A stretch of 64,000 bases of DNA from Eledone cirrhosa (taxonomy: Eukaryota), in contig OZ024750.1 in assembly GCA_964016885.1 (NCBI GenBank), positions 30,876,001 to 30,940,000 of the forward strand, given 5' to 3'. Below the pieces are notes generated by a model. That model searched no databases, was not told the DNA's origin, and saw only the letters and a list, made by a program, of their open reading frames with translations. Positions within the stretch are counted from its first letter, which is position 1; every line of letters begins with the position of its first letter. Of the stretch, positions 1 to 64,000 are shown piece after piece. The position numbers were made by a program, and so were the translations under genes.

Positions 1-5
1 CTCAC

Positions 6-95
6 ACTCAGTAGTTCTTTGGACAGTTGGAACAGCTGTCGATGTTACAGGTGCTATTGTTGATGACACAGGTGCTATTGATGATGACACAGGTT
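6..95 (-). CDS. Repeat exon A (unit 1), PTS linker QPVSSSIAPVSSTIAPVTSTAVPTVQRTTE
   Basis: Acceptor ttctag, donor gtgag; 90 nt, phase 1-1; one copy in each of 18 units. Confidence 0.88.
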
Positions 96-3000
96 CTAGA
101 ATTTAGAAAGAATATCTACTTAGTGAATTGTTTTAGACAATTAAAGCAGATCTTTGCACCAGAATAATTGTAAAGAAAATAAAATGAAATATCCTAGATT
201 TCATAGTGAATCTAATCTTTTAAATATTTGAAAATTAGAGCGTTCCACATATCCATAAGTATGTATTTGTAAATTAGAGCGTTCCACATATCCATGAATA
301 AATCTATGTATTTATATGTTGATTTGTCTAGATGTATAAAAGGTACACAGCTCAATGTCAGTATTATGTTTTTCTTTACATAAACATTATTGCTACTAAG
401 AAATGTTTTAAGGGAGATAAGAATAAATGAAGTAAACTAATTGTTTGATTCAATGTGATATTTATTTTGACTGATGGCTGATAAAAGTTCCAGAAAATTT
501 GGAAGGAAATGTAATAAAGTAAAATAAAATCAATATGAATTAGATTTTTTACGAAGAATAAGCTGCTGGTAGAAAGCGATATCATGTAGAAACCACAGAA
601 AATAGTGGAGATTCAAATATTTGTATTAATAGTTGAACATGACATTAAGTTTGAAGAATTATTATTGATACAATATTTATAAACAACATTAATATAATTG
701 TTTCTACTTTAGGCACAAGGCCAGCAATTACCCAGTGCATTACTGGTACTTTATTTTATCGACTCCGTAAGGATGAAAGGCAAAGTCAACCTCATTAATA
801 TAATGCCAGTAATAAACGTATGAATTACAATAGGAAAATTATATATGAATGAGACAAATTTACAAATTTTTAAAGAACTCCCTTCAGATAGATATATCTT
901 TCAATTAAATATATAGTTTCCATTTATGTGTGATGTAGGAATGAAGCACTTGCCTGATTAATTATACATATGAAATATACCAGCTTTTATGTAATTGTTA
1001 GATGTTAACTGGGATTGTTTCAAAATGAGTCCTTATAAAAGAAGTGTAAATTTTAAAAACAAAACTAGAGATCCAAGTTGCAAATTAATGAAGGTTTATT
1101 GGAATTACCAAATATACAGCCATACATATATATTGAAAGATTTATCTACATTGATTCATGAGGAAAGTCATTTAACATAAAACTCACGTTGACTAGTTGT
1201 TGGTACACTTGATACAACTGCTGAAGTGGCTGGTGCCAGTGTTGTTGTAAGAGGATCTGAAGTTTAGGAAAGAAATCACAATAATCAAAATCTATGTGAC
1301 TTTACAAATCAGATGTAAATAAAGATGAGTTGCATCAGGATTAATAGAAATAAATAAATAGATTGGAATTATCACTTACGTTTACAGATTTTGGCAGACA
1401 CAGATACGACCATATCTTCTGTGATATCATCAGCTTCAATTACAATCGTCACAGTTTCTTGACCATTACCACTTGGAATACCAACTGGTCTATCTGGGGT
1501 TGATGTCTGTAGAATGGATTTACATTTTTTATTAATGATAAGATTAAAATAAACAGTGATCGTCAAAAAATATAGACAATGTCGAAATTCCATTAATGAA
1601 TGAAATAGAACACTGTCTGAATTATATGTCCTTATATTCTGTAAATTCTAGAATATCATTATATGAATTGAAATATTAATATAAAGGAAGATACATATGA
1701 AATAAGTAGAAAGAAATATGAAACTTGAATGAAAAAATCACCATCAGATTACCTTGATTGTGTATTCTGTTGAAGGATTTGATAACAAAACAGTATATGA
1801 TTTCACATTTTCATGGTCAACAAGGCTTATTGTTCCACCGGCATTAAGCGTGGGACCAATTTGTAATGTGACAGTTCTTTTAGATTTAGCATTAGTTTTC
1901 CAGCCAACATTTGGTCTCACATCACTAGGTGATCCGACATTAGGACTTAAGGTGATTGCTGTATCAGGGATGAAAGTTTCATCATCCATTGCTTCTGTTA
2001 TCTCACAGAACACTGTTAATTAAAACAATTACATATTATAAAGTGTCAAAATAAAATGATAATAGTACAAATGTTCTATATATGAAGGATAACATATGTA
2101 ATAATTATTGCATTAATACTCACACTCAGTAGTTCTTTGGACAGTTGGAACAGCTGTCGATGTTACAGGTGCTATTGTTGATGACACAGGTGCTATTGAT
2201 GATGACACAGGTTCTAGAATTTAGAAAGAATATCTACTTAGTGAATTGTTTTAGACAATTAAAGCAGATCTTTGCACCAGAATAATTGTAAAGAAAATAA
2301 AATGAAATATCCTAGATTTCATAGTGAATCTAATCTTTTAAATATTTGAAAATTAGAGCGTTCCACATATCCATAAGTATGTATTTGTAAATTAGAGCGT
2401 TCCACATATCCATGAATAAATCTATGTATTTATATGTTGATTTGTCTAGATGTATAAAAGGTACACAGCTCAATGTCAGTATTATGTTTTTCTTTACATA
2501 AACATTATTGCTACTAAGAAATGTTTTAAGGGAGATAAGAATAAATGAAGTAAACTAATTGTTTGATTCAATGTGATATTTATTTTGACTGATGGCTGAT
2601 AAAAGTTCCAGAAAATTTGGAAGGAAATGTAATAAAGTAAAATAAAATCAATATGAATTAGATTTTTTACGAAGAATAAGCTGCTGGTAGAAAGCGATAT
2701 CATGTAGAAACCACAGAAAATAGTGGAGATTCAAATATTTGTATTAATAGTTGAACATGACATTAAGTTTGAAGAATTATTATTGATACAATATTTATAA
2801 ACAACATTAATATAATTGTTTCTACTTTAGGCACAAGGCCAGCAATTACCCAGTGCATTACTGGTACTTTATTTTATCGACTCCGTAAGGATGAAAGGCA
2901 AAGTCAACCTCATTAATATAATGCCAGTAATAAACGTATGAATTACAATAGGAAAATTATATATGAATGAGACAAATTTACAAATTTTTAAAGAACTCCC

Positions 3001-6000
3001 TTCAGATAGATATATCTTTCAATTAAATATATAGTTTCCATTTATGTGTGATGTAGGAATGAAGCACTTGCCTGATTAATTATACATATGAAATATACCA
3101 GCTTTTATGTAATTGTTAGATGTTAACTGGGATTGTTTCAAAATGAGTCCTTATAAAAGAAGTGTAAATTTTAAAAACAAAACTAGAGATCCAAGTTGCA
3201 AATTAATGAAGGTTTATTGGAATTACCAAATATACAGCCATACATATATATTGAAAGATTTATCTACATTGATTCATGAGGAAAGTCATTTAACATAAAA
3301 CTCACGTTGACTAGTTGTTGGTACACTTGATACAACTGCTGAAGTGGCTGGTGCCAGTGTTGTTGTAAGAGGATCTGAAGTTTAGGAAAGAAATCACAAT
3401 AATCAAAATCTATGTGACTTTACAAATCAGATGTAAATAAAGATGAGTTGCATCAGGATTAATAGAAATAAATAAATAGATTGGAATTATCACTTACGTT
3501 TACAGATTTTGGCAGACACAGATACGACCATATCTTCTGTGATATCATCAGCTTCAATTACAATCGTCACAGTTTCTTGACCATTACCACTTGGAATACC
3601 AACTGGTCTATCTGGGGTTGATGTCTGTAGAATGGATTTACATTTTTTATTAATGATAAGATTAAAATAAACAGTGATCGTCAAAAAATATAGACAATGT
3701 CGAAATTCCATTAATGAATGAAATAGAACACTGTCTGAATTATATGTCCTTATATTCTGTAAATTCTAGAATATCATTATATGAATTGAAATATTAATAT
3801 AAAGGAAGATACATATGAAATAAGTAGAAAGAAATATGAAACTTGAATGAAAAAATCACCATCAGATTACCTTGATTGTGTATTCTGTTGAAGGATTTGA
3901 TAACAAAACAGTATATGATTTCACATTTTCATGGTCAACAAGGCTTATTGTTCCACCGGCATTAAGCGTGGGACCAATTTGTAATGTGACAGTTCTTTTA
4001 GATTTAGCATTAGTTTTCCAGCCAACATTTGGTCTCACATCACTAGGTGATCCGACATTAGGACTTAAGGTGATTGCTGTATCAGGGATGAAAGTTTCAT
4101 CATCCATTGCTTCTGTTATCTCACAGAACACTGTTAAATAAAACAATTACATATTATAAAGTGTCAAAATAAAATGATAATAGTACAAATGTTCTATATA
4201 TGAAGGATAACATATGTAATAATTATTGCATTAATACTCACACTCAGTAGTTCTTTGGACAGTTGGAACAGCTGTCGAAGTTACAGGTGCTATTGTTGAT
4301 GACACAGGTGCTATTGTTGATGACACAGGTTCTAGAATTTAGAAAGAATATCTACTTAGTGAATTGTTTTAGACAATTAAAGCAGATCTTTGCACCAGAA
4401 TAATTGTAAAGAAAATAAAATGAAATATCCTAGATTTCATAGTGAATCTAATCTTTTAAATATTTGAAAATTAGAGCGTTCCACATATCCATAAGTATGT
4501 ATTTGTAAATTAGAGCGTTCCACATATCCATGAATAAATCTATGTATTTATATGTTGATTTGTCTAGATGTATAAAAGATACACAGCTCAATGTCAGTAT
4601 TATGTTTTTCTTTACATAAACATTATTGCTACTAAGAAATGTTTTAAGGGAGATAAGAATAAATGAAGTAAACTAATTGTTTGATTCAATGTGATATTTA
4701 TTTTGACTGATGGCTGATAAAAGTTCCAGAAAATTTGGAAGGAAATGTAATAAAGTAAAATAAAATCAATATGAATTAGATTTTTTACGAAGAATAAGCT
4801 GCTGGTAGAAAGCGATATCATGTAGAAACCACAGAAAATAGTGGAGATTCAAATATTTGTATTAATAGTTGAACATGACATTAAGTTTGAAGAATTATTA
4901 TTGATACAATATTTATAAACAACATTAATATAATTGTTTCTACTTTAGGCACAAGGCCAGCAATTACCCAGTGCATTACTGGTACTTTATTTTATCGACT
5001 CCGTAAGGATGAAAGGCAAAGTCAACCTCATTAATATAATGCCAGTAATAAACGTATGAATTACAATAGGAAAATTATATATGAATGAGACAAATTTACA
5101 AATTTTTAAAGAACTCCCTTCAGATAGATATATCTTTCAATTAAATATATAGTTTCCATTTATGTGTGATGTAGGAATGAAGCACTTGCCTGATTAATTA
5201 TACATATGAAATATACCAGCTTTTATGTAATTGTTAGATGTTAACTGGGATTGTTTCAAAATGAGTCCTTATAAAAGAAGTGTAAATTTTAAAAACAAAA
5301 CTAGAGATCCAAGTTGCAAATTAATGAAGGTTTATTGGAATTACCAAATATACAGCCATACATATATATTGAAAGATTTATCTACATTGATTCATGAGGA
5401 AAGTCATTTAACATAAAACTCACGTTGACTAGTTGTTGGTACACTTGATACAACTGCTGAAGTGGCTGGTGCCAGTGTTGTTGTAAGAGGATCTGAAGTT
5501 TAGGAAAGAAATCACAATAATCAAAATCTATGTGACTTTACAAATCAGATGTAAATAAAGATGAGTTGCATCAGGATTAATAGAAATAAATAAATAGATT
5601 GGAATTATCACTTACGTTTACAGATTTTGGCAGACACAGATACGACCATATCTTCTGTGATATCATCAGCTTCAATTACAATCGTCACAGTTTCTTGACC
5701 ATTACCACTTGGAATACCAACTGGTCTATCTGGGGTTGATGTCTGTAGAATGGATTTACATTTTTTATTAATGATAAGATTAAAATAAACAGTGATCGTC
5801 AAAAAATATAGACAATGTCGAAATTCCATTAATGAATGAAATAGAACACTGTCTGAATTATATGTCCTTATATTCTGTAAATTCTAGAATATCATTATAT
5901 GAATTGAAATATTAATATAAAGGAAGATACATATGAAATAAGTAGAAAGAAATATGAAACTTGAATGAAAAAATCACCATCAGATTACCTTGATTGTGTA

Positions 6001-9000
6001 TTCTGTTGAAGGATTTGATAACAAAACAGTATATGATTTCACATTTTCATGGTCAACAAGGCTTATTGTTCCACCGGCATTAAGCGTGGGACCAATTTGT
6101 AATGTGACAGTTCTTTTAGATTTAGCATTAGTTTTCCAGCCAACATTTGGTCTCACATCACTAGGTGATCCGACATTAGGACTTAAGGTGATTGCTGTAT
6201 CAGGGATGAAAGTTTCATCATCCATTGCTTCTGTTATCTCACAGAACACTGTTAATTAAAACAATTACATATTATAAAGTGTCAAAATAAAATGATAATA
6301 GTACAAATGTTCTATATATGAAGGATAACATATGTAATAATTATTGCATTAATACTCACACTCAGTAGTTCTTTGGACAGTTGGAACAGCTGTCGATGTT
6401 ACAGGTGCTATTGTTGATGACACAGGTGCTATTGATGATGACACAGGTTCTAGAATTTAGAAAGAATATCTACTTAGTGAATTGTTTTAGACAATTAAAG
6501 CAGATCTTTGCACCAGAATAATTGTAAAGAAAATAAAATGAAATATCCTAGATTTCATAGTGAATCTAATCTTTTAAATATTTGAAAATTAGAGCGTTCC
6601 ACATATCCATAAGTATGTATTTGTAAATTAGAGCGTTCCACATATCCATGAATAAATCTATGTATTTATATGTTGATTTGTCTAGATGTATAAAAGGTAC
6701 ACAGCTCAATGTCAGTATTATGTTTTTCTTTACATAAACATTATTGCTACTAAGAAATGTTTTAAGGGAGATAAGAATAAATGAAGTAAACTAATTGTTT
6801 GATTCAATGTGATATTTATTTTGACTGATGGCTGATAAAAGTTCCAGAAAATTTGGAAGGAAATGTAATAAAGTAAAATAAAATCAATATGAATTAGATT
6901 TTTTACGAAGAATAAGCTGCTGGTAGAAAGCGATATCATGTAGAAACCACAGAAAATAGTGGAGATTCAAATATTTGTATTAATAGTTGAACATGACATT
7001 AAGTTTGAAGAATTATTATTGATACAATATTTATAAACAACATTAATATAATTGTTTCTACTTTAGGCACAAGGCCAGCAATTACCCAGTGCATTACTGG
7101 TACTTTATTTTATCGACTCCGTAAGGATGAAAGGCAAAGTCAACCTCATTAATATAATGCCAGTAATAAACGTATGAATTACAATAGGAAAATTATATAT
7201 GAATGAGACAAATTTACAAATTTTTAAAGAACTCCCTTCAGATAGATATATCTTTCAATTAAATATATAGTTTCCATTTATGTGTGATGTAGGAATGAAG
7301 CACTTGCCTGATTAATTATACATATGAAATATACCAGCTTTTATGTAATTGTTAGATGTTAACTGGGATTGTTTCAAAATGAGTCCTTATAAAAGAAGTG
7401 TAAATTTTAAAAACAAAACTAGAGATCCAAGTTGCAAATTAATGAAGGTTTATTGGAATTACCAAATATACAGCCATACATATATATTGAAAGATTTATC
7501 TACATTGATTCATGAGGAAAGTCATTTAACATAAAACTCACGTTGACTAGTTGTTGGTACACTTGATACAACTGCTGAAGTGGCTGGTGCCAGTGTTGTT
7601 GTAAGAGGATCTGAAGTTTAGGAAAGAAATCACAATAATCAAAATCTATGTGACTTTACAAATCAGATGTAAATAAAGATGAGTTGCATCAGGATTAATA
7701 GAAATAAATAAATAGATTGGAATTATCACTTACGTTTACAGATTTTGGCAGACACAGATACGACCATATCTTCTGTGATATCATCAGCTTCAATTACAAT
7801 CGTCACAGTTTCTTGACCATTACCACTTGGAATACCAACTGGTCTATCTGGGGTTGATGTCTGTAGAATGGATTTACATTTTTTATTAATGATAAGATTA
7901 AAATAAACAGTGATCGTCAAAAAATATAGACAATGTCGAAATTCCATTAATGAATGAAATAGAACACTGTCTGAATTATATGTCCTTATATTCTGTAAAT
8001 TCTAGAATATCATTATATGAATTGAAATATTAATATAAAGGAAGATACATATGAAATAAGTAGAAAGAAATATGAAACTTGAATGAAAAAATCACCATCA
8101 GATTACCTTGATTGTGTATTCTGTTGAAGGATTTGATAACAAAACAGTATATGATTTCACATTTTCATGGTCAACAAGGCTTATTGTTCCACCGGCATTA
8201 AGCGTGGGACCAATTTGTAATGTGACAGTTCTTTTAGATTTAGCATTAGTTTTCCAGCCAACATTTGGTCTCACATCACTAGGTGATCCGACATTAGGAC
8301 TTAAGGTGATTGCTGTATCAGGGATGAAAGTTTCATCATCCATTGCTTCTGTTATCTCACAGAACACTGTTAAATAAAACAATTACATATTATAAAGTGT
8401 CAAAATAAAATGATAATAGTACAAATGTTCTATATATGAAGGATAACATATGTAATAATTATTGCATTAATACTCACACTCAGTAGTTCTTTGGACAGTT
8501 GGAACAGCTGTCGATGTTACAGGTGCTATTGTTGATGACACAGGTGCTATTGAGGATGACACAGGTTCTAGAATTTAGAAAGAATATCTACTTAGTGAAT
8601 TGTTTTAGACAATTAAAGCAGATCTTTGCACCAGAATAATTGTAAAGAAAATAAAATGAAATATCCTAGATTTCATAGTGAATCTAATCTTTTAAATATT
8701 TGAAAATTAGAGCGTTCCACATATCCATAAGTATGTATTTGTAAATTAGAGCGTTCCACATATCCATGAATAAATCTATGTATTTATATGTTGATTTGTC
8801 TAGATGTATAAAAGGTACACAGCTCAATGTCAGTATTATGTTTTTCTTTACATAAACATTATTGCTACTAAGAAATGTTTTAAGGGAGATAAGAATAAAT
8901 GAAGTAAACTAATTGTTTGATTCAATGTGATATTTATTTTGACTGATGCCTGATAAAAGTTCCAGAAAATTTGGAAGGAAATGTAATAAAGTAAAATAAA

Positions 9001-12000
9001 ATCAATATGAATTAGATTTTTTACGAAGAATAAGCTGCTGGTAGAAAGCGATATCATGTAGAAACCACAGAAAATAGTGGAGATTCAAATATTTGTATTA
9101 ATAGTTGAACATGACATTAAGTTTGAAGAATTATTATTGATACAATATTTATAAACAACATTAATATAATTGTTTCTACTTTAGGCACAAGGCCAGCAAT
9201 TACCCAGTGCATTACTGGTACTTTATTTTATCGACTCCGTAAGGATGAAAGGCAAAGTCAACCTCATTAATATAATGCCAGTAATAAACGTATGAATTAC
9301 AATAGGAAAATTATATATGAATGAGACAAATTTACAAATTTTTAAAGAACTCCCTTCAGATAGATATATCTTTCAATTAAATATATAGTTTCCATTTATG
9401 TGTGATGTAGGAATGAAGCACTTGCCTGATTAATTATACATATGAAATATACCAGCTTTTATGTAATTGTTAGATGTTAACTGGGATTGTTTCAAAATGA
9501 GTCCTTATAAAAGAAGTGTAAATTTTAAAAACAAAACTAGAGATCCAAGTTGCAAATTAATGAAGGTTTATTGGAATTACCAAATATACAGCCATACATA
9601 TATATTGAAAGATTTATCTACATTGATTCATGAGGAAAGTCATTTAACATAAAACTCACGTTGACTAGTTGTTGGTACACTTGATACAACTGCTGAAGTG
9701 GCTGGTGCCAGTGTTGTTGTAAGAGGATCTGAAGTTTAGGAAAGAAATCACAATAATCAAAATCTATGTGACTTTACAAATCAGATGTAAATAAAGATGA
9801 GTTGCATCAGGATTAATAGAAATAAATAAATAGATTGGAATTATCACTTACGTTTACAGATTTTGGCAGACACAGATACGACCATATCTTCTGTGATATC
9901 ATCAGCTTCAATTACAATCGTCACAGTTTCTTGACCATTACCACTTGGAATACCAACTGGTCTATCTGGGGTTGATGTCTGTAGAATGGATTTACATTTT
10001 TTATTAATGATAAGATTAAAATAAACAGTGATCGTCAAAAAATATAGACAATGTCGAAATTCCATTAATGAATGAAATAGAACACTGTCTGAATTATATG
10101 TCCTTATATTCTGTAAATTCTAGAATATCATTATATGAATTGAAATATTAATATAAAGGAAGATACATATGAAATAAGTAGAAAGAAATATGAAACTTGA
10201 ATGAAAAAATCACCATCAGATTACCTTGATTGTGTATTCTGTTGAAGGATTTGATAACAAAACAGTATATGATTTCACATTTTCATGGTCAACAAGGCTT
10301 ATTGTTCCACCGGCATTAAGCGTGGGACCAATTTGTAATGTGACAGTTCTTTTAGATTTAGCATTAGTTTTCCAGCCAACATTTGGTCTCACATCACTAG
10401 GTGATCCGACATTAGGACTTAAGGTGATTGCTGTATCAGGGATGAAAGTTTCATCATCCATTGCTTCTGTTATCTCACAGAACACTGTTAAATAAAACAA
10501 TTACATATTATAAAGTGTCAAAATAAAATGATAATAGTACAAATGTTCTATATATGAAGGATAACATATGTAATAATTATTGCATTAATACTCACACTCA
10601 GTAGTTCTTTGGACAGTTGGAACAGCTGTCGAAGTTACAGGTGCTATTGTTGATGACACAGGTGCTATTGAGGATGACACAGGTTCTAGAATTTAGAAAG
10701 AATATCTACTTAGTGAATTGTTTTAGACAATTAAAGCAGATCTTTGCACCAGAATAATTGTAAAGAAAATAAAATGAAATATCCTAGATTTCATAGTGAA
10801 TCTAATCTTTTAAATATTTGAAAATTAGAGCGTTCCACATATCCATAAGTATGTATTTGTAAATTAGAGCGTTCCACATATCCATGAATAAATCTATGTA
10901 TTTATATGTTGATTTGTCTAGATGTATAAAAGGTACACAGCTCAATGTCAGTATTATGTTTTTCTTTACATAAACATTATTGCTACTAAGAAATGTTTTA
11001 AGGGAGATAAGAATAAATGAAGTAAACTAATTGTTTGATTCAATGTGATATTTATTTTGACTGATGCCTGATAAAAGTTCCAGAAAATTTGGAAGGAAAT
11101 GTAATAAAGTAAAATAAAATCAATATGAATTAGATTTTTTACGAAGAATAAGCTGCTGGTAGAAAGCGATATCATGTAGAAACCACAGAAAATAGTGGAG
11201 ATTCAAATATTTGTATTAATAGTTGAACATGACATTAAGTTTGAAGAATTATTATTGATACAATATTTATAAACAACATTAATATAATTGTTTCTACTTT
11301 AGGCACAAGGCCAGCAATTACCCAGTGTATTACTGGTTCTTTATGTTATCGACTCCGTAAGGATGAAAGGCAAAGTCAACCACATTAATATAATGCCAGT
11401 AATAAACATATGAATTACAATAGGAAAATTATATATGAATGAGACAAATTTACAAACTTTTAAAGAACTCCCTTCAGATAGATATGTCTTTCAATTAAAT
11501 ATATAGTTTCCATTTATGTGTGATGTAGGAATGAAGCACCTGCCTGATTAATTATATATATGAAATATACCAGCTTTTATGTAATTGTTAGATGTTAACT
11601 GGGATTGTTTCAAAATGAGTCCTTATAAAAGAAGTGTAAATTTTAAAAACAAAACTAGAGATCCAAGTTGCAAATTAATGAAGGTTTATTGGAATTACCA
11701 AATATACAGCCATACATATATATTGAAAGATTTATCTACATTGATTCATGAGGAAAGTCATTTAACATAAAACTCACGTTGACTAGTTGTTGGTACACTT
11801 GATACAACTGCTGAAGTGGCTGGTGCCAGTGTTGTTGTAAGAGGATCTGAAGTTTAGGAAAGAAATCACAATAATCAAAATCTATGTGACTTTACAAATC
11901 AGATGTAAATAAAGATGAGTTGCATCAGGATTAATAGAAATAAATAAATAGATTGGAATTATCACTTACGTTTACAGATTTTGGCAGACACAGATACGAC

Positions 12001-15000
12001 CATATCTTCTGTGATATCATCAGCTTCAATTACAATCGTCACAGTTTCTTGACCATTACCACTTGGAATACCAACTGGTCTATCTGGGGTTGATGTCTGT
12101 AGAATGGATTTACATTTTTTATTAATGATAAGATTAAAATAAACAGTGATCGTCAAAAAATATAGACAATGTCGAAATTCCATTAATGAATGAAATAGAA
12201 CACTGTCTGAATTATATGTCCTTATATTCTGTAAATTCTAGAATATCATTATATGAATTGAAATATTAATATAAAGGAAGATACATATGAAATAAGTAGA
12301 AAGAAATATGAAACTTGAATGAAAAAATCACCATCAGATTACCTTGATTGTGTATTCTGTTGAAGGATTTGATAACAAAACAGTATATGATTTCACATTT
12401 TCATGGTCAACAAGGCTTATTGTTCCACCGGCATTAAGCGTGGGACCAATTTGTAATGTGACAGTTCTTTTAGATTTAGCATTAGTTTTCCAGCCAACAT
12501 TTGGTCTCACATCACTAGGTGATCCGACATTAGGACTTAAGGTGATTGCTGTATCAGGGATGAAAGTTTCATCATCCATTGCTTCTGTTATCTCACAGAA
12601 CACTGTTAATTAAAACAATTACATATTATAAAGTGTCAAAATAAAATGATAATAGTACAAATGTTCTATATATGAAGGATAACATATGTAATAATTATTG
12701 CATTAATACTCACACTCAGTAGTTCTTTGGACAGTTGGAACAGCTGTCGATGTTACAGGTGCTATTGTTGATGACACAGGTGCTATTGATGATGACACAG
12801 GTTCTAGAATTTAGAAAGAATATCTACTTAGTGAATTGTTTTAGACAATTAAAGCAGATCTTTGCACCAGAATAATTGTAAAGAAAATAAAATGAAATAT
12901 CCTAGATTTCATAGTGAATCTAATCTTTTAAATATTTGAAAATTAGAGCGTTCCACATATCCATAAGTATGTATTTGTAAATTAGAGCGTTCCACATATC
13001 CATGAATAAATCTATGTATTTATATGTTGATTTGTCTAGATGTATAAAAGGTACACAGCTCAATGTCAGTATTATGTTTTTCTTTACATAAACATTATTG
13101 CTACTAAGAAATGTTTTAAGGGAGATAAGAATAAATGAAGTAAACTAATTGTTTGATTCAATGTGATATTTATTTTGACTGATGGCTGATAAAAGTTCCA
13201 GAAAATTTGGAAGGAAATGTAATAAAGTAAAATAAAATCAATATGAATTAGATTTTTTACGAAGAATAAGCTGCTGGTAGAAAGCGATATCATGTAGAAA
13301 CCACAGAAAATAGTGGAGATTCAAATATTTGTATTAATAGTTGAACATGACATTAAGTTTGAAGAATTATTATTGATACAATATTTATAAACAACATTAA
13401 TATAATTGTTTCTACTTTAGGCACAAGGCCAGCAATTACCCAGTGCATTACTGGTACTTTATTTTATCGACTCCGTAAGGATGAAAGGCAAAGTCAACCT
13501 CATTAATATAATGCCAGTAATAAACGTATGAATTACAATAGGAAAATTATATATGAATGAGACAAATTTACAAATTTTTAAAGAACTCCCTTCAGATAGA
13601 TATATCTTTCAATTAAATATATAGTTTCCATTTATGTGTGATGTAGGAATGAAGCACTTGCCTGATTAATTATACATATGAAATATACCAGCTTTTATGT
13701 AATTGTTAGATGTTAACTGGGATTGTTTCAAAATGAGTCCTTATAAAAGAAGTGTAAATTTTAAAAACAAAACTAGAGATCCAAGTTGCAAATTAATGAA
13801 GGTTTATTGGAATTACCAAATATACAGCCATACATATATATTGAAAGATTTATCTACATTGATTCATGAGGAAAGTCATTTAACATAAAACTCACGTTGA
13901 CTAGTTGTTGGTACACTTGATACAACTGCTGAAGTGGCTGGTGCCAGTGTTGTTGTAAGAGGATCTGAAGTTTAGGAAAGAAATCACAATAATCAAAATC
14001 TATGTGACTTTACAAATCAGATGTAAATAAAGATGAGTTGCATCAGGATTAATAGAAATAAATAAATAGATTGGAATTATCACTTACGTTTACAGATTTT
14101 GGCAGACACAGATACGACCATATCTTCTGTGATATCATCAGCTTCAATTACAATCGTCACAGTTTCTTGACCATTACCACTTGGAATACCAACTGGTCTA
14201 TCTGGGGTTGATGTCTGTAGAATGGATTTACATTTTTTATTAATGATAAGATTAAAATAAACAGTGATCGTCAAAAAATATAGACAATGTCGAAATTCCA
14301 TTAATGAATGAAATAGAACACTGTCTGAATTATATGTCCTTATATTCTGTAAATTCTAGAATATCATTATATGAATTGAAATATTAATATAAAGGAAGAT
14401 ACATATGAAATAAGTAGAAAGAAATATGAAACTTGAATGAAAAAATCACCATCAGATTACCTTGATTGTGTATTCTGTTGAAGGATTTGATAACAAAACA
14501 GTATATGATTTCACATTTTCATGGTCAACAAGGCTTATTGTTCCACCGGCATTAAGCGTGGGACCAATTTGTAATGTGACAGTTCTTTTAGATTTAGCAT
14601 TAGTTTTCCAGCCAACATTTGGTCTCACATCACTAGGTGATCCGACATTAGGACTTAAGGTGATTGCTGTATCAGGGATGAAAGTTTCATCATCCATTGC
14701 TTCTGTTATCTCACAGAACACTGTTAATTAAAACAATTACATATTATAAAGTGTCAAAATAAAATGATAATAGTACAAATGTTCTATATATGAAGGATAA
14801 CATATGTAATAATTATTGCATTAATACTCACACTCAGTAGTTCTTTGGACAGTTGGAACAGCTGTCGAAGTTACAGGTGCTATTGTTGATGACACAGGTG
14901 CTATTGATGATGACACAGGTTCTAGAATTTAGAAAGAATATCTACTTAGTGAATTGTTTTAGACAATTAAAGCAGATCTTTGCACCAGAATAATTGTAAA

Positions 15001-18000
15001 GAAAATAAAATGAAATATCCTAGATTTCATAGTGAATCTAATCTTTTAAATATTTGAAAATTAGAGCGTTCCACATATCCATAAGTATGTATTTGTAAAT
15101 TAGAGCGTTCCACATATCCATGAATAAATCTATGTATTTATATGTTGATTTGTCTAGATGTATAAAAGGTACACAGCTCAATGTCAGTATTATGTTTTTC
15201 TTTACATAAACATTATTGCTACTAAGAAATGTTTTAAGGGAGATAAGAATAAATGAAGTAAACTAATTGTTTGATTCAATGTGATATTTATTTTGACTGA
15301 TGGCTGATAAAAGTTCCAGAAAATTTGGAAGGAAATGTAATAAAGTAAAATAAAATCAATATGAATTAGATTTTTTACGAAGAATAAGCTGCTGGTAGAA
15401 AGCGATATCATGTAGAAACCACAGAAAATAGTGGAGATTCAAATATTTGTATTAATAGTTGAACATGACATTAAGTTTGAAGAATTATTATTGATACAAT
15501 ATTTATAAACAACATTAATATAATTGTTTCTACTTTAGGCACAAGGCCAGCAATTACCCAGTGCATTACTGGTACTTTATTTTATCGACTCCGTAAGGAT
15601 GAAAGGCAAAGTCAACCTCATTAATATAATGCCAGTAATAAACGTATGAATTACAATAGGAAAATTATATATGAATGAGACAAATTTACAAATTTTTAAA
15701 GAACTCCCTTCAGATAGATATATCTTTCAATTAAATATATAGTTTCCATTTATGTGTGATGTAGGAATGAAGCACTTGCCTGATTAATTATACATATGAA
15801 ATATACCAGCTTTTATGTAATTGTTAGATGTTAACTGGGATTGTTTCAAAATGAGTCCTTATAAAAGAAGTGTAAATTTTAAAAACAAAACTAGAGATCC
15901 AAGTTGCAAATTAATGAAGGTTTATTGGAATTACCAAATATACAGCCATACATATATATTGAAAGATTTATCTACATTGATTCATGAGGAAAGTCATTTA
16001 ACATAAAACTCACGTTGACTAGTTGTTGGTACACTTGATACAACTGCTGAAGTGGCTGGTGCCAGTGTTGTTGTAAGAGGATCTGAAGTTTAGGAAAGAA
16101 ATCACAATAATCAAAATCTATGTGACTTTACAAATCAGATGTAAATAAAGATGAGTTGCATCAGGATTAATAGAAATAAATAAATAGATTGGAATTATCA
16201 CTTACGTTTACAGATTTTGGCAGACACAGATACGACCATATCTTCTGTGATATCATCAGCTTCAATTACAATCGTCACAGTTTCTTGACCATTACCACTT
16301 GGAATACCAACTGGTCTATCTGGGGTTGATGTCTGTAGAATGGATTTACATTTTTTATTAATGATAAGATTAAAATAAACAGTGATCGTCAAAAAATATA
16401 GACAATGTCGAAATTCCATTAATGAATGAAATAGAACACTGTCTGAATTATATGTCCTTATATTCTGTAAATTCTAGAATATCATTATATGAATTGAAAT
16501 ATTAATATAAAGGAAGATACATATGAAATAAGTAGAAAGAAATATGAAACTTGAATGAAAAAATCACCATCAGATTACCTTGATTGTGTATTCTGTTGAA
16601 GGATTTGATAACAAAACAGTATATGATTTCACATTTTCATGGTCAACAAGGCTTATTGTTCCACCGGCATTAAGCGTGGGACCAATTTGTAATGTGACAG
16701 TTCTTTTAGATTTAGCATTAGTTTTCCAGCCAACATTTGGTCTCACATCACTAGGTGATCCGACATTAGGACTTAAGGTGATTGCTGTATCAGGGATGAA
16801 AGTTTCATCATCCATTGCTTCTGTTATCTCACAGAACACTGTTAATTAAAACAATTACATATTATAAAGTGTCAAAATAAAATGATAATAGTACAAATGT
16901 TCTATATATGAAGGATAACATATGTAATAATTATTGCATTAATACTCACACTCAGTAGTTCTTTGGACAGTTGGAACAGCTGTCGATGTTACAGGTGCTA
17001 TTGTTGATGACACAGGTGCTATTGATGATGACACAGGTTCTAGAATTTAGAAAGAATATCTACTTAGTGAATTGTTTTAGACAATTAAAGCAGATCTTTG
17101 CACCAGAATAATTGTAAAGAAAATAAAATGAAATATCCTAGATTTCATAGTGAATCTAATCTTTTAAATATTTGAAAATTAGAGCGTTCCACATATCCAT
17201 AAGTATGTATTTGTAAATTAGAGCGTTCCACATATCCATGAATAAATCTATGTATTTATATGTTGATTTGTCTAGATGTATAAAAGGTACACAGCTCAAT
17301 GTCAGTATTATGTTTTTCTTTCCATAAACATTATTGCTACTAAGAAATGTTTTAAGGGAGATAAGAATAAATGAAGTAAACTAATTGTTTGATTCAATGT
17401 GATATTTATTTTGACTGATGGCTGATAAAAGTTCCAGAAAATTTGGAAGGAAATGTAATAAAGTAAAATAAAATCAATATGAATTAGATTTTTTACGAAG
17501 AATAAGCTGCTGGTAGAAAGCGATATCATGTAGAAACCACAGAAAATAGTGGAGATTCAAATATTTGTATTAATAGTTGAACATGACATTAAGTTTGAAG
17601 AATTATTATTGATACAATATTTATAAACAACATTAATATAATTGTTTCTACTTTAGGCACAAGGCCAGCAATTACCCAGTGTATTACTGGTTCTTTATGT
17701 TATCGACTCCGTAAGGATGAAAGGCAAAGTCAACCACATTAATATAATGCCAGTAATAAACATATGAATTACAATAGGAAAATTATATATGAATGAGACA
17801 AATTTACAAACTTTTAAAGAACTCCCTTCAGATAGATATGTCTTTCAATTAAATATATAGTTTCCATTTATGTGTGATGTAGGAATGAAGCACCTGCCTG
17901 ATTAATTATATATATGAAATATACCAGCTTTTATGTAATTGTTAGATGTTAACTGGGATTGTTTCAAAATGAGTCCTTATAAAAGAAGTGTAAATTTTAA

Positions 18001-21000
18001 AAACAAAACTAGAGATCCAAGTTGCAAATTAATGAAGGTTTATTGGAATTACCAAATATACAGCCATACATATATATTGAAAGATTTATCTACATTGATT
18101 CATGAGGAAAGTCATTTAACATAAAACTCACGTTGACTAGTTGTTGGTACACTTGATACAACTGCTGAAGTGGCTGGTGCCAGTGTTGTTGTAAGAGGAT
18201 CTGAAGTTTAGGAAAGAAATCACAATAATCAAAATCTATGTGACTTTACAAATCAGATGTAAATAAAGATGAGTTGCATCAGGATTAATAGAAATAAATA
18301 AATAGATTGGAATTATCACTTACGTTTACAGATTTTGGCAGACACAGATACGACCATATCTTCTGTGATATCATCAGCTTCAATTACAATCGTCACAGTT
18401 TCTTGACCATTACCACTTGGAATACCAACTGGTCTATCTGGGGTTGATGTCTGTAGAATGGATTTACATTTTTTATTAATGATAAGATTAAAATAAACAG
18501 TGATCGTCAAAAAATATAGACAATGTCGAAATTCCATTAATGAATGAAATAGAACACTGTCTGAATTATATGTCCTTATATTCTGTAAATTCTAGAATAT
18601 CATTATATGAATTGAAATATTAATATAAAGGAAGATACATATGAAATAAGTAGAAAGAAATATGAAACTTGAATGAAAAAATCACCATCAGATTACCTTG
18701 ATTGTGTATTCTGTTGAAGGATTTGATAACAAAACAGTATATGATTTCACATTTTCATGGTCAACAAGGCTTATTGTTCCACCGGCATTAAGCGTGGGAC
18801 CAATTTGTAATGTGACAGTTCTTTTAGATTTAGCATTAGTTTTCCAGCCAACATTTGGTCTCACATCACTAGGTGATCCGACATTAGGACTTAAGGTGAT
18901 TGCTGTATCAGGGATGAAAGTTTCATCATCCATTGCTTCTGTTATCTCACAGAACACTGTTAATTAAAACAATTACATATTATAAAGTGTCAAAATAAAA
19001 TGATAATAGTACAAATGTTCTATATATGAAGGATAACATATGTAATAATTATTGCATTAATACTCACACTCAGTAGTTCTTTGGACAGTTGGAACAGCTG
19101 TCGATGTTACAGGTGCTATTGTTGATGACACAGGTGCTATTGATGATGACACAGGTTCTAGAATTTAGAAAGAATATCTACTTAGTGAATTGTTTTAGAC
19201 AATTAAAGCAGATCTCTGCACCAGAATAATTGTAAAGAAAATAAAATGAAATATCCTAGATTTCATAGTGAATCTAATCTTTTAAATATTTGAAAATTAG
19301 AGCGTTCCACATATCCATAAGTATGTATTTGTAAATTAGAGCGTTCCACATATCCATGAATAAATCTATGTATTTATATGTTGATTTGTCTAGATGTATA
19401 AAAGGTACACAGCTCAATGTCAGTATTATGTTTTTCTTTCCATAAACATTATTGCTACTAAGAAATGTTTTAAGGGAGATAAGAATAAATGAAGTAAACT
19501 AATTGTTTGATTCAATGTGATATTTATTTTGACTGATGGCTGATAAAAGTTCCAGAAAATTTGGAAGGAAATGTAATAAAGTAAAATAAAATCAATATGA
19601 ATTAGATTTTTTACGAAGAATAAGCTGCTGGTAGAAAGCGATATCATGTAGAAACCACAGAAAATAGTGGAGATTCAAATATTTGTATTAATAGTTGAAC
19701 ATGACATTAAGTTTGAAGAATTATTATTGATACAATATTTATAAACAACATTAATATAATTGTTTCTACTTTAGGCACAAGGCCAGCAATTACCCAGTGC
19801 ATTACTGGAACTTTATTTTCTCGACTCCGTAAGGATGAAAGGCAAAGTCAACCTCATTAATATAATGCCAGTAATAAACGTATGAATTACAATAGGAAAA
19901 TTATATATGAATGAGACAAATTTACAAATTTTTAAAGAACTCCCTTCAGATAGATATATCTTTCAATTAAATATATAGTTTCCATTTATGTGTGATGTAG
20001 GAATGAAGCACTTGCCTGATTAATTATACATATGAAATATACCAGCTTTTATGTAATTGTTAGATGTTAACTGGGATTGTTTCAAAATGAGTCCTTATAA
20101 AAGAAGTGTAAATTTTAAAAACAAAACTAGAGATCCAAGTTGCAAATTAATGAAGGTTTATTGGAATTACCAAATATACAGCCATACATATATATTGAAA
20201 GATTTATCTACATTGATTCATGAGGAAAGTCATTTAACATAAAACTCACGTTGACTAGTTGTTGGTACACTTGATACAACTGCTGAAGTGGCTGGTGCCA
20301 GTGTTGTTGTAAGAGGATCTGAAGTTTAGGAAAGAAATCACAATAATCAAAATCTATGTGACTTTACAAATCAGATGTAAATAAAGATGAGTTGCATCAG
20401 GATTAATAGAAATAAATAAATAGATTGGAATTATCACTTACGTTTACAGATTTTGGCAGACACAGATACGACCATATCTTCTGTGATATCATCAGCTTCA
20501 ATTACAATCGTCACAGTTTCTTGACCATTACCACTTGGAATACCAACTGGTCTATCTGGGGTTGATGTCTGTAGAATGGATTTACATTTTTTATTAATGA
20601 TAAGATTAAAATAAACAGTGATCGTCAAAAAATATAGACAATGTCGAAATTCCATTAATGAATGAAATAGAACACTGTCTGAATTATATGTCCTTATATT
20701 CTGTAAATTCTAGAATATCATTATATGAATTGAAATATTAATATAAAGGAAGATACATATGAAATAAGTAGAAAGAAATATGAAACTTGAATGAAAAAAT
20801 CACCATCAGATTACCTTGATTGTGTATTCTGTTGAAGGATTTGATAACAAAACAGTATATGATTTCACATTTTCATGGTCAACAAGGCTTATTGTTCCAC
20901 CGGCATTAAGCGTGGGACCAATTTGTAATGTGACAGTTCTTTTAGATTTAGCATTAGTTTTCCAGCCAACATTTGGTCTCACATCACTAGGTGATCCGAC

Positions 21001-24000
21001 ATTAGGACTTAAGGTGATTGCTGTATCAGGGATGAAAGTTTCATCATCCATTGCTTCTGTTATCTCACAGAACACTGTTAATTAAAACAATTACATATTA
21101 TAAAGTGTCAAAATAAAATGATAATAGTACAAATGTTCTATATATGAAGGATAACATATGTAATAATTATTGCATTAATACTCACACTCAGTAGTTCTTT
21201 GGACAGTTGGAACAGCTGTCGATGTTACAGGTGCTATTGTTGATGACACAGGTGCTATTGATGATGACACAGGTTCTAGAATTTAGAAAGAATATCTACT
21301 TAGTGAATTGTTTTAGACAATTAAAGCAGATCTTTGCACCAGAATAATTGTAAAGAAAATAAAATGAAATATCCTAGATTTCATAGTGAATCTAATCTTT
21401 TAAATATTTGAAAATTAGAGCGTTCCACATATCCATAAGTATGTATTTGTAAATTAGAGCGTTCCACATATCCATGAATAAATCTATGTATTTATATGTT
21501 GATTTGTCTAGATGTATAAAAGGTACACAGCTCAATGTCAGTATTATGTTTTTCTTTCCATAAACATTATTGCTACTAAGAAATGTTTTAAGGGAGATAA
21601 GAATAAATGAAGTAAACTAATTGTTTGATTCAATGTGATATTTATTTTGACTGATGGCTGATAAAAGTTCCAGAAAATTTGGAAGGAAATGTAATAAAGT
21701 AAAATAAAATCAATATGAATTAGATTTTTTACGAAGAATAAGCTGCTGGTAGAAAGCGATATCATGTAGAAACCACAGAAAATAGTGGAGATTCAAATAT
21801 TTGTATTAATAGTTGAACATGACATTAAGTTTGAAGAATTATTATTGATACAATATTTATAAACAACATTAATATAATTGTTTCTACTTTAGGCACAAGG
21901 CCAGCAATTACCCAGTGTATTACTGGTTCTTTATGTTATCGACTCCGTAAGGATGAAAGGCAAAGTCAACCACATTAATATAATGCCAGTAATAAACATA
22001 TGAATTACAATAGGAAAATTATATATGAATGAGACAAATTTACAAACTTTTAAAGAACTCCCTTCAGATAGATATGTCTTTCAATTAAATATATAGTTTC
22101 CATTTATGTGTGATGTAGGAATGAAGCACCTGCCTGATTAATTATATATATGAAATATACCAGCTTTTATGTAATTGTTAGATGTTAACTGGGATTGTTT
22201 CAAAATGAGTCCTTATAAAAGAAGTGTAAATTTTAAAAACAAAACTAGAGATCCAAGTTGCAAATTAATGAAGGTTTATTGGAATTACCAAATATACAGC
22301 CATACATATATATTGAAAGATTTATCTACATTGATTCATGAGGAAAGTCATTTAACATAAAACTCACGTTGACTAGTTGTTGGTACACTTGATACAACTG
22401 CTGAAGTGGCTGGTGCCAGTGTTGTTGTAAGAGGATCTGAAGTTTAGGAAAGAAATCACAATAATCAAAATCTATGTGACTTTACAAATCAGATGTAAAT
22501 AAAGATGAGTTGCATCAGGATTAATAGAAATAAATAAATAGATTGGAATTATCACTTACGTTTACAGATTTTGGCAGACACAGATACGACCATATCTTCT
22601 GTGATATCATCAGCTTCAATTACAATCGTCACAGTTTCTTGACCATTACCACTTGGAATACCAACTGGTCTATCTGGGGTTGATGTCTGTAGAATGGATT
22701 TACATTTTTTATTAATGATAAGATTAAAATAAACAGTGATCGTCAAAAAATATAGACAATGTCGAAATTCCATTAATGAATGAAATAGAACACTGTCTGA
22801 ATTATATGTCCTTATATTCTGTAAATTCTAGAATATCATTATATGAATTGAAATATTAATATAAAGGAAGATACATATGAAATAAGTAGAAAGAAATATG
22901 AAACTTGAATGAAAAAATCACCATCAGATTACCTTGATTGTGTATTCTGTTGAAGGATTTGATAACAAAACAGTATATGATTTCACATTTTCATGGTCAA
23001 CAAGGCTTATTGTTCCACCGGCATTAAGCGTGGGACCAATTTGTAATGTGACAGTTCTTTTAGATTTAGCATTAGTTTTCCAGCCAACATTTGGTCTCAC
23101 ATCACTAGGTGATCCGACATTAGGACTTAAGGTGATTGCTGTATCAGGGATGAAAGTTTCATCATCCATTGCTTCTGTTATCTCACAGAACACTGTTAAT
23201 TAAAACAATTACATATTATAAAGTGTCAAAATAAAATGATAATAGTACAAATGTTCTATATATGAAGGATAACATATGTAATAATTATTGCATTAATACT
23301 CACACTCAGTAGTTCTTTGGACAGTTGGAACAGCTGTCGATGTTACAGGTGCTATTGTTGATGACACAGGTGCTATTGATGATGACACAGGTTCTAGAAT
23401 TTAGAAAGAATATCTACTTAGTGAATTGTTTTAGACAATTAAAGCAGATCTCTGCACCAGAATAATTGTAAAGAAAATAAAATGAAATATCCTAGATTTC
23501 ATAGTGAATCTAATCTTTTAAATATTTGAAAATTAGAGCGTTCCACATATCCATAAGTATGTATTTGTAAATTAGAGCGTTCCACATATCCATGAATAAA
23601 TCTATGTATTTATATGTTGATTTGTCTAGATGTATAAAAGGTACACAGCTCAATGTCAGTATTATGTTTTTCTTTACATAAACATTATTGCTACTAAGAA
23701 ATGTTTTAAGGGAGATAAGAATAAATGAAGTAAACTAATTGTTTGATTCAATGTGATATTTATTTTGACTGATGGCTGATAAAAGTTCCAGAAAATTTGG
23801 AAGGAAATGTAATAAAGTAAAATAAAATCAATATGAATTAGATTTTTTACGAAGAATAAGCTGCTGGTAGAAAGCGATATCATGTAGAAACCACAGAAAA
23901 TAGTGGAGATTCAAATATTTGTATTAATAGTTGAACATGACATTAAGTTTGAAGAATTATTATTGATACAATATTTATAAACAACATTAATATAATTGTT

Positions 24001-27000
24001 TCTACTTTAGGCACAAGGCCAGCAATTACCCAGTGCATTACTGGAACTTTATTTTATCGACTCCGTAAGGATGAAAGGCAAAGTCAACCTCATTAATATA
24101 ATGCCAGTAATAAACGTATGAATTACAATAGGAAAATTATATATGAATGAGACAAATTTACAAATTTTTAAAGAACTCCTTTCAGATAGATATATCTTTC
24201 AATTAAATATATAGTTTCCATTTATGTGTGATGTAGGAATGAAGCACTTGCCTGATTAATTATACATATGAAATATACCAGCTTTTATGTAATTGTTAGA
24301 TGTTAACTGGGATTGTTTCAAAATGAGTCCTTATAAAAGAACTGTAAATTTTAAAAAACAAAACTAGAGATCCAAGTTGCAAATTAATGAAGGTTTATTG
24401 GAATTACCAAATATACAGCCATACATATATATTGAAAGATTTATCTACATTGATTCATGAGGAAAGTCATTTAACATAAAACTCACGTTGACTAGTTGTT
24501 GGTACACTTGATACAACTGCTGAAGTGGCTGGTGCCAGTGTTGTTGTAAGAGGATCTGAAGTTTAGGAAAGAAATCACAATAATCAAAATCTATGTGACT
24601 TTACAAATCAGTTGTAAATAAAGATGAGTTGCATCAGGATTAATAGAAATAAATAAATAGATTGGAATTATCACTTACGTTTACAGATTTTGGCAGACAC
24701 AGATACGACCATATCTTCTGTGATATCATCAGCTTCAATTACAATCGTCACAGTTTCTTGACCATTACCACTTGGAATACCAACTGGTCTATCTGGGGTT
24801 GATGTCTGTAGAATGGATTTATATTTTTTATTAATGATAAGATTAAATTAAACAGTGATCGTCAAAAAATATAGACAATGTCGAAATTCCATTAATGAAT
24901 GAAATAGAACACTGTCTGAATTATATGTCCTTATATTCTGTAAATTCTAGAATATCATTATATGAATTGAAATATTAATATAAAGGAAGATACATATGAA
25001 ATAAGTAGAAAGAAATATGAAACTTGAATGAAAAAATCACCATCAGATTACCTTGATTGTGTATTCTGTTGAAGGATTTGATAACAAAACAGTATATGAT
25101 TTCACATTTTCATGGTCAACAAGGCTTATTGTTCCACCGGCATTAAGCGTGGGACCAATTTGTAATGTGACAGTTCTTTTAGATTTAGCATTAGTTTTCC
25201 AGCCAACATTTGGTCTCACATCACTAGGTGATCCGACATTAGGACTTAAGGTGATTGCTGTATCAGGGATGAAAGTTTCATCATCCATTGCTTCTGTTAT
25301 CTCACAGAACACTGTTAATTAAAACAATTACATATTATAAAGTGTCAAAATAAAATGATAATAGTACAAATGTTCTATATATGAAGGATAACATATGTAA
25401 TAATTATTGCATTAATACTCACACTCAGTAGTTCTTTGGACAGTTGGAACAGCTGTCGATGTTACAGGTGCTATTGTTGATGACACAGGTGCTATTGATG
25501 ATGACACAGGTTCTAGAATTTAGAAAGAATATCTACTTAGTGAATTGTTTTAGACAATTAAAGCAGATCTTTGCACCAGAATAATTGTAAAGAAAATAAA
25601 ATGAAATATCCTAGATTTCATAGTGAATCTAATCTTTTAAATATTTGAAAATTAGAGCGTTCCACATATCCATAAGTATGTATTTGTAAATTAGAGCGTT
25701 CCACATATCCATGAATAAATCTATGTATTTATATGTTGATTTGTCTAGATGTATAAAAGGTACACAGCTCAATGTCAGTATTATGTTTTTCTTTCCATAA
25801 ACATTATTGCTACTAAGAAATGTTTTAAGGGAGATAAGAATAAATGAAGTAAACTAATTGTTTGATTCAATGTGATATTTATTTTGACTGATGGCTGATA
25901 AAAGTTCCAGAAAATTTGGAAGGAAATGTAATAAAGTAAAATAAAATCAATATGAATTAGATTTTTTACGAAGAATAAGCTGCTGGTAGAAAGCGATATC
26001 ATGTAGAAACCACAGAAAATAGTGGAGATTCAAATATTTGTATTAATAGTTGAACATGACATTAAGTTTGAAGAATTATTATTGATACAATATTTATAAA
26101 CAACATTAATATAATTGTTTCTACTTTAGGCACAAGGCCAGCAATTACCCAGTGTATTACTGGTTCTTTATGTTATCGACTCCGTAAGGATGAAAGGCAA
26201 AGTCAACCACATTAATATAATGCCAGTAATAAACATATGAATTACAATAGGAAAATTATATATGAATGAGACAAATTTACAAACTTTTAAAGAACTCCCT
26301 TCAGATAGATATGTCTTTCAATTAAATATATAGTTTCCATTTATGTGTGATGTAGGAATGAAGCACCTGCCTGATTAATTATATATATGAAATATACCAG
26401 CTTTTATGTAATTGTTAGATGTTAACTGGGATTGTTTCAAAATGAGTCCTTATAAAAGAAGTGTAAATTTTAAAAACAAAACTAGAGATCCAAGTTGCAA
26501 ATTAATGAAGGTTTATTGGAATTACCAAATATACAGCCATACATATATATTGAAAGATTTATCTACATTGATTCATGAGGAAAGTCATTTAACATAAAAC
26601 TCACGTTGACTAGTTGTTGGTACACTTGATACAACTGCTGAAGTGGCTGGTGCCAGTGTTGTTGTAAGAGGATCTGAAGTTTAGGAAAGAAATCACAATA
26701 ATCAAAATCTATGTGACTTTACAAATCAGATGTAAATAAAGATGAGTTGCATCAGGATTAATAGAAATAAATAAATAGATTGGAATTATCACTTACGTTT
26801 ACAGATTTTGGCAGACACAGATACGACCATATCTTCTGTGATATCATCAGCTTCAATTACAATCGTCACAGTTTCTTGACCATTACCACTTGGAATACCA
26901 ACTGGTCTATCTGGGGTTGATGTCTGTAGAATGGATTTACATTTTTTATTAATGATAAGATTAAAATAAACAGTGATCGTCAAAAAATATAGACAATGTC

Positions 27001-30000
27001 GAAATTCCATTAATGAATGAAATAGAACACTGTCTGAATTATATGTCCTTATATTCTGTAAATTCTAGAATATCATTATATGAATTGAAATATTAATATA
27101 AAGGAAGATACATATGAAATAAGTAGAAAGAAATATGAAACTTGAATGAAAAAATCACCATCAGATTACCTTGATTGTGTATTCTGTTGAAGGATTTGAT
27201 AACAAAACAGTATATGATTTCACATTTTCATGGTCAACAAGGCTTATTGTTCCACCGGCATTAAGCGTGGGACCAATTTGTAATGTGACAGTTCTTTTAG
27301 ATTTAGCATTAGTTTTCCAGCCAACATTTGGTCTCACATCACTAGGTGATCCGACATTAGGACTTAAGGTGATTGCTGTATCAGGGATGAAAGTTTCATC
27401 ATCCATTGCTTCTGTTATCTCACAGAACACTGTTAATTAAAACAATTACATATTATAAAGTGTCAAAATAAAATGATAATAGTACAAATGTTCTATATAT
27501 GAAGGATAACATATGTAATAATTATTGCATTAATACTCACACTCAGTAGTTCTTTGGACAGTTGGAACAGCTGTCGATGTTACAGGTGCTATTGTTGATG
27601 ACACAGGTGCTATTGATGATGACACAGGTTCTAGAATTTAGAAAGAATATCTACTTAGTGAATTGTTTTAGACAATTAAAGCAGATCTCTGCACCAGAAT
27701 AATTGTAAAGAAAATAAAATGAAATATCCTAGATTTCATAGTGAATCTAATCTTTTAAATATTTGAAAATTAGAGCGTTCCACATATCCATAAGTATGTA
27801 TTTGTAAATTAGAGCGTTCCACATATCCATGAATAAATCTATGTATTTATATGTTGATTTGTCTAGATGTATAAAAGGTACACAGCTCAATGTCAGTATT
27901 ATGTTTTTCTTTACATAAACATTATTGCTACTAAGAAATGTTTTAAGGGAGATAAGAATAAATGAAGTAAACTAATTGTTTGATTCAATGTGATATTTAT
28001 TTTGACTGATGGCTGATAAAAGTTCCAGAAAATTTGGAAGGAAATGTAATAAAGTAAAATAAAATCAATATGAATTAGATTTTTTACGAAGAATAAGCTG
28101 CTGGTAGAAAGCGATATCATGTAGAAACCACAGAACATAGTGGAGATTCAAATATTTGTATTAATAGTTGAACATGACATTAAGTTTGAAGAATTATTAT
28201 TGATACAATATTTATAAACAACATTAATATAATTGTTTCTACTTTAGGCACAAGGCCAGCAATTACCCAGTGCATTACTGGAACTTTATTTTATCGACTC
28301 CGTAAGGATGAAAGGCAAAGTCAACCTCATTAATATAATGCCAGTAATAAACGTATGAATTACAATAGGAAAATTATATATGAATGAGACAAATTTACAA
28401 ATTTTTAAAGAACTCCCTTCAGATAGATATATCTTTCAATTAAATATATAGTTTCCATTTATGTGTGATGTAGGAATGAAGCACTTGCCTGATTAATTAT
28501 ACATATGAAATATACCAGCTTTTATGTAATTGTTAGATGTTAACTGGGATTGTTTCAAAATGAGTCCTTATAAAAGAACTGTAAATTTTAAAAAACAAAA
28601 CTAGAGATCCAAGTTGCAAATTAATGAAGGTTTATTGGAATTACCAAATATACAGCCATACATATATATTGAAAGATTTATCTACATTGATTCATGAGGA
28701 AAGTCATTTAACATAAAACTCACGTTGACTAGTTGTTGGTACACTTGATACAACTGCTGAAGTGGCTGGTGCCAGTGTTGTTGTAAGAGGATCTGAAGTT
28801 TAGGAAAGAAATCACAATAATCAAAATCTATGTGACTTTACAAATCAGTTGTAAATAAAGATGAGTTGCATCAGGATTAATAGAAATAAATAAATAGATT
28901 GGAATTATCACTTACGTTTACAGATTTTGGCAGACACAGATACGACCATATCTTCTGTGATATCATCAGCTTCAATTACAATCGTCACAGTTTCTTGACC
29001 ATTACCACTTGGAATACCAACTGGTCTATCTGGGGTTGATGTCTGTAGAATGGATTTATATTTTTTATTAATGATAAGATTAAATTAAACAGTGATCGTC
29101 AAAAAATATAGACAATGTCGAAATTCCATTAATGAATGAAATAGAACACTGTCTGAATTATATGTCCTTATATTCTGTAAATTCTAGAATATCATTATAT
29201 GAATTGAAATATTAATATAAAGGAAGATACATATGAAATAAGTAGAAAGAAATATGAAACTTGAATGAAAAAATCACCATCAGATTACCTTGATTGTGTA
29301 TTCTGTTGAAGGATTTGATAACAAAACAGTATATGATTTCACATTTTCATGGTCAACAAGGCTTATTGTTCCACCGGCATTAAGCGTGGGACCAATTTGT
29401 AATGTGACAGTTCTTTTAGATTTAGCATTAGTTTTCCAGCCAACATTTGGTCTCACATCACTAGGTGATCCGACATTAGGACTTAAGGTGATTGCTGTAT
29501 CAGGGATGAAAGTTTCATCATCCATTGCTTCTGTTATCTCACAGAACACTGTTAAATAAAACAATTACATATTATAAAGTGTCAAAATAAAATGATAATA
29601 GTACAATTGTTCTATATATGAAGGATAACATATGTAATAATTATTGCATTAATACTCACACTCAGTAGTTCTTTGGACAGTTGGAACAGCTGTCGAAGTT
29701 ACAGGTGCTATTGTTGATGACACAGGTGCTATTGTTGATGACACAGGTGCTATTGTTGATGACACAGGTTCTAGAATTTAGAAAGAATATCTACTTAGTG
29801 AATTGTTTTAGACAATTAAAGCAGATCTTTGCACCAGAATAATTGTAAAGAAAATAAAATGAAATATCCTAGATTTCATAGTGAATCTAATCTTTTAAAT
29901 ATTTGAAAATTAGAGCGTTCCACATATCCATGAATAAATCTATGTATTTATATGTTGATTTGTCTAGATGTATAAAAGGTACACAGCTCAATGTCAGTAT

Positions 30001-33000
30001 TATGTTTTTCTTTACATAAACATTATTGCTACTAAGAAATGTTTTAAGGGAGATAAGAATAAATGAAGTAAACTAATTGTTTGATTCAATGTGATATTTA
30101 TTTTGACTGATGGCTGATAAAAGTTCCAGAAAATTTGGAAGGAAATGTAATAAAGTAAAATAAAATCAATATGAATTAGATTTTTTACGAAGAATAAGCT
30201 GCTGGTAGAAAGCGATATCATGTAGAAACCACAGAAAATAGTGGAGATTCAAATATTTGTATTAATAGTTGAACATGACATTAAGTTTGAAGAATTATTA
30301 TTGATACAATATTTATAAACCACATTAATATAATGCCAGTAATAAACGTATGAATTACAATAGGAAAATTATATATGAATGAGACAAATTTACAAATTTT
30401 TAAAGAACTCCCTTCAGATAGATATATCTTTCAATTAAATATATAGTTTCCATTTATGTGTGATGTAGGAATGAAGCACTTGCCTGATTAATTATACATA
30501 TGAAATATACCAGCTTTTATGTAATTGTTAGACGTTAACTGGGATTGTTTCAAAATGAGTCCTTATAAAAGAACTGTAAATTTTAAAAAACAAAACTAGA
30601 GATCCAAGTTGCAAATTAATGAAGGTTTATTGGAATTACCAAATATACAGCCATACATATATATTGAAAGATTTATCTACATTGATTCATGAGGAAAGTC
30701 ATTTAACATAAAACTCACGTTGACTAGTTGTTGGTACACTTGATACAACTGCTGAAGTGGCTGGTGCCAGTGTTGTTGTAAGAGGATCTGAAGTTTAGGA
30801 AAGAAATCACAATAATCAAAATCTATGTGACTTTACAAATCAGTTGTAAATAAAGATGAGTTGCATCAGGATTAATAGAAATAAATAAATAGATTGGAAT
30901 TATCACTTACGTTTACAGATTTTGGCAGACACAGATACGACCATATCTTCTGTGATATCATCAGCTTCAATTACAATCGTCACAGTTTCTTGACCATTAC
31001 CACTTGGAATACCAACTGGTCTATCTGGGGTTGATGTCTGTAGAATGGATTTATATTTTTTATTAATGATAAGATTAAATTAAACAGTGATCGTCAAAAA
31101 ATATAGACAATGTCGAAATTCCATTAATGAATGAAATAGAACACTGTCTGAATTATATGTCCTTATATTCTGTAAATTCTAGAATATCATTATATGAATT
31201 GAAATATTAATATAAAGGAAGATACATATGAAATAAGTAGAAAGAAATATGAAACTTGAATGAAAAAATCACCATCAGATTACCTTGATTGTGTATTCTG
31301 TTGAAGGATTTGATAACAAAACAGTATATGATTTCACATTTTCATGGTCAACAAGGCTTATTGTTCCACCGGCATTAAGCGTGGGACCAATTTGTAATGT
31401 GACAGTTCTTTTAGATTTAGCATTAGTTTTCCAGCCAACATTTGGTCTCACATCACTAGGTGATCCGACATTAGGACTTAAGGTGATTGCTGTATCAGGG
31501 ATGAAAGTTTCATCATCCATTGCTTCTGTTATCTCACAGAACACTGTTAAATAAAACAATTACATATTATAAAGTGTCAAAATAAAATGATAATAGTACA
31601 ATTGTTCTATATATGAAGGATAACATATGTAATAATTATTGCATTAATACTCACACTCAGTAGTTCTTTGGACAGTTGGAACAGCTGTCGAAGTTACAGG
31701 TGCTATTGTTGATGACACAGGTGCTATTGTTGATGACACAGGTGCTATTGTTGATGACACAGGTTCTAGAATTTAGAAAGAATATCTACTTAGTGAATTG
31801 TTTTAGACAATTAAAGCAGATCTTTGCACCAGAATAATTGTAAAGAAAATAAAATGAAATATCCTAGATTTCATAGTGAATCTAATCTTTTAAATATTTG
31901 AAAATTAGAGCGTTCCACATATCCATAAGTATGTATTTGTAAATTAGAGCGTTCCACATATCCATGAATAAATCTATGTATTTATATGTTGATTTGTCTA
32001 GATGTATAAAAGGTACACAGCTCAATGTCAGTATTATGTTTTTCTTTACATAAACATTATTGCTACTAAGAAATGTTTTAAGGGAGATAAGAATAAATGA
32101 AGTAAACTAATTGTTTGATTCAATGTGATATTTATTTTGACTGATGGCTGATAAAAGTTCCAGAAAATTTGGAAGGAAATGTAATAAAGTAAAATAAAAT
32201 CAATATGAATTAGACTTTTTACGAAGAATAAGCTGCTGGTAGAAAGCGATATCATGTAGAAACCACAGAAAATAGTGGAGATTCAAATATTTGTATTAAT
32301 AGTTGAACATGACATTAAGTTTGAAGAATTATTATTGATACAATATTTATAAACCACATTAATATAATGCCAGTATTAAACGTATGAATTACAATAGGAA
32401 AATTATATATGAATGAGACAAATTTACAAATTTTTAAAGAACTCCCTTCAGATAGATATATCTTTCAATTAAATATATAGTTTCCATTTATGTGTGATGT
32501 AGTAATGAAGCACTTGCCTGATTAATTATACATATGAAATATACCAGCTTTTATGTAATTGTTAGATGTTAACTGGGATTGTTTCAAAATGAGTCCTTAT
32601 AAAAGAACTGTAAATTTTAAAAACAAAACTAGAGATCCAAGTTGCAAATTAATGAAGGTTTATTGGAATTACCAAATATACAGCCATATATATATATTGA
32701 AAGATTTATCTACATTGATTCATAAGGAAAGTCATTTAACATAAAACTCACGTTGACTAGTTGTTGGTACACTTGATACAACTGCTGAAGTGGCTGGTGC
32801 CAGTGTTGTTGTAAGAGGATCTGAAGTTTAGGAAAGAAATCACAATAATCAAAATCTATGTGACTTTACAAATCAGTTGTAAATAAAGATGAGTTGCATC
32901 AGGATTAATAGAAATAAATAAATAGATTGGAATTATCACTTACGTTTACAGATTTTGGCAGACACAGATATGACCATATCTTCTGTGATATCATCAGCTT

Positions 33001-36000
33001 CAATTACAATCGTCACAGTTTCTTGACCATTACCACTTGGAATACCAACTGGTCTATCTGGGGTTGATGTCTGTAGAATGGATTTACATTTTTTATTAAT
33101 GATAAGATTAAAATAAACAGTGATCGTCAAAAAATATAGACAATGTCGAAATTCCATTAATGAATGAAATAGAACACTGTCTGAATTATATGTCCTTATA
33201 TTCTGTAAATTCTAGAATATCATTATATGAATTGAAATATTAATATAAAGGAAGATACATATGAAATAAGTAGAAAGAAATATGAAACTTGAATGAAAAA
33301 AATCACCATCAGATTACCTTGATTGTGTATTCTGTTGAAGGATTTGATAACAAAACAGTATATGATTTCACATTTTCATGGTCAACAAGGCTTATTGTTC
33401 CACCGGCATTAAGCGTGGGACCAATTTGTAATGTGACAGTTCTTTTAGATTTAGCATTAGTTTTCCAGCCAACATTTGGTCTCACATCACTAGGTGACCC
33501 GACATTAGGACTTAAGGTGATTGCTGTATCAGGGATGAAAGTTTCATCATCCATTGCTTCTGTTATCTCACAGAACACTGTTAAATAAAACAATTACATA
33601 TTATAAAGTGTCAAAATAAAATGATTATAGTACAAATGTTCTATATATGAAGGATAACATATGTAATAATTATTGCATTAATACTCACACTCAGTAGTTC
33701 TTTGGACAGTTGGAACAGCTGTCGAAGTTACAGGTGCTTTTGTTGATGACACAGGTGCTATTGTTGATGACACAGGTTCTAGAATTTAGAAAGAATATCT
33801 ACTTAGTGAATTGTTTTAGACAATTAAAGCAGATCTTTGCACCAGAATAATTGTAAAGAAAATAAAATGAAATATCCTAGATTTCATAGTGAATCTAATC
33901 TTTTAAATATTTGAAAATTAGAGCGTTCCACATATCCATAAGTATGTATTTGTAAATTAGAGCGTTCCACATATCCATGAATAAATCTATGTATTTATAT
34001 GTTGATTTGTCTAGATGTATAAAAGGTACACAGCTCAATGTCAGTATTATGTTTTTCTTTACATAAACATTATTGCTACTAAGAAATGTTTTAAGGGAGA
34101 TAAGAATAAATGAAGTAAACTAATTGTTTGATTCAATGTGATATTTATTTTGACTGATGGCTGATAAAAGTTCCAGAAAATTTGGAAGGAAATGTAATAA
34201 AGTAAAATAAAATCAATATGAATTAGACTTTTTACGAAGAATAAGCTGCTGGTAGAAAGCGATATCATGTAGAAACCACAGAAAATAGTGGAGATTCAAA
34301 TATTTGTATTAATAGTTGAACATGACATTAAGTTTGAAGAATTATTATTGATACAATATTTATAAACAACATTAATATAATGCCAGTAATAAACCAATGA
34401 ATTACATTAGGAAAATTATATCAATGAGACAAATTTACAAATTTTTAATGAACTCCCTTCAGATAGATGTATCTTTCAATTCAATATATAGTTTCCATTT
34501 ATGTGTGATGTAGGAATGAAGCACCTGCCTGATTAATTATATATATGAAATATACCAGCTTTTATGTAATTGTTAGATGTTAACTGGGATTGTTTCAAAA
34601 TGAGTCCTTATTAAAGAACTGTAAATTCTAAAAACAAAACTAGAGATCCAAGTCGCAAATTAATGAAGGTTTATTGGAATTACCAAATATACAGCCATAC
34701 ATATATATTGAAAGATTTATCTACATTGATTCACGAGGAAAGTCAATTAACATAAAACTCACGTTGACTAGTTGTTGGTACACTTGATACAACTGCTGAA
34801 GTGGCTGGTGCCAGTGTTGTTGTAAGAGGATCTGAAGTTTAGGAAAGAAATCACAATAATCAAAATCTATGTGACTTTACAAATCAGTTGTAAATAAAGA
34901 TGAGTTGCATCAGGATTAATAGAAATAAATAAATAGTTTGGAATTATCACTTACGTTTACAGATTTTGGCAGACACAGATACGACCATATCTTCTGTGAT
35001 ATCATCAGCTTCAATTACAATCGTCACAGTTTCTTGACCATTACCACTTGGAATACCAACTGGTCTATCTGGGGTTGATGTCTGTAGAATGGATTTACAT
35101 TTTTTATTAATGATAAGATTGAAATAAACAGTGATCGTCAAAAAATATAGACAATGTCGAAATTCCATTAATGAATGAAATAGAACACTGTCTGAATTAT
35201 ATGTCCTTATATTCTGTAAATTCTAGAATATCATTATATGAATTGAAATATTAATATAAAGGAAGATACATATGAAATAAGTAGAAAGAAATATGAAACT
35301 TGAATGAAAAAAATCACCATCAGATTACCTTGATTGTGAATTCTGTTGAAGGATTTGATAACAAAACAGTATATGATTTCACATTTTCATGGTCAACAAG
35401 GCTTATTGTTCCACCGGCATTAAGCGTGGAACCAATTTGTAATGTGACAGTTCTTTTAGATTTAGCATTAGTTTTCCAGCCAACATTTGGTCTCACATCA
35501 CTAGGTGATCCGACATTAGGACTTAAGGTGATTGCTGTATCAGGGATGAAAGTTTCATCATCCATTGCTTCTGTTATCTCACAGAACACTGTTAAATAAA
35601 ACAATTACATATTATAAAGTGTCAAAATAAAATGATAATAGTACAAATGTTCTATATATGAAGGATAACATATGTAATAATTATTGCATTAATACTCACA
35701 CTCAGTAGTTCTTTGGACAGTTGGAACAGCTGTCGAAGTTACAGGTGCTATTGTTGATGACACAGGTGCTATTGTTGATGACACAGGTTCTAGAATTTAG
35801 AAAGAATATCTACTTAGTGAATTGTTTTAGACAATTAAAGCAGATCTTTGCACCAGAATAATTGTAAAGAAAATAAAATGAAATATCCTAGATTTCATAG
35901 TGAATCTAATCTTTTAAATATTTGTAAATTAGAGCGTTCCACATATCCATAAATAAATGTATGTATTTATGTTGGTATGTCTAGATGTATAAAAGGTACA

Positions 36001-39000
36001 TAGCTCAATGTCAGTATTATATTTTTCTTTTCATAAACATTATTGCTACTAACACATGTTATAAGGAGGATAAGGATACATGAAGTAAACTAATTGTTTG
36101 ATTGAATCTGATATTCATTCTGACTCCTAGCTGTTGAAATTGTCGAGAACAGCAACATATATATTCAATGATTTATCTAAATTGATTCATGAGGAAAGGC
36201 ACTTAATATGAAACTCACGTTGACTAGTTGTTGGTATACTGGATAGAAGTGCTGAAGTGCCTGGTGCCAATGTACTTGTGAGATGAGCTGAAATTTCAGA
36301 AAAAAAAAATTACAATTATATCCAATATTTCATAGTGAATCTCATCTTTCAAATATTTGTAAATTAGAGTATTCCCCATATCCATATATAAATGTATATA
36401 TGTATATATGTTGATATATTAATACATTTTGTTATTTGATTAAGTATAAATGAAGAAAAGTTGAATCTGAAAATTATTCTCAATCATAGCTCATGAAATT
36501 ATCGAGAAACATTTGCTGTATTGGAAAACAAAATATGAAAATCAATTTAAATCAGACTGATATACAAAGAATACCGCTCATGTTTGGTGATCAAAAGCAA
36601 TATCATGTAGGATTTAAAACAAATAGTGTAGATTTACATCTTTAAATATTGATAACACCTTTGAAATAATGAATATATTTATTGAATTCTTTGTCGTGTA
36701 TACTTTATCTGCAATTTTGTTATTTGTGTATATATATATATATGTCATTTCTTTTTACATTAAATCACAGACATAAATAATCTATTGTCTGAATTCCTTT
36801 CACAAATATTTGAGATAATTCTGTGCAGTAATTTTTTGTGTCTGAAGACTAGATTCGATGCAAATAATTTTGAACATTTTTCTGAATAATGAATTAGAGA
36901 ATATATATTTTTGCTAATAATGTTTTATTTCTATGTTTTCTTTTGTGTGATCTTTTTTACCTGTAAGATACATTGCATCATACTGTTTTAATTTTACACT
37001 GAGACTGGGTTATTTTTGTCTTTTACATCTACATATTTTTCCTAGTTCATAAATTGATGATACATATATCTATCTAGGGCGGGTAAAATTCCTTAGATCC
37101 ATGGACGAGTCCTCTCCAGCGGTCTCTGTCACTCATCATCGCTGCCATGTCCTGCATCTCCAAGAGACCAGTGTCTGTCCTTAGGGCATCAACATATGTC
37201 AACCTCAGTCTCCCTCTTCCAGTGTGTCCATGCAGGGAACACTGAATGTAATGTCAACTCTGGATGTCAGTGAGCATGTTCAGCTAATCTCAGTCGCCTC
37301 TGTGCTACACTTGAGCTGACTTTTGGGAGGCTCCCATACAGCTCTGAGTTCTTCATCCTCAGTGTATACTGATTAATGTTCAGAGCCATCCTCAGCATTC
37401 TTGTATAGCACCCATCCACCATCTGAGTGACATAGTTCTGGTGACAAACACAGTGAAGGAGGCAGAGGAGTTGATGCAGGAGGTGGAGACTATGTCGATG
37501 AATGTGGATCTGAGATTGAATGAGATTAAGACAAAGTATCTGGTAGAGAATATTAAGAAACCAGAGAAGATTACTAAAGTAGGCAGGAAGCCGCTAGAAT
37601 TGGTTGAGGATTTCCTGTATCTGGGAGCAAAGATTGGGAATACAGAAGATGATGTGGTCGAGAGGAAGAGCAAAGCCTGGGCGGCGTGCCACAGTTTGAG
37701 ATTGGTGTGGAAGTTGGACCTTGTAAAACCTGAAGATCTGTCTCTCCATTGCTGTAGTGGAATCTGTGCTGCTGAATGGGTCTGAGATTTGGACACTGAC
37801 CAAGAATACACATATATATGTGTATATATATATATATATGAAGTGTGTATGTATATTACATATATATGGTATATGTATATGCACACAAATATATATATAT
37901 ATATATTATCATGATATGTGCATGTATATATATATATTATGCTGGTACCACAAAACATCCAGCCCACACTGTAAAGTGATCTTGTAGGTGTCACAACAAA
38001 AGACATCCAGCCCACACTGTAAAGTGATCTTGTAGGTGTCACAACAAAAGACACCCAGACCACACTGTAAAGTGATCTTGTAGGTGTCACAACAAAAGAC
38101 ACCCAGACCACACTGTAAAGTGATCTTGTAGGTGTCACAACAAAAGACACCCAGCCCACACTGTAAAGTGATCTTGTAGGTGTCACAACAAAAGACACCC
38201 AGACCACACTGTAAAGTGATCTTGTAGGTGTCACAACAAAAGACACCCAGCCCACACTGTAAAGTGATCTTGTAGGTGTCACAACAAAAGACACCCAGAC
38301 CACACTGTAAAGTGATCTTGTAGGTGTCACAACAAAAGACACCCAGACCACACTGTAAAGTGATCTTGTAGGTGTCACAACAAAAGACACCCAGACCACA
38401 CTGTAAAGTGATCTTGTAGGTGTCACAACAAAAGACACCCAGACCACACTGTAAAGTGATCTTGTAGGTGTCACAACAAAAGACACCCAGACCACACTGT
38501 AAAGTGATCTTGTAGGTGTCACAACAAAAGACACCCAGACCACACTGTAAAGTGATCTTGTAGGTGTCACAACAAAAGACACCCAGACCACACTGTAAAG
38601 TGATCTTGTAGGTGTCACAACAAAAGACACCCAGACCACACTGTAAAGTGATCTTGTAGGTGTCACAACAAAAGACACCCAGACCACACTGTAAAGTGAT
38701 CTTGTAGGTGTCACAACAAAAGACACCCAGACCACACTGTAAAGTGATCTTGTAGGTGTCACAACAAAAGACACCCAGACCACACTGTAAAGTGATCTTG
38801 TAGGTGTCACAACAAAAGACACCCAGACCACACTGTAAAGTGGACATCTAAAAGTTGTGGCAAAAAGCATCCAGCACACACTGTCAATATGATTGGCGTT
38901 AGGAAGGGCATCCAGCTGTAGAAAACCAGCCAGAAACAGTCTTATATGTGTGAGACATGGTCATCCGACTCAACTTGCTTCTAAATGGGACAAACCCCTC

Positions 39001-42000
39001 TAACCCATGCTAGCGTGGAAGATAGATGTTAATTGATGATGGGGATGAATGTTTGTATCTATGCAGAAATTTATTTCTGATCACATGCAGACTCATGATG
39101 ATAATAAATTCATATATACATTTGTCATTGCAGTTTATAAAAGAAAAGTTTTTTTTTATCTATTACATGTCGCATAACTTGATAGAAGTGTGGTGGGCAT
39201 CATTGTGAAAACTATTTTCGTTACAGGTTTTACAGCAATGCTTGAAATTTCCTGTGTACTGACTACTGTTGAATAAGCCGTTGAAACTGGAATGAAAATA
39301 TATAAGCTTGTATAGAGATATAAGGTTTTATTGAAATTGTATATTATGCAAAATAAAAATATGTATTAATTCTTAACATCCTGTAATGATTTAGCAGAGA
39401 ATGTCTAAAGCATGTTTACTAAGTTAAATGTTTACAGTACACTGGAACCTCAGTCCCTAAACTTAATTCATTCCTGAAATGTTTGTAAGCTGAAACTATT
39501 TTTCCTATACAAAATGTTTAGAGAGAAATACAGTCAGAAAGAGGCTGTGTGTAAAAGACAGATATATATCACCATAGTAACTAACTAGAAAGCACTTTCC
39601 CACTGATACTCCCAGCTTGTTGCCAATTTTTGTTACTGGCTTGTGTGTGTGTTATTTGAGACACTGTTCATCAACCTTGATGTGTTATGTTCAGAAAAAT
39701 TGCTTGTGAACTGATCTGTTCACAATGAGAGGCATTTGTGAACCAAGGTTCCATTGTATTTTTACAAGTGGACAGATCTTATATTCAATAGTGGACATAA
39801 TTTTGCAGCAAAGTGAGGTAAAGATTTTAATCTTTAATATGATGCAGTCATAAAACTCTTTTGTACTTTTTCAAGAATATCTTGCTAATGTGGTTTCATG
39901 TAGTACAGGACAGTAAGCATTAAAGGACATATATAAATATGGATAATACCTTACAAATAATTGGACTTATTGCATAATTAAATGTTGAATGCTAAGCAAA
40001 TCACACCTATCATCATGTGGATCAACATCAGCACCATCTGTTTTTACCTAATGTTTTTCATGCTTAGCTTATACAGGAATGACTCTTCTTTACACTAAGT
40101 TTAACTATTTCAAGGTCTCTCCTCCATCCACTAACTTGATAAACTATTGAAAATTATAATTGATTTAATACAAAACTATTTGAAGACATGTTTATTTTGA
40201 TGCATATACATATTTCTAAAATATGTAATAAATAGCAACTAAAAATAAAATTTGATATATTGCTCATAGATCTAATGTAAGATATTAAAAATGAAGCTGC
40301 AATTAATATTCAACTGAAAATTGACTCCAAAATGTTTATTTTACTTGTTCTACAACTGGCAAAAATGTAGAGTTAGATAAAGTTCTTACCACAATAATTT
40401 TCATCAGATCCAGAAAAACAATCGAAATTTCCATCACATATCTTGCTTTTATTTATACAATGACCATCTTCACATTGGAATTCATTTTCAAGGCATTTAC
40501 AAATGTCACATGTCATATTTCCTCCATTACATGTGCTGTATGATAGAAAATGAAGTAACCAAAATATATTTTGAATTATATAAGAAACAAAATTCTAATA
40601 TATCATATTTTGTTTAATTGATATTTTATACTAGCAATGATACCCGGTTTTGCTCAGATTTAGTAATACTTAAAATAAAATATCATTATATGGAGAGGCA
40701 GACTTAAATATAATGACATGAATTCACTATATTTCTTTGAAAAGATGCACACAATCTTCAGTTAGCTTGAAACTGTTGGTTTACTTAGAATAAACAAGAC
40801 ATGATCCTCTGTCATATCTTGAAGGGCAGTATCTCTGATAAGTAGTACTTTGGTCAGCAATGACCCTCCAACCAATGCTAGCTTGGAAAATGAATGTAAA
40901 AAATATTTCTTTTTTTTTTTTGCTCAGTAAAAATTTCAGTTTTATTGCAAGTCAATAAAGTCACTAAAAAGCAAGAGGTTACTGAGAAGGGAAAAAGAGA
41001 AGACAAAGAGAACATAATTCAAGGAGAAAGATGATGAGAATTGATGTTGCTTTTGAATTGAAGCTGGAAGAGGGTTGCGTAGGTGAGATGCTTGAGGGAA
41101 GAAACTTACAGAATAGAATTTAGGAATTTCAACTTGTAAATGGATGAAACCTTGCTGTCAATTTGGTGCTCTGTTTAAACTCATGATAATGATAATGATG
41201 ATAGTGGTGTTGCACCCAAGCCATGAAGAAGGTAGTTTAAGTTAAGCTCAATAAAAATGAGCAAATAAAATAAAATAAACACATATAGAACATAAAATAA
41301 AATTTTACTCATACATTTTTTTCATTTTCTTGGAAAATATTTTTTCCAAAATTACTCTTCAAATTTACATGATTGGTCTAATTAGTGTAAACCAATTAGC
41401 ATTCTTAGTAACTTTTGCAATGTCTACAGTAGTACTATAGGTGAAAAGTGTCAATATCTCAGATGTGAATGAAAAATGTGATTTTAAAGTAAGAGGAGAG
41501 AGGAAACCTTAAGTAAATTGAGACAAAAAACAAGAACATCACTCAAAAAGCTATTTAAAGGTATTTAAAAGGCATTTGTAGAAACTTCCTGACTTCTCAG
41601 AGAGTCATGTACAGAGTGAATAGGTGAACACCAGAGGAAAGTGATCTTTAGGGTGCTAGGTAGGTAAACAAAGGGGAAAATGATGCTAAGAATTGGAAGG
41701 AGGTGTTAGAAAGAGCCAGAGTCTCAAACATGGCAAAAGGAAAAAACAAAATTGAAATGGAGAAGAGGAATGGGAGACAAGCAGCAACCATCGTTGTGAT
41801 GACACCCCTTTAGTTCATCCTGTCAGACATACATTCCTATATAAATAATTACAACAGTTATACTGCATAGACATTGGATGTTCTTAATTTAAAGAACAGC
41901 AGAATACAAGACAGTAATGCTGAAATGTTAGAAAGATGAAAGGTAAAAATCATAGCATGTTAAAGTGTATAATAATAGCATGATGAAATAAGGTTTTGAG

Positions 42001-43358
42001 CTGTTTTTTTATTATGTTAGACAGTGTTATTTGAGCCATAGAACAGCACATCCAGATAGGTGGTCAGTGGAGTGGTCAATCATGTTAAAGTGCTGGAATA
42101 GGGGTAGGACCCACCAGGTGTTGTTACAGACATTGGGAAAATGTTTAGAGAACTTGTAACTTTAACAATGCCACACTTTGCCTATGACCATTGCATTGAA
42201 AATATTCAAAACCAAAGAACCCATTCATTTTGTTGTCGTTGTAATGAGTTAAACTGAGGTTATATTCAGATGTCATAATGCTAACATAATGTTATGGCTA
42301 AATGTCAGTAGAAGGGCACCTAGGAGTCATGACCTGGTGCCCAGCCCCCTTAGAGTGTAAAAAGTTAAGGGTAAAAATACTTGATTGAGAGGAGTTTCTT
42401 CCAGCACTCCTGAGAGTTTCTTAACAGTAAGGTTGATAATTATATTTAAAATCTGCATTTTCATGGTATTGCAAACATTATTATATATGTGTTCATGTGT
42501 TTATGCAAATCATCTTTTGATTGGGAAAGGAATAACCCACGTGATACCAACCCACCTGAAACCGCTCATGATTCTATGATACAAAAATTCATTTAAAATT
42601 ATTTATTTTTATTTAAAAATCACTCCATTATAATTTTATATGAAAACCTTTGTTAAGTTATGTTCCAAGTACCAACTTAATAATGCCAAAGTGAATTATT
42701 TTACTTAATCTCTGCGAATTACCGGTTATTTTTACAACTCTTTGAAATGTATAGAAATTTGGTAATGAAAGGGTTAAATACTTACCAATTTTTACAAGAA
42801 TCTACAAACACTTTAGTTCCTGATGGATAAATTTTCTTTTCATATAAACAAGGGCAACTTTCTTCAGGGATGCATTTTCCACCTGCAGTAAAATAAAACA
42901 TCAAACATATTAATATATCCATCTGTATATGTTTAAATATGTGAATATAAAAATATTTGGGTGCTAAAACAAAGAACAATGATTTACTAATTTAATGTAA
43001 GTCATATGCGAACTATCCCTATTTCTTTAGTGTTGGTGCCATGATGAAAAGAACTCAAAACACACTGTATGTAAAGTGGTTGATGGTTGAACAAAAAAAC
43101 ATTGGGCACAGAGGGCTCTTTACTCTTGTCCAGAACATGATCTCTGCACTAGTGCTTGTTCTATGATAAAATATACTTAGTACTCCCTGTAAAGTGGCAA
43201 AGTGGCTGATGTTAGAAAGAGAATTTAGTCATAGAAACTTTGGCAAAAATTGGTATGGAATGCATGAATTAGAATTGGTTCTAATGTAGTAACTCCTAAT
43301 ATAAACTGACTCAGATCATAACAGCCTGCCTGTACAAACCATGCTACTTGCAAAGCAG

Positions 43359-43404
<46 letters not shown>

Positions 43405-46400
43405 TCATCATTATTTTATGTCTGCTTTTCCCTGCTTGCAAGGGTTGGATGGATCCTATTCAGCAACTCCCCACTTGTCACGGTCCTTTGTCATCTCCTC
43501 GGTGAGTTTCAGCGATCTGAGGTCTGCTCTCACCACCTCCGCCCATGTTTTTCGTGGTCTACCTCTACTGTGTCTTCCTTCTACTGGGATTTCTTGGCAC
43601 TTCTTTACCCAGTGGTCATCCTCTATTTGCATCACATGTCCATACCATCTCAGCCTTCTCTTCTGCATACCACAACCTATCCCTCTTATACCCAGTTTCT
43701 TTCTCAACTCAGCTATGCTTGGTCATTGACATTGCACATCCAACGGAGCATACTTGCTTCATTTCTCTCCAGCCATCGCATATCCTCTGCAGTTGCTTCC
43801 CATGTCTCACTACCATGCAGCATCGCGCATCTCACACAGGTAGAAAAGATTGAAATAAAAATATCTAGTATTATTTCTCTCTGACCTGGTTGCATCATTT
43901 TACACATTAGTAGGTTTTGTCTTTCTTCCTTCATGAGGTCAATACAATATGTTCCAGACAAAGTACTAAAGTTGATAAAAACAACTAAACTGGTGGCTGC
44001 AGTCCAATGACTGAAACTATTAAAGTGTGCTTGTGTGTGTATGTGTATTTGTGTTAGTGTGTGCATGCATGTATACGTATATGCATGTTATTAACTTATT
44101 TTGGGGGTTAATGAAAAAAATATCATAAAAGATTTCTGAAATGTAAAATACAATATAAATAATGTGTTATTACAAAATAGATTAATTTCTTACCATCTTC
44201 AACTTGACCAGGTGGGCAGTGGCAGCCCTCAGTACAATATGTAGTACTTCCATCTTCAGTAGGTGTAAAGAGATCGTTACATGTTCGAGGATTAGCAGGA
44301 CCACATTCTCGATAAACCTTCGGCTCTTCACACATTACAGCTGCATAAATATTGAAACGACAAGGTTAATATGTATTTTAACATAAGGAACTTATTTGAG
44401 ATTTGTAATTTTACTCATAATGTCCTATACCACATAAAACCACATTAGCAAGACATTCTTGAAAAGTACAAAAAAACACTATGACTGCTTCACATTAAAT
44501 ATTAAAGGGTAGTGGATTGGCAGTATCGGTAGAGGGTCAGATGCCATGATTTTCAGCATAGAGTTACGGCCCTTTACGGTCTGAGTTCAAATCCTGCCGA
44601 GGTTAACTTTGCCTTTCATCCTTATGGGGTCAATAAAACAAAGCACCAGTAATTCACTGGGATAATTACTGATCTTGTGCAAAATGTAGAAACAATGAAA
44701 TAGTTTTTACTTAAGTTTACTGCACATTTTCACAATGATTTATCCTCCAGTAAAGATACTATTAGCATTTTAATTAAGAAACCTGCTGTTTTAAATATTT
44801 TCTGCTAAATCATTAGAGGATGTTAAGAATTAAAGAAGAACCTCATGACAATATAAATAAATGATAAAGTCTCAGAAAGCTGGAAGAATGTGGTAGAAAT
44901 ATATAAAAGGCAAAGGATGACAAATAGAACAATCCAAAGTAGTGTTTTTTCAACATAATATTTCAGAGCTGGTACCCTCTTTTCAAATGTAAAAATGCAA
45001 ATGGTTCAAAACAAAAAAAAAACGATCCATGCTCTTCTCTAATTGGTCTAAGTGTCTAAAATACATATGTGTGGAGCTGTTATAGTAGTCAATCCACTTT
45101 GGCCATTTCCCATTTATTATTTATTTGTGGCTTCTTTTATTTTGAGCTATTTTCATTTTTACATTTGAAAAGAGGGTAATAGCCCTGAAATATTATGTTG
45201 AAATATACTGGGTAAAAATATTACTTTGAGGAACAACATGATCTGTATCAAACATTATCTCAGCAATTTCTAGTGAGTATCAAGTATAATGAAAAAATAT
45301 CTAGCCAGGAGTATAAAGTCTGCCTCTCTTTTTACTTTATCCTTTATACATTATTTAATTTTCTTTATTCCAGTTTGTTATATCATATTCTTCTTCTTGA
45401 GTCATCTGATGCCTTGATGTGGTGGTGAGGCATTGACAAAGTTTGATCTCCAGAGTCCTTGGTCAGCCAGTGCAGCATACAGATCTGTTCCTTTAAGGCC
45501 TGTGTCCATCTTGATCATATATTTTAAGGTGATATATGGTCAGCCAACTGGTCACTTTGCAAGAGGAGCAAACTTCCAGTGGGTCCATCATGGTGAGTGA
45601 CATGGCCAGCAAGGGCCAGATGAGGATGCTTCATAACATCAGAGATGAGGTGCAGGGATCCATTGAGAAACTTGTATGCTGAATATAGCATTCTGGTGTT
45701 TGTATCATCAAGTCTCTTGCAGCAAACAACATTCAATGTCCACAACTCCAAACTGTACAGAAGTATTGTTTTTACACAGGTCAGAAACATCCTTGTTTTT
45801 TATGTTCTTGTAGATGGCTGGCTTCCATACCCACTGCATGTTATATCAAATTACTAATAAATTTATTGATCAAAGAAATCAAATAGGTGAGAATATATTA
45901 ATCAATAATGATCAATGACATAAAACTGTAACCTACCACATCTATTATTGTTTCTCCATTTAACAACAATCCCATTACTGGAACATCTTCTGGCAAAGTT
46001 AGCAAGAGCTGTACATAAACATTCACAATCCCCTCCTAAAGCACAACTAGAAATATATAAATATAGGAAATTATTTTCAATTGAGAAAAGAGGAGTACAT
46101 ATGAGCAAATATGAACTAAATTACAGATATGCTAATGACATAAATAACATTATTTCTTATTAAAATAAATATAAATCTTATCAATAGACAGGGTTGGACT
46201 GTCACCTGCTGGGGCCCTAGGCTATATGAAATTTGAGGCCCTTCTCTACAACAATTCAGGTAAAAAATTTTTAAATAATCATATTAATATTAATGATAAA
46301 GAATAAATTAATATATATATCTTATAATATATATATATATCTTATAAGCACAGATTAAAAGTTTAAGCAATTTCTGCTTTCACCCTAAAATGAGAGCATC

Positions 46401-49400
46401 TGGATTTTGGTCTTTGTAATTATTATTACTATCATAATGGCGCGGTGGATTGGCAGTATCGGTAGAGGGTTGGATGCCATGCTTTCCAGCATAGTTAAGT
46501 CCCTTTACGATCTGAGTTCAAATCCCGCCGAGGTTGACTTTGTCTTTCATCCTTGCGGGGTCGATAAAATAAAGTACCAGTAATGCACTCGGTAATTGCT
46601 GGCCTAAAGTAGAAACAATTATTACTATCATCATCATCATCATCATCATCATCATTTAACGTCTATCTTCCACACTAGCATGGGTTAGACGGGTTTGTCT
46701 CATTTAGAGGCAAGTTAAGTGAGGTAACCATGTCTCGCTCATATAGGACTGTTTCTGGCTGGTTTTCTCTGGCTGGATGCCATTCTTAGTGCCAAACACA
46801 TTTACAGTGTGTGCTGGGTGATTTTTGTTGTGACACCTACACAATCACTTTACAGTGTAGAGGCTGGATGGTTTGTACTACCAACATAACACACACACAT
46901 ATATATCCACCTCCATTTTACATCTATTTTCCATGCTAGCATTATCATCATTTTACATCTGCTTTCCCTTGCTTGCAAGGGTGGGACAGGTCCTTTTCCG
47001 AACAGCATCTCTCCAATCATCACAGACCTTCGTCCTCTCCTCTGTGAGCTTCAGATCTTACCACCCCCACCCATGCTTTTCGTGGTCTTCCTCTACTGTG
47101 TCTTCCTTCCACCAGGATTTTTTGGCACTTCTTTACCCAGCGGTCATCCTCCATGTGCATTACATGTCCATACCAATGCAATCTTCTCTCCCGCACACTA
47201 CAACTTAGCCCTCTTATACACAGTTTCACTCTCAACTCACCTATGTTTGGTCATTCACACACATTGACATTTCACATCCATTGGAGCATGCTTGCCTCAT
47301 TTCTCTCCAGCTGTCACATATCCTCCACAGTTGCTGCCCATGTCTCACTACTATGTAACATCGCACATCTCATGCTGGCATCATATAACCAGCCTTTCAT
47401 TCGTAGGGAGAAACCCTTCGTTGTCAACAGAGGAAGCAGCTCCCTAAAATTCTTCCATCTAGTCCTTATTCTAGATACTATGTCCTCAGAGCATCCTCCT
47501 CCCTTGTTAATCTGATCACCTAGGTACCGGAAGCTATCAACGATCTCTATAGATCCTACCTGCATTTGAAAAATGTGTCTATCACTACCACTTCTACTAT
47601 CAAGTTTCCCTGAACATCTATTGCATATAAAGTTTTCCCTTCCTCTTAGTTTGCCTGCTATCCCACTACACCTCTTGTGTACCCAAGATCTGCATTGAGT
47701 ACATTCTATAGAATTTATGCCAACTCTTTTTCTACATATCGAACATGGCCATTTCCCTGATGGAATACGAGTTTTGTCCTCTTTCCTACTCATCAACACT
47801 CTCAGTCCTCTAGATTCCAACCGCTGTTTCCATAGCCAGAATATATTCTCTAACTCCTCTATTGATTCTGCTATAAGTACCAGATTATCAGCATAGTGAA
47901 GTTCCCATGTGCAGCCAGTCTTAAACTCCTCTTTTATGGCTTGGAGGAGAACTATAATCAATAAGAGTGGGGTGAGGACCGAACCCTGATGAACTCCTAC
48001 TTGTATCTGAAATTCCTCACTAAACTCCATTCCTGCTCTCACTTTACTGACAGCTCCTCTGTACATAGCTTGCACTGTCCTCACCTAGTTTCCTTAGGGA
48101 CCACCAGATGACAGATCAGGGTAGTCTATCAAAGGCCTTCTCTAGGTAAATAAAAGCTAAATATAGTGGCTTATTCTTCTCTAAGAACCTCTCTTGTAGT
48201 TGTCTCACTAAGAAAAGGACATCTGTTGTACCTTTTCCAGGTACAAAACCAAACTGTATCCCATGTAATTTGACTATTTCTCTAATTAGCTGTGCTAGCA
48301 TTCTTTCTGTCACTTTCATAACCTGATCCACCAGTTTTATACCCCTATAATTGCTCCTCTCCAGAGCATCCCCTTTACCTTTGTAGCAATTTATAAAAAT
48401 ACTGCTGCACCAGTTTTGGGGTATGGCTCTGCCATATATAGCTTGATTTACTATGCATGCAACCAGTTTAGTTACTACTTTTCCTGATGCCTTCAGCATA
48501 TATAATAATAATTGTTTCTACTTTTGGCACAAGGCCAGCAAAGACCCAGTACATTACTGGTACTGTATTTTATCGACTCCGTAAGGGTGAAAGGCAAAGT
48601 TAACCTTGGCGCGATTTGAACTCAGAATACAAGGGGCGTAACTATGCGTCAAAGCATGGTGTCCGACCCTCTACTGATACTGCCAATCCACTGTACGAAC
48701 GAGGTGTCAAATTATCATTTAGTTATTCAGGTGTGACACGTTTTGTGATTGATCAACTCAAGGTGCAATCTCTATTAATCAGGCCCCTGACTCTGGATTC
48801 CAAAGCTCATCAGACTTCTGTTTGCTTAATGACTATATATATATATATATTATAATTTGTTATGATTTAGTGTTAAAGAATAAAAACTAATGATAAAATA
48901 AAAATATATTTTAAATAATGAGCTCCCCAAGGGTGTGTGGCCCTTAGCTATAGCTTATTTAGCATATAGGTAAATCCATCAATGCCAATAGATGTTGTTT
49001 CGATATAAGGACATGTGTGTATGTGTATGTGTGTGTGTGTGTAAATGACAAAACAAAAATTAAAAAATAAGATGTATACGAAAAAGTAGAAACATTTTTG
49101 TCTTTTGGCTTCAAGATTATGCTTGGAAAATTATTCTTTTTATAATAAATTGTATTAGATATTTTTGAAGAATGACTTGATAAAGAGAAGTGTGTTTAAA
49201 AATTATGTAAATTTTTTCAAACCTACCCACAAGCATCATACATACAATCATCATAGTATTTTCGTACAACATTATCTGGTAAGTTGATTCGACATACTGC
49301 AAATGTAGTGCCATATTTGATAGGAGCACAACTTTCCATAGCCCATTGTCTTCTGGCAGGGAAGAACTGAAATTTGAATTTGCATAGATTACACAATTAG

Positions 49401-52400
49401 TGACAAGAATAATTATTGACATGTTAATATTGCAGTAAACGTTACATAAATTACTATTCCTTTAACTATTAATTTCCTGTATCACATGAAACCATATTAG
49501 TGAGACATTCTTGAAAAGTACAATCAATCAATATGTCACACTGCACTGATTCCTTTGACTCACTGTCATCATCCAATTCAGCAGGTTAACATCTATCAGG
49601 TCAGAAGGATTGCAGTTTTCATCATCACAAATCTGCTTGATTTAAGTCTTGGCTTGTCATCCTCTGTTAGCTCTTCCTTCTGTAGGTTCCCACAAAAGAA
49701 CTTTACTAAAAATTTCATCTTTAGCTCCCCAGCAATGCACCAGAAATCTGATCCAATGCTCTTTGGTGATTTCTGATACTGGACGAAGGTTCTCATACAG
49801 TCACTTATTGGTCATACGATCTCTCCAAGTAACATTCAAAGCCACTCAGTTTCTGAGTGTAGGCTCCATCTAATCATATTTCCAGTTTTTAGGTAAGGGT
49901 CCATGCTGAGCAGCCATACAATAAAACAGAGGTAAAAGTTGATTGAAAGAGGTTTTTTTTTTATGTTGTCTGAAAGTCTAGATTTCTACACTAGAGATAA
50001 CTTGTCAGTGGCACCCGAGGTCTTATTAACACATGTTTACATAGCTTTTACAGCTAGAGACTTAAATATTCAGATAAGTAAATTCTTGTACACCACATTA
50101 TAATTAAAGGGTTTTACTTGAATTTACTGCAAATGTTTACTTTGATGGGGAGAAGAAGGAGAGGTGTTATGATGATAATCCTCACAACAAACATCATCAT
50201 CACCGTTTTACGCCCGTTCTTCCATGCTAGCATGGGTTAGACGGGTTGTCCTGTTGTGGGCAGTGTCTGGTTGGCTGACCATGCCTTGCTCATACAGGAA
50301 CTGATTTTGGCTTGATTTCTACAGCTGGATGCCCTTCCTAACACCAACCTTATTTACAGTGAGTACTGGGTGCTTTTTTCGTGGCGCCTACAGGTCCACT
50401 TTACAGTGTGGGCTAGGTGCTTTTTTGCCCTGGCACCTCCACGACCACCTTGCAGTGGGAGGGTGTGGGGGCATATAATTTATATAATTTTCATATCAAC
50501 AACCTTTATGAAATGTGCTGTTAGTACACATTATAATAATATGTAGGGCGGTGGATTGGCAGTATCGGTAGAGAGTCGGACACCATGCTTTGAAGCATAG
50601 AGTTACGTCCCTTTATGATCTGAGTTCAAATCCCGCCGAGGTTAACTTTGCCTTTCATCCTTACGGGGTCGATAAAATAAAGTACCAGTAATGTACTGGA
50701 TAATTGCTGGCCTTGTGCCTAAAATAGAAACAATTATAATAATATGTATTGGTAGTAGGTAATACTTATATGCTGTTGGGATGAGTTTGATCAATATTAG
50801 TGGTATGGGCCAGATATTGATCAAGCAAGATAACCCTTAAGAAAGAAGAGGAGTGCATGACATGTGGCAGAGAGTGGTAATCCTGAAGCAGATTTAGGTG
50901 GAAAGTGGCATATTCTCTGCTTGACATAAAAGTCAAGGTTTATCTATATAAAAGAGTATTATAATGAGTCTCCAAGGTGCTCAATTAACTGAACTGCCTA
51001 CTTATTATAATATAGTGGAAATAGCTGAGTATTCCAAAGGCACTTGTACCTTTAACATAATTCTCTTTCAGAATAAACATGACAATATGTGACTGGGTGT
51101 GTCCTTTGAGTTGCAGACCATCTGAGTGGTTTCCACATTTTCCATGTACCCAAGTTTTGACCTCTCCATGCTAGCATGGGCTGGACAGAAGGAGGAGGAA
51201 GATAAGAGGAAGAAAAGGAGTGGGGAGGAAGAAAAAAGAACAAGAAAAATAAAAGATGAAATATAAAAGAAAAAAAGAAAAAAGAAAAAAAGAAAAAAAA
51301 AGAAAAAAAAGAAAAAAAAAGAAAAAAAGAAAAAAAGAAAAAAAGAAAAAAAAGAAAAAAAAGAAAAAAAAGAAGAAAAAAAAGAAGAAAAAAAGAAAAA
51401 AAAGAAAAAAAAGAAAAAAAAGAAAAAAAAGAAAAAAAAAGAAAAAAAGAAAAAAAGAAAAAAAGAAAAAAAGAAAAAAAGAAAAAAAGAAAAAAGAAAA
51501 AAAGAAAAAAAGAAAAAAAGAAAAAAAGAAAAAAAGAAAAAAAGAAAAAAAGAAAAAAAGAAAATGAAAAGAAGGCAAAAGGAAAAGAAGAAAAAGAATA
51601 AAAAGGAAAAAAGAAAAAGAAAAGGCAAAAGGAAAAAGAATAAAAAGGAAAAAAGAAAAATGAAAAAGAAAAAAGAAAAAAAGAAAAAGAAAAACATATA
51701 AGGAAAAAATAATAATAATAATAATAAAACAAATTTAACATGTGCTCAATTTTAAAAATCAAAGATTAACATCATCTTACATCACATGGGTGTGTTGTAT
51801 ATTCTGGTTTGTTTTGTGGAATTACAGGACAGTCATAAATCCTCCAACTAAAGGCAAATGCTGCAGCTACATGTTCAACAGAATTGGATCTCGATGTAAA
51901 ATCATTTGTAGTGTCATGGTCAAAATTACCACAGAGACCCTGCACTTGTCCAATCCATTTGTCAGTAAGGTGGATGTAAATCCGTGTTCCTAGGATGGAA
52001 ATAATTTTAGATTATTTTAGGTTAAGAATCATCATAAAAATAATGATTTCTATTATAGGCACGAGGCCAGCAATTTTGGGAGAGAGGAAAGGTGATTAAA
52101 TTGACCCCAGTGCATTACTGGTACTTTATTTTATCAACCCCCGTAAGGATGAACTCAGAATGTAAAGGGCCATAATTCTATGCTGCAAAGCATATTGTCT
52201 GACGCTTCACTGATACTGCCAATCCACATCATAAAATAATAATGTGTGTGTGAGAGAGAGAGAGGTCAGAGAAAAAGAGAATGCAAGAGAGGGTGAAACG
52301 TGAGAGAGAGAAAGAAAGAGAGAGAGAGAATTTCTTTTTAAATATAGTATTTAAAAAAATGTTAACAATCGGGATTAAAGAAATACGGTATTAGACATTG

Positions 52401-55400
52401 AAATGAAAACAGGGGAGGTAATCAACTGAATTATTAAAGGTGCTATGTTACCAACCTAGGGCGAGAGTTCTCATGTTACCATTGCTGCTCTATTGTGTTA
52501 CTAGCCAGAGCATATGAATTATGTCGATAAAAGTATAACTTATTTTTCCCATAAAACTAACTGGCAGGAGACCCAGGAGTAGACCGCAAACAATATGGTT
52601 GAATAACATCCATAAGCACAGCTGGTCTTGCTTGGGGATTCAGCTGGATCAATTAGAGATGGTTGGTTCTGAAAGGACTAGCTGGAAGGAGTACTTGAGA
52701 ACTTTTCATCCACTACCCTCCAGGGAATAAGTGGGGGAAGTAGTGTTAGTAGTAGTAGTAGTAGTAGTAGTAGTAATGATGTTAGGGAGACAAAAGTGTG
52801 GAGAGTGGAGCTTCATACATTTATGAGCATGTGCAACTTTTGGTGAGCTTGCTAGAGCCCACAATGGTGAACTGTCAGGCACACAAAGTGTGAAGTGCTA
52901 AACTACTTGTTTCATTTCCACTTGACCTGATACTGCCAACAAAGATCCTGAGTAACGTGATAACTAGAGAGAAAACATGGCCGTACAGGTATGACAAAGA
53001 AACAAAAGCTCAGTTGTCACAATGGAAGCAGACAATGTCACCAAGGTCCAAAATAGCAGCATGTCAGATACAGAGCACAATCAAGGTAATGCTGATTGTT
53101 ATCTTCAACAACTGAGGTATTGTGCATCAGGAATAGGTACCAGAAGGACAAACAGTTATGAAGGAATACTACCAGAAAGTTCTTCAATGTCTTCATGATG
53201 CAGTTCAATGCAAGAGACCAGATCTGTCTGTGGACCTCACAAAACTGACAGCTGCATCATGACAATGCTTTTGTTCATTTATTGTAGCTGATCCAAAGAC
53301 ATTTCACTCATTCACCAGGGTCCCAACTTTCAAAACATGGCTCCTTTTGACTTCTGGGTGTTTCCAAAACTGAAGATGTCACTCAAAGTCTCCCAACTTT
53401 GATAGCTGAATGGAGTTCAACAGTGGAGCCTAAGAGACATTCTGGAAGAAGTATTCCAGATATGCTTCAAATAGTGAAAGGATCACCAAGTTATGATAGT
53501 GTAGAAGTGTAAGGGTCCTACTTTTCCCAGCTCAAGATTGGATACTTTTTTTGACAAACCTTATATAACATTTTCTCAATTGAATGCGAAACTATTACAT
53601 TATATGAAGAGGCAAACATCACTGATAAAGCATATATACGTATATATTTCGAGATAATTTTAACTATTACATTGAAGTCAGTTGTGCTGTATTTTATACT
53701 TCTGGTTACTCTACTTCTTTTAAAGGCTCTGATATTGTTTATGAGAGTCATAGAAAGAAATCTATGAAACTATTAGTGATTGATTGCCCATATTGAAATT
53801 CATAAATAGTTATTTAAATATTTAAACGATGTGAATTTCATTCAAATTATTTTATTGTTTAATTGCTGTTTCAAGAAATTCCTCTCAAAATCAATCAATC
53901 CTGTCCGATTCTGTTGCCTATGAAATGAAATTGAATTAAACTGCTGTCTCATATCATTTCCATAATGGACAAGAATATGACCTACAAACTAATCTTATTA
54001 AAAATAATAGAGTTCCCATTCTCTTGTCAATAATTCCTGAAGAATAGAATTGTGACTGCCTAGCTATTCAGGACAAATATGACTACAAGTAAACTTTGAA
54101 TTAGCTTTATTGTTCTCAATGTTTAACCCTCTTCCCATTCGAGGGAGATAAATCCTTAATCTGGGATGAGACATGTTGTGACTCATTCTCTGCCACCAAC
54201 CTTGTTGCTTTGGCTACAAACCTGCAATTTCCACACACAAAGCAGAGGAAGATAAGCAAATACTGGGGCTTGTCTGCTTGCTTCCTTTTCAGGCTGATTG
54301 CTGTCATGACCCCCTTCTCTGCTTGGTCCCTACACTGCCGATTTCCTCTGCAAAATTGGAAAGACAGCAGCGTGACTCAGGAAGGAGCCCCATGAGGTTG
54401 GGTGGCTGTTGCAGCAGATCCCACTTGCCATTCTCTGTGGCAATGCCTTCCCCATTCTGTATGTGTGATACACCCAAAACACTACCCAGACTCGGGTGTA
54501 GAGTTTGTCCCTTCCTCCCTCTCCTTTGTTGCTTCATTCTCTTTTTTTTTCTTATCCTTCTTTCCTTTTCCTTTTTTTGTTTCATTTAACTATTATGAGA
54601 CCAAATCATTGTTTAATAATTATTATGAGACCAGATCATTGATTGATAATTATTATAACACCAGATCATTGTATAATAATTATAACATGAGATCATACTA
54701 TAATAATTATTATAACAACACTAGATCTTTCTATGATAATTATTACAACACCAGATCTCTCTATAATAGTTATTTTAACACCAGATGATTCTATAATAAT
54801 TAATATAGCACCAGATGATTCTATAATAACTATTATAACACCAGATCAGTCAACATTAAAGCTGAACCTTACCAAGATCCCACTGGACTGTCAGACCAAT
54901 GTTGGTGAAAAGAGAAAAGAAAAATTCAGTCTTCTTAATGGAGATACCATCTGATGTAAAACCTCGGTCAGAAATTTCTTGGCCATCTATTGTAGGTACC
55001 TTGCCTTGCACAAAGTTAATGGTGTTACCAAAAATATGGATGTTAATATCTTTTGTACATGTTACTGCTGGATATCCACACTTGACATTTTTTATTGTTA
55101 TACTGAAAGTGCCATCCTTTGCTTCAGACATGATATATTCACAGTTTCCTTGAAAACTGTAATGGCTGCCATCAAAAGTTGAATGATGAGGTTCACCAGA
55201 TGCCCAGCATGTAGCTGAAAAAGAAAAAAAATGGAAATCCTTTAAAATGAAGTTAACAATATCAGTTGGAAACAGTTGCTTCTGACAGGACCCACTGGAA
55301 GGAGTGTTTGAGGACTCTGCCCCTATGGCCCTCTCAGGAATAAGTGGGTGAAAAAGAAGTTGATGTGGATGATGAAGTCATCTTAATTATTCATTTACAA

Positions 55401-58400
55401 TTTATTATTTCATGCTTGTATTGGTGGATTGACCATATTGGGAGAGCAACAGACATGTTTTGTGGCATAGAGTTACAGCCTTTTTGTGTTCTGAGTTCAA
55501 ATCCTGCCAAGGTTAGTTTTGCCTTTCATCCTTAAGGAGTGGATAAAATAAAGTACCAGTAATGCACCAGTGCATTACTGGTACTTTATTTTTTTTCGTT
55601 CCGTTTTCGTTTAAAAATGACAAAACCCTGGACGGGGGAATCACTCGGCTCGTCCGTCGATGAAGAGCGCGGCTATCCGTGTGAACTGATGCGAATTACA
55701 GGACTCAGTGAACATCGACACCTCGAATTTAATTGACTTTCCTCTTTGCCAAAATTGTTGGCCTTGTGCCAAAATCAGAAACCATTATTTTATGTTTGTA
55801 TAGGTAGAAGAGCTTTTCATAATCAGATTAAATGAATATATTAACAGTAACACTAACATTGTGTGATTCATAATAGAGGTGTATATGAAGGCATATAGAA
55901 TGTTTTTTTATACATAACCATATTGCATATTTCTTCATTTCGCTGAAACTCATGGAGGAGATGACGAAGGATCGTGACAAGTGGAGAGATGTTGTGCTAA
56001 ATAGGACCCGTCCCACCCTCGCAAGCAGGGAAAAGCGGACGTTAAATGATGATGATGATCACATTGATTGCCACTCAGCCATGTACCTTAACTTTTTAAA
56101 TATTTATAATAAAATCTCTAAATAAATTTGAGTGACTTCTGTCCATCACACAATATGTGTGTGTATGTGTATGTAAAAGGAAGGAAGGGGATGGTGAAAA
56201 AACTATTGCAAAAAGCAGCTGGTGTTCCATTTGCTACGCTGTGTGTGAGTGTATGTGTATGTGTGTGTTTGTGTAAATGTATGTGTATTTGTGTGAATGT
56301 ATGTCTGCGAGTGTACATTTTTGTAAGTGTGTCTGTGTTTGCATGTTATATTTATATATTCATGCATATAAATGTAATCGTATGCACATACACACATACA
56401 TATACACATACACACATGCATATACACATCAGTATGTTTAAACAAATTCTGGAACATAACATTTTTCAAATCTGACCTGGGCAGTTATCTGATTTTCGTT
56501 CATCTTTCCATATTCCATTGACGCATGACCTGCAGAAAAAAACACACAAAAAACAGGAATTAAATGAAAACATTTTATAAACAAAATTATTTTATAAAAC
56601 AAAGAAATTTAGCTAATATATTTCCAGTTAAGTGTCTCATGGTGCTCAGCTTATTATACTTTGCCAAAGCAAACTAAATATTTCAAGATGAAGAAAGTAA
56701 AATAAATTTAACAGATTAACAATGTAAATATAAAATTTATTCAATTTATTTGAGATTTTTTTAATTAATAGTTTTAGTATTGTATTTGTGTTTAGGAGTT
56801 GCTGAACAAAAATACTGAGCATATTAAATGACTGGTAGTAAAGCAGCCAAATGAAAAGACATATTTACCAAAAATTGATATTTATTTTTAATTCTATTCA
56901 TTGGCTAGATATATAACTAACAGCCTTCTCCATTAACTTACTATACTTTCATTAGTTTCCTTGTACATAGACATAATCAAACTGAATGAGTCAACTGTTT
57001 TAAGTACTTACAGATCTCTACATCCAATTTTAAGTTTGCTACTTGCAAGCATCCAAGTATCTCCGTATTGACATGGGCACTCATCAGGTGAAACACAGGT
57101 TCCCTATTTTTAAATTAAAAGAATGGATTTTTAATCAATAAATAATGGTTTTTGATTTAGGCACAAGACCAACAATTTTGGGGGAGGGAAAACTTGATTA
57201 AATCAATCCAAGTGCATTACTGGCACTTAACTTTATCAACCCTGTAAGGATGAAACTCAAAACAGCTGTAACAATATGCCAGAAAGCATTTTGTCCAATG
57301 TACTGATACTGCTAATCCACCACCCTTAAATATATAAAATAATGGTTTATATAAAATATATAAAATAAAGGCCAACAATTTTTTGAGGAAGTGAAAGTTG
57401 ATTTAACTGATCTCAGGACATTACTGGTACTTTATTTTATCAACCCCGTAAATATGAAAGGTAAAGCTACCCGGCGGGTTTTAATTCAGAATATATATGA
57501 TTATAACTATATGCCACAAAGCATATTGTCCAACGCTCTACTGAATACTGCCAATCCACTGCCCTTTTTAATCAATAAATAATTATTTCTTATATAGGCA
57601 CAAGGCCAGCAATTTTGGGGGACGGGAAAGTCGATTAAATCGACCCCAGTGCATAACTGGTACGTTATTTTATCGACCCCATAAGGATGAAAGGCAAAGT
57701 TAACCTCGGTGTGATTTCAACTCAGATCATAAAGGGCCATAACTCTATGCTGCAAAGCATGGCATCCGACCCTCTACCAATACTGGCAATCATCATCATT
57801 ATCATTGTAATATCCATCTTCCACTCTAGCATGGGTAGGATATATATATATATCCTAGCTACAGTGGAAGATGGACGTTAAATTATGATGATGATGATGG
57901 TGATGATGGTATATATAAATATATTATTTATTCTTTATCATTAACATTAATAATATTTTTTTTTTTTTAAGAAGAGCCTCAAATTTCATATAGCTTAGGG
58001 CCTCAGCAGGTCAAGGTCCTGTCCTGCCAATAATTGAATGTATTAATATTTAAAAACGAATAAAAATCTAAACTATAATAAAGGAAAGTCTGCGGGATTG
58101 TGTACGGTTTATTTTTTTTTATCCCGTTTGTAAAATAAGTTGGATTACTTTGAATAAATAATGAATAAACATTACATAATTTATCTACTAAACTTCGTGG
58201 CTGTTCATTAAATATATTTTGTTTATTTAAAGATTCGCTTCTTTAAAGTTTCTGAAATGTCAACACTTCCGGTAGCGATCGCTTAAATAAACATACTTAT
58301 TTTCCGTCACTAATTTTCTCCTAATGTAGTTTATATATAATATCGTCTTTTTTAATGTATCATGGATTACGTTACTGATTACATAAGACAGTGTAACGCA

Positions 58401-61400
58401 GTCTTCGTTCAATTTCTATGTATTATATGTGGATTGGCAGTATCGGTAGAGGGTCGGACGCCATGCTTTCCAGCATAGTTACGTCCCTTTACGATCTGAG
58501 TTCAAAATCCCGCCGAGGTTGACTTTGCCTTTCATCCTTACGGGGTCGATAAAATAAAGTACCAGTAATGCACTGGATAATTGCTGGCCTTGTGCCTAAA
58601 GTAGAAACAATTATATATTGTCAATTATGATTTTATTTAATGTATCATATCTACATGTATATATACTTGCGTATATATACAAGATACACACTACACATGC
58701 TAGCAGAAAACCACCCGAACGGTGGTTTTTCTGCTAGTAAATATAATAATTAGAACTGTATATTTTTTCTCCTACCTACATTCACTGATTATTGAAACAA
58801 CAATATGAGCAAATGAGGAAACCTCTACATAGATAGTAAATATGTTAGACATAGTGTCCTATTTTACCAAACCACATTCTAACTTATAAATATAATACAC
58901 ATAAATCAAAGTGAGATAAAAAAAATAATAAACAAAAATAAACCAATTCATCACTAACTGCGTCAATTAGTTACGCATCACAAAGGTCATTGGAAATTTT
59001 TGAGGCAAGCCAACACGCTCACAGCATTACTGTGGGTAACGGCAAAGCTAAGGCGCTGAAACAATCAGGCACCCTCACGTACATCACCTGACACCTCTGT
59101 AAGGCAAGTCGCTAATGATGACAATAAATTCTCTGTTAGCAGCCCAGCTCAACCAAACATCTTAAATGCCACAGATTCGAAAAAATTGTTATTCGATAGT
59201 TCCTGGTATTTTAGGATTTTATTCCATTTGGCTAGGTTCCTAGCAATAATTAATTGTATCTATTATTTGTGTTTATAAGAGCAGTGGATTGGCAAAGTCA
59301 GTGGAGCGACGGACAACATGCTTTGTGGCATAGAGTTATGGCTTTTTATGTTCTGAGTTCAAATCCCAACGAGGTTAGCTTTGCTTTTCATCCTTATGGG
59401 TTCCATAAAATAAAATACCAGCAACATACTGGGTTGATTTAATTGACTTTCCCCTCCCCCCAAATTAATCTATAGTTTAACTTAAAATATATAGTATACA
59501 ACCTGGTTGTACTTAATATTTTACAGTTACTAGTGAAAAGCAAAACTTACATTTGGAGAGAGAACTGAAGAAGGTGGACATCTACAGCCTTCAAATTCAT
59601 TTTCAAAAATTATGCACTCTTCTGGTTTGGCTAAAGTCAGACAAGTTTCTTGACATCCAGTGGCATTTGTAACCCAGATTTGGTTCTTTGGACAAACAAT
59701 TTCTTCTAATGTTGGAACACAATTCCATTTTCCTCGAATGCATGTACTGAAAGAAACATTTAATAAAAGATCAGGGGGAAATTTTGACTCTTTCATTACC
59801 ATATTTCTAATGAAAGACACTGTCTATGTATAACCCTTTCATTACCATATTTCTAATGAAAGACAGTATCTATTATCTTCATTTAACTTTGCTTTTCCTG
59901 TTACCAAGGGTTCAATTGGTCTAAATGAAGCAAGTCAGTACTAATGTGGAGCCATGGACCTTCCAAACAGGCAGGGGAAGGGGTTAGCATCTCACTTATG
60001 TATAGTCTTACATTCTATCGAGTTCACAGGAGAGGTCTTTGACACAATTGAAGAGTCCTTCCAACCCTTTGTTTGGCAGGATGCTCTTCCTATCACCAAC
60101 CACTTTACAGGATGTACTGGGTACATTTATTGTGTAGATCACCAACACTAAGGAGGCCGTTATGTTCTTGACATGACTGAAGGGACATCACCCTTTTTCT
60201 TTTTTTGTCTATTTTTTTCTGAATAATTTTGAAAATAATAAAGAATTTGTAAAGAGATAACAAAATAACAAATTTTCTCAATATTAATATGAGGTTTAGA
60301 ATACAACTTAAAGGTTCTTGCATAGAATTATGTTGGAAGGGATTCAGATACATATAAACTCTTTAAAATAAATGGTTTTGTATCATAGAACCAGAGGCAG
60401 TTTAGTATCAAAAGGGTTAAGTTGCATTAATTAGGCAAATAATTGATATTCATCAAACCCGATGAGAAGTTATCTCCTTATGTAACTCACCAAATAGAGC
60501 ATTGTTCATGTTATAAGACAAAACAAAATGGCTCCCATAATTCCCTTTTCTATATAAATGGCCTCAAGCATCATCTTATTTAACACAGCCTTCTGATTAC
60601 ATTGAATAAGCCATCACTGTTGACCAAGCAACATTTTATATCTACTGAAGTGGGGACTTCTGACCCCAAGACTGGCCGAGGGGTCGCATCTCACTTAGGT
60701 ACAGTCATAGATTCTATCAACTGTACAGGAGAAGTTATATCTTTTGACATAAACATGCTTAATGGTGTGATAGTGTTCATCATTGTAATATGCCTATAGA
60801 CTGTAATAAATATATTTCTGGTTCCTTATATATGCAATGAAGCTAAATATACTTAAACTAAGTATATTTCGGTTATGACGATGAGTGTCCCAATTAATCC
60901 GATCAACGGAACTGCCTGTTTGTGAAATTAACATGTAAGTGACTGAGCATTCCACAGTCATGCATACCCTTAATGTAGTTCTCATGGAAATTCAGCGTGA
61001 CACAGAATGCAACAAGAGTAGCCCTTCAAACTCATTTTTTCCAGGTGAGTGGATTAGAGCTATGTGAAATAAAGTGCCTTGCTCAAGGACACAATGTACC
61101 ACCAGGAATCGAACTAATGACCTTATGATTGTAAGCCTAATACCTTAACCATAAAGCCACATGACTTCAATTTTAAAAACATGTTACACAACAGTAATAG
61201 ATAACAGGATTAGATTATAATTATTAAACTGTCATTATGAAAAATAACTTTTAATATTTACCAATCAAGTCGTTTTCGGTGTATTATTTCTCCAGCTTTG
61301 TAATGTTTCTGTTCAAATTTGTTGAAGCATGTACATTTACTAATGGGTACACAATTTCCCTGGTTATCCAACAGTGATCCCTCAGGACAACGACACCCAA

Positions 61401-63431
61401 ATACACATCCTTCATCACATGTTCCTTTATCTTTGGCAAGGTCATTACAAGAGGATTGACAAGTAGATCCACAATAAATATATTTTTGACCAGTTCCAGA
61501 GGGACACTTTACAACTACAATACAGAATAAAGTAGGACTCTTGTTAATGATATAGCATAAATATTTTAGTAAAGCATATTGAAACAAGTGCAGAAATCAT
61601 ATTTATTATCATCATCCTTTTTATGTTCATTTCTCTATACTAGCATGGGTTGGACTGGTCCTTTCCAGCACAGCTTCCTTATGCTCATTGCATTCCTTCA
61701 TGATTTCCACTGTGTGGTTCAGCATTCTGAGATATGGCTCTCACCAATTCTGCCCAGGTTTTCCTTGGCTTTTCTCTACTACAACTTCTTTCCACTGGAA
61801 ACTCCTGGCATTTCTTCCCAATGGTCATTCCTTCATATGCATCACTTGTACATACCAGTGCAGTCCTCTTTCTTGCACACTACATCTGATTCCTCTTATA
61901 CCCAACTTTCTCTTAATTCATCCATGCTTTGTTGTTCATGCATGTTAGCATTGTACTTCCATCAAAGCATGCTCAATTAATTTCTCTTCAGCTTTCACAT
62001 ATCCCTTGTCTTTACTGCCCATGTCTCACAAACGATGCAACATTGTACTTCTCACACAGACATCATACAGCTGCCCTTTCATTCATAGAGAGCACTACCA
62101 GTGTACTTCCCACACAGGTACCATACAGCTGCCCTTTTGTTCGCAGAGAACCTTGATTTTAAAAACTCATTGTTGGATGATAATTTCTTATCGCTTCTTT
62201 TCCAACAATATTTCCAAGAGGTTTCTACATGGTTTATTTCAGTAATAATTACGTTCTCACAATTAATAAATGAGGATTCTATCATTTTTCAACAGGTAAT
62301 TTTTTTTATTTCTTTATCCTGTAAGGCCAGTGGATTGGCAGTATTGGTAGAGTGTCAGACATTTTGCGGCATATAGTTATGTCCTTTTATGTTCTGAGTT
62401 CATATACCATCAGGGTCAATAAAATACAGAGCCTGTAATGCACTGGAGTCAATTTAATCGACTTTTCCTTTCCCAGAAATTATTGGCCTTGTGCCTAAAT
62501 TTAAAATCATTATAGCTGTTGTTGTTGCAGTTGTTGAAATGTTACATTTGATATACAAGTTTGATTATATATCTTGCCAACAAACATTTGCAGTTCACTG
62601 TAGTTGCACTATTAAATTAGAAACCATTATTCTTTATTCTGTGTTTTGCGATCCTCTTCAATAATAAATAAACCTATATTTATAATTTTGCAACATAATC
62701 TCAACTGCTCACATACATTTTACAAGTCATTACATATTAATCATATTGATATTTAATTGACATAAATTATTGTAATGTTCAGCATATATTAATTAGTAAA
62801 TATTTAGTGTTATCTGTGAATAAAATTATAGTCAAATGCTAAGCATAGATATAAACTATGCTTACTATAAAGTAGTATAATAAATATGAAGCATTGTGAG
62901 ATATGTAATATATTACTGATAAGTTTTAGAAAGCTGGTAAAATACCATAGAAAAGTAGAAAAGGCAAATGATGACAAACAAAACAAAGTAATGTTTTATC
63001 CCAGTGTATTTCAACATGATATTTCAAGGCTATTACTCTCATTTCAAATGTGGTGCTGAAACAGCTTCACATGATACTGTGGCAAAATATTACTTTATTT
63101 GTATTTTTCTACTGCATTGTACCAGCTTTTTGAAAATTATTGGTCTATTATGCTTACTATATTGTTCTTGCATATAAAAGGTATTTTACTTACGACATAA
63201 GTTATTAAGAGTACTGTTTGAATGCCAGTCAACTATTATTTTATTTTCAGCACATTCTTTGGAATAAGATTGCATTGCAGTACAAAATCCTTTTGAACTA
63301 AATATTTCACTTGCACATATATCTCTCATGCACAGATCATAAAATGGCTCAATAGGGATGGTATCCCGACAACTTAAAAATGCAGGGCTTTCTTGAAGGT
63401 AGCCACAATACCGTCTAGCAGTTATTTCATT
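6..63431 (-). CDS. Partial multi-exon gene: giant secreted VWD/C8/TIL mucin-like (SCO-spondin/hemocytin-like) protein with LDLa and a tandem discoidin-like+PTS array; both ends outside the window
   Basis: 83 exons with GT-AG boundaries whose phases chain without a stop. Motifs: [10 protein letters not shown] and GLCGNFD (VWD), GGDCECLC (C8), TIL cysteine pattern, CDGNFDCFSGSDE (LDLa). Summed exon length about 11,626 nt. Confidence 0.9.
699..792 (-). mobile_element. 5'-truncated SINE family 1 fragment in the array intron (present in units 1-14)
   Basis: Matches the 3' half of full copies at 46441 and 58428. Flanked by direct repeat cattaatataat (687-698, 793-804). Site is empty in units 15-17. 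Confidence 0.85.
1188..1256 (-). CDS. Repeat exon B (unit 1), PTS linker HPLTTTLAPATSAVVSSVPTTSQ
   Basis: Acceptor cttcag, donor gtgagt; 69 nt, phase 1-1. Confidence 0.88.
1380..1506 (-). CDS. Repeat exon C (unit 1), C-terminal part of the globular module TSTPDRPVG...VVSVSAKICK
   Basis: Acceptor ctacag, donor gtaagt; 127 nt, phase 0-1; lies in ORF 1372..1593. Confidence 0.9.
1753..2012 (-). CDS. Repeat exon D (unit 1), N-terminal part of the discoidin-like module LFCEITEAMDDETFIPD...EYTIK
   Basis: Acceptor taacag, donor gtaatc; 260 nt, phase 1-0; lies in ORF 1744..2013. Confidence 0.9.
3871..4130 (-). CDS. Repeat exon D, unit 2
   Basis: Same translation and splice sites as unit 1. Confidence 0.88.
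5989..6248 (-). CDS. Repeat exon D, unit 3
   Basis: Same translation and splice sites as unit 1. Confidence 0.88.
8107..8366 (-). CDS. Repeat exon D, unit 4
   Basis: Same translation and splice sites as unit 1. Confidence 0.88.
10225..10484 (-). CDS. Repeat exon D, unit 5
   Basis: Same translation and splice sites as unit 1. Confidence 0.88.
12343..12602 (-). CDS. Repeat exon D, unit 6
   Basis: Same translation and splice sites as unit 1. Confidence 0.88.
14461..14720 (-). CDS. Repeat exon D, unit 7
   Basis: Same translation and splice sites as unit 1. Confidence 0.88.
16579..16838 (-). CDS. Repeat exon D, unit 8
   Basis: Same translation and splice sites as unit 1. Confidence 0.88.
18697..18956 (-). 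CDS. Repeat exon D, unit 9
   Basis: Same translation and splice sites as unit 1. Confidence 0.88.
20815..21074 (-). CDS. Repeat exon D, unit 10
   Basis: Same translation and splice sites as unit 1. Confidence 0.88.
22933..23192 (-). CDS. Repeat exon D, unit 11
   Basis: Same translation and splice sites as unit 1. Confidence 0.88.
25052..25311 (-). CDS. Repeat exon D, unit 12
   Basis: Same translation; unit has a +1 intronic A. Confidence 0.88.
27170..27429 (-). CDS. Repeat exon D, unit 13
   Basis: Same translation and splice sites as unit 1. Confidence 0.88.
29289..29548 (-). CDS. Repeat exon D, unit 14
   Basis: Same translation; unit has a +1 intronic A. Confidence 0.88.
29660..29770 (-). 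CDS. Repeat exon A, unit 15 (111 nt, one extra PVSSTIA)
   Basis: Three copies of the 21-mer acaggtgctattgttgatgac; same in unit 16 (31655-31765). Confidence 0.85.
31284..31543 (-). CDS. Repeat exon D, unit 15
   Basis: Same translation as unit 1. Confidence 0.88.
33318..33577 (-). CDS. Repeat exon D, unit 16
   Basis: Same translation, one silent change. Confidence 0.88.
35329..35588 (-). CDS. Repeat exon D, unit 17 (first globular module in transcript order)
   Basis: Two substitutions versus other units (IGPT>IGST, EYT>EFT). Confidence 0.88.
35700..35789 (-). CDS. Repeat exon A, partial unit 18
   Basis: 90 nt, same splice sites as other A exons. Confidence 0.85.
36219..36287 (-). CDS. Diverged exon B copy SHLTSTLAPGTSALLSSIPTTSQ
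   Basis: 69 nt, acceptor tttcag, donor gtgagt, phase 1-1; homologous to exon B. Confidence 0.82.
37068..37806. mobile_element. Truncated LINE (RT C-terminal region) with internal inversion
   Basis: Plus strand ~37424-37806 reads DIVLV...VEDFLYLGAKI...ESVLLNGSEIWTLTK. Minus strand ~37423-37068 reads MVDGCYTRMLRMALNI...RRLRLA and on to the 3' tail. Confidence 0.8.
37940..39045 (+). mobile_element. SINE-like family 2 element hosting an expanded minisatellite
   Basis: Tail ttaggaagggcatccagctgtagaaaaccagcc...catgctagcgtggaa...gatgat matches reverse-strand copies at 46630-46885 and 50193-50470. Confidence 0.7.
37959..38842. repeat. 48-bp minisatellite, 18 full copies plus a partial copy
   Basis: Unit ccagaccacactgtaaagtgatcttgtaggtgtcacaacaaaagacac, head to tail with no spacers. 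Confidence 0.97.
39167..39286 (-). CDS. Exon: unique Ser/Thr-rich segment VSTAYSTVVSTQEISS...TTLLSSYAT
   Basis: 120 nt, acceptor ttccag, donor gtaata, phase 1-1. Confidence 0.75.
40390..40535 (-). CDS. Exon: end of E/VWC-like module + LDL-receptor class A domain
   Basis: CTCNGGNMTCDICKCLENEFQCEDGHCINKSKICDGNFDCFSGSDENYC; 146 nt, phase 2-1, donor gtaag. Confidence 0.92.
42533..42778. mobile_element. Putative piggyBac-like MITE
   Basis: Ends in ggtaatgaaagggttaa. Related sequence occurs in opposite orientation at ~59831-60420 (taaccctttcattacc...aaagggttaa). Confidence 0.4.
42786..42882 (-). CDS. Exon: TIL end/E module GGKCIPEESCPCLYEKKIYPSGTKVFVDSCKN
   Basis: 97 nt, acceptor ctgcag, donor gtaag, phase 1-2. 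Confidence 0.9.
43400..43842 (-). mobile_element. RTE-like LINE 3' fragment
   Basis: MLHGSETW...RRLRWYGHVM...RGRPRKTW...DRDKW with a (tga)n tail. Confidence 0.88.
44194..44340 (-). CDS. Exon: TIL domain (D3) AVMCEEPKVYRECGPANPRTC...CTEGCHCPPGQVED
   Basis: 147 nt, phase 1-1, GT-AG. Confidence 0.92.
44510..44695 (+). mobile_element. tRNA-derived SINE family 1
   Basis: A box tggcagtatcgg, B box gagttcaaatcc, body ctttgcctttcatcct...aaagcaccag. Confidence 0.85.
45395..45850 (-). mobile_element. Degraded LINE 3' fragment (same type as 37068-37806)
   Basis: ILLYSLELWTL...RLDDTNTRML...LALAGHV in ORF 45524..45790. Confidence 0.6.
45937..46046 (-). CDS. Exon: C8 domain second half CALGGDCECLCTALANFARRC...WRNNNRC
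   Basis: 110 nt, phase 2-1; matches the mucin/vWF D3 C8 pattern. Confidence 0.93.
46441..46620 (+). mobile_element. tRNA-derived SINE family 1
   Basis: A/B boxes and body as in other copies. Confidence 0.88.
46630..46885 (-). mobile_element. SINE-like family 2
   Basis: Homologous to 37940-39045 but with only ~2 internal units. Confidence 0.7.
46943..48499 (-). mobile_element. RTE-like LINE, 5'-truncated, disrupted reverse transcriptase
   Basis: ORF pieces NYRGIKL...QFGFVPGKGTTD...DLEKAFD-like, GVHQGSVL...YADNLVL, FRYLGD...RRLHWYGHV; frameshifts present. Confidence 0.93.
48508..48692 (-). mobile_element. tRNA-derived SINE family 1
   Basis: Reverse complement of the family consensus. Confidence 0.85.
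49227..49366 (-). CDS. Exon: C8 domain first half FFPARRQWAMESC...FAVC...YYDDCMYDAC
   Basis: 140 nt, phase 0-2, acceptor tttcag, donor gtagg. Confidence 0.92.
50193..50470 (-). mobile_element. SINE-like family 2
   Basis: catgctagcatgggttagacggg...acagctggatgcccttcctaac...ctttacagtgtg. Confidence 0.7.
50546..50740 (+). mobile_element. tRNA-derived SINE family 1
   Basis: Near full-length copy with A/B boxes. Confidence 0.88.
51187..51710. repeat. Long polypurine (GA6-8)n low-complexity tract
   Basis: About 520 bp almost entirely A/G. Confidence 0.95.
51781..51989 (-). CDS. Exon: VWD domain second half GTRIYIHL...QGLCGNFDHDTTNDF...FAFSW...HPCD
   Basis: 209 nt, phase 1-0, donor gtaag. Confidence 0.95.
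52040..52228 (-). mobile_element. tRNA-derived SINE family 1 (internally deleted)
   Basis: ggcacgaggccagcaattttggg...ctgatactgccaatccac. Confidence 0.8.
52790..53565 (+). mobile_element. Degraded Tc1/mariner transposase remnant
   Basis: YDKETKAQLSQWK...SPRSK, IKVMLIV, GIVHQE.VPEGQTV.KEYYQKVL, LHHDNA, MAPFDFWVFPKLK; TIR-like end ggatacttttttgacaaacct; stops and frameshifts. Left boundary approximate. Confidence 0.85.
54590..54850. repeat. Degenerate ~30-bp minisatellite, about 9 copies
   Basis: Consensus tattataacaccagatcattctataataat. Confidence 0.85.
54873..55214 (-). CDS. Exon: VWD domain first half [29 protein letters not shown]...GLTVQWDL
   Basis: 342 nt, phase 1-1, strong polypyrimidine acceptor, donor gtaag. 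Confidence 0.96.
55423..55790 (+). mobile_element. SINE family 1 copy interrupted by a fold-back and an rDNA-derived insert
   Basis: SINE 5' part runs to 55567; 3' part resumes ~55728 (tttaattgactttcc...ggccttgtgcc). Confidence 0.8.
55622..55727 (+). pseudogene. 5.8S rRNA fragment (5' two-thirds)
   Basis: atcactcggctcgtccgtcgatgaagagcgcggc...gcgaattacaggac...gaacatcgaca..tcgaa matches conserved 5.8S motifs (CGATGAAGA.CG, GAATTGCAG); no 18S or 28S nearby. Confidence 0.88.
55938..56058 (+). mobile_element. RTE-like LINE extreme 3' end
   Basis: LKLMEEMTKDRDKWRDVV, then gcaagcagggaaaagcggacgttaaa(tga)n. Confidence 0.8.
56477..56529 (-). CDS. Exon: end of E' module LSCVNGIWKDERKSDNCP
   Basis: 53 nt, phase 2-1, acceptor ttttctgcag, donor gtcag. 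Confidence 0.85.
57012..57103 (-). CDS. Exon: TIL' end/E' module GTCVSPDECPCQYGDTWMLASSKLKIGCRD
   Basis: 92 nt, phase 0-2, donor gtaagt. Confidence 0.9.
57140..57790 (-). mobile_element. Three tandem SINE family 1 copies
   Basis: Approximately 57140-57325, 57365-57565 and 57585-57790, each ending in a variant of tactgccaatccac. Confidence 0.82.
58067..58737 (+). mobile_element. Putative non-autonomous Helitron with nested SINE (58428-58615)
   Basis: A|TC start (tctaaactataataaagg), 3' hairpin accacc-cgaac-ggtggt, CTAG|T end. Confidence 0.6.
59280..59465 (+). mobile_element. tRNA-derived SINE family 1 (diverged)
   Basis: gtggattggca...ctgagttcaaatccc...ctttgcttttcatcc. Confidence 0.78.
59551..59746 (-). 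CDS. Exon: E2 end + TIL' CTCIRGKWNC...CPKNQIW...CQETC...EGCRCPPSSVLSPN
   Basis: 196 nt, phase 2-0, GT-AG. Confidence 0.92.
60865..61162 (-). mobile_element. tRNA-derived SINE family 3 (V/Meta-core-like)
   Basis: Reverse strand shows a tRNA-like head (gtggctt..tggttaag, agttcgattcc) followed by gtgtccttgagcaaggcacttta. Confidence 0.7.
61262..61514 (-). CDS. Exon: TIL (D2) + E module VKCPSGTGQKYIYCGSTCQSSC...CVFGCRCPEG...CVPISKCTC
   Basis: 253 nt, phase 1-2, full 10-Cys TIL pattern. Confidence 0.94.
61605..62150 (-). mobile_element. Degraded RTE-like LINE 3' fragment
   Basis: Recognisably similar to 43400-43842 and 46943-47420. Confidence 0.7.
62328..62512 (+). mobile_element. tRNA-derived SINE family 1 (internally deleted)
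   Basis: gtggattggcagtattggtagag...ggccttgtgcctaaa. Confidence 0.78.
63194..63431 (-). CDS. Exon: C8 domain (D2) NEITARRYC...FLSC...PFYDLCMRDIC...FCTAMQSYSKEC...VDWH...LC
   Basis: 238 nt, phase 0-1, acceptor ttttcag, donor gtaagt. Confidence 0.93.
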
Positions 63432-63844
63432 CTGAAAATATATTTGTGATTATTAAGTCTTTAATAAACAATGAAAATGATTTGTGTAAAAGTGATTCTA
63501 AAGCTCTCTATACTTTTAAGAATTCATCAGTGTACAAAATAAGTTATAGTGAAATAATGAAGGTAACAATGATGTGTGTATAATAGAATGAATACAAAGT
63601 TTTAGTTAAACAATGATTCATGGCTGTGAGATCTTGTAGATCATGATGGTCAGATGCTATGAATTAAAGTTATAGCTTTGTACAGAACAAGGACACCTGA
63701 CTTTGCCAAAGAAATATAGTACCAAGTTTTAGACCAATTTGTTGAATGAGAAACTTAGTAATTTTGCATTCAAATATATTGTTTATATTATTAACTACAA
63801 AATACAACAGGATTGTTCTTTTTCTCTTTTTTTTTACCTCTTCA

Positions 63845-63975
63845 AATAATTGTTTCTATTTTAGGCACAAGGCCAGCAATTTGAAGGGAAGGGGAAAGTC
63901 GATTAAATCTATCGCAGTGCATTACTGGTGCTTTATTTATCGACCCTGAAAGGATGAAAGGCAAAGCTAACCTCA
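63845..63975 (-). mobile_element. 5'-truncated SINE family 1
   Basis: aggcacaaggccagcaat...aaggatgaaaggcaaag. Confidence 0.8.
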
Positions 63976-64000
63976 TACCTCTTAAATAATTGTTTCTACT

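Follow-up and report, generated by a model that had tools for sequence, protein, structure and literature searches.

A tandem repeat in the octopod Eledone cirrhosa probably forms the bulk of a single gene in which 55 near-identical, intron-containing cassettes, likely spliced serially, encode a secreted mucin of the SCO-spondin-like type, about 13,800 residues long. Each cassette would contribute one bead with a predicted discoidin fold and one linker that is likely to be O-glycosylated. The original prediction, made from the window (the stretch of 64,000 nucleotides at G000:C10:30,876,001-30,940,000), had proposed a beads-on-a-string, mucin-like cephalopod gene that grew by amplifying a whole cassette together with its introns, and our analysis supports this. 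To it we add the fold of the bead, the SCO-spondin-like C terminus, a classical PTS exon, and paralogous arrays. How the exons chain together, their phases, the domains, the uniformity of the units, and the arrays in the paralogues were all read from the genome sequence; the fold of the bead was predicted by modeling.

The gene is on the minus strand, and its tandem array, whose main period is 2,118 bp, fills the first 36 kb of the window. What looks like a 2.1-kb satellite had been predicted to be a four-exon, in-frame cassette encoding 182 amino acids, in at least 17 units, and both claims held. The window contains 17 copies each of exons D (260 nt), C (127 nt), and B (69 nt) and 18 copies of exon A, which amounts to 17 complete units plus exon A of unit 18. 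All 69 exons are bounded by AG and GT, and they follow each other in the order A-D-C-B, with phases 1-1-0-1 and without a stop codon. One cassette is thus 260 + 127 + 69 + 90 = 546 nt, or 182 amino acids. The predicted exon lengths were correct for D, C, and B, which are fixed, but not always for exon A, which is 90 nt in 16 of the 18 copies in the window (111 nt in two) and in 47 of the 55 copies in the whole array. The other copies are 111 nt (2), 132 nt (2), or 174 nt (4), so exon A varies by whole 21-nt steps. As a control for chance, none of 20,000 shuffles of intron DNA contained an open 182-codon frame. At the level of sequence, the four-exon cassette array with in-frame exons is a real feature.

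Fourteen exons upstream of the array (63431 to 36219) connect to it in frame. They encode, in order, C8-2, TIL, D', VWD3, C8-3, TIL3, LDLa, and two linker exons (Table 1), with Pfam matches to C8, TIL, VWD, and LDLa. Combined with the whole array, the 14 exons give 10,901 codons and no stops. The predicted join to a D2-D'-D3 and LDLa region was therefore right as to the frame, but the window contains only the end of D2; VWD1 and VWD2 are located upstream of the window. There, 15 more exons match the Argonauta hians model, beginning with its start codon and covering EGF, VWD1, and VWD2. Two other simple repeats lie in introns of the window, one a tract of A-rich 8/9-mers and the other with a 30-bp unit (51232-51694 and 54585-54848), and the D3-region introns contain what look, by eye, like decayed LINE fragments (46960-48400 and 43420-43830).

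Table 1. Features of the gene, in window positions unless a contig coordinate is given
Feature	Position	Strand	Details
15 exons (start codon, EGF, VWD1, VWD2)	upstream of window, to G000:C10:30,971,671	-	
C8 of D2 assembly, exon	63194..63431	-	PF08742, E 1.4e-15
TIL (D2) and start of E module, exon	61262..61514	-	PF01826, E 1.3e-11
D' region (TIL'-E'), 3 exons	56477..59746	-	59746-59551, 57103-57012, 56529-56477; 68-77% identity to Argonauta hians model GAB1608825.1
VWD3, 2 exons	51781..55214	-	55214-54873, 51989-51781; PF00094, E 6.7e-21
C8-3, TIL3, E3, 4 exons	42786..49366	-	49366-49227, 46046-45937, 44340-44194, 42882-42786
End of E3 and single LDLa, exon	40390..40535	-	PF00057, E 4.6e-11
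Intronic 48-bp minisatellite, 18.5 copies, between the two linker exons	37955..38842	.	non-coding
Thr/Ser-rich linker exons	36219..39286	-	39286-39167 and 36287-36219; enter array in phase 1; 36287-36219 is a diverged exon B
Cassette array, window part	6..35789	-	whole array G000:C10:30,911,789-30,797,152
Example exon A, PTS linker of 21-nt repeats	2124..2213	-	90 nt, phase 1-1
Example exon D, first two thirds of bead	1753..2012	-	260 nt, phase 1-0
Example exon C, last third of bead and closing cysteine	1380..1506	-	127 nt, phase 0-1
Example exon B, PTS linker	1188..1256	-	69 nt, phase 1-1
Example B-A intron	96..1187	-	1,092 nt, with 106-bp SINE-like piece

The whole array comprises 55 units over 114.6 kb, contains no gap, and ends at G000:C10:30,797,152. 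Its 220 exons all have AG/GT ends, and its 10,163 codons run without a stop and encode 18 distinct unit peptides. On its 3' side is a single PTS exon of 4,203 nt (1,400 amino acids, of which 830, or 59%, are P, T, or S), followed by one diverged terminal bead that is 65% identical to the array bead. Beyond this bead are two 48-nt linker exons; exons for TSP1, TIL, and VWC; and a weak cystine-knot exon. There are about six TSP1 domains (five exons identified by Pfam and one domain that is split over two exons). Pfam finds EGF, VWD, C8, TIL, LDLa, TSP1, and VWC each in single exons. The last exon matches PF00007 (cystine knot) with E = 0.002 and 18.8 bits, which is under the cut-off of 24, and its position fits.

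From the ATG, 260 exons join in frame to encode 13,486 amino acids with no stops. Adding six more exons from the tail gives a model of about 13,800 amino acids, at least 266 exons, and about 215 kb, in which two joins of the C-terminal tail are without a placed connecting exon. The N terminus is hydrophobic and is homologous to the N termini of the A. hians and Octopus bimaculoides models. The order of domains is EGF, three VWD, LDLa, 55 repeats of linker plus bead, the PTS exon, the diverged bead, TSP1/TIL/VWC, and the putative cystine knot. The array accounts for about three quarters of the protein, and each unit consists of an acidic bead of 127 amino acids and a linker of 55 amino acids. 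The linker contains 22 Ser or Thr residues (53% P/T/S) and no N-glycan site. In the tail, at G000:C10:30,780,685 and 30,779,185, the 48-nt linker exon is doubled along with its introns, in a 1.5-kb unit, which is a second small cassette duplication in this gene. Upstream of the gene, a 50-bp tandem array covers at least 34 kb (G000:C10:31,026,000-31,060,000). We considered whether this array (31.026-31.060 Mb) might be part of the gene, but it is a plain satellite that lies outside it.

Pfam had no match to the bead, and F5_F8_type_C was found in 0 of the 19 members of the bead alignment; the O. bimaculoides model (XP_052821913.1) has no Pfam match to F5_F8_type_C either. One of 19 fragments matched UBC_like, which we treated as chance, as we did the sole sequence match in the PDB (E = 0.34). 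With exon D alone as the query, a word-based protein search yielded none of 91 candidates, and the ESM Atlas gave nothing above 0.80. We then ran AlphaFold2 on this alignment of 19 rows and modeled the bead of O. bimaculoides. The predicted bead is a beta-sandwich of 127 amino acids (pLDDT of 91.9) with one cysteine at each end. The best matches from both Foldseek (E = 2.8e-5) and VIA-align (Z = 12.8, rmsd of 3.2 Å, 127 aligned residues) were neuropilin b domains, the C2 domains of factors VIII and V, and the discoidin domains of DDR. The top 15 VIA-align matches were discoidin-type, and the next were DOC and CBM32 domains (Z = 11.7-10). Because these follow so closely, we regard the assignment to the galactose-binding superfamily as secure and that to the sub-family as likely. 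Among ESM Atlas neighbors, those having a family were F5/8 type C clusters (0.84-0.85), which we take as a lead only. The bead is about 30 residues shorter than its structural matches. Based on the predicted structure, it is best read as a shortened and diverged F5/8 type C (discoidin) domain.

Relatives of this protein are present in the databases as automatic predictions rather than transcripts, and, as had been predicted, the gene is fragmented there. Searching with the VWD3 exon returned "SCO-spondin-like" models from Argonauta and Octopus (4 of 47 candidates), with 84-91% identity in VWD3. The A. hians model (GAB1608825.1) has just the head and stops just past LDLa, and the "SCO-spondin-like" model of O. 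bimaculoides (XP_052821913.1) has the head, LDLa, and two beads and then stops. When the region after LDLa in O. bimaculoides was used as the query, 2 of 3,916 candidates were found, including a "mucin-3A-like" protein from O. sinensis (XP_036356575.1). This is a headless, separate array with 16 bead motifs and periods of 173 and 152 amino acids. Both XP_052821913.1 and XP_036356575.1 align colinearly with the spliced unit, including over its D|C and C|B joins. None of these three models unites the head, the array, the PTS exon, and the tail, and none of them names the bead.

Our beads are about 99.6% identical to one another, those of O. sinensis are 85% identical to one another, and the two sets are about 57% identical to each other. 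The array thus predates these species and is homogenized within each of them, a case of concerted evolution. In E. cirrhosa, the identity of about 99.6% includes the introns. Still, 48 of 54 whole units are distinct, and none of 53 pairs of neighbors are identical. Both the variants and the length classes of the introns are clustered along the array, and a 106-bp SINE-like piece in the B-A intron, present in 14 units of the window, was amplified along with the cassette. The differences between units and their clustering would fit with unequal crossing-over and gene conversion. In one of the 55 units (unit 31), the D-C intron contains a 2.3-kb LINE-like insertion (G000:C10:30,848,687-30,846,134); its open frame of 666 codons resembles, by eye, the reverse transcriptase of a 5'-truncated RTE-type LINE.

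Length changes in the exons are confined to whole 21-nt steps in exon A, while the introns carry indels of 1-290 nt. Across the 220 array exons there are just one variant donor type and two variant acceptor types. Within the array, pN/pS is 0.43 (9 synonymous and 12 non-synonymous alleles; p = 0.038). The density of variants does not differ significantly between exons (22 of 456 sites) and introns (94 of 1,466 sites; p = 0.26), so the clean frames are due in part to recent amplification. Also, comparing the array bead with the terminal bead gives a dN/dS of 0.68, or weak constraint. Given these two results, selection in this young array is weakly shown.

The bead is also present at three further loci in this genome, and the same loci are the next three best matches to VWD3. 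In the regions examined, there are 56 beads in our gene (on C10), 47 on C2, 22 on C5, and 4 on C26. The C5 paralogue (G000:C5:67,486,000-67,547,500) has 11 higher-order units of 5,777 bp, each with two beads from two-exon cassettes; all 44 exons have AG/GT ends and encode 3,464 amino acids without a stop. CAI9718652.1 from O. vulgaris, which stops after four beads, is its likely counterpart. The 47 beads on C2 (G000:C2:401,518,000-401,767,000, with one assembly gap at 401,589,203) fall into at least three sequence classes and are encoded by four- and then three-exon cassettes. Most of these units have exons of 266/136/57/45 nt, which is a four-exon design like the window's. Linkers occur as a pair in 29 of 43 intervals and as a single 33-nt linker in 9. 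The distance from D to C ranges from 499 to 7,343 bp, and 46 of 47 D exons and 44 of 46 C exons passed the splice-and-frame check. As read from the sequence, fixed exon lengths amid such variable introns are the best sign of selection on arrays of this kind. The C26 paralogue has 4 beads with 49 PTS micro-exons of 36 nt between them (G000:C26:13,598,730-13,550,423), and its tail is TSP1-TIL-VWC-knot, as in our gene.

In a tree of 26 D-exon peptides, the beads group mainly by gene, with some long branches and one unstable member (C26_13606339). The AU test gave p = 0.015 against a single clade of our majority units and those of O. sinensis, a group that was named after the tree had been seen. 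More VWD-type loci are at G000:C26:13.865 Mb; at C2:396.7, 396.85, and 399.9 Mb; at C4:1.52-1.55 Mb, with three near-identical matches; and at C10:30.612 Mb, near our gene, where the match has internal stops. Tentatively, these arrays raise the possibility of an undescribed octopod family of giant mucins, where a shortened discoidin domain that Pfam does not detect replaces CysD as the repeated cross-linking bead. The paralogues would have been lengthened independently by copying of exon-intron cassettes of different designs (four exons, 55 times; two exons, 22 times; four and then three exons, 47 times; or 49 micro-exons), and, given the phase-1 symmetry of all units, copy number and exon skipping may tune the chain length and the gel mesh for each gene and species.

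To classify the protein, we compared it to known types. Like VWD-type gel-forming mucins, it has three N-terminal VWD-C8-TIL units, as the exons match the whole Argonauta head (3 VWD, 3 C8, and 4 TIL stretches), and it has long PTS regions (the 1,400-amino-acid exon and the 55-amino-acid linkers). The C8-3 domain keeps the cysteines of its GDC-x-C motif. However, the loop with the interchain cysteine of D3 (MUC2 Cys1130 or VWF Cys1142; its role is described in bioRxiv 2020.03.08.982447) is a gap in the aligned Argonauta orthologue, and the exon in the window is equally short. With this loop missing, polymerization via D3 cannot be identical to that of MUC2. There is no CysD (WxxW) domain of the MUC2/MUC5 type; instead, the repeated bead is blank in Pfam and has a predicted discoidin fold. 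The order of VWD (three), LDLa, TSP1, TIL, and putative cystine knot is that of SCO-spondin, but with one LDLa and about six TSP1 it lacks the LDLa cluster and the long TSP1-rich region. No VWD exon was found 3' of the array, so it does not have the 3+2 arrangement of VWD domains of hemolectin/hemocytin, as outlined in PMC4948705. On the features tested, the protein falls outside the MUC2/5 and hemolectin types and is not a full SCO-spondin. Its domain content suggests that it likely works like an invertebrate gel-forming, SCO-spondin-like mucin.

Alternatively, the architecture might be correct but the product might be an internal matrix protein, similar to SCO-spondin or hemolectin, that acts in haemolymph clotting, in a neural or glandular fibre, or in an egg coat, with the array as a spacer and without a mucus gel. 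LDLa, the TSP1 repeats, and the putative cystine knot do match SCO-spondin, the database models are named "SCO-spondin-like," and the protein lacks one of the cysteines that link the chains of the mucin D3 dimer. In favor of a mucus product, proteins of the SCO-spondin-like and mucin-like kinds are reported from the skin mucus of octopuses (PMC11431876, PMC10138644) and from limpet pedal mucus (PMC7333891). But we searched for short motifs of our gene and its orthologue in the skin-mucus peptides of O. vulgaris, and none were present in the part of the peptide table of PMC10138644 that was covered. The mucus peptides in that part belong to other family members; one of these is similar to the D-[IV]-R-P...W motif that is conserved in the bead. 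On the other hand, a block of 1,400 amino acids with so much Pro, Thr, and Ser, along with 55 linkers, is typical of mucins; a single LDLa and so few TSP1 are not what SCO-spondin has; and in any case the gel-forming mucin-like proteins of invertebrates are grouped with SCO-spondin (PMC4948705). We consider an internal matrix protein to be somewhat unlikely.

It is less probable still that the cassettes of the array are optional, with most transcripts skipping many units to give a ladder of shorter isoforms in which the 55-bead form is rare. The cassette boundaries, exons A and B by themselves, the D+C pair, and the giant PTS exon are all phase-1 symmetric, so skipping would stay in frame. Also, the O. 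sinensis model includes units with and without an A-like linker (173 versus 152 amino acids), and in chicken Muc13, whose PTS domain has one exon per repeat, that domain was proposed to be alternatively spliced (PMC1552070). But the splice sites are near-identical and intact in all 55 units, which means that no unit is marked as optional, and the short introns within units (111-247 nt) would favor linear processing. Finally, it seems very improbable that the array is a recent, functionless, run-away amplification (a satellite that carries exons by chance) or an over-expanded assembly. The units are near-identical, introns included, so there was little time for stops to accumulate, and the diversity of exons and introns is not significantly different. 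However, O. sinensis has an orthologous array at 57% identity, paralogous arrays of different ages keep their frames, and the array is free of gaps, with mostly distinct units and no identical neighbors. In addition, in collapsed short-read contigs, the unit is 45-67 times deeper than the unique flank. This check is rough, as it is from three runs of one sample that is possibly the assembly's own source; the runs behave as DNA, with uniform cover of introns and no splice joints.

Under the preferred reading of a serially spliced mucin, unequal crossing-over and gene conversion would have enlarged the array and maintained its uniformity. Each cassette starts and ends in phase 1, so the frame is kept at any copy number. 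The VWD head and the cystine-knot tail may polymerize the protein end to end, and the linkers, which are rich in Thr, Ser, and Pro, along with the long PTS block, would form a hydrated, extended backbone. Set at regular intervals, the beads might offer weak, multivalent binding to glycans or to neighboring chains. CysD domains play this role in vertebrate mucins. Copy number would then set the chain length and the cross-link density of the gel, coat, or glue.

This analysis provides a full-length model for a class of proteins that is known in the databases as fragments only. At over 1.4 MDa before sugars, and with so many exons, the protein would rank among the very large animal proteins. The bead is a compact, foldable module that might cross-link the mucus, coats, or glue of cephalopods. 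With four paralogous arrays that differ in age and unit design, this one genome is material for studying the concerted evolution of spliced repeats. More broadly, kilobase "satellites" that are masked in mollusc genomes can be coding. What stands out is the scale, the unrecognized bead, and the differing repeated solutions in the four paralogues.

The original prediction overstated the novelty of the gene, as its ingredients were already known. Repeat units that contain introns are known from LPA KIV-2 (PMC6314250), Muc13 (PMC1552070), and MUC2 (PMC3549977); F5/8 domains are known from lophotrochozoan mucins (PMC4948705); and a RefSeq model predicts 16 units in another octopus. Our searches of open-access papers turned up neither the full-length architecture nor the family-wide pattern, and no account of this architecture in cephalopods. 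The predicted contrast with vertebrate mucins, whose PTS repeats are mostly in one exon, is less sharp than drawn because our gene has a classical PTS exon as well. We did not use human MUC19 as a precedent for a multi-exon repeat because its central exon is reported to be without introns (PMC13345508).

The mode of growth resembles that of human LPA, whose KIV-2 unit (5.6 kb, two exons) is present in 1 to more than 40 copies and makes up most of the coding sequence, with established allelic variation in copy number (PMC6314250). In both genes, a folded domain was multiplied via a multi-exon tandem unit that includes introns, is phase-symmetric, and has near-identical copies. However, the domains and the proteins are unrelated, and our unit has four exons, including a mucin linker. 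In chickens, Muc13 has one exon per repeat (PMC1552070), a design that the 49 micro-exons of the C26 paralogue match, and MUC2 has 10 cassettes with CysD over exons 32-45 (PMC3549977). As described in those papers, the chicken units are PTS-only or irregular, whereas ours is a domain-plus-linker cassette that is repeated 55 times with its introns. In flatworms, the repeat arrays of adhesive genes were hidden from short reads (PMC6745481).

As for the protein, F5_F8 domains are characteristic of lophotrochozoan mucin-like proteins, for which the nearest vertebrate group is SCO-spondin (Lang et al. 2016, PMC4948705). Like ours, the proteins of Lang et al. have three VWD-C8-TIL units and then F5/8-type domains beside PTS regions. 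In contrast, our F5/8-like domain is shortened (127 amino acids), is not seen by Pfam, and is present in 56 copies; our gene has no CysD and no second VWD group; and such an array does not appear in the available text of Lang et al. (PMC4948705). The octopod orthologue models share the VWD head, the bead, and the joins of our gene, and all are fragments. Vertebrate SCO-spondin has the same order of domains, namely VWD (three), LDLa, F5/8-like, TSP1, TIL, VWC, and cystine knot (PMC7333891), but our protein gets its length from discoidin-like beads and PTS regions and not from TSP1 repeats.

Follow-up and report, generated by a model that had tools for sequence, protein, structure and literature searches.

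A predicted loop-trimmed F5/8 type C module in a tandem exon array of a mucin-type gene of Eledone cirrhosa

The minus strand of the 64-kb stretch of Eledone cirrhosa contig OZ024750.1 analyzed here (the window) carries 17 copies of a four-exon unit of approximately 2.1 kb each, all in one open frame. This tandem array, with a period of 1995–2119 bp, fills the first 36 kb of the window (Table 1) and runs off its edge, since exon A of an 18th copy is found at 95–6. All four unit exons (A, D, C and B) have AG/GT ends, and the intron phases around exons D and C are 1-0-1. Exon D encodes the N-terminal two thirds of a predicted discoidin-fold domain, including its first Cys, while exon C contributes the last strands and the second Cys. 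Exons B and A together form a linker of 53–60 residues with 53–55% Pro, Thr and Ser (17 linkers), which is short for a mucin domain; exon A measures 90 nt in 15 of the 17 complete copies and 111 nt in the other two. A preliminary description of this DNA had proposed at least 17 near-identical copies of a module with exactly two Cys, one at each end, and this was borne out: spliced exons D and C encode 129 residues with exactly two Cys in 17/17 copies, and the module protein is identical in 15 of them, with the first two copies differing by 2 and 1 residues.

Joined together, the 69 array exons that were found yield 3131 codons without a stop. Across 16 aligned units, five of six indels (1, 1, 2, 39 and 106 nt) were intronic, and the sole exonic one was an in-frame change of 21 nt in exon A. 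Variable columns amounted to 4/387 in exons D and C vs. 44/1572 in introns, a weak difference (Fisher p = 0.043), and three of the four variable D+C columns alter the residue. An array that is coding by chance is disfavoured, as indels are intronic or in frame and exons D and C vary less than introns. No further diverged copy of the module was detected in the window, where 17 of 1517 frames matched at E < 1e-36 and the other notable ones were exon C frames.

Upstream of the array, the order of Pfam domains is C8, TIL, TIL, VWD, VWD, C8, TIL and LDLa (8 of the 12 frames scanned). The same exons occur in collinear order in an O. bimaculoides protein named 'SCO-spondin-like' (P0033, 1731 aa), at 67–83% identity. 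The outermost group, with approximate ends and 67–82% to residues 702–983 of P0033, comprises the last part of the second D assembly plus the next TIL. Of three VWD-C8-TIL assemblies, the third and the end of the second thus lie in the window and P0033, which has three VWD-type motifs, covers the remainder; the gene starts beyond base 64000, and both gene ends are outside the window. The eight exons that run from the third TIL exon through to the first module make up one stop-free frame of 351 aa, and Pro/Thr/Ser-rich repeats do follow the D assemblies. From the P0033 numbering plus 17 units of approximately 182 aa, the full protein would exceed approximately 4,400 aa.

Several introns of this region are themselves repetitive: a 48-bp tandem array at 37955–38842 (18.5 copies, 99% matches) yields long spurious open frames, a 460-bp A-rich simple repeat occupies 51232–51694, and a repeat with a 30-bp period lies at 54585–54848. 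Broken intronic frames at 37348–37785, 43456–44087, 47020–48517 and 61685–62156 resemble what we take to be fragments of LINE reverse transcriptases.

As judged by eye and without a MUC2 alignment, the C8 exon of the third assembly shows a Cys-x5-Cys-x-Cys spacing with an Asp before the middle Cys, the counterpart of which in MUC2 is C1082/D1087/C1088/C1090 according to the accessible text of PMC6739602. The third C8 (46046–45937) hence appears, again by eye, to keep its cysteines spaced as they are around the C1088 interchain site of MUC2, and no extra Cys was seen by eye in the third TIL (44340–44194) for the MUC2 C1130 interchain site.

Table 1. Features of the array and of the upstream exons in the 64-kb window.
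Feature	Position	Strand	Remarks
Whole array	6..36287	-	17 units; extends beyond window edge
Exon D starts, units 1–9	35588, 33577, 31543, 29548, 27429, 25311, 23192, 21074, 18956	-	
Exon D starts, units 10–17	16838, 14720, 12602, 10484, 8366, 6248, 4130, 2012	-	
Exon B	1188..1256	-	First half of Pro/Thr/Ser linker; 69 nt, phase 1-1, 18 copies
Exon C, 17th module	1380..1506	-	AG/GT, 127 nt, 17 copies
Exon D, 17th module	1753..2012	-	AG/GT, 260 nt, 17 copies
Exon A	2124..2213	-	Second half of Pro/Thr/Ser linker; contains 21-nt internal repeat
First Ser/Thr-rich exon ahead of array	39167..39286	-	120 nt, AG/GT, in frame; 50% to P0033
Exon with one LDL-receptor class A repeat	40390..40535	-	Pfam PF00057, E = 1.6e-10
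Cys-rich exon following third TIL	42786..42882	-	72% to P0033
TIL exon, third D assembly	44194..44340	-	PF01826, E = 5.5e-8
Two C8 exons, third D assembly	45937..49366 (~49366-49226, ~46046-45937)	-	PF08742, E = 3.8e-11; 83% to P0033; ends approximate
Two VWD exons, third D assembly	51781..55214	-	PF00094, E = 1.5e-20 and 1.3e-8; 72% and 80% to P0033
C8, TIL, TIL and small Cys-rich exons	56475..63443	-	PF08742, E = 1.7e-15; PF01826, E = 1.6e-11 and 2.5e-5

The fold of the module was modelled with AlphaFold2 on residues 66–195 of P0002 (XP_052834281.1, LOC128251500), an O. bimaculoides homologue with 58% identity that stands in for the window module, employing an alignment of 26 rows of which one was misplaced. 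The model (pLDDT 92.2, pTM 0.87) is a nearly all-beta sandwich. In a comparison with 48,161 solved chains, discoidin domains took all ten of the best rows, namely those of neuropilin, DDR1, DDR2, factor V C2 and discoidin I (Z 11.5–12.5, rmsd 2.6–3.1 Å, 120–126 of 130 residues aligned). This is in line with the minimal discoidin/galactose-binding-like fold put forward in the preliminary description, for which a predicted structure and a structural search had been suggested as a check. HERC2 DOC (Z 11.5) and IFT25 (Z 11.4) tied with the discoidin rows, and CBM32 scored 9.4–10.6. Foldseek returned 61 matches at E ≤ 0.001 in the order IFT25, a CBM32, APC10 and neuropilin, while realignment of the matches ranked neuropilin and factor VIII highest. 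The structural-alignment identity was 12–17% to animal discoidin domains vs. 10–12% to IFT25/DOC, and the ESM Atlas's own model gave a TM of 0.67–0.73 to F5/8 clusters.

A longer relative with two long modules, P0043, was also modelled (pLDDT 77.5). Its single-domain Z was 13.6–13.8 for discoidin I, CASPR2, neuropilin b1 and factor V C2, but at most 11.3 for BIRC6, IFT25 (11.2), HERC2 DOC (10.0) and CBM32 (10.1). As these groups are more than 2 Z apart, the tie of the octopus model is broken in favour of discoidin. Further, the two module Cys fall at the aligned ends of the matched discoidin domains; in the rigid alignment we take the second to coincide with the Cys of the canonical disulfide and the first to be one residue off.

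At the sequence level, none of the 26 aligned members matched Pfam PF00754 or PF22633 at E ≤ 10, as anticipated for a domain below the Pfam threshold, and neither did window exons D and C or P0033. Exon D alone matched no Pfam family at E ≤ 10, no PDB sequence, nothing above 0.80 in the Atlas and, in a separate comparison, none of 91 candidates; the P0002 sequence had no match in the PDB, profiles A1 and A2 gave only chance matches there (best E 0.23 and 0.12), and nothing relevant was found in NCBIfam for 32 members. The module is therefore F5/8-like by fold and outside Pfam membership, although InterPro, SUPERFAMILY, Gene3D, HHpred or AlphaFold DB may already label it galactose-binding-like. 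The discoidin motifs that had been said to follow in order were confirmed in part: the quoted module motifs occur as stated, but the Trp of WLQIDL is Arg in 22/25 relatives.

Alternatively, the module could be a galactose-binding-like sandwich from a different lineage (IFT25/DOC/SUN type), without F5/8 type C descent, which would account for the tied Z of the octopus model, for the Foldseek ranks of IFT25 (first) and APC10 (third) and for the lack of a Pfam F5/8 match among the 26 aligned members. Nonetheless, this origin is most improbable, given that the longer relative separates the groups, that identity is 12–17% to animal discoidin domains vs. the lower values for IFT25/DOC, and that the terminal Cys pair and the mucin position suit F5/8. 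Both in identity and in architecture, the module is very probably a loop-trimmed F5/8 type C bead in a gel-forming mucin of hemolectin/SCO-spondin type.

A phmmer search for relatives of the module, with exon D as query against 1.84 billion proteins, gave 28 at E ≤ 0.001. We judged 23 of these to be homologues, mostly single-exon read-outs, with two O. bimaculoides records among them; P0021, P0023, P0025, P0026 and P0028, which carry unrelated Pfam domains and match by chance through repeats, were excluded, and P0020 was omitted from profile A1, being near-identical to the end of P0030. The D+C join also occurs in P0002 and P0033, which align without gaps to the window module at 57–59% identity and thus support the splice independently. 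A profile search added seven mucin-like proteins with TIL/VWC domains and two-Cys modules of 139–159 aa, the N-terminal 71 columns of which matched the octopus module in hhalign (probability 96%, E 2.4e-9); alignment A2, which misplaced the C-terminal half of these long modules, was left out of the folding. No relative from either search matched the F5/8 profile of Pfam.

Other observations were made on these relatives. P0014, P0020, P0030 and P0038–P0044 are mucin-like and terminate in three to four discoidin-fold modules of 139–159 aa without a Pfam label, several of them with His-rich linkers. In P0030, P0040 and P0041, which are JGI/IMG proteins of mucin-like type, eight two-Cys modules of 110–122 aa alternate with Thr/Ser/Pro stretches; these possibly represent an even shorter form, a likeness by eye only, as hhalign found no match to the octopus module (probability 2%). 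A second O. bimaculoides locus, P0017 (XP_052821907.1), encodes a 137-aa version with 40% identity followed by Thr/Ser repeats, so that the module is present in more than one gene or gene piece. Finally, the longest contig given for each of P0003, P0011 and P0013, diverged relatives of exon D, is 212,708 bp, a hint that another animal has a gene with numerous diverged modules.

Ten alignment positions are conserved at 90% or above, several of them polar or Pro/Gly, and both Cys are invariant where covered (14/14 and 5/5). Conserved polar residues include Arg33 (25/25), Asn69 (24/25), Arg46 (22/25) and a near-invariant Asp17, while the only conserved aromatics, Trp38 and Tyr/Phe73, are both within strands. 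Between the two octopuses, the module (57–59% identity) has diverged further than the Cys-rich exons (67–83%).

In agreement with the shorter loops noted earlier, the module spans 126 residues from Cys to Cys vs. 153–161 in the matched domains. The P0002 model has 5-residue loops on both sides of a short helix and a one-residue hairpin turn between strands 60–68 and 70–78, which we take to be the three spikes of a discoidin domain. Such spikes are the ligand-binding part of discoidin domains, according to the accessible text of PMC6497308. From secondary structure and alignment, the ligand-binding loops of the modelled homologue look cut back, and spikes with aromatic or basic tips were not found, the model loops being short and no loop aromatic being conserved. 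Moreover, the window module is acidic (pI 4.5, 17 Asp+Glu, 10 Lys+Arg) and contains 1 Trp, 2 Tyr and 2 Phe. Trimmed loops, acidity and the lack of a conserved loop aromatic make lipid binding unlikely, contrary to one of the functions first proposed; the same evidence weakens a lectin role, which conserved Arg33, Asn69 and Arg46 keep possible.

Our best guess for the function, which we hold only tentatively and by analogy, is that the module provides a repeated weak protein-protein contact at fixed spacing, as CysD domains would. We infer a secreted protein whose chain would be polymerised by the D assemblies and whose beads, each closed by its own end-to-end disulfide, would sit between O-glycosylated Pro/Thr/Ser linkers. 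With that disulfide formed, no free Cys is left for covalent links. Having its usual ligand loops trimmed, the bead would act as a compact protein-protein contact, binding other beads or D assemblies in a weak, repeated and non-covalent manner at fixed spacing. Its role would equal that of CysD in vertebrate MUC2/MUC5; CysD forms non-covalent dimers, has internal disulfides only and is thought to set mucus pore size, as the accessible part of PMC3195396 reports.

A weak lectin, in which at least 17 beads of the same fold together bind microbial glycans or those of the mucin with high avidity, is less probable. CBM32 and discoidin I share the fold (Z 9.4–11.5), the conserved polar residues would be in keeping with a binding site, and invariant Arg33 together with Asn69 and Asp17 could, from conservation, mark a sugar site. 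Sugar sites usually require an exposed aromatic, however, and the two conserved here are in strands while the loops are short. Galactose is bound by many discoidin proteins (PMC6497308), and sea urchin Nectin has tandem discoidin domains (PMC10057474), as stated in the accessible parts of both sources.

It is rather unlikely that the fold serves without any ligand, as a stable spacer, resistant to proteases, that interrupts the glycosylated chain and makes it longer. Trimmed loops and wholesale duplication, including introns, into copies 0–28 SNPs apart favour such a role, and the faster divergence of the module than of neighbouring Cys-rich domains fits a plain spacer equally well; the conservation of ten positions, several polar or Pro/Gly, and the persistence of relatives in other mucin-like proteins speak against it. 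A membrane or lipid anchor resembling the C2 domains of factor V and VIII, which are among the best structural matches (Z 11.5–12.0), is very unlikely for an acidic module with few aromatics and a one-residue hairpin tip.

The proposed weak-contact bead can be set against known systems. F5/8 domains following three VWD units have already been described in lophotrochozoan mucins, where they share the region after the D assemblies with CysD domains (PMC4948705, accessible text). The E. cirrhosa gene differs from these in having at least 17 near-identical, sub-threshold copies in strict alternation with multi-exon linkers, while its C-terminal end is outside the window. Like the domains of PF00754 (FA58C; neuropilin b1/b2, DDR1/2, factor V/VIII C2), the module is a predicted all-beta sandwich with an end-to-end match, a Cys at each end and an extracellular context, but it is approximately 30 residues shorter, with trimmed loops, 12–18% identity and neither conserved loop aromatics nor a Pfam match. 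It shares with CysD (MUC2/MUC5AC/MUC5B, Mucin2_WxxW) the position of a small folded domain between Pro/Thr/Ser regions and, putatively, an internal disulfide. In contrast with CysD, it has 2 Cys instead of 10, a single Trp and so no WxxW, and it belongs to a different family without a Pfam match; the likeness, an analogy of role only, fits the architecture. Nectin, secreted and marine, likewise has discoidin domains in tandem (six FA58C in the accessible text of PMC10057474), but these are canonical and without VWD or mucin linkers.

The closest counterparts are P0033 and P0002, with collinear exons (67–83%) and an ungapped 126-residue Cys-to-Cys module. These models hold 2 and 1.3 copies, respectively, and then stop; the module is unannotated and the copies have diverged (81/126 identical), whereas those of E. 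cirrhosa are homogenised. As for the name, thrombospondin and LDLa repeats are the defining features of chordate SCO-spondin (PMC8261243, accessible text). No TSP1 and a single LDLa were detected in the 12 window frames scanned, nor was TSP1 detected in P0033, the 3' gene end being outside the window; 'SCO-spondin-like' thus reflects the shared VWD/LDLa only. According to the accessible parts of PMC11431876 and PMC7333891, respectively, the skin mucus of O. vulgaris and the pedal mucus of a limpet contain proteins named SCO-spondin, which may be no more than namesakes of the O. bimaculoides counterpart of the E. cirrhosa gene.

Units of the array are 0–28 SNPs apart, and non-adjacent ones are identical or nearly so (5=7=9, 4~6, 11=14=16), which suggests a higher-order repeat arising from unequal crossing-over. 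Every boundary around the unit is of phase 1, which allows entire units to be gained or lost without a frameshift, and we infer that crossing-over of this symmetric four-exon unit would set the bead number. Homogenisation is recent in the E. cirrhosa lineage, given the low identity between the P0033 copies. Exact copy number depends on the assembly and could be off, as units 11, 14 and 16 and units 5, 7 and 9 have no SNPs between them; that the array as a whole is an assembly artefact or a non-coding satellite is, despite these identical units, scarcely credible, since SNPs and indels distinguish most units, frame and splice sites are preserved, and diverged tandem copies are present in the O. 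bimaculoides models.

The domain class and its position in mucins are known; what differs is the trimmed form, which Pfam does not see, and the large array of homogeneous copies. In a literature search that mostly left out subscription papers, no description of the module and no paper on discoidin domains in cephalopod mucins were found, and the domain figures in the supplement of the lophotrochozoan mucin study (PMC4948705) may already show such arrays. It is conceivable, albeit doubtful, that an unannotated, spike-less discoidin family replaces CysD in providing the non-covalent cross-links of invertebrate mucins, with bead number, set by a four-exon, intron-containing repeat under concerted evolution, tuning gel mesh or adhesion. 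Through its 139–159-aa and perhaps 110–122-aa relatives, the family may not be confined to cephalopods and may occupy stretches that current annotation leaves blank.

A repeated mucin module missed by Pfam and NCBIfam now has a fold, and an 'uncharacterized' octopus protein turns out to be a piece of a giant mucin, with an array cut short in existing models. If the beads are inert, the gain is one of annotation, along with a case of an exon array evolving in concert. If they self-associate, they would solve the CysD problem in a second way and, being small, easy to express and equipped with only two Cys, would offer a handle on the organisation of cephalopod mucus, to the gel cohesion of which the trimmed module may contribute.
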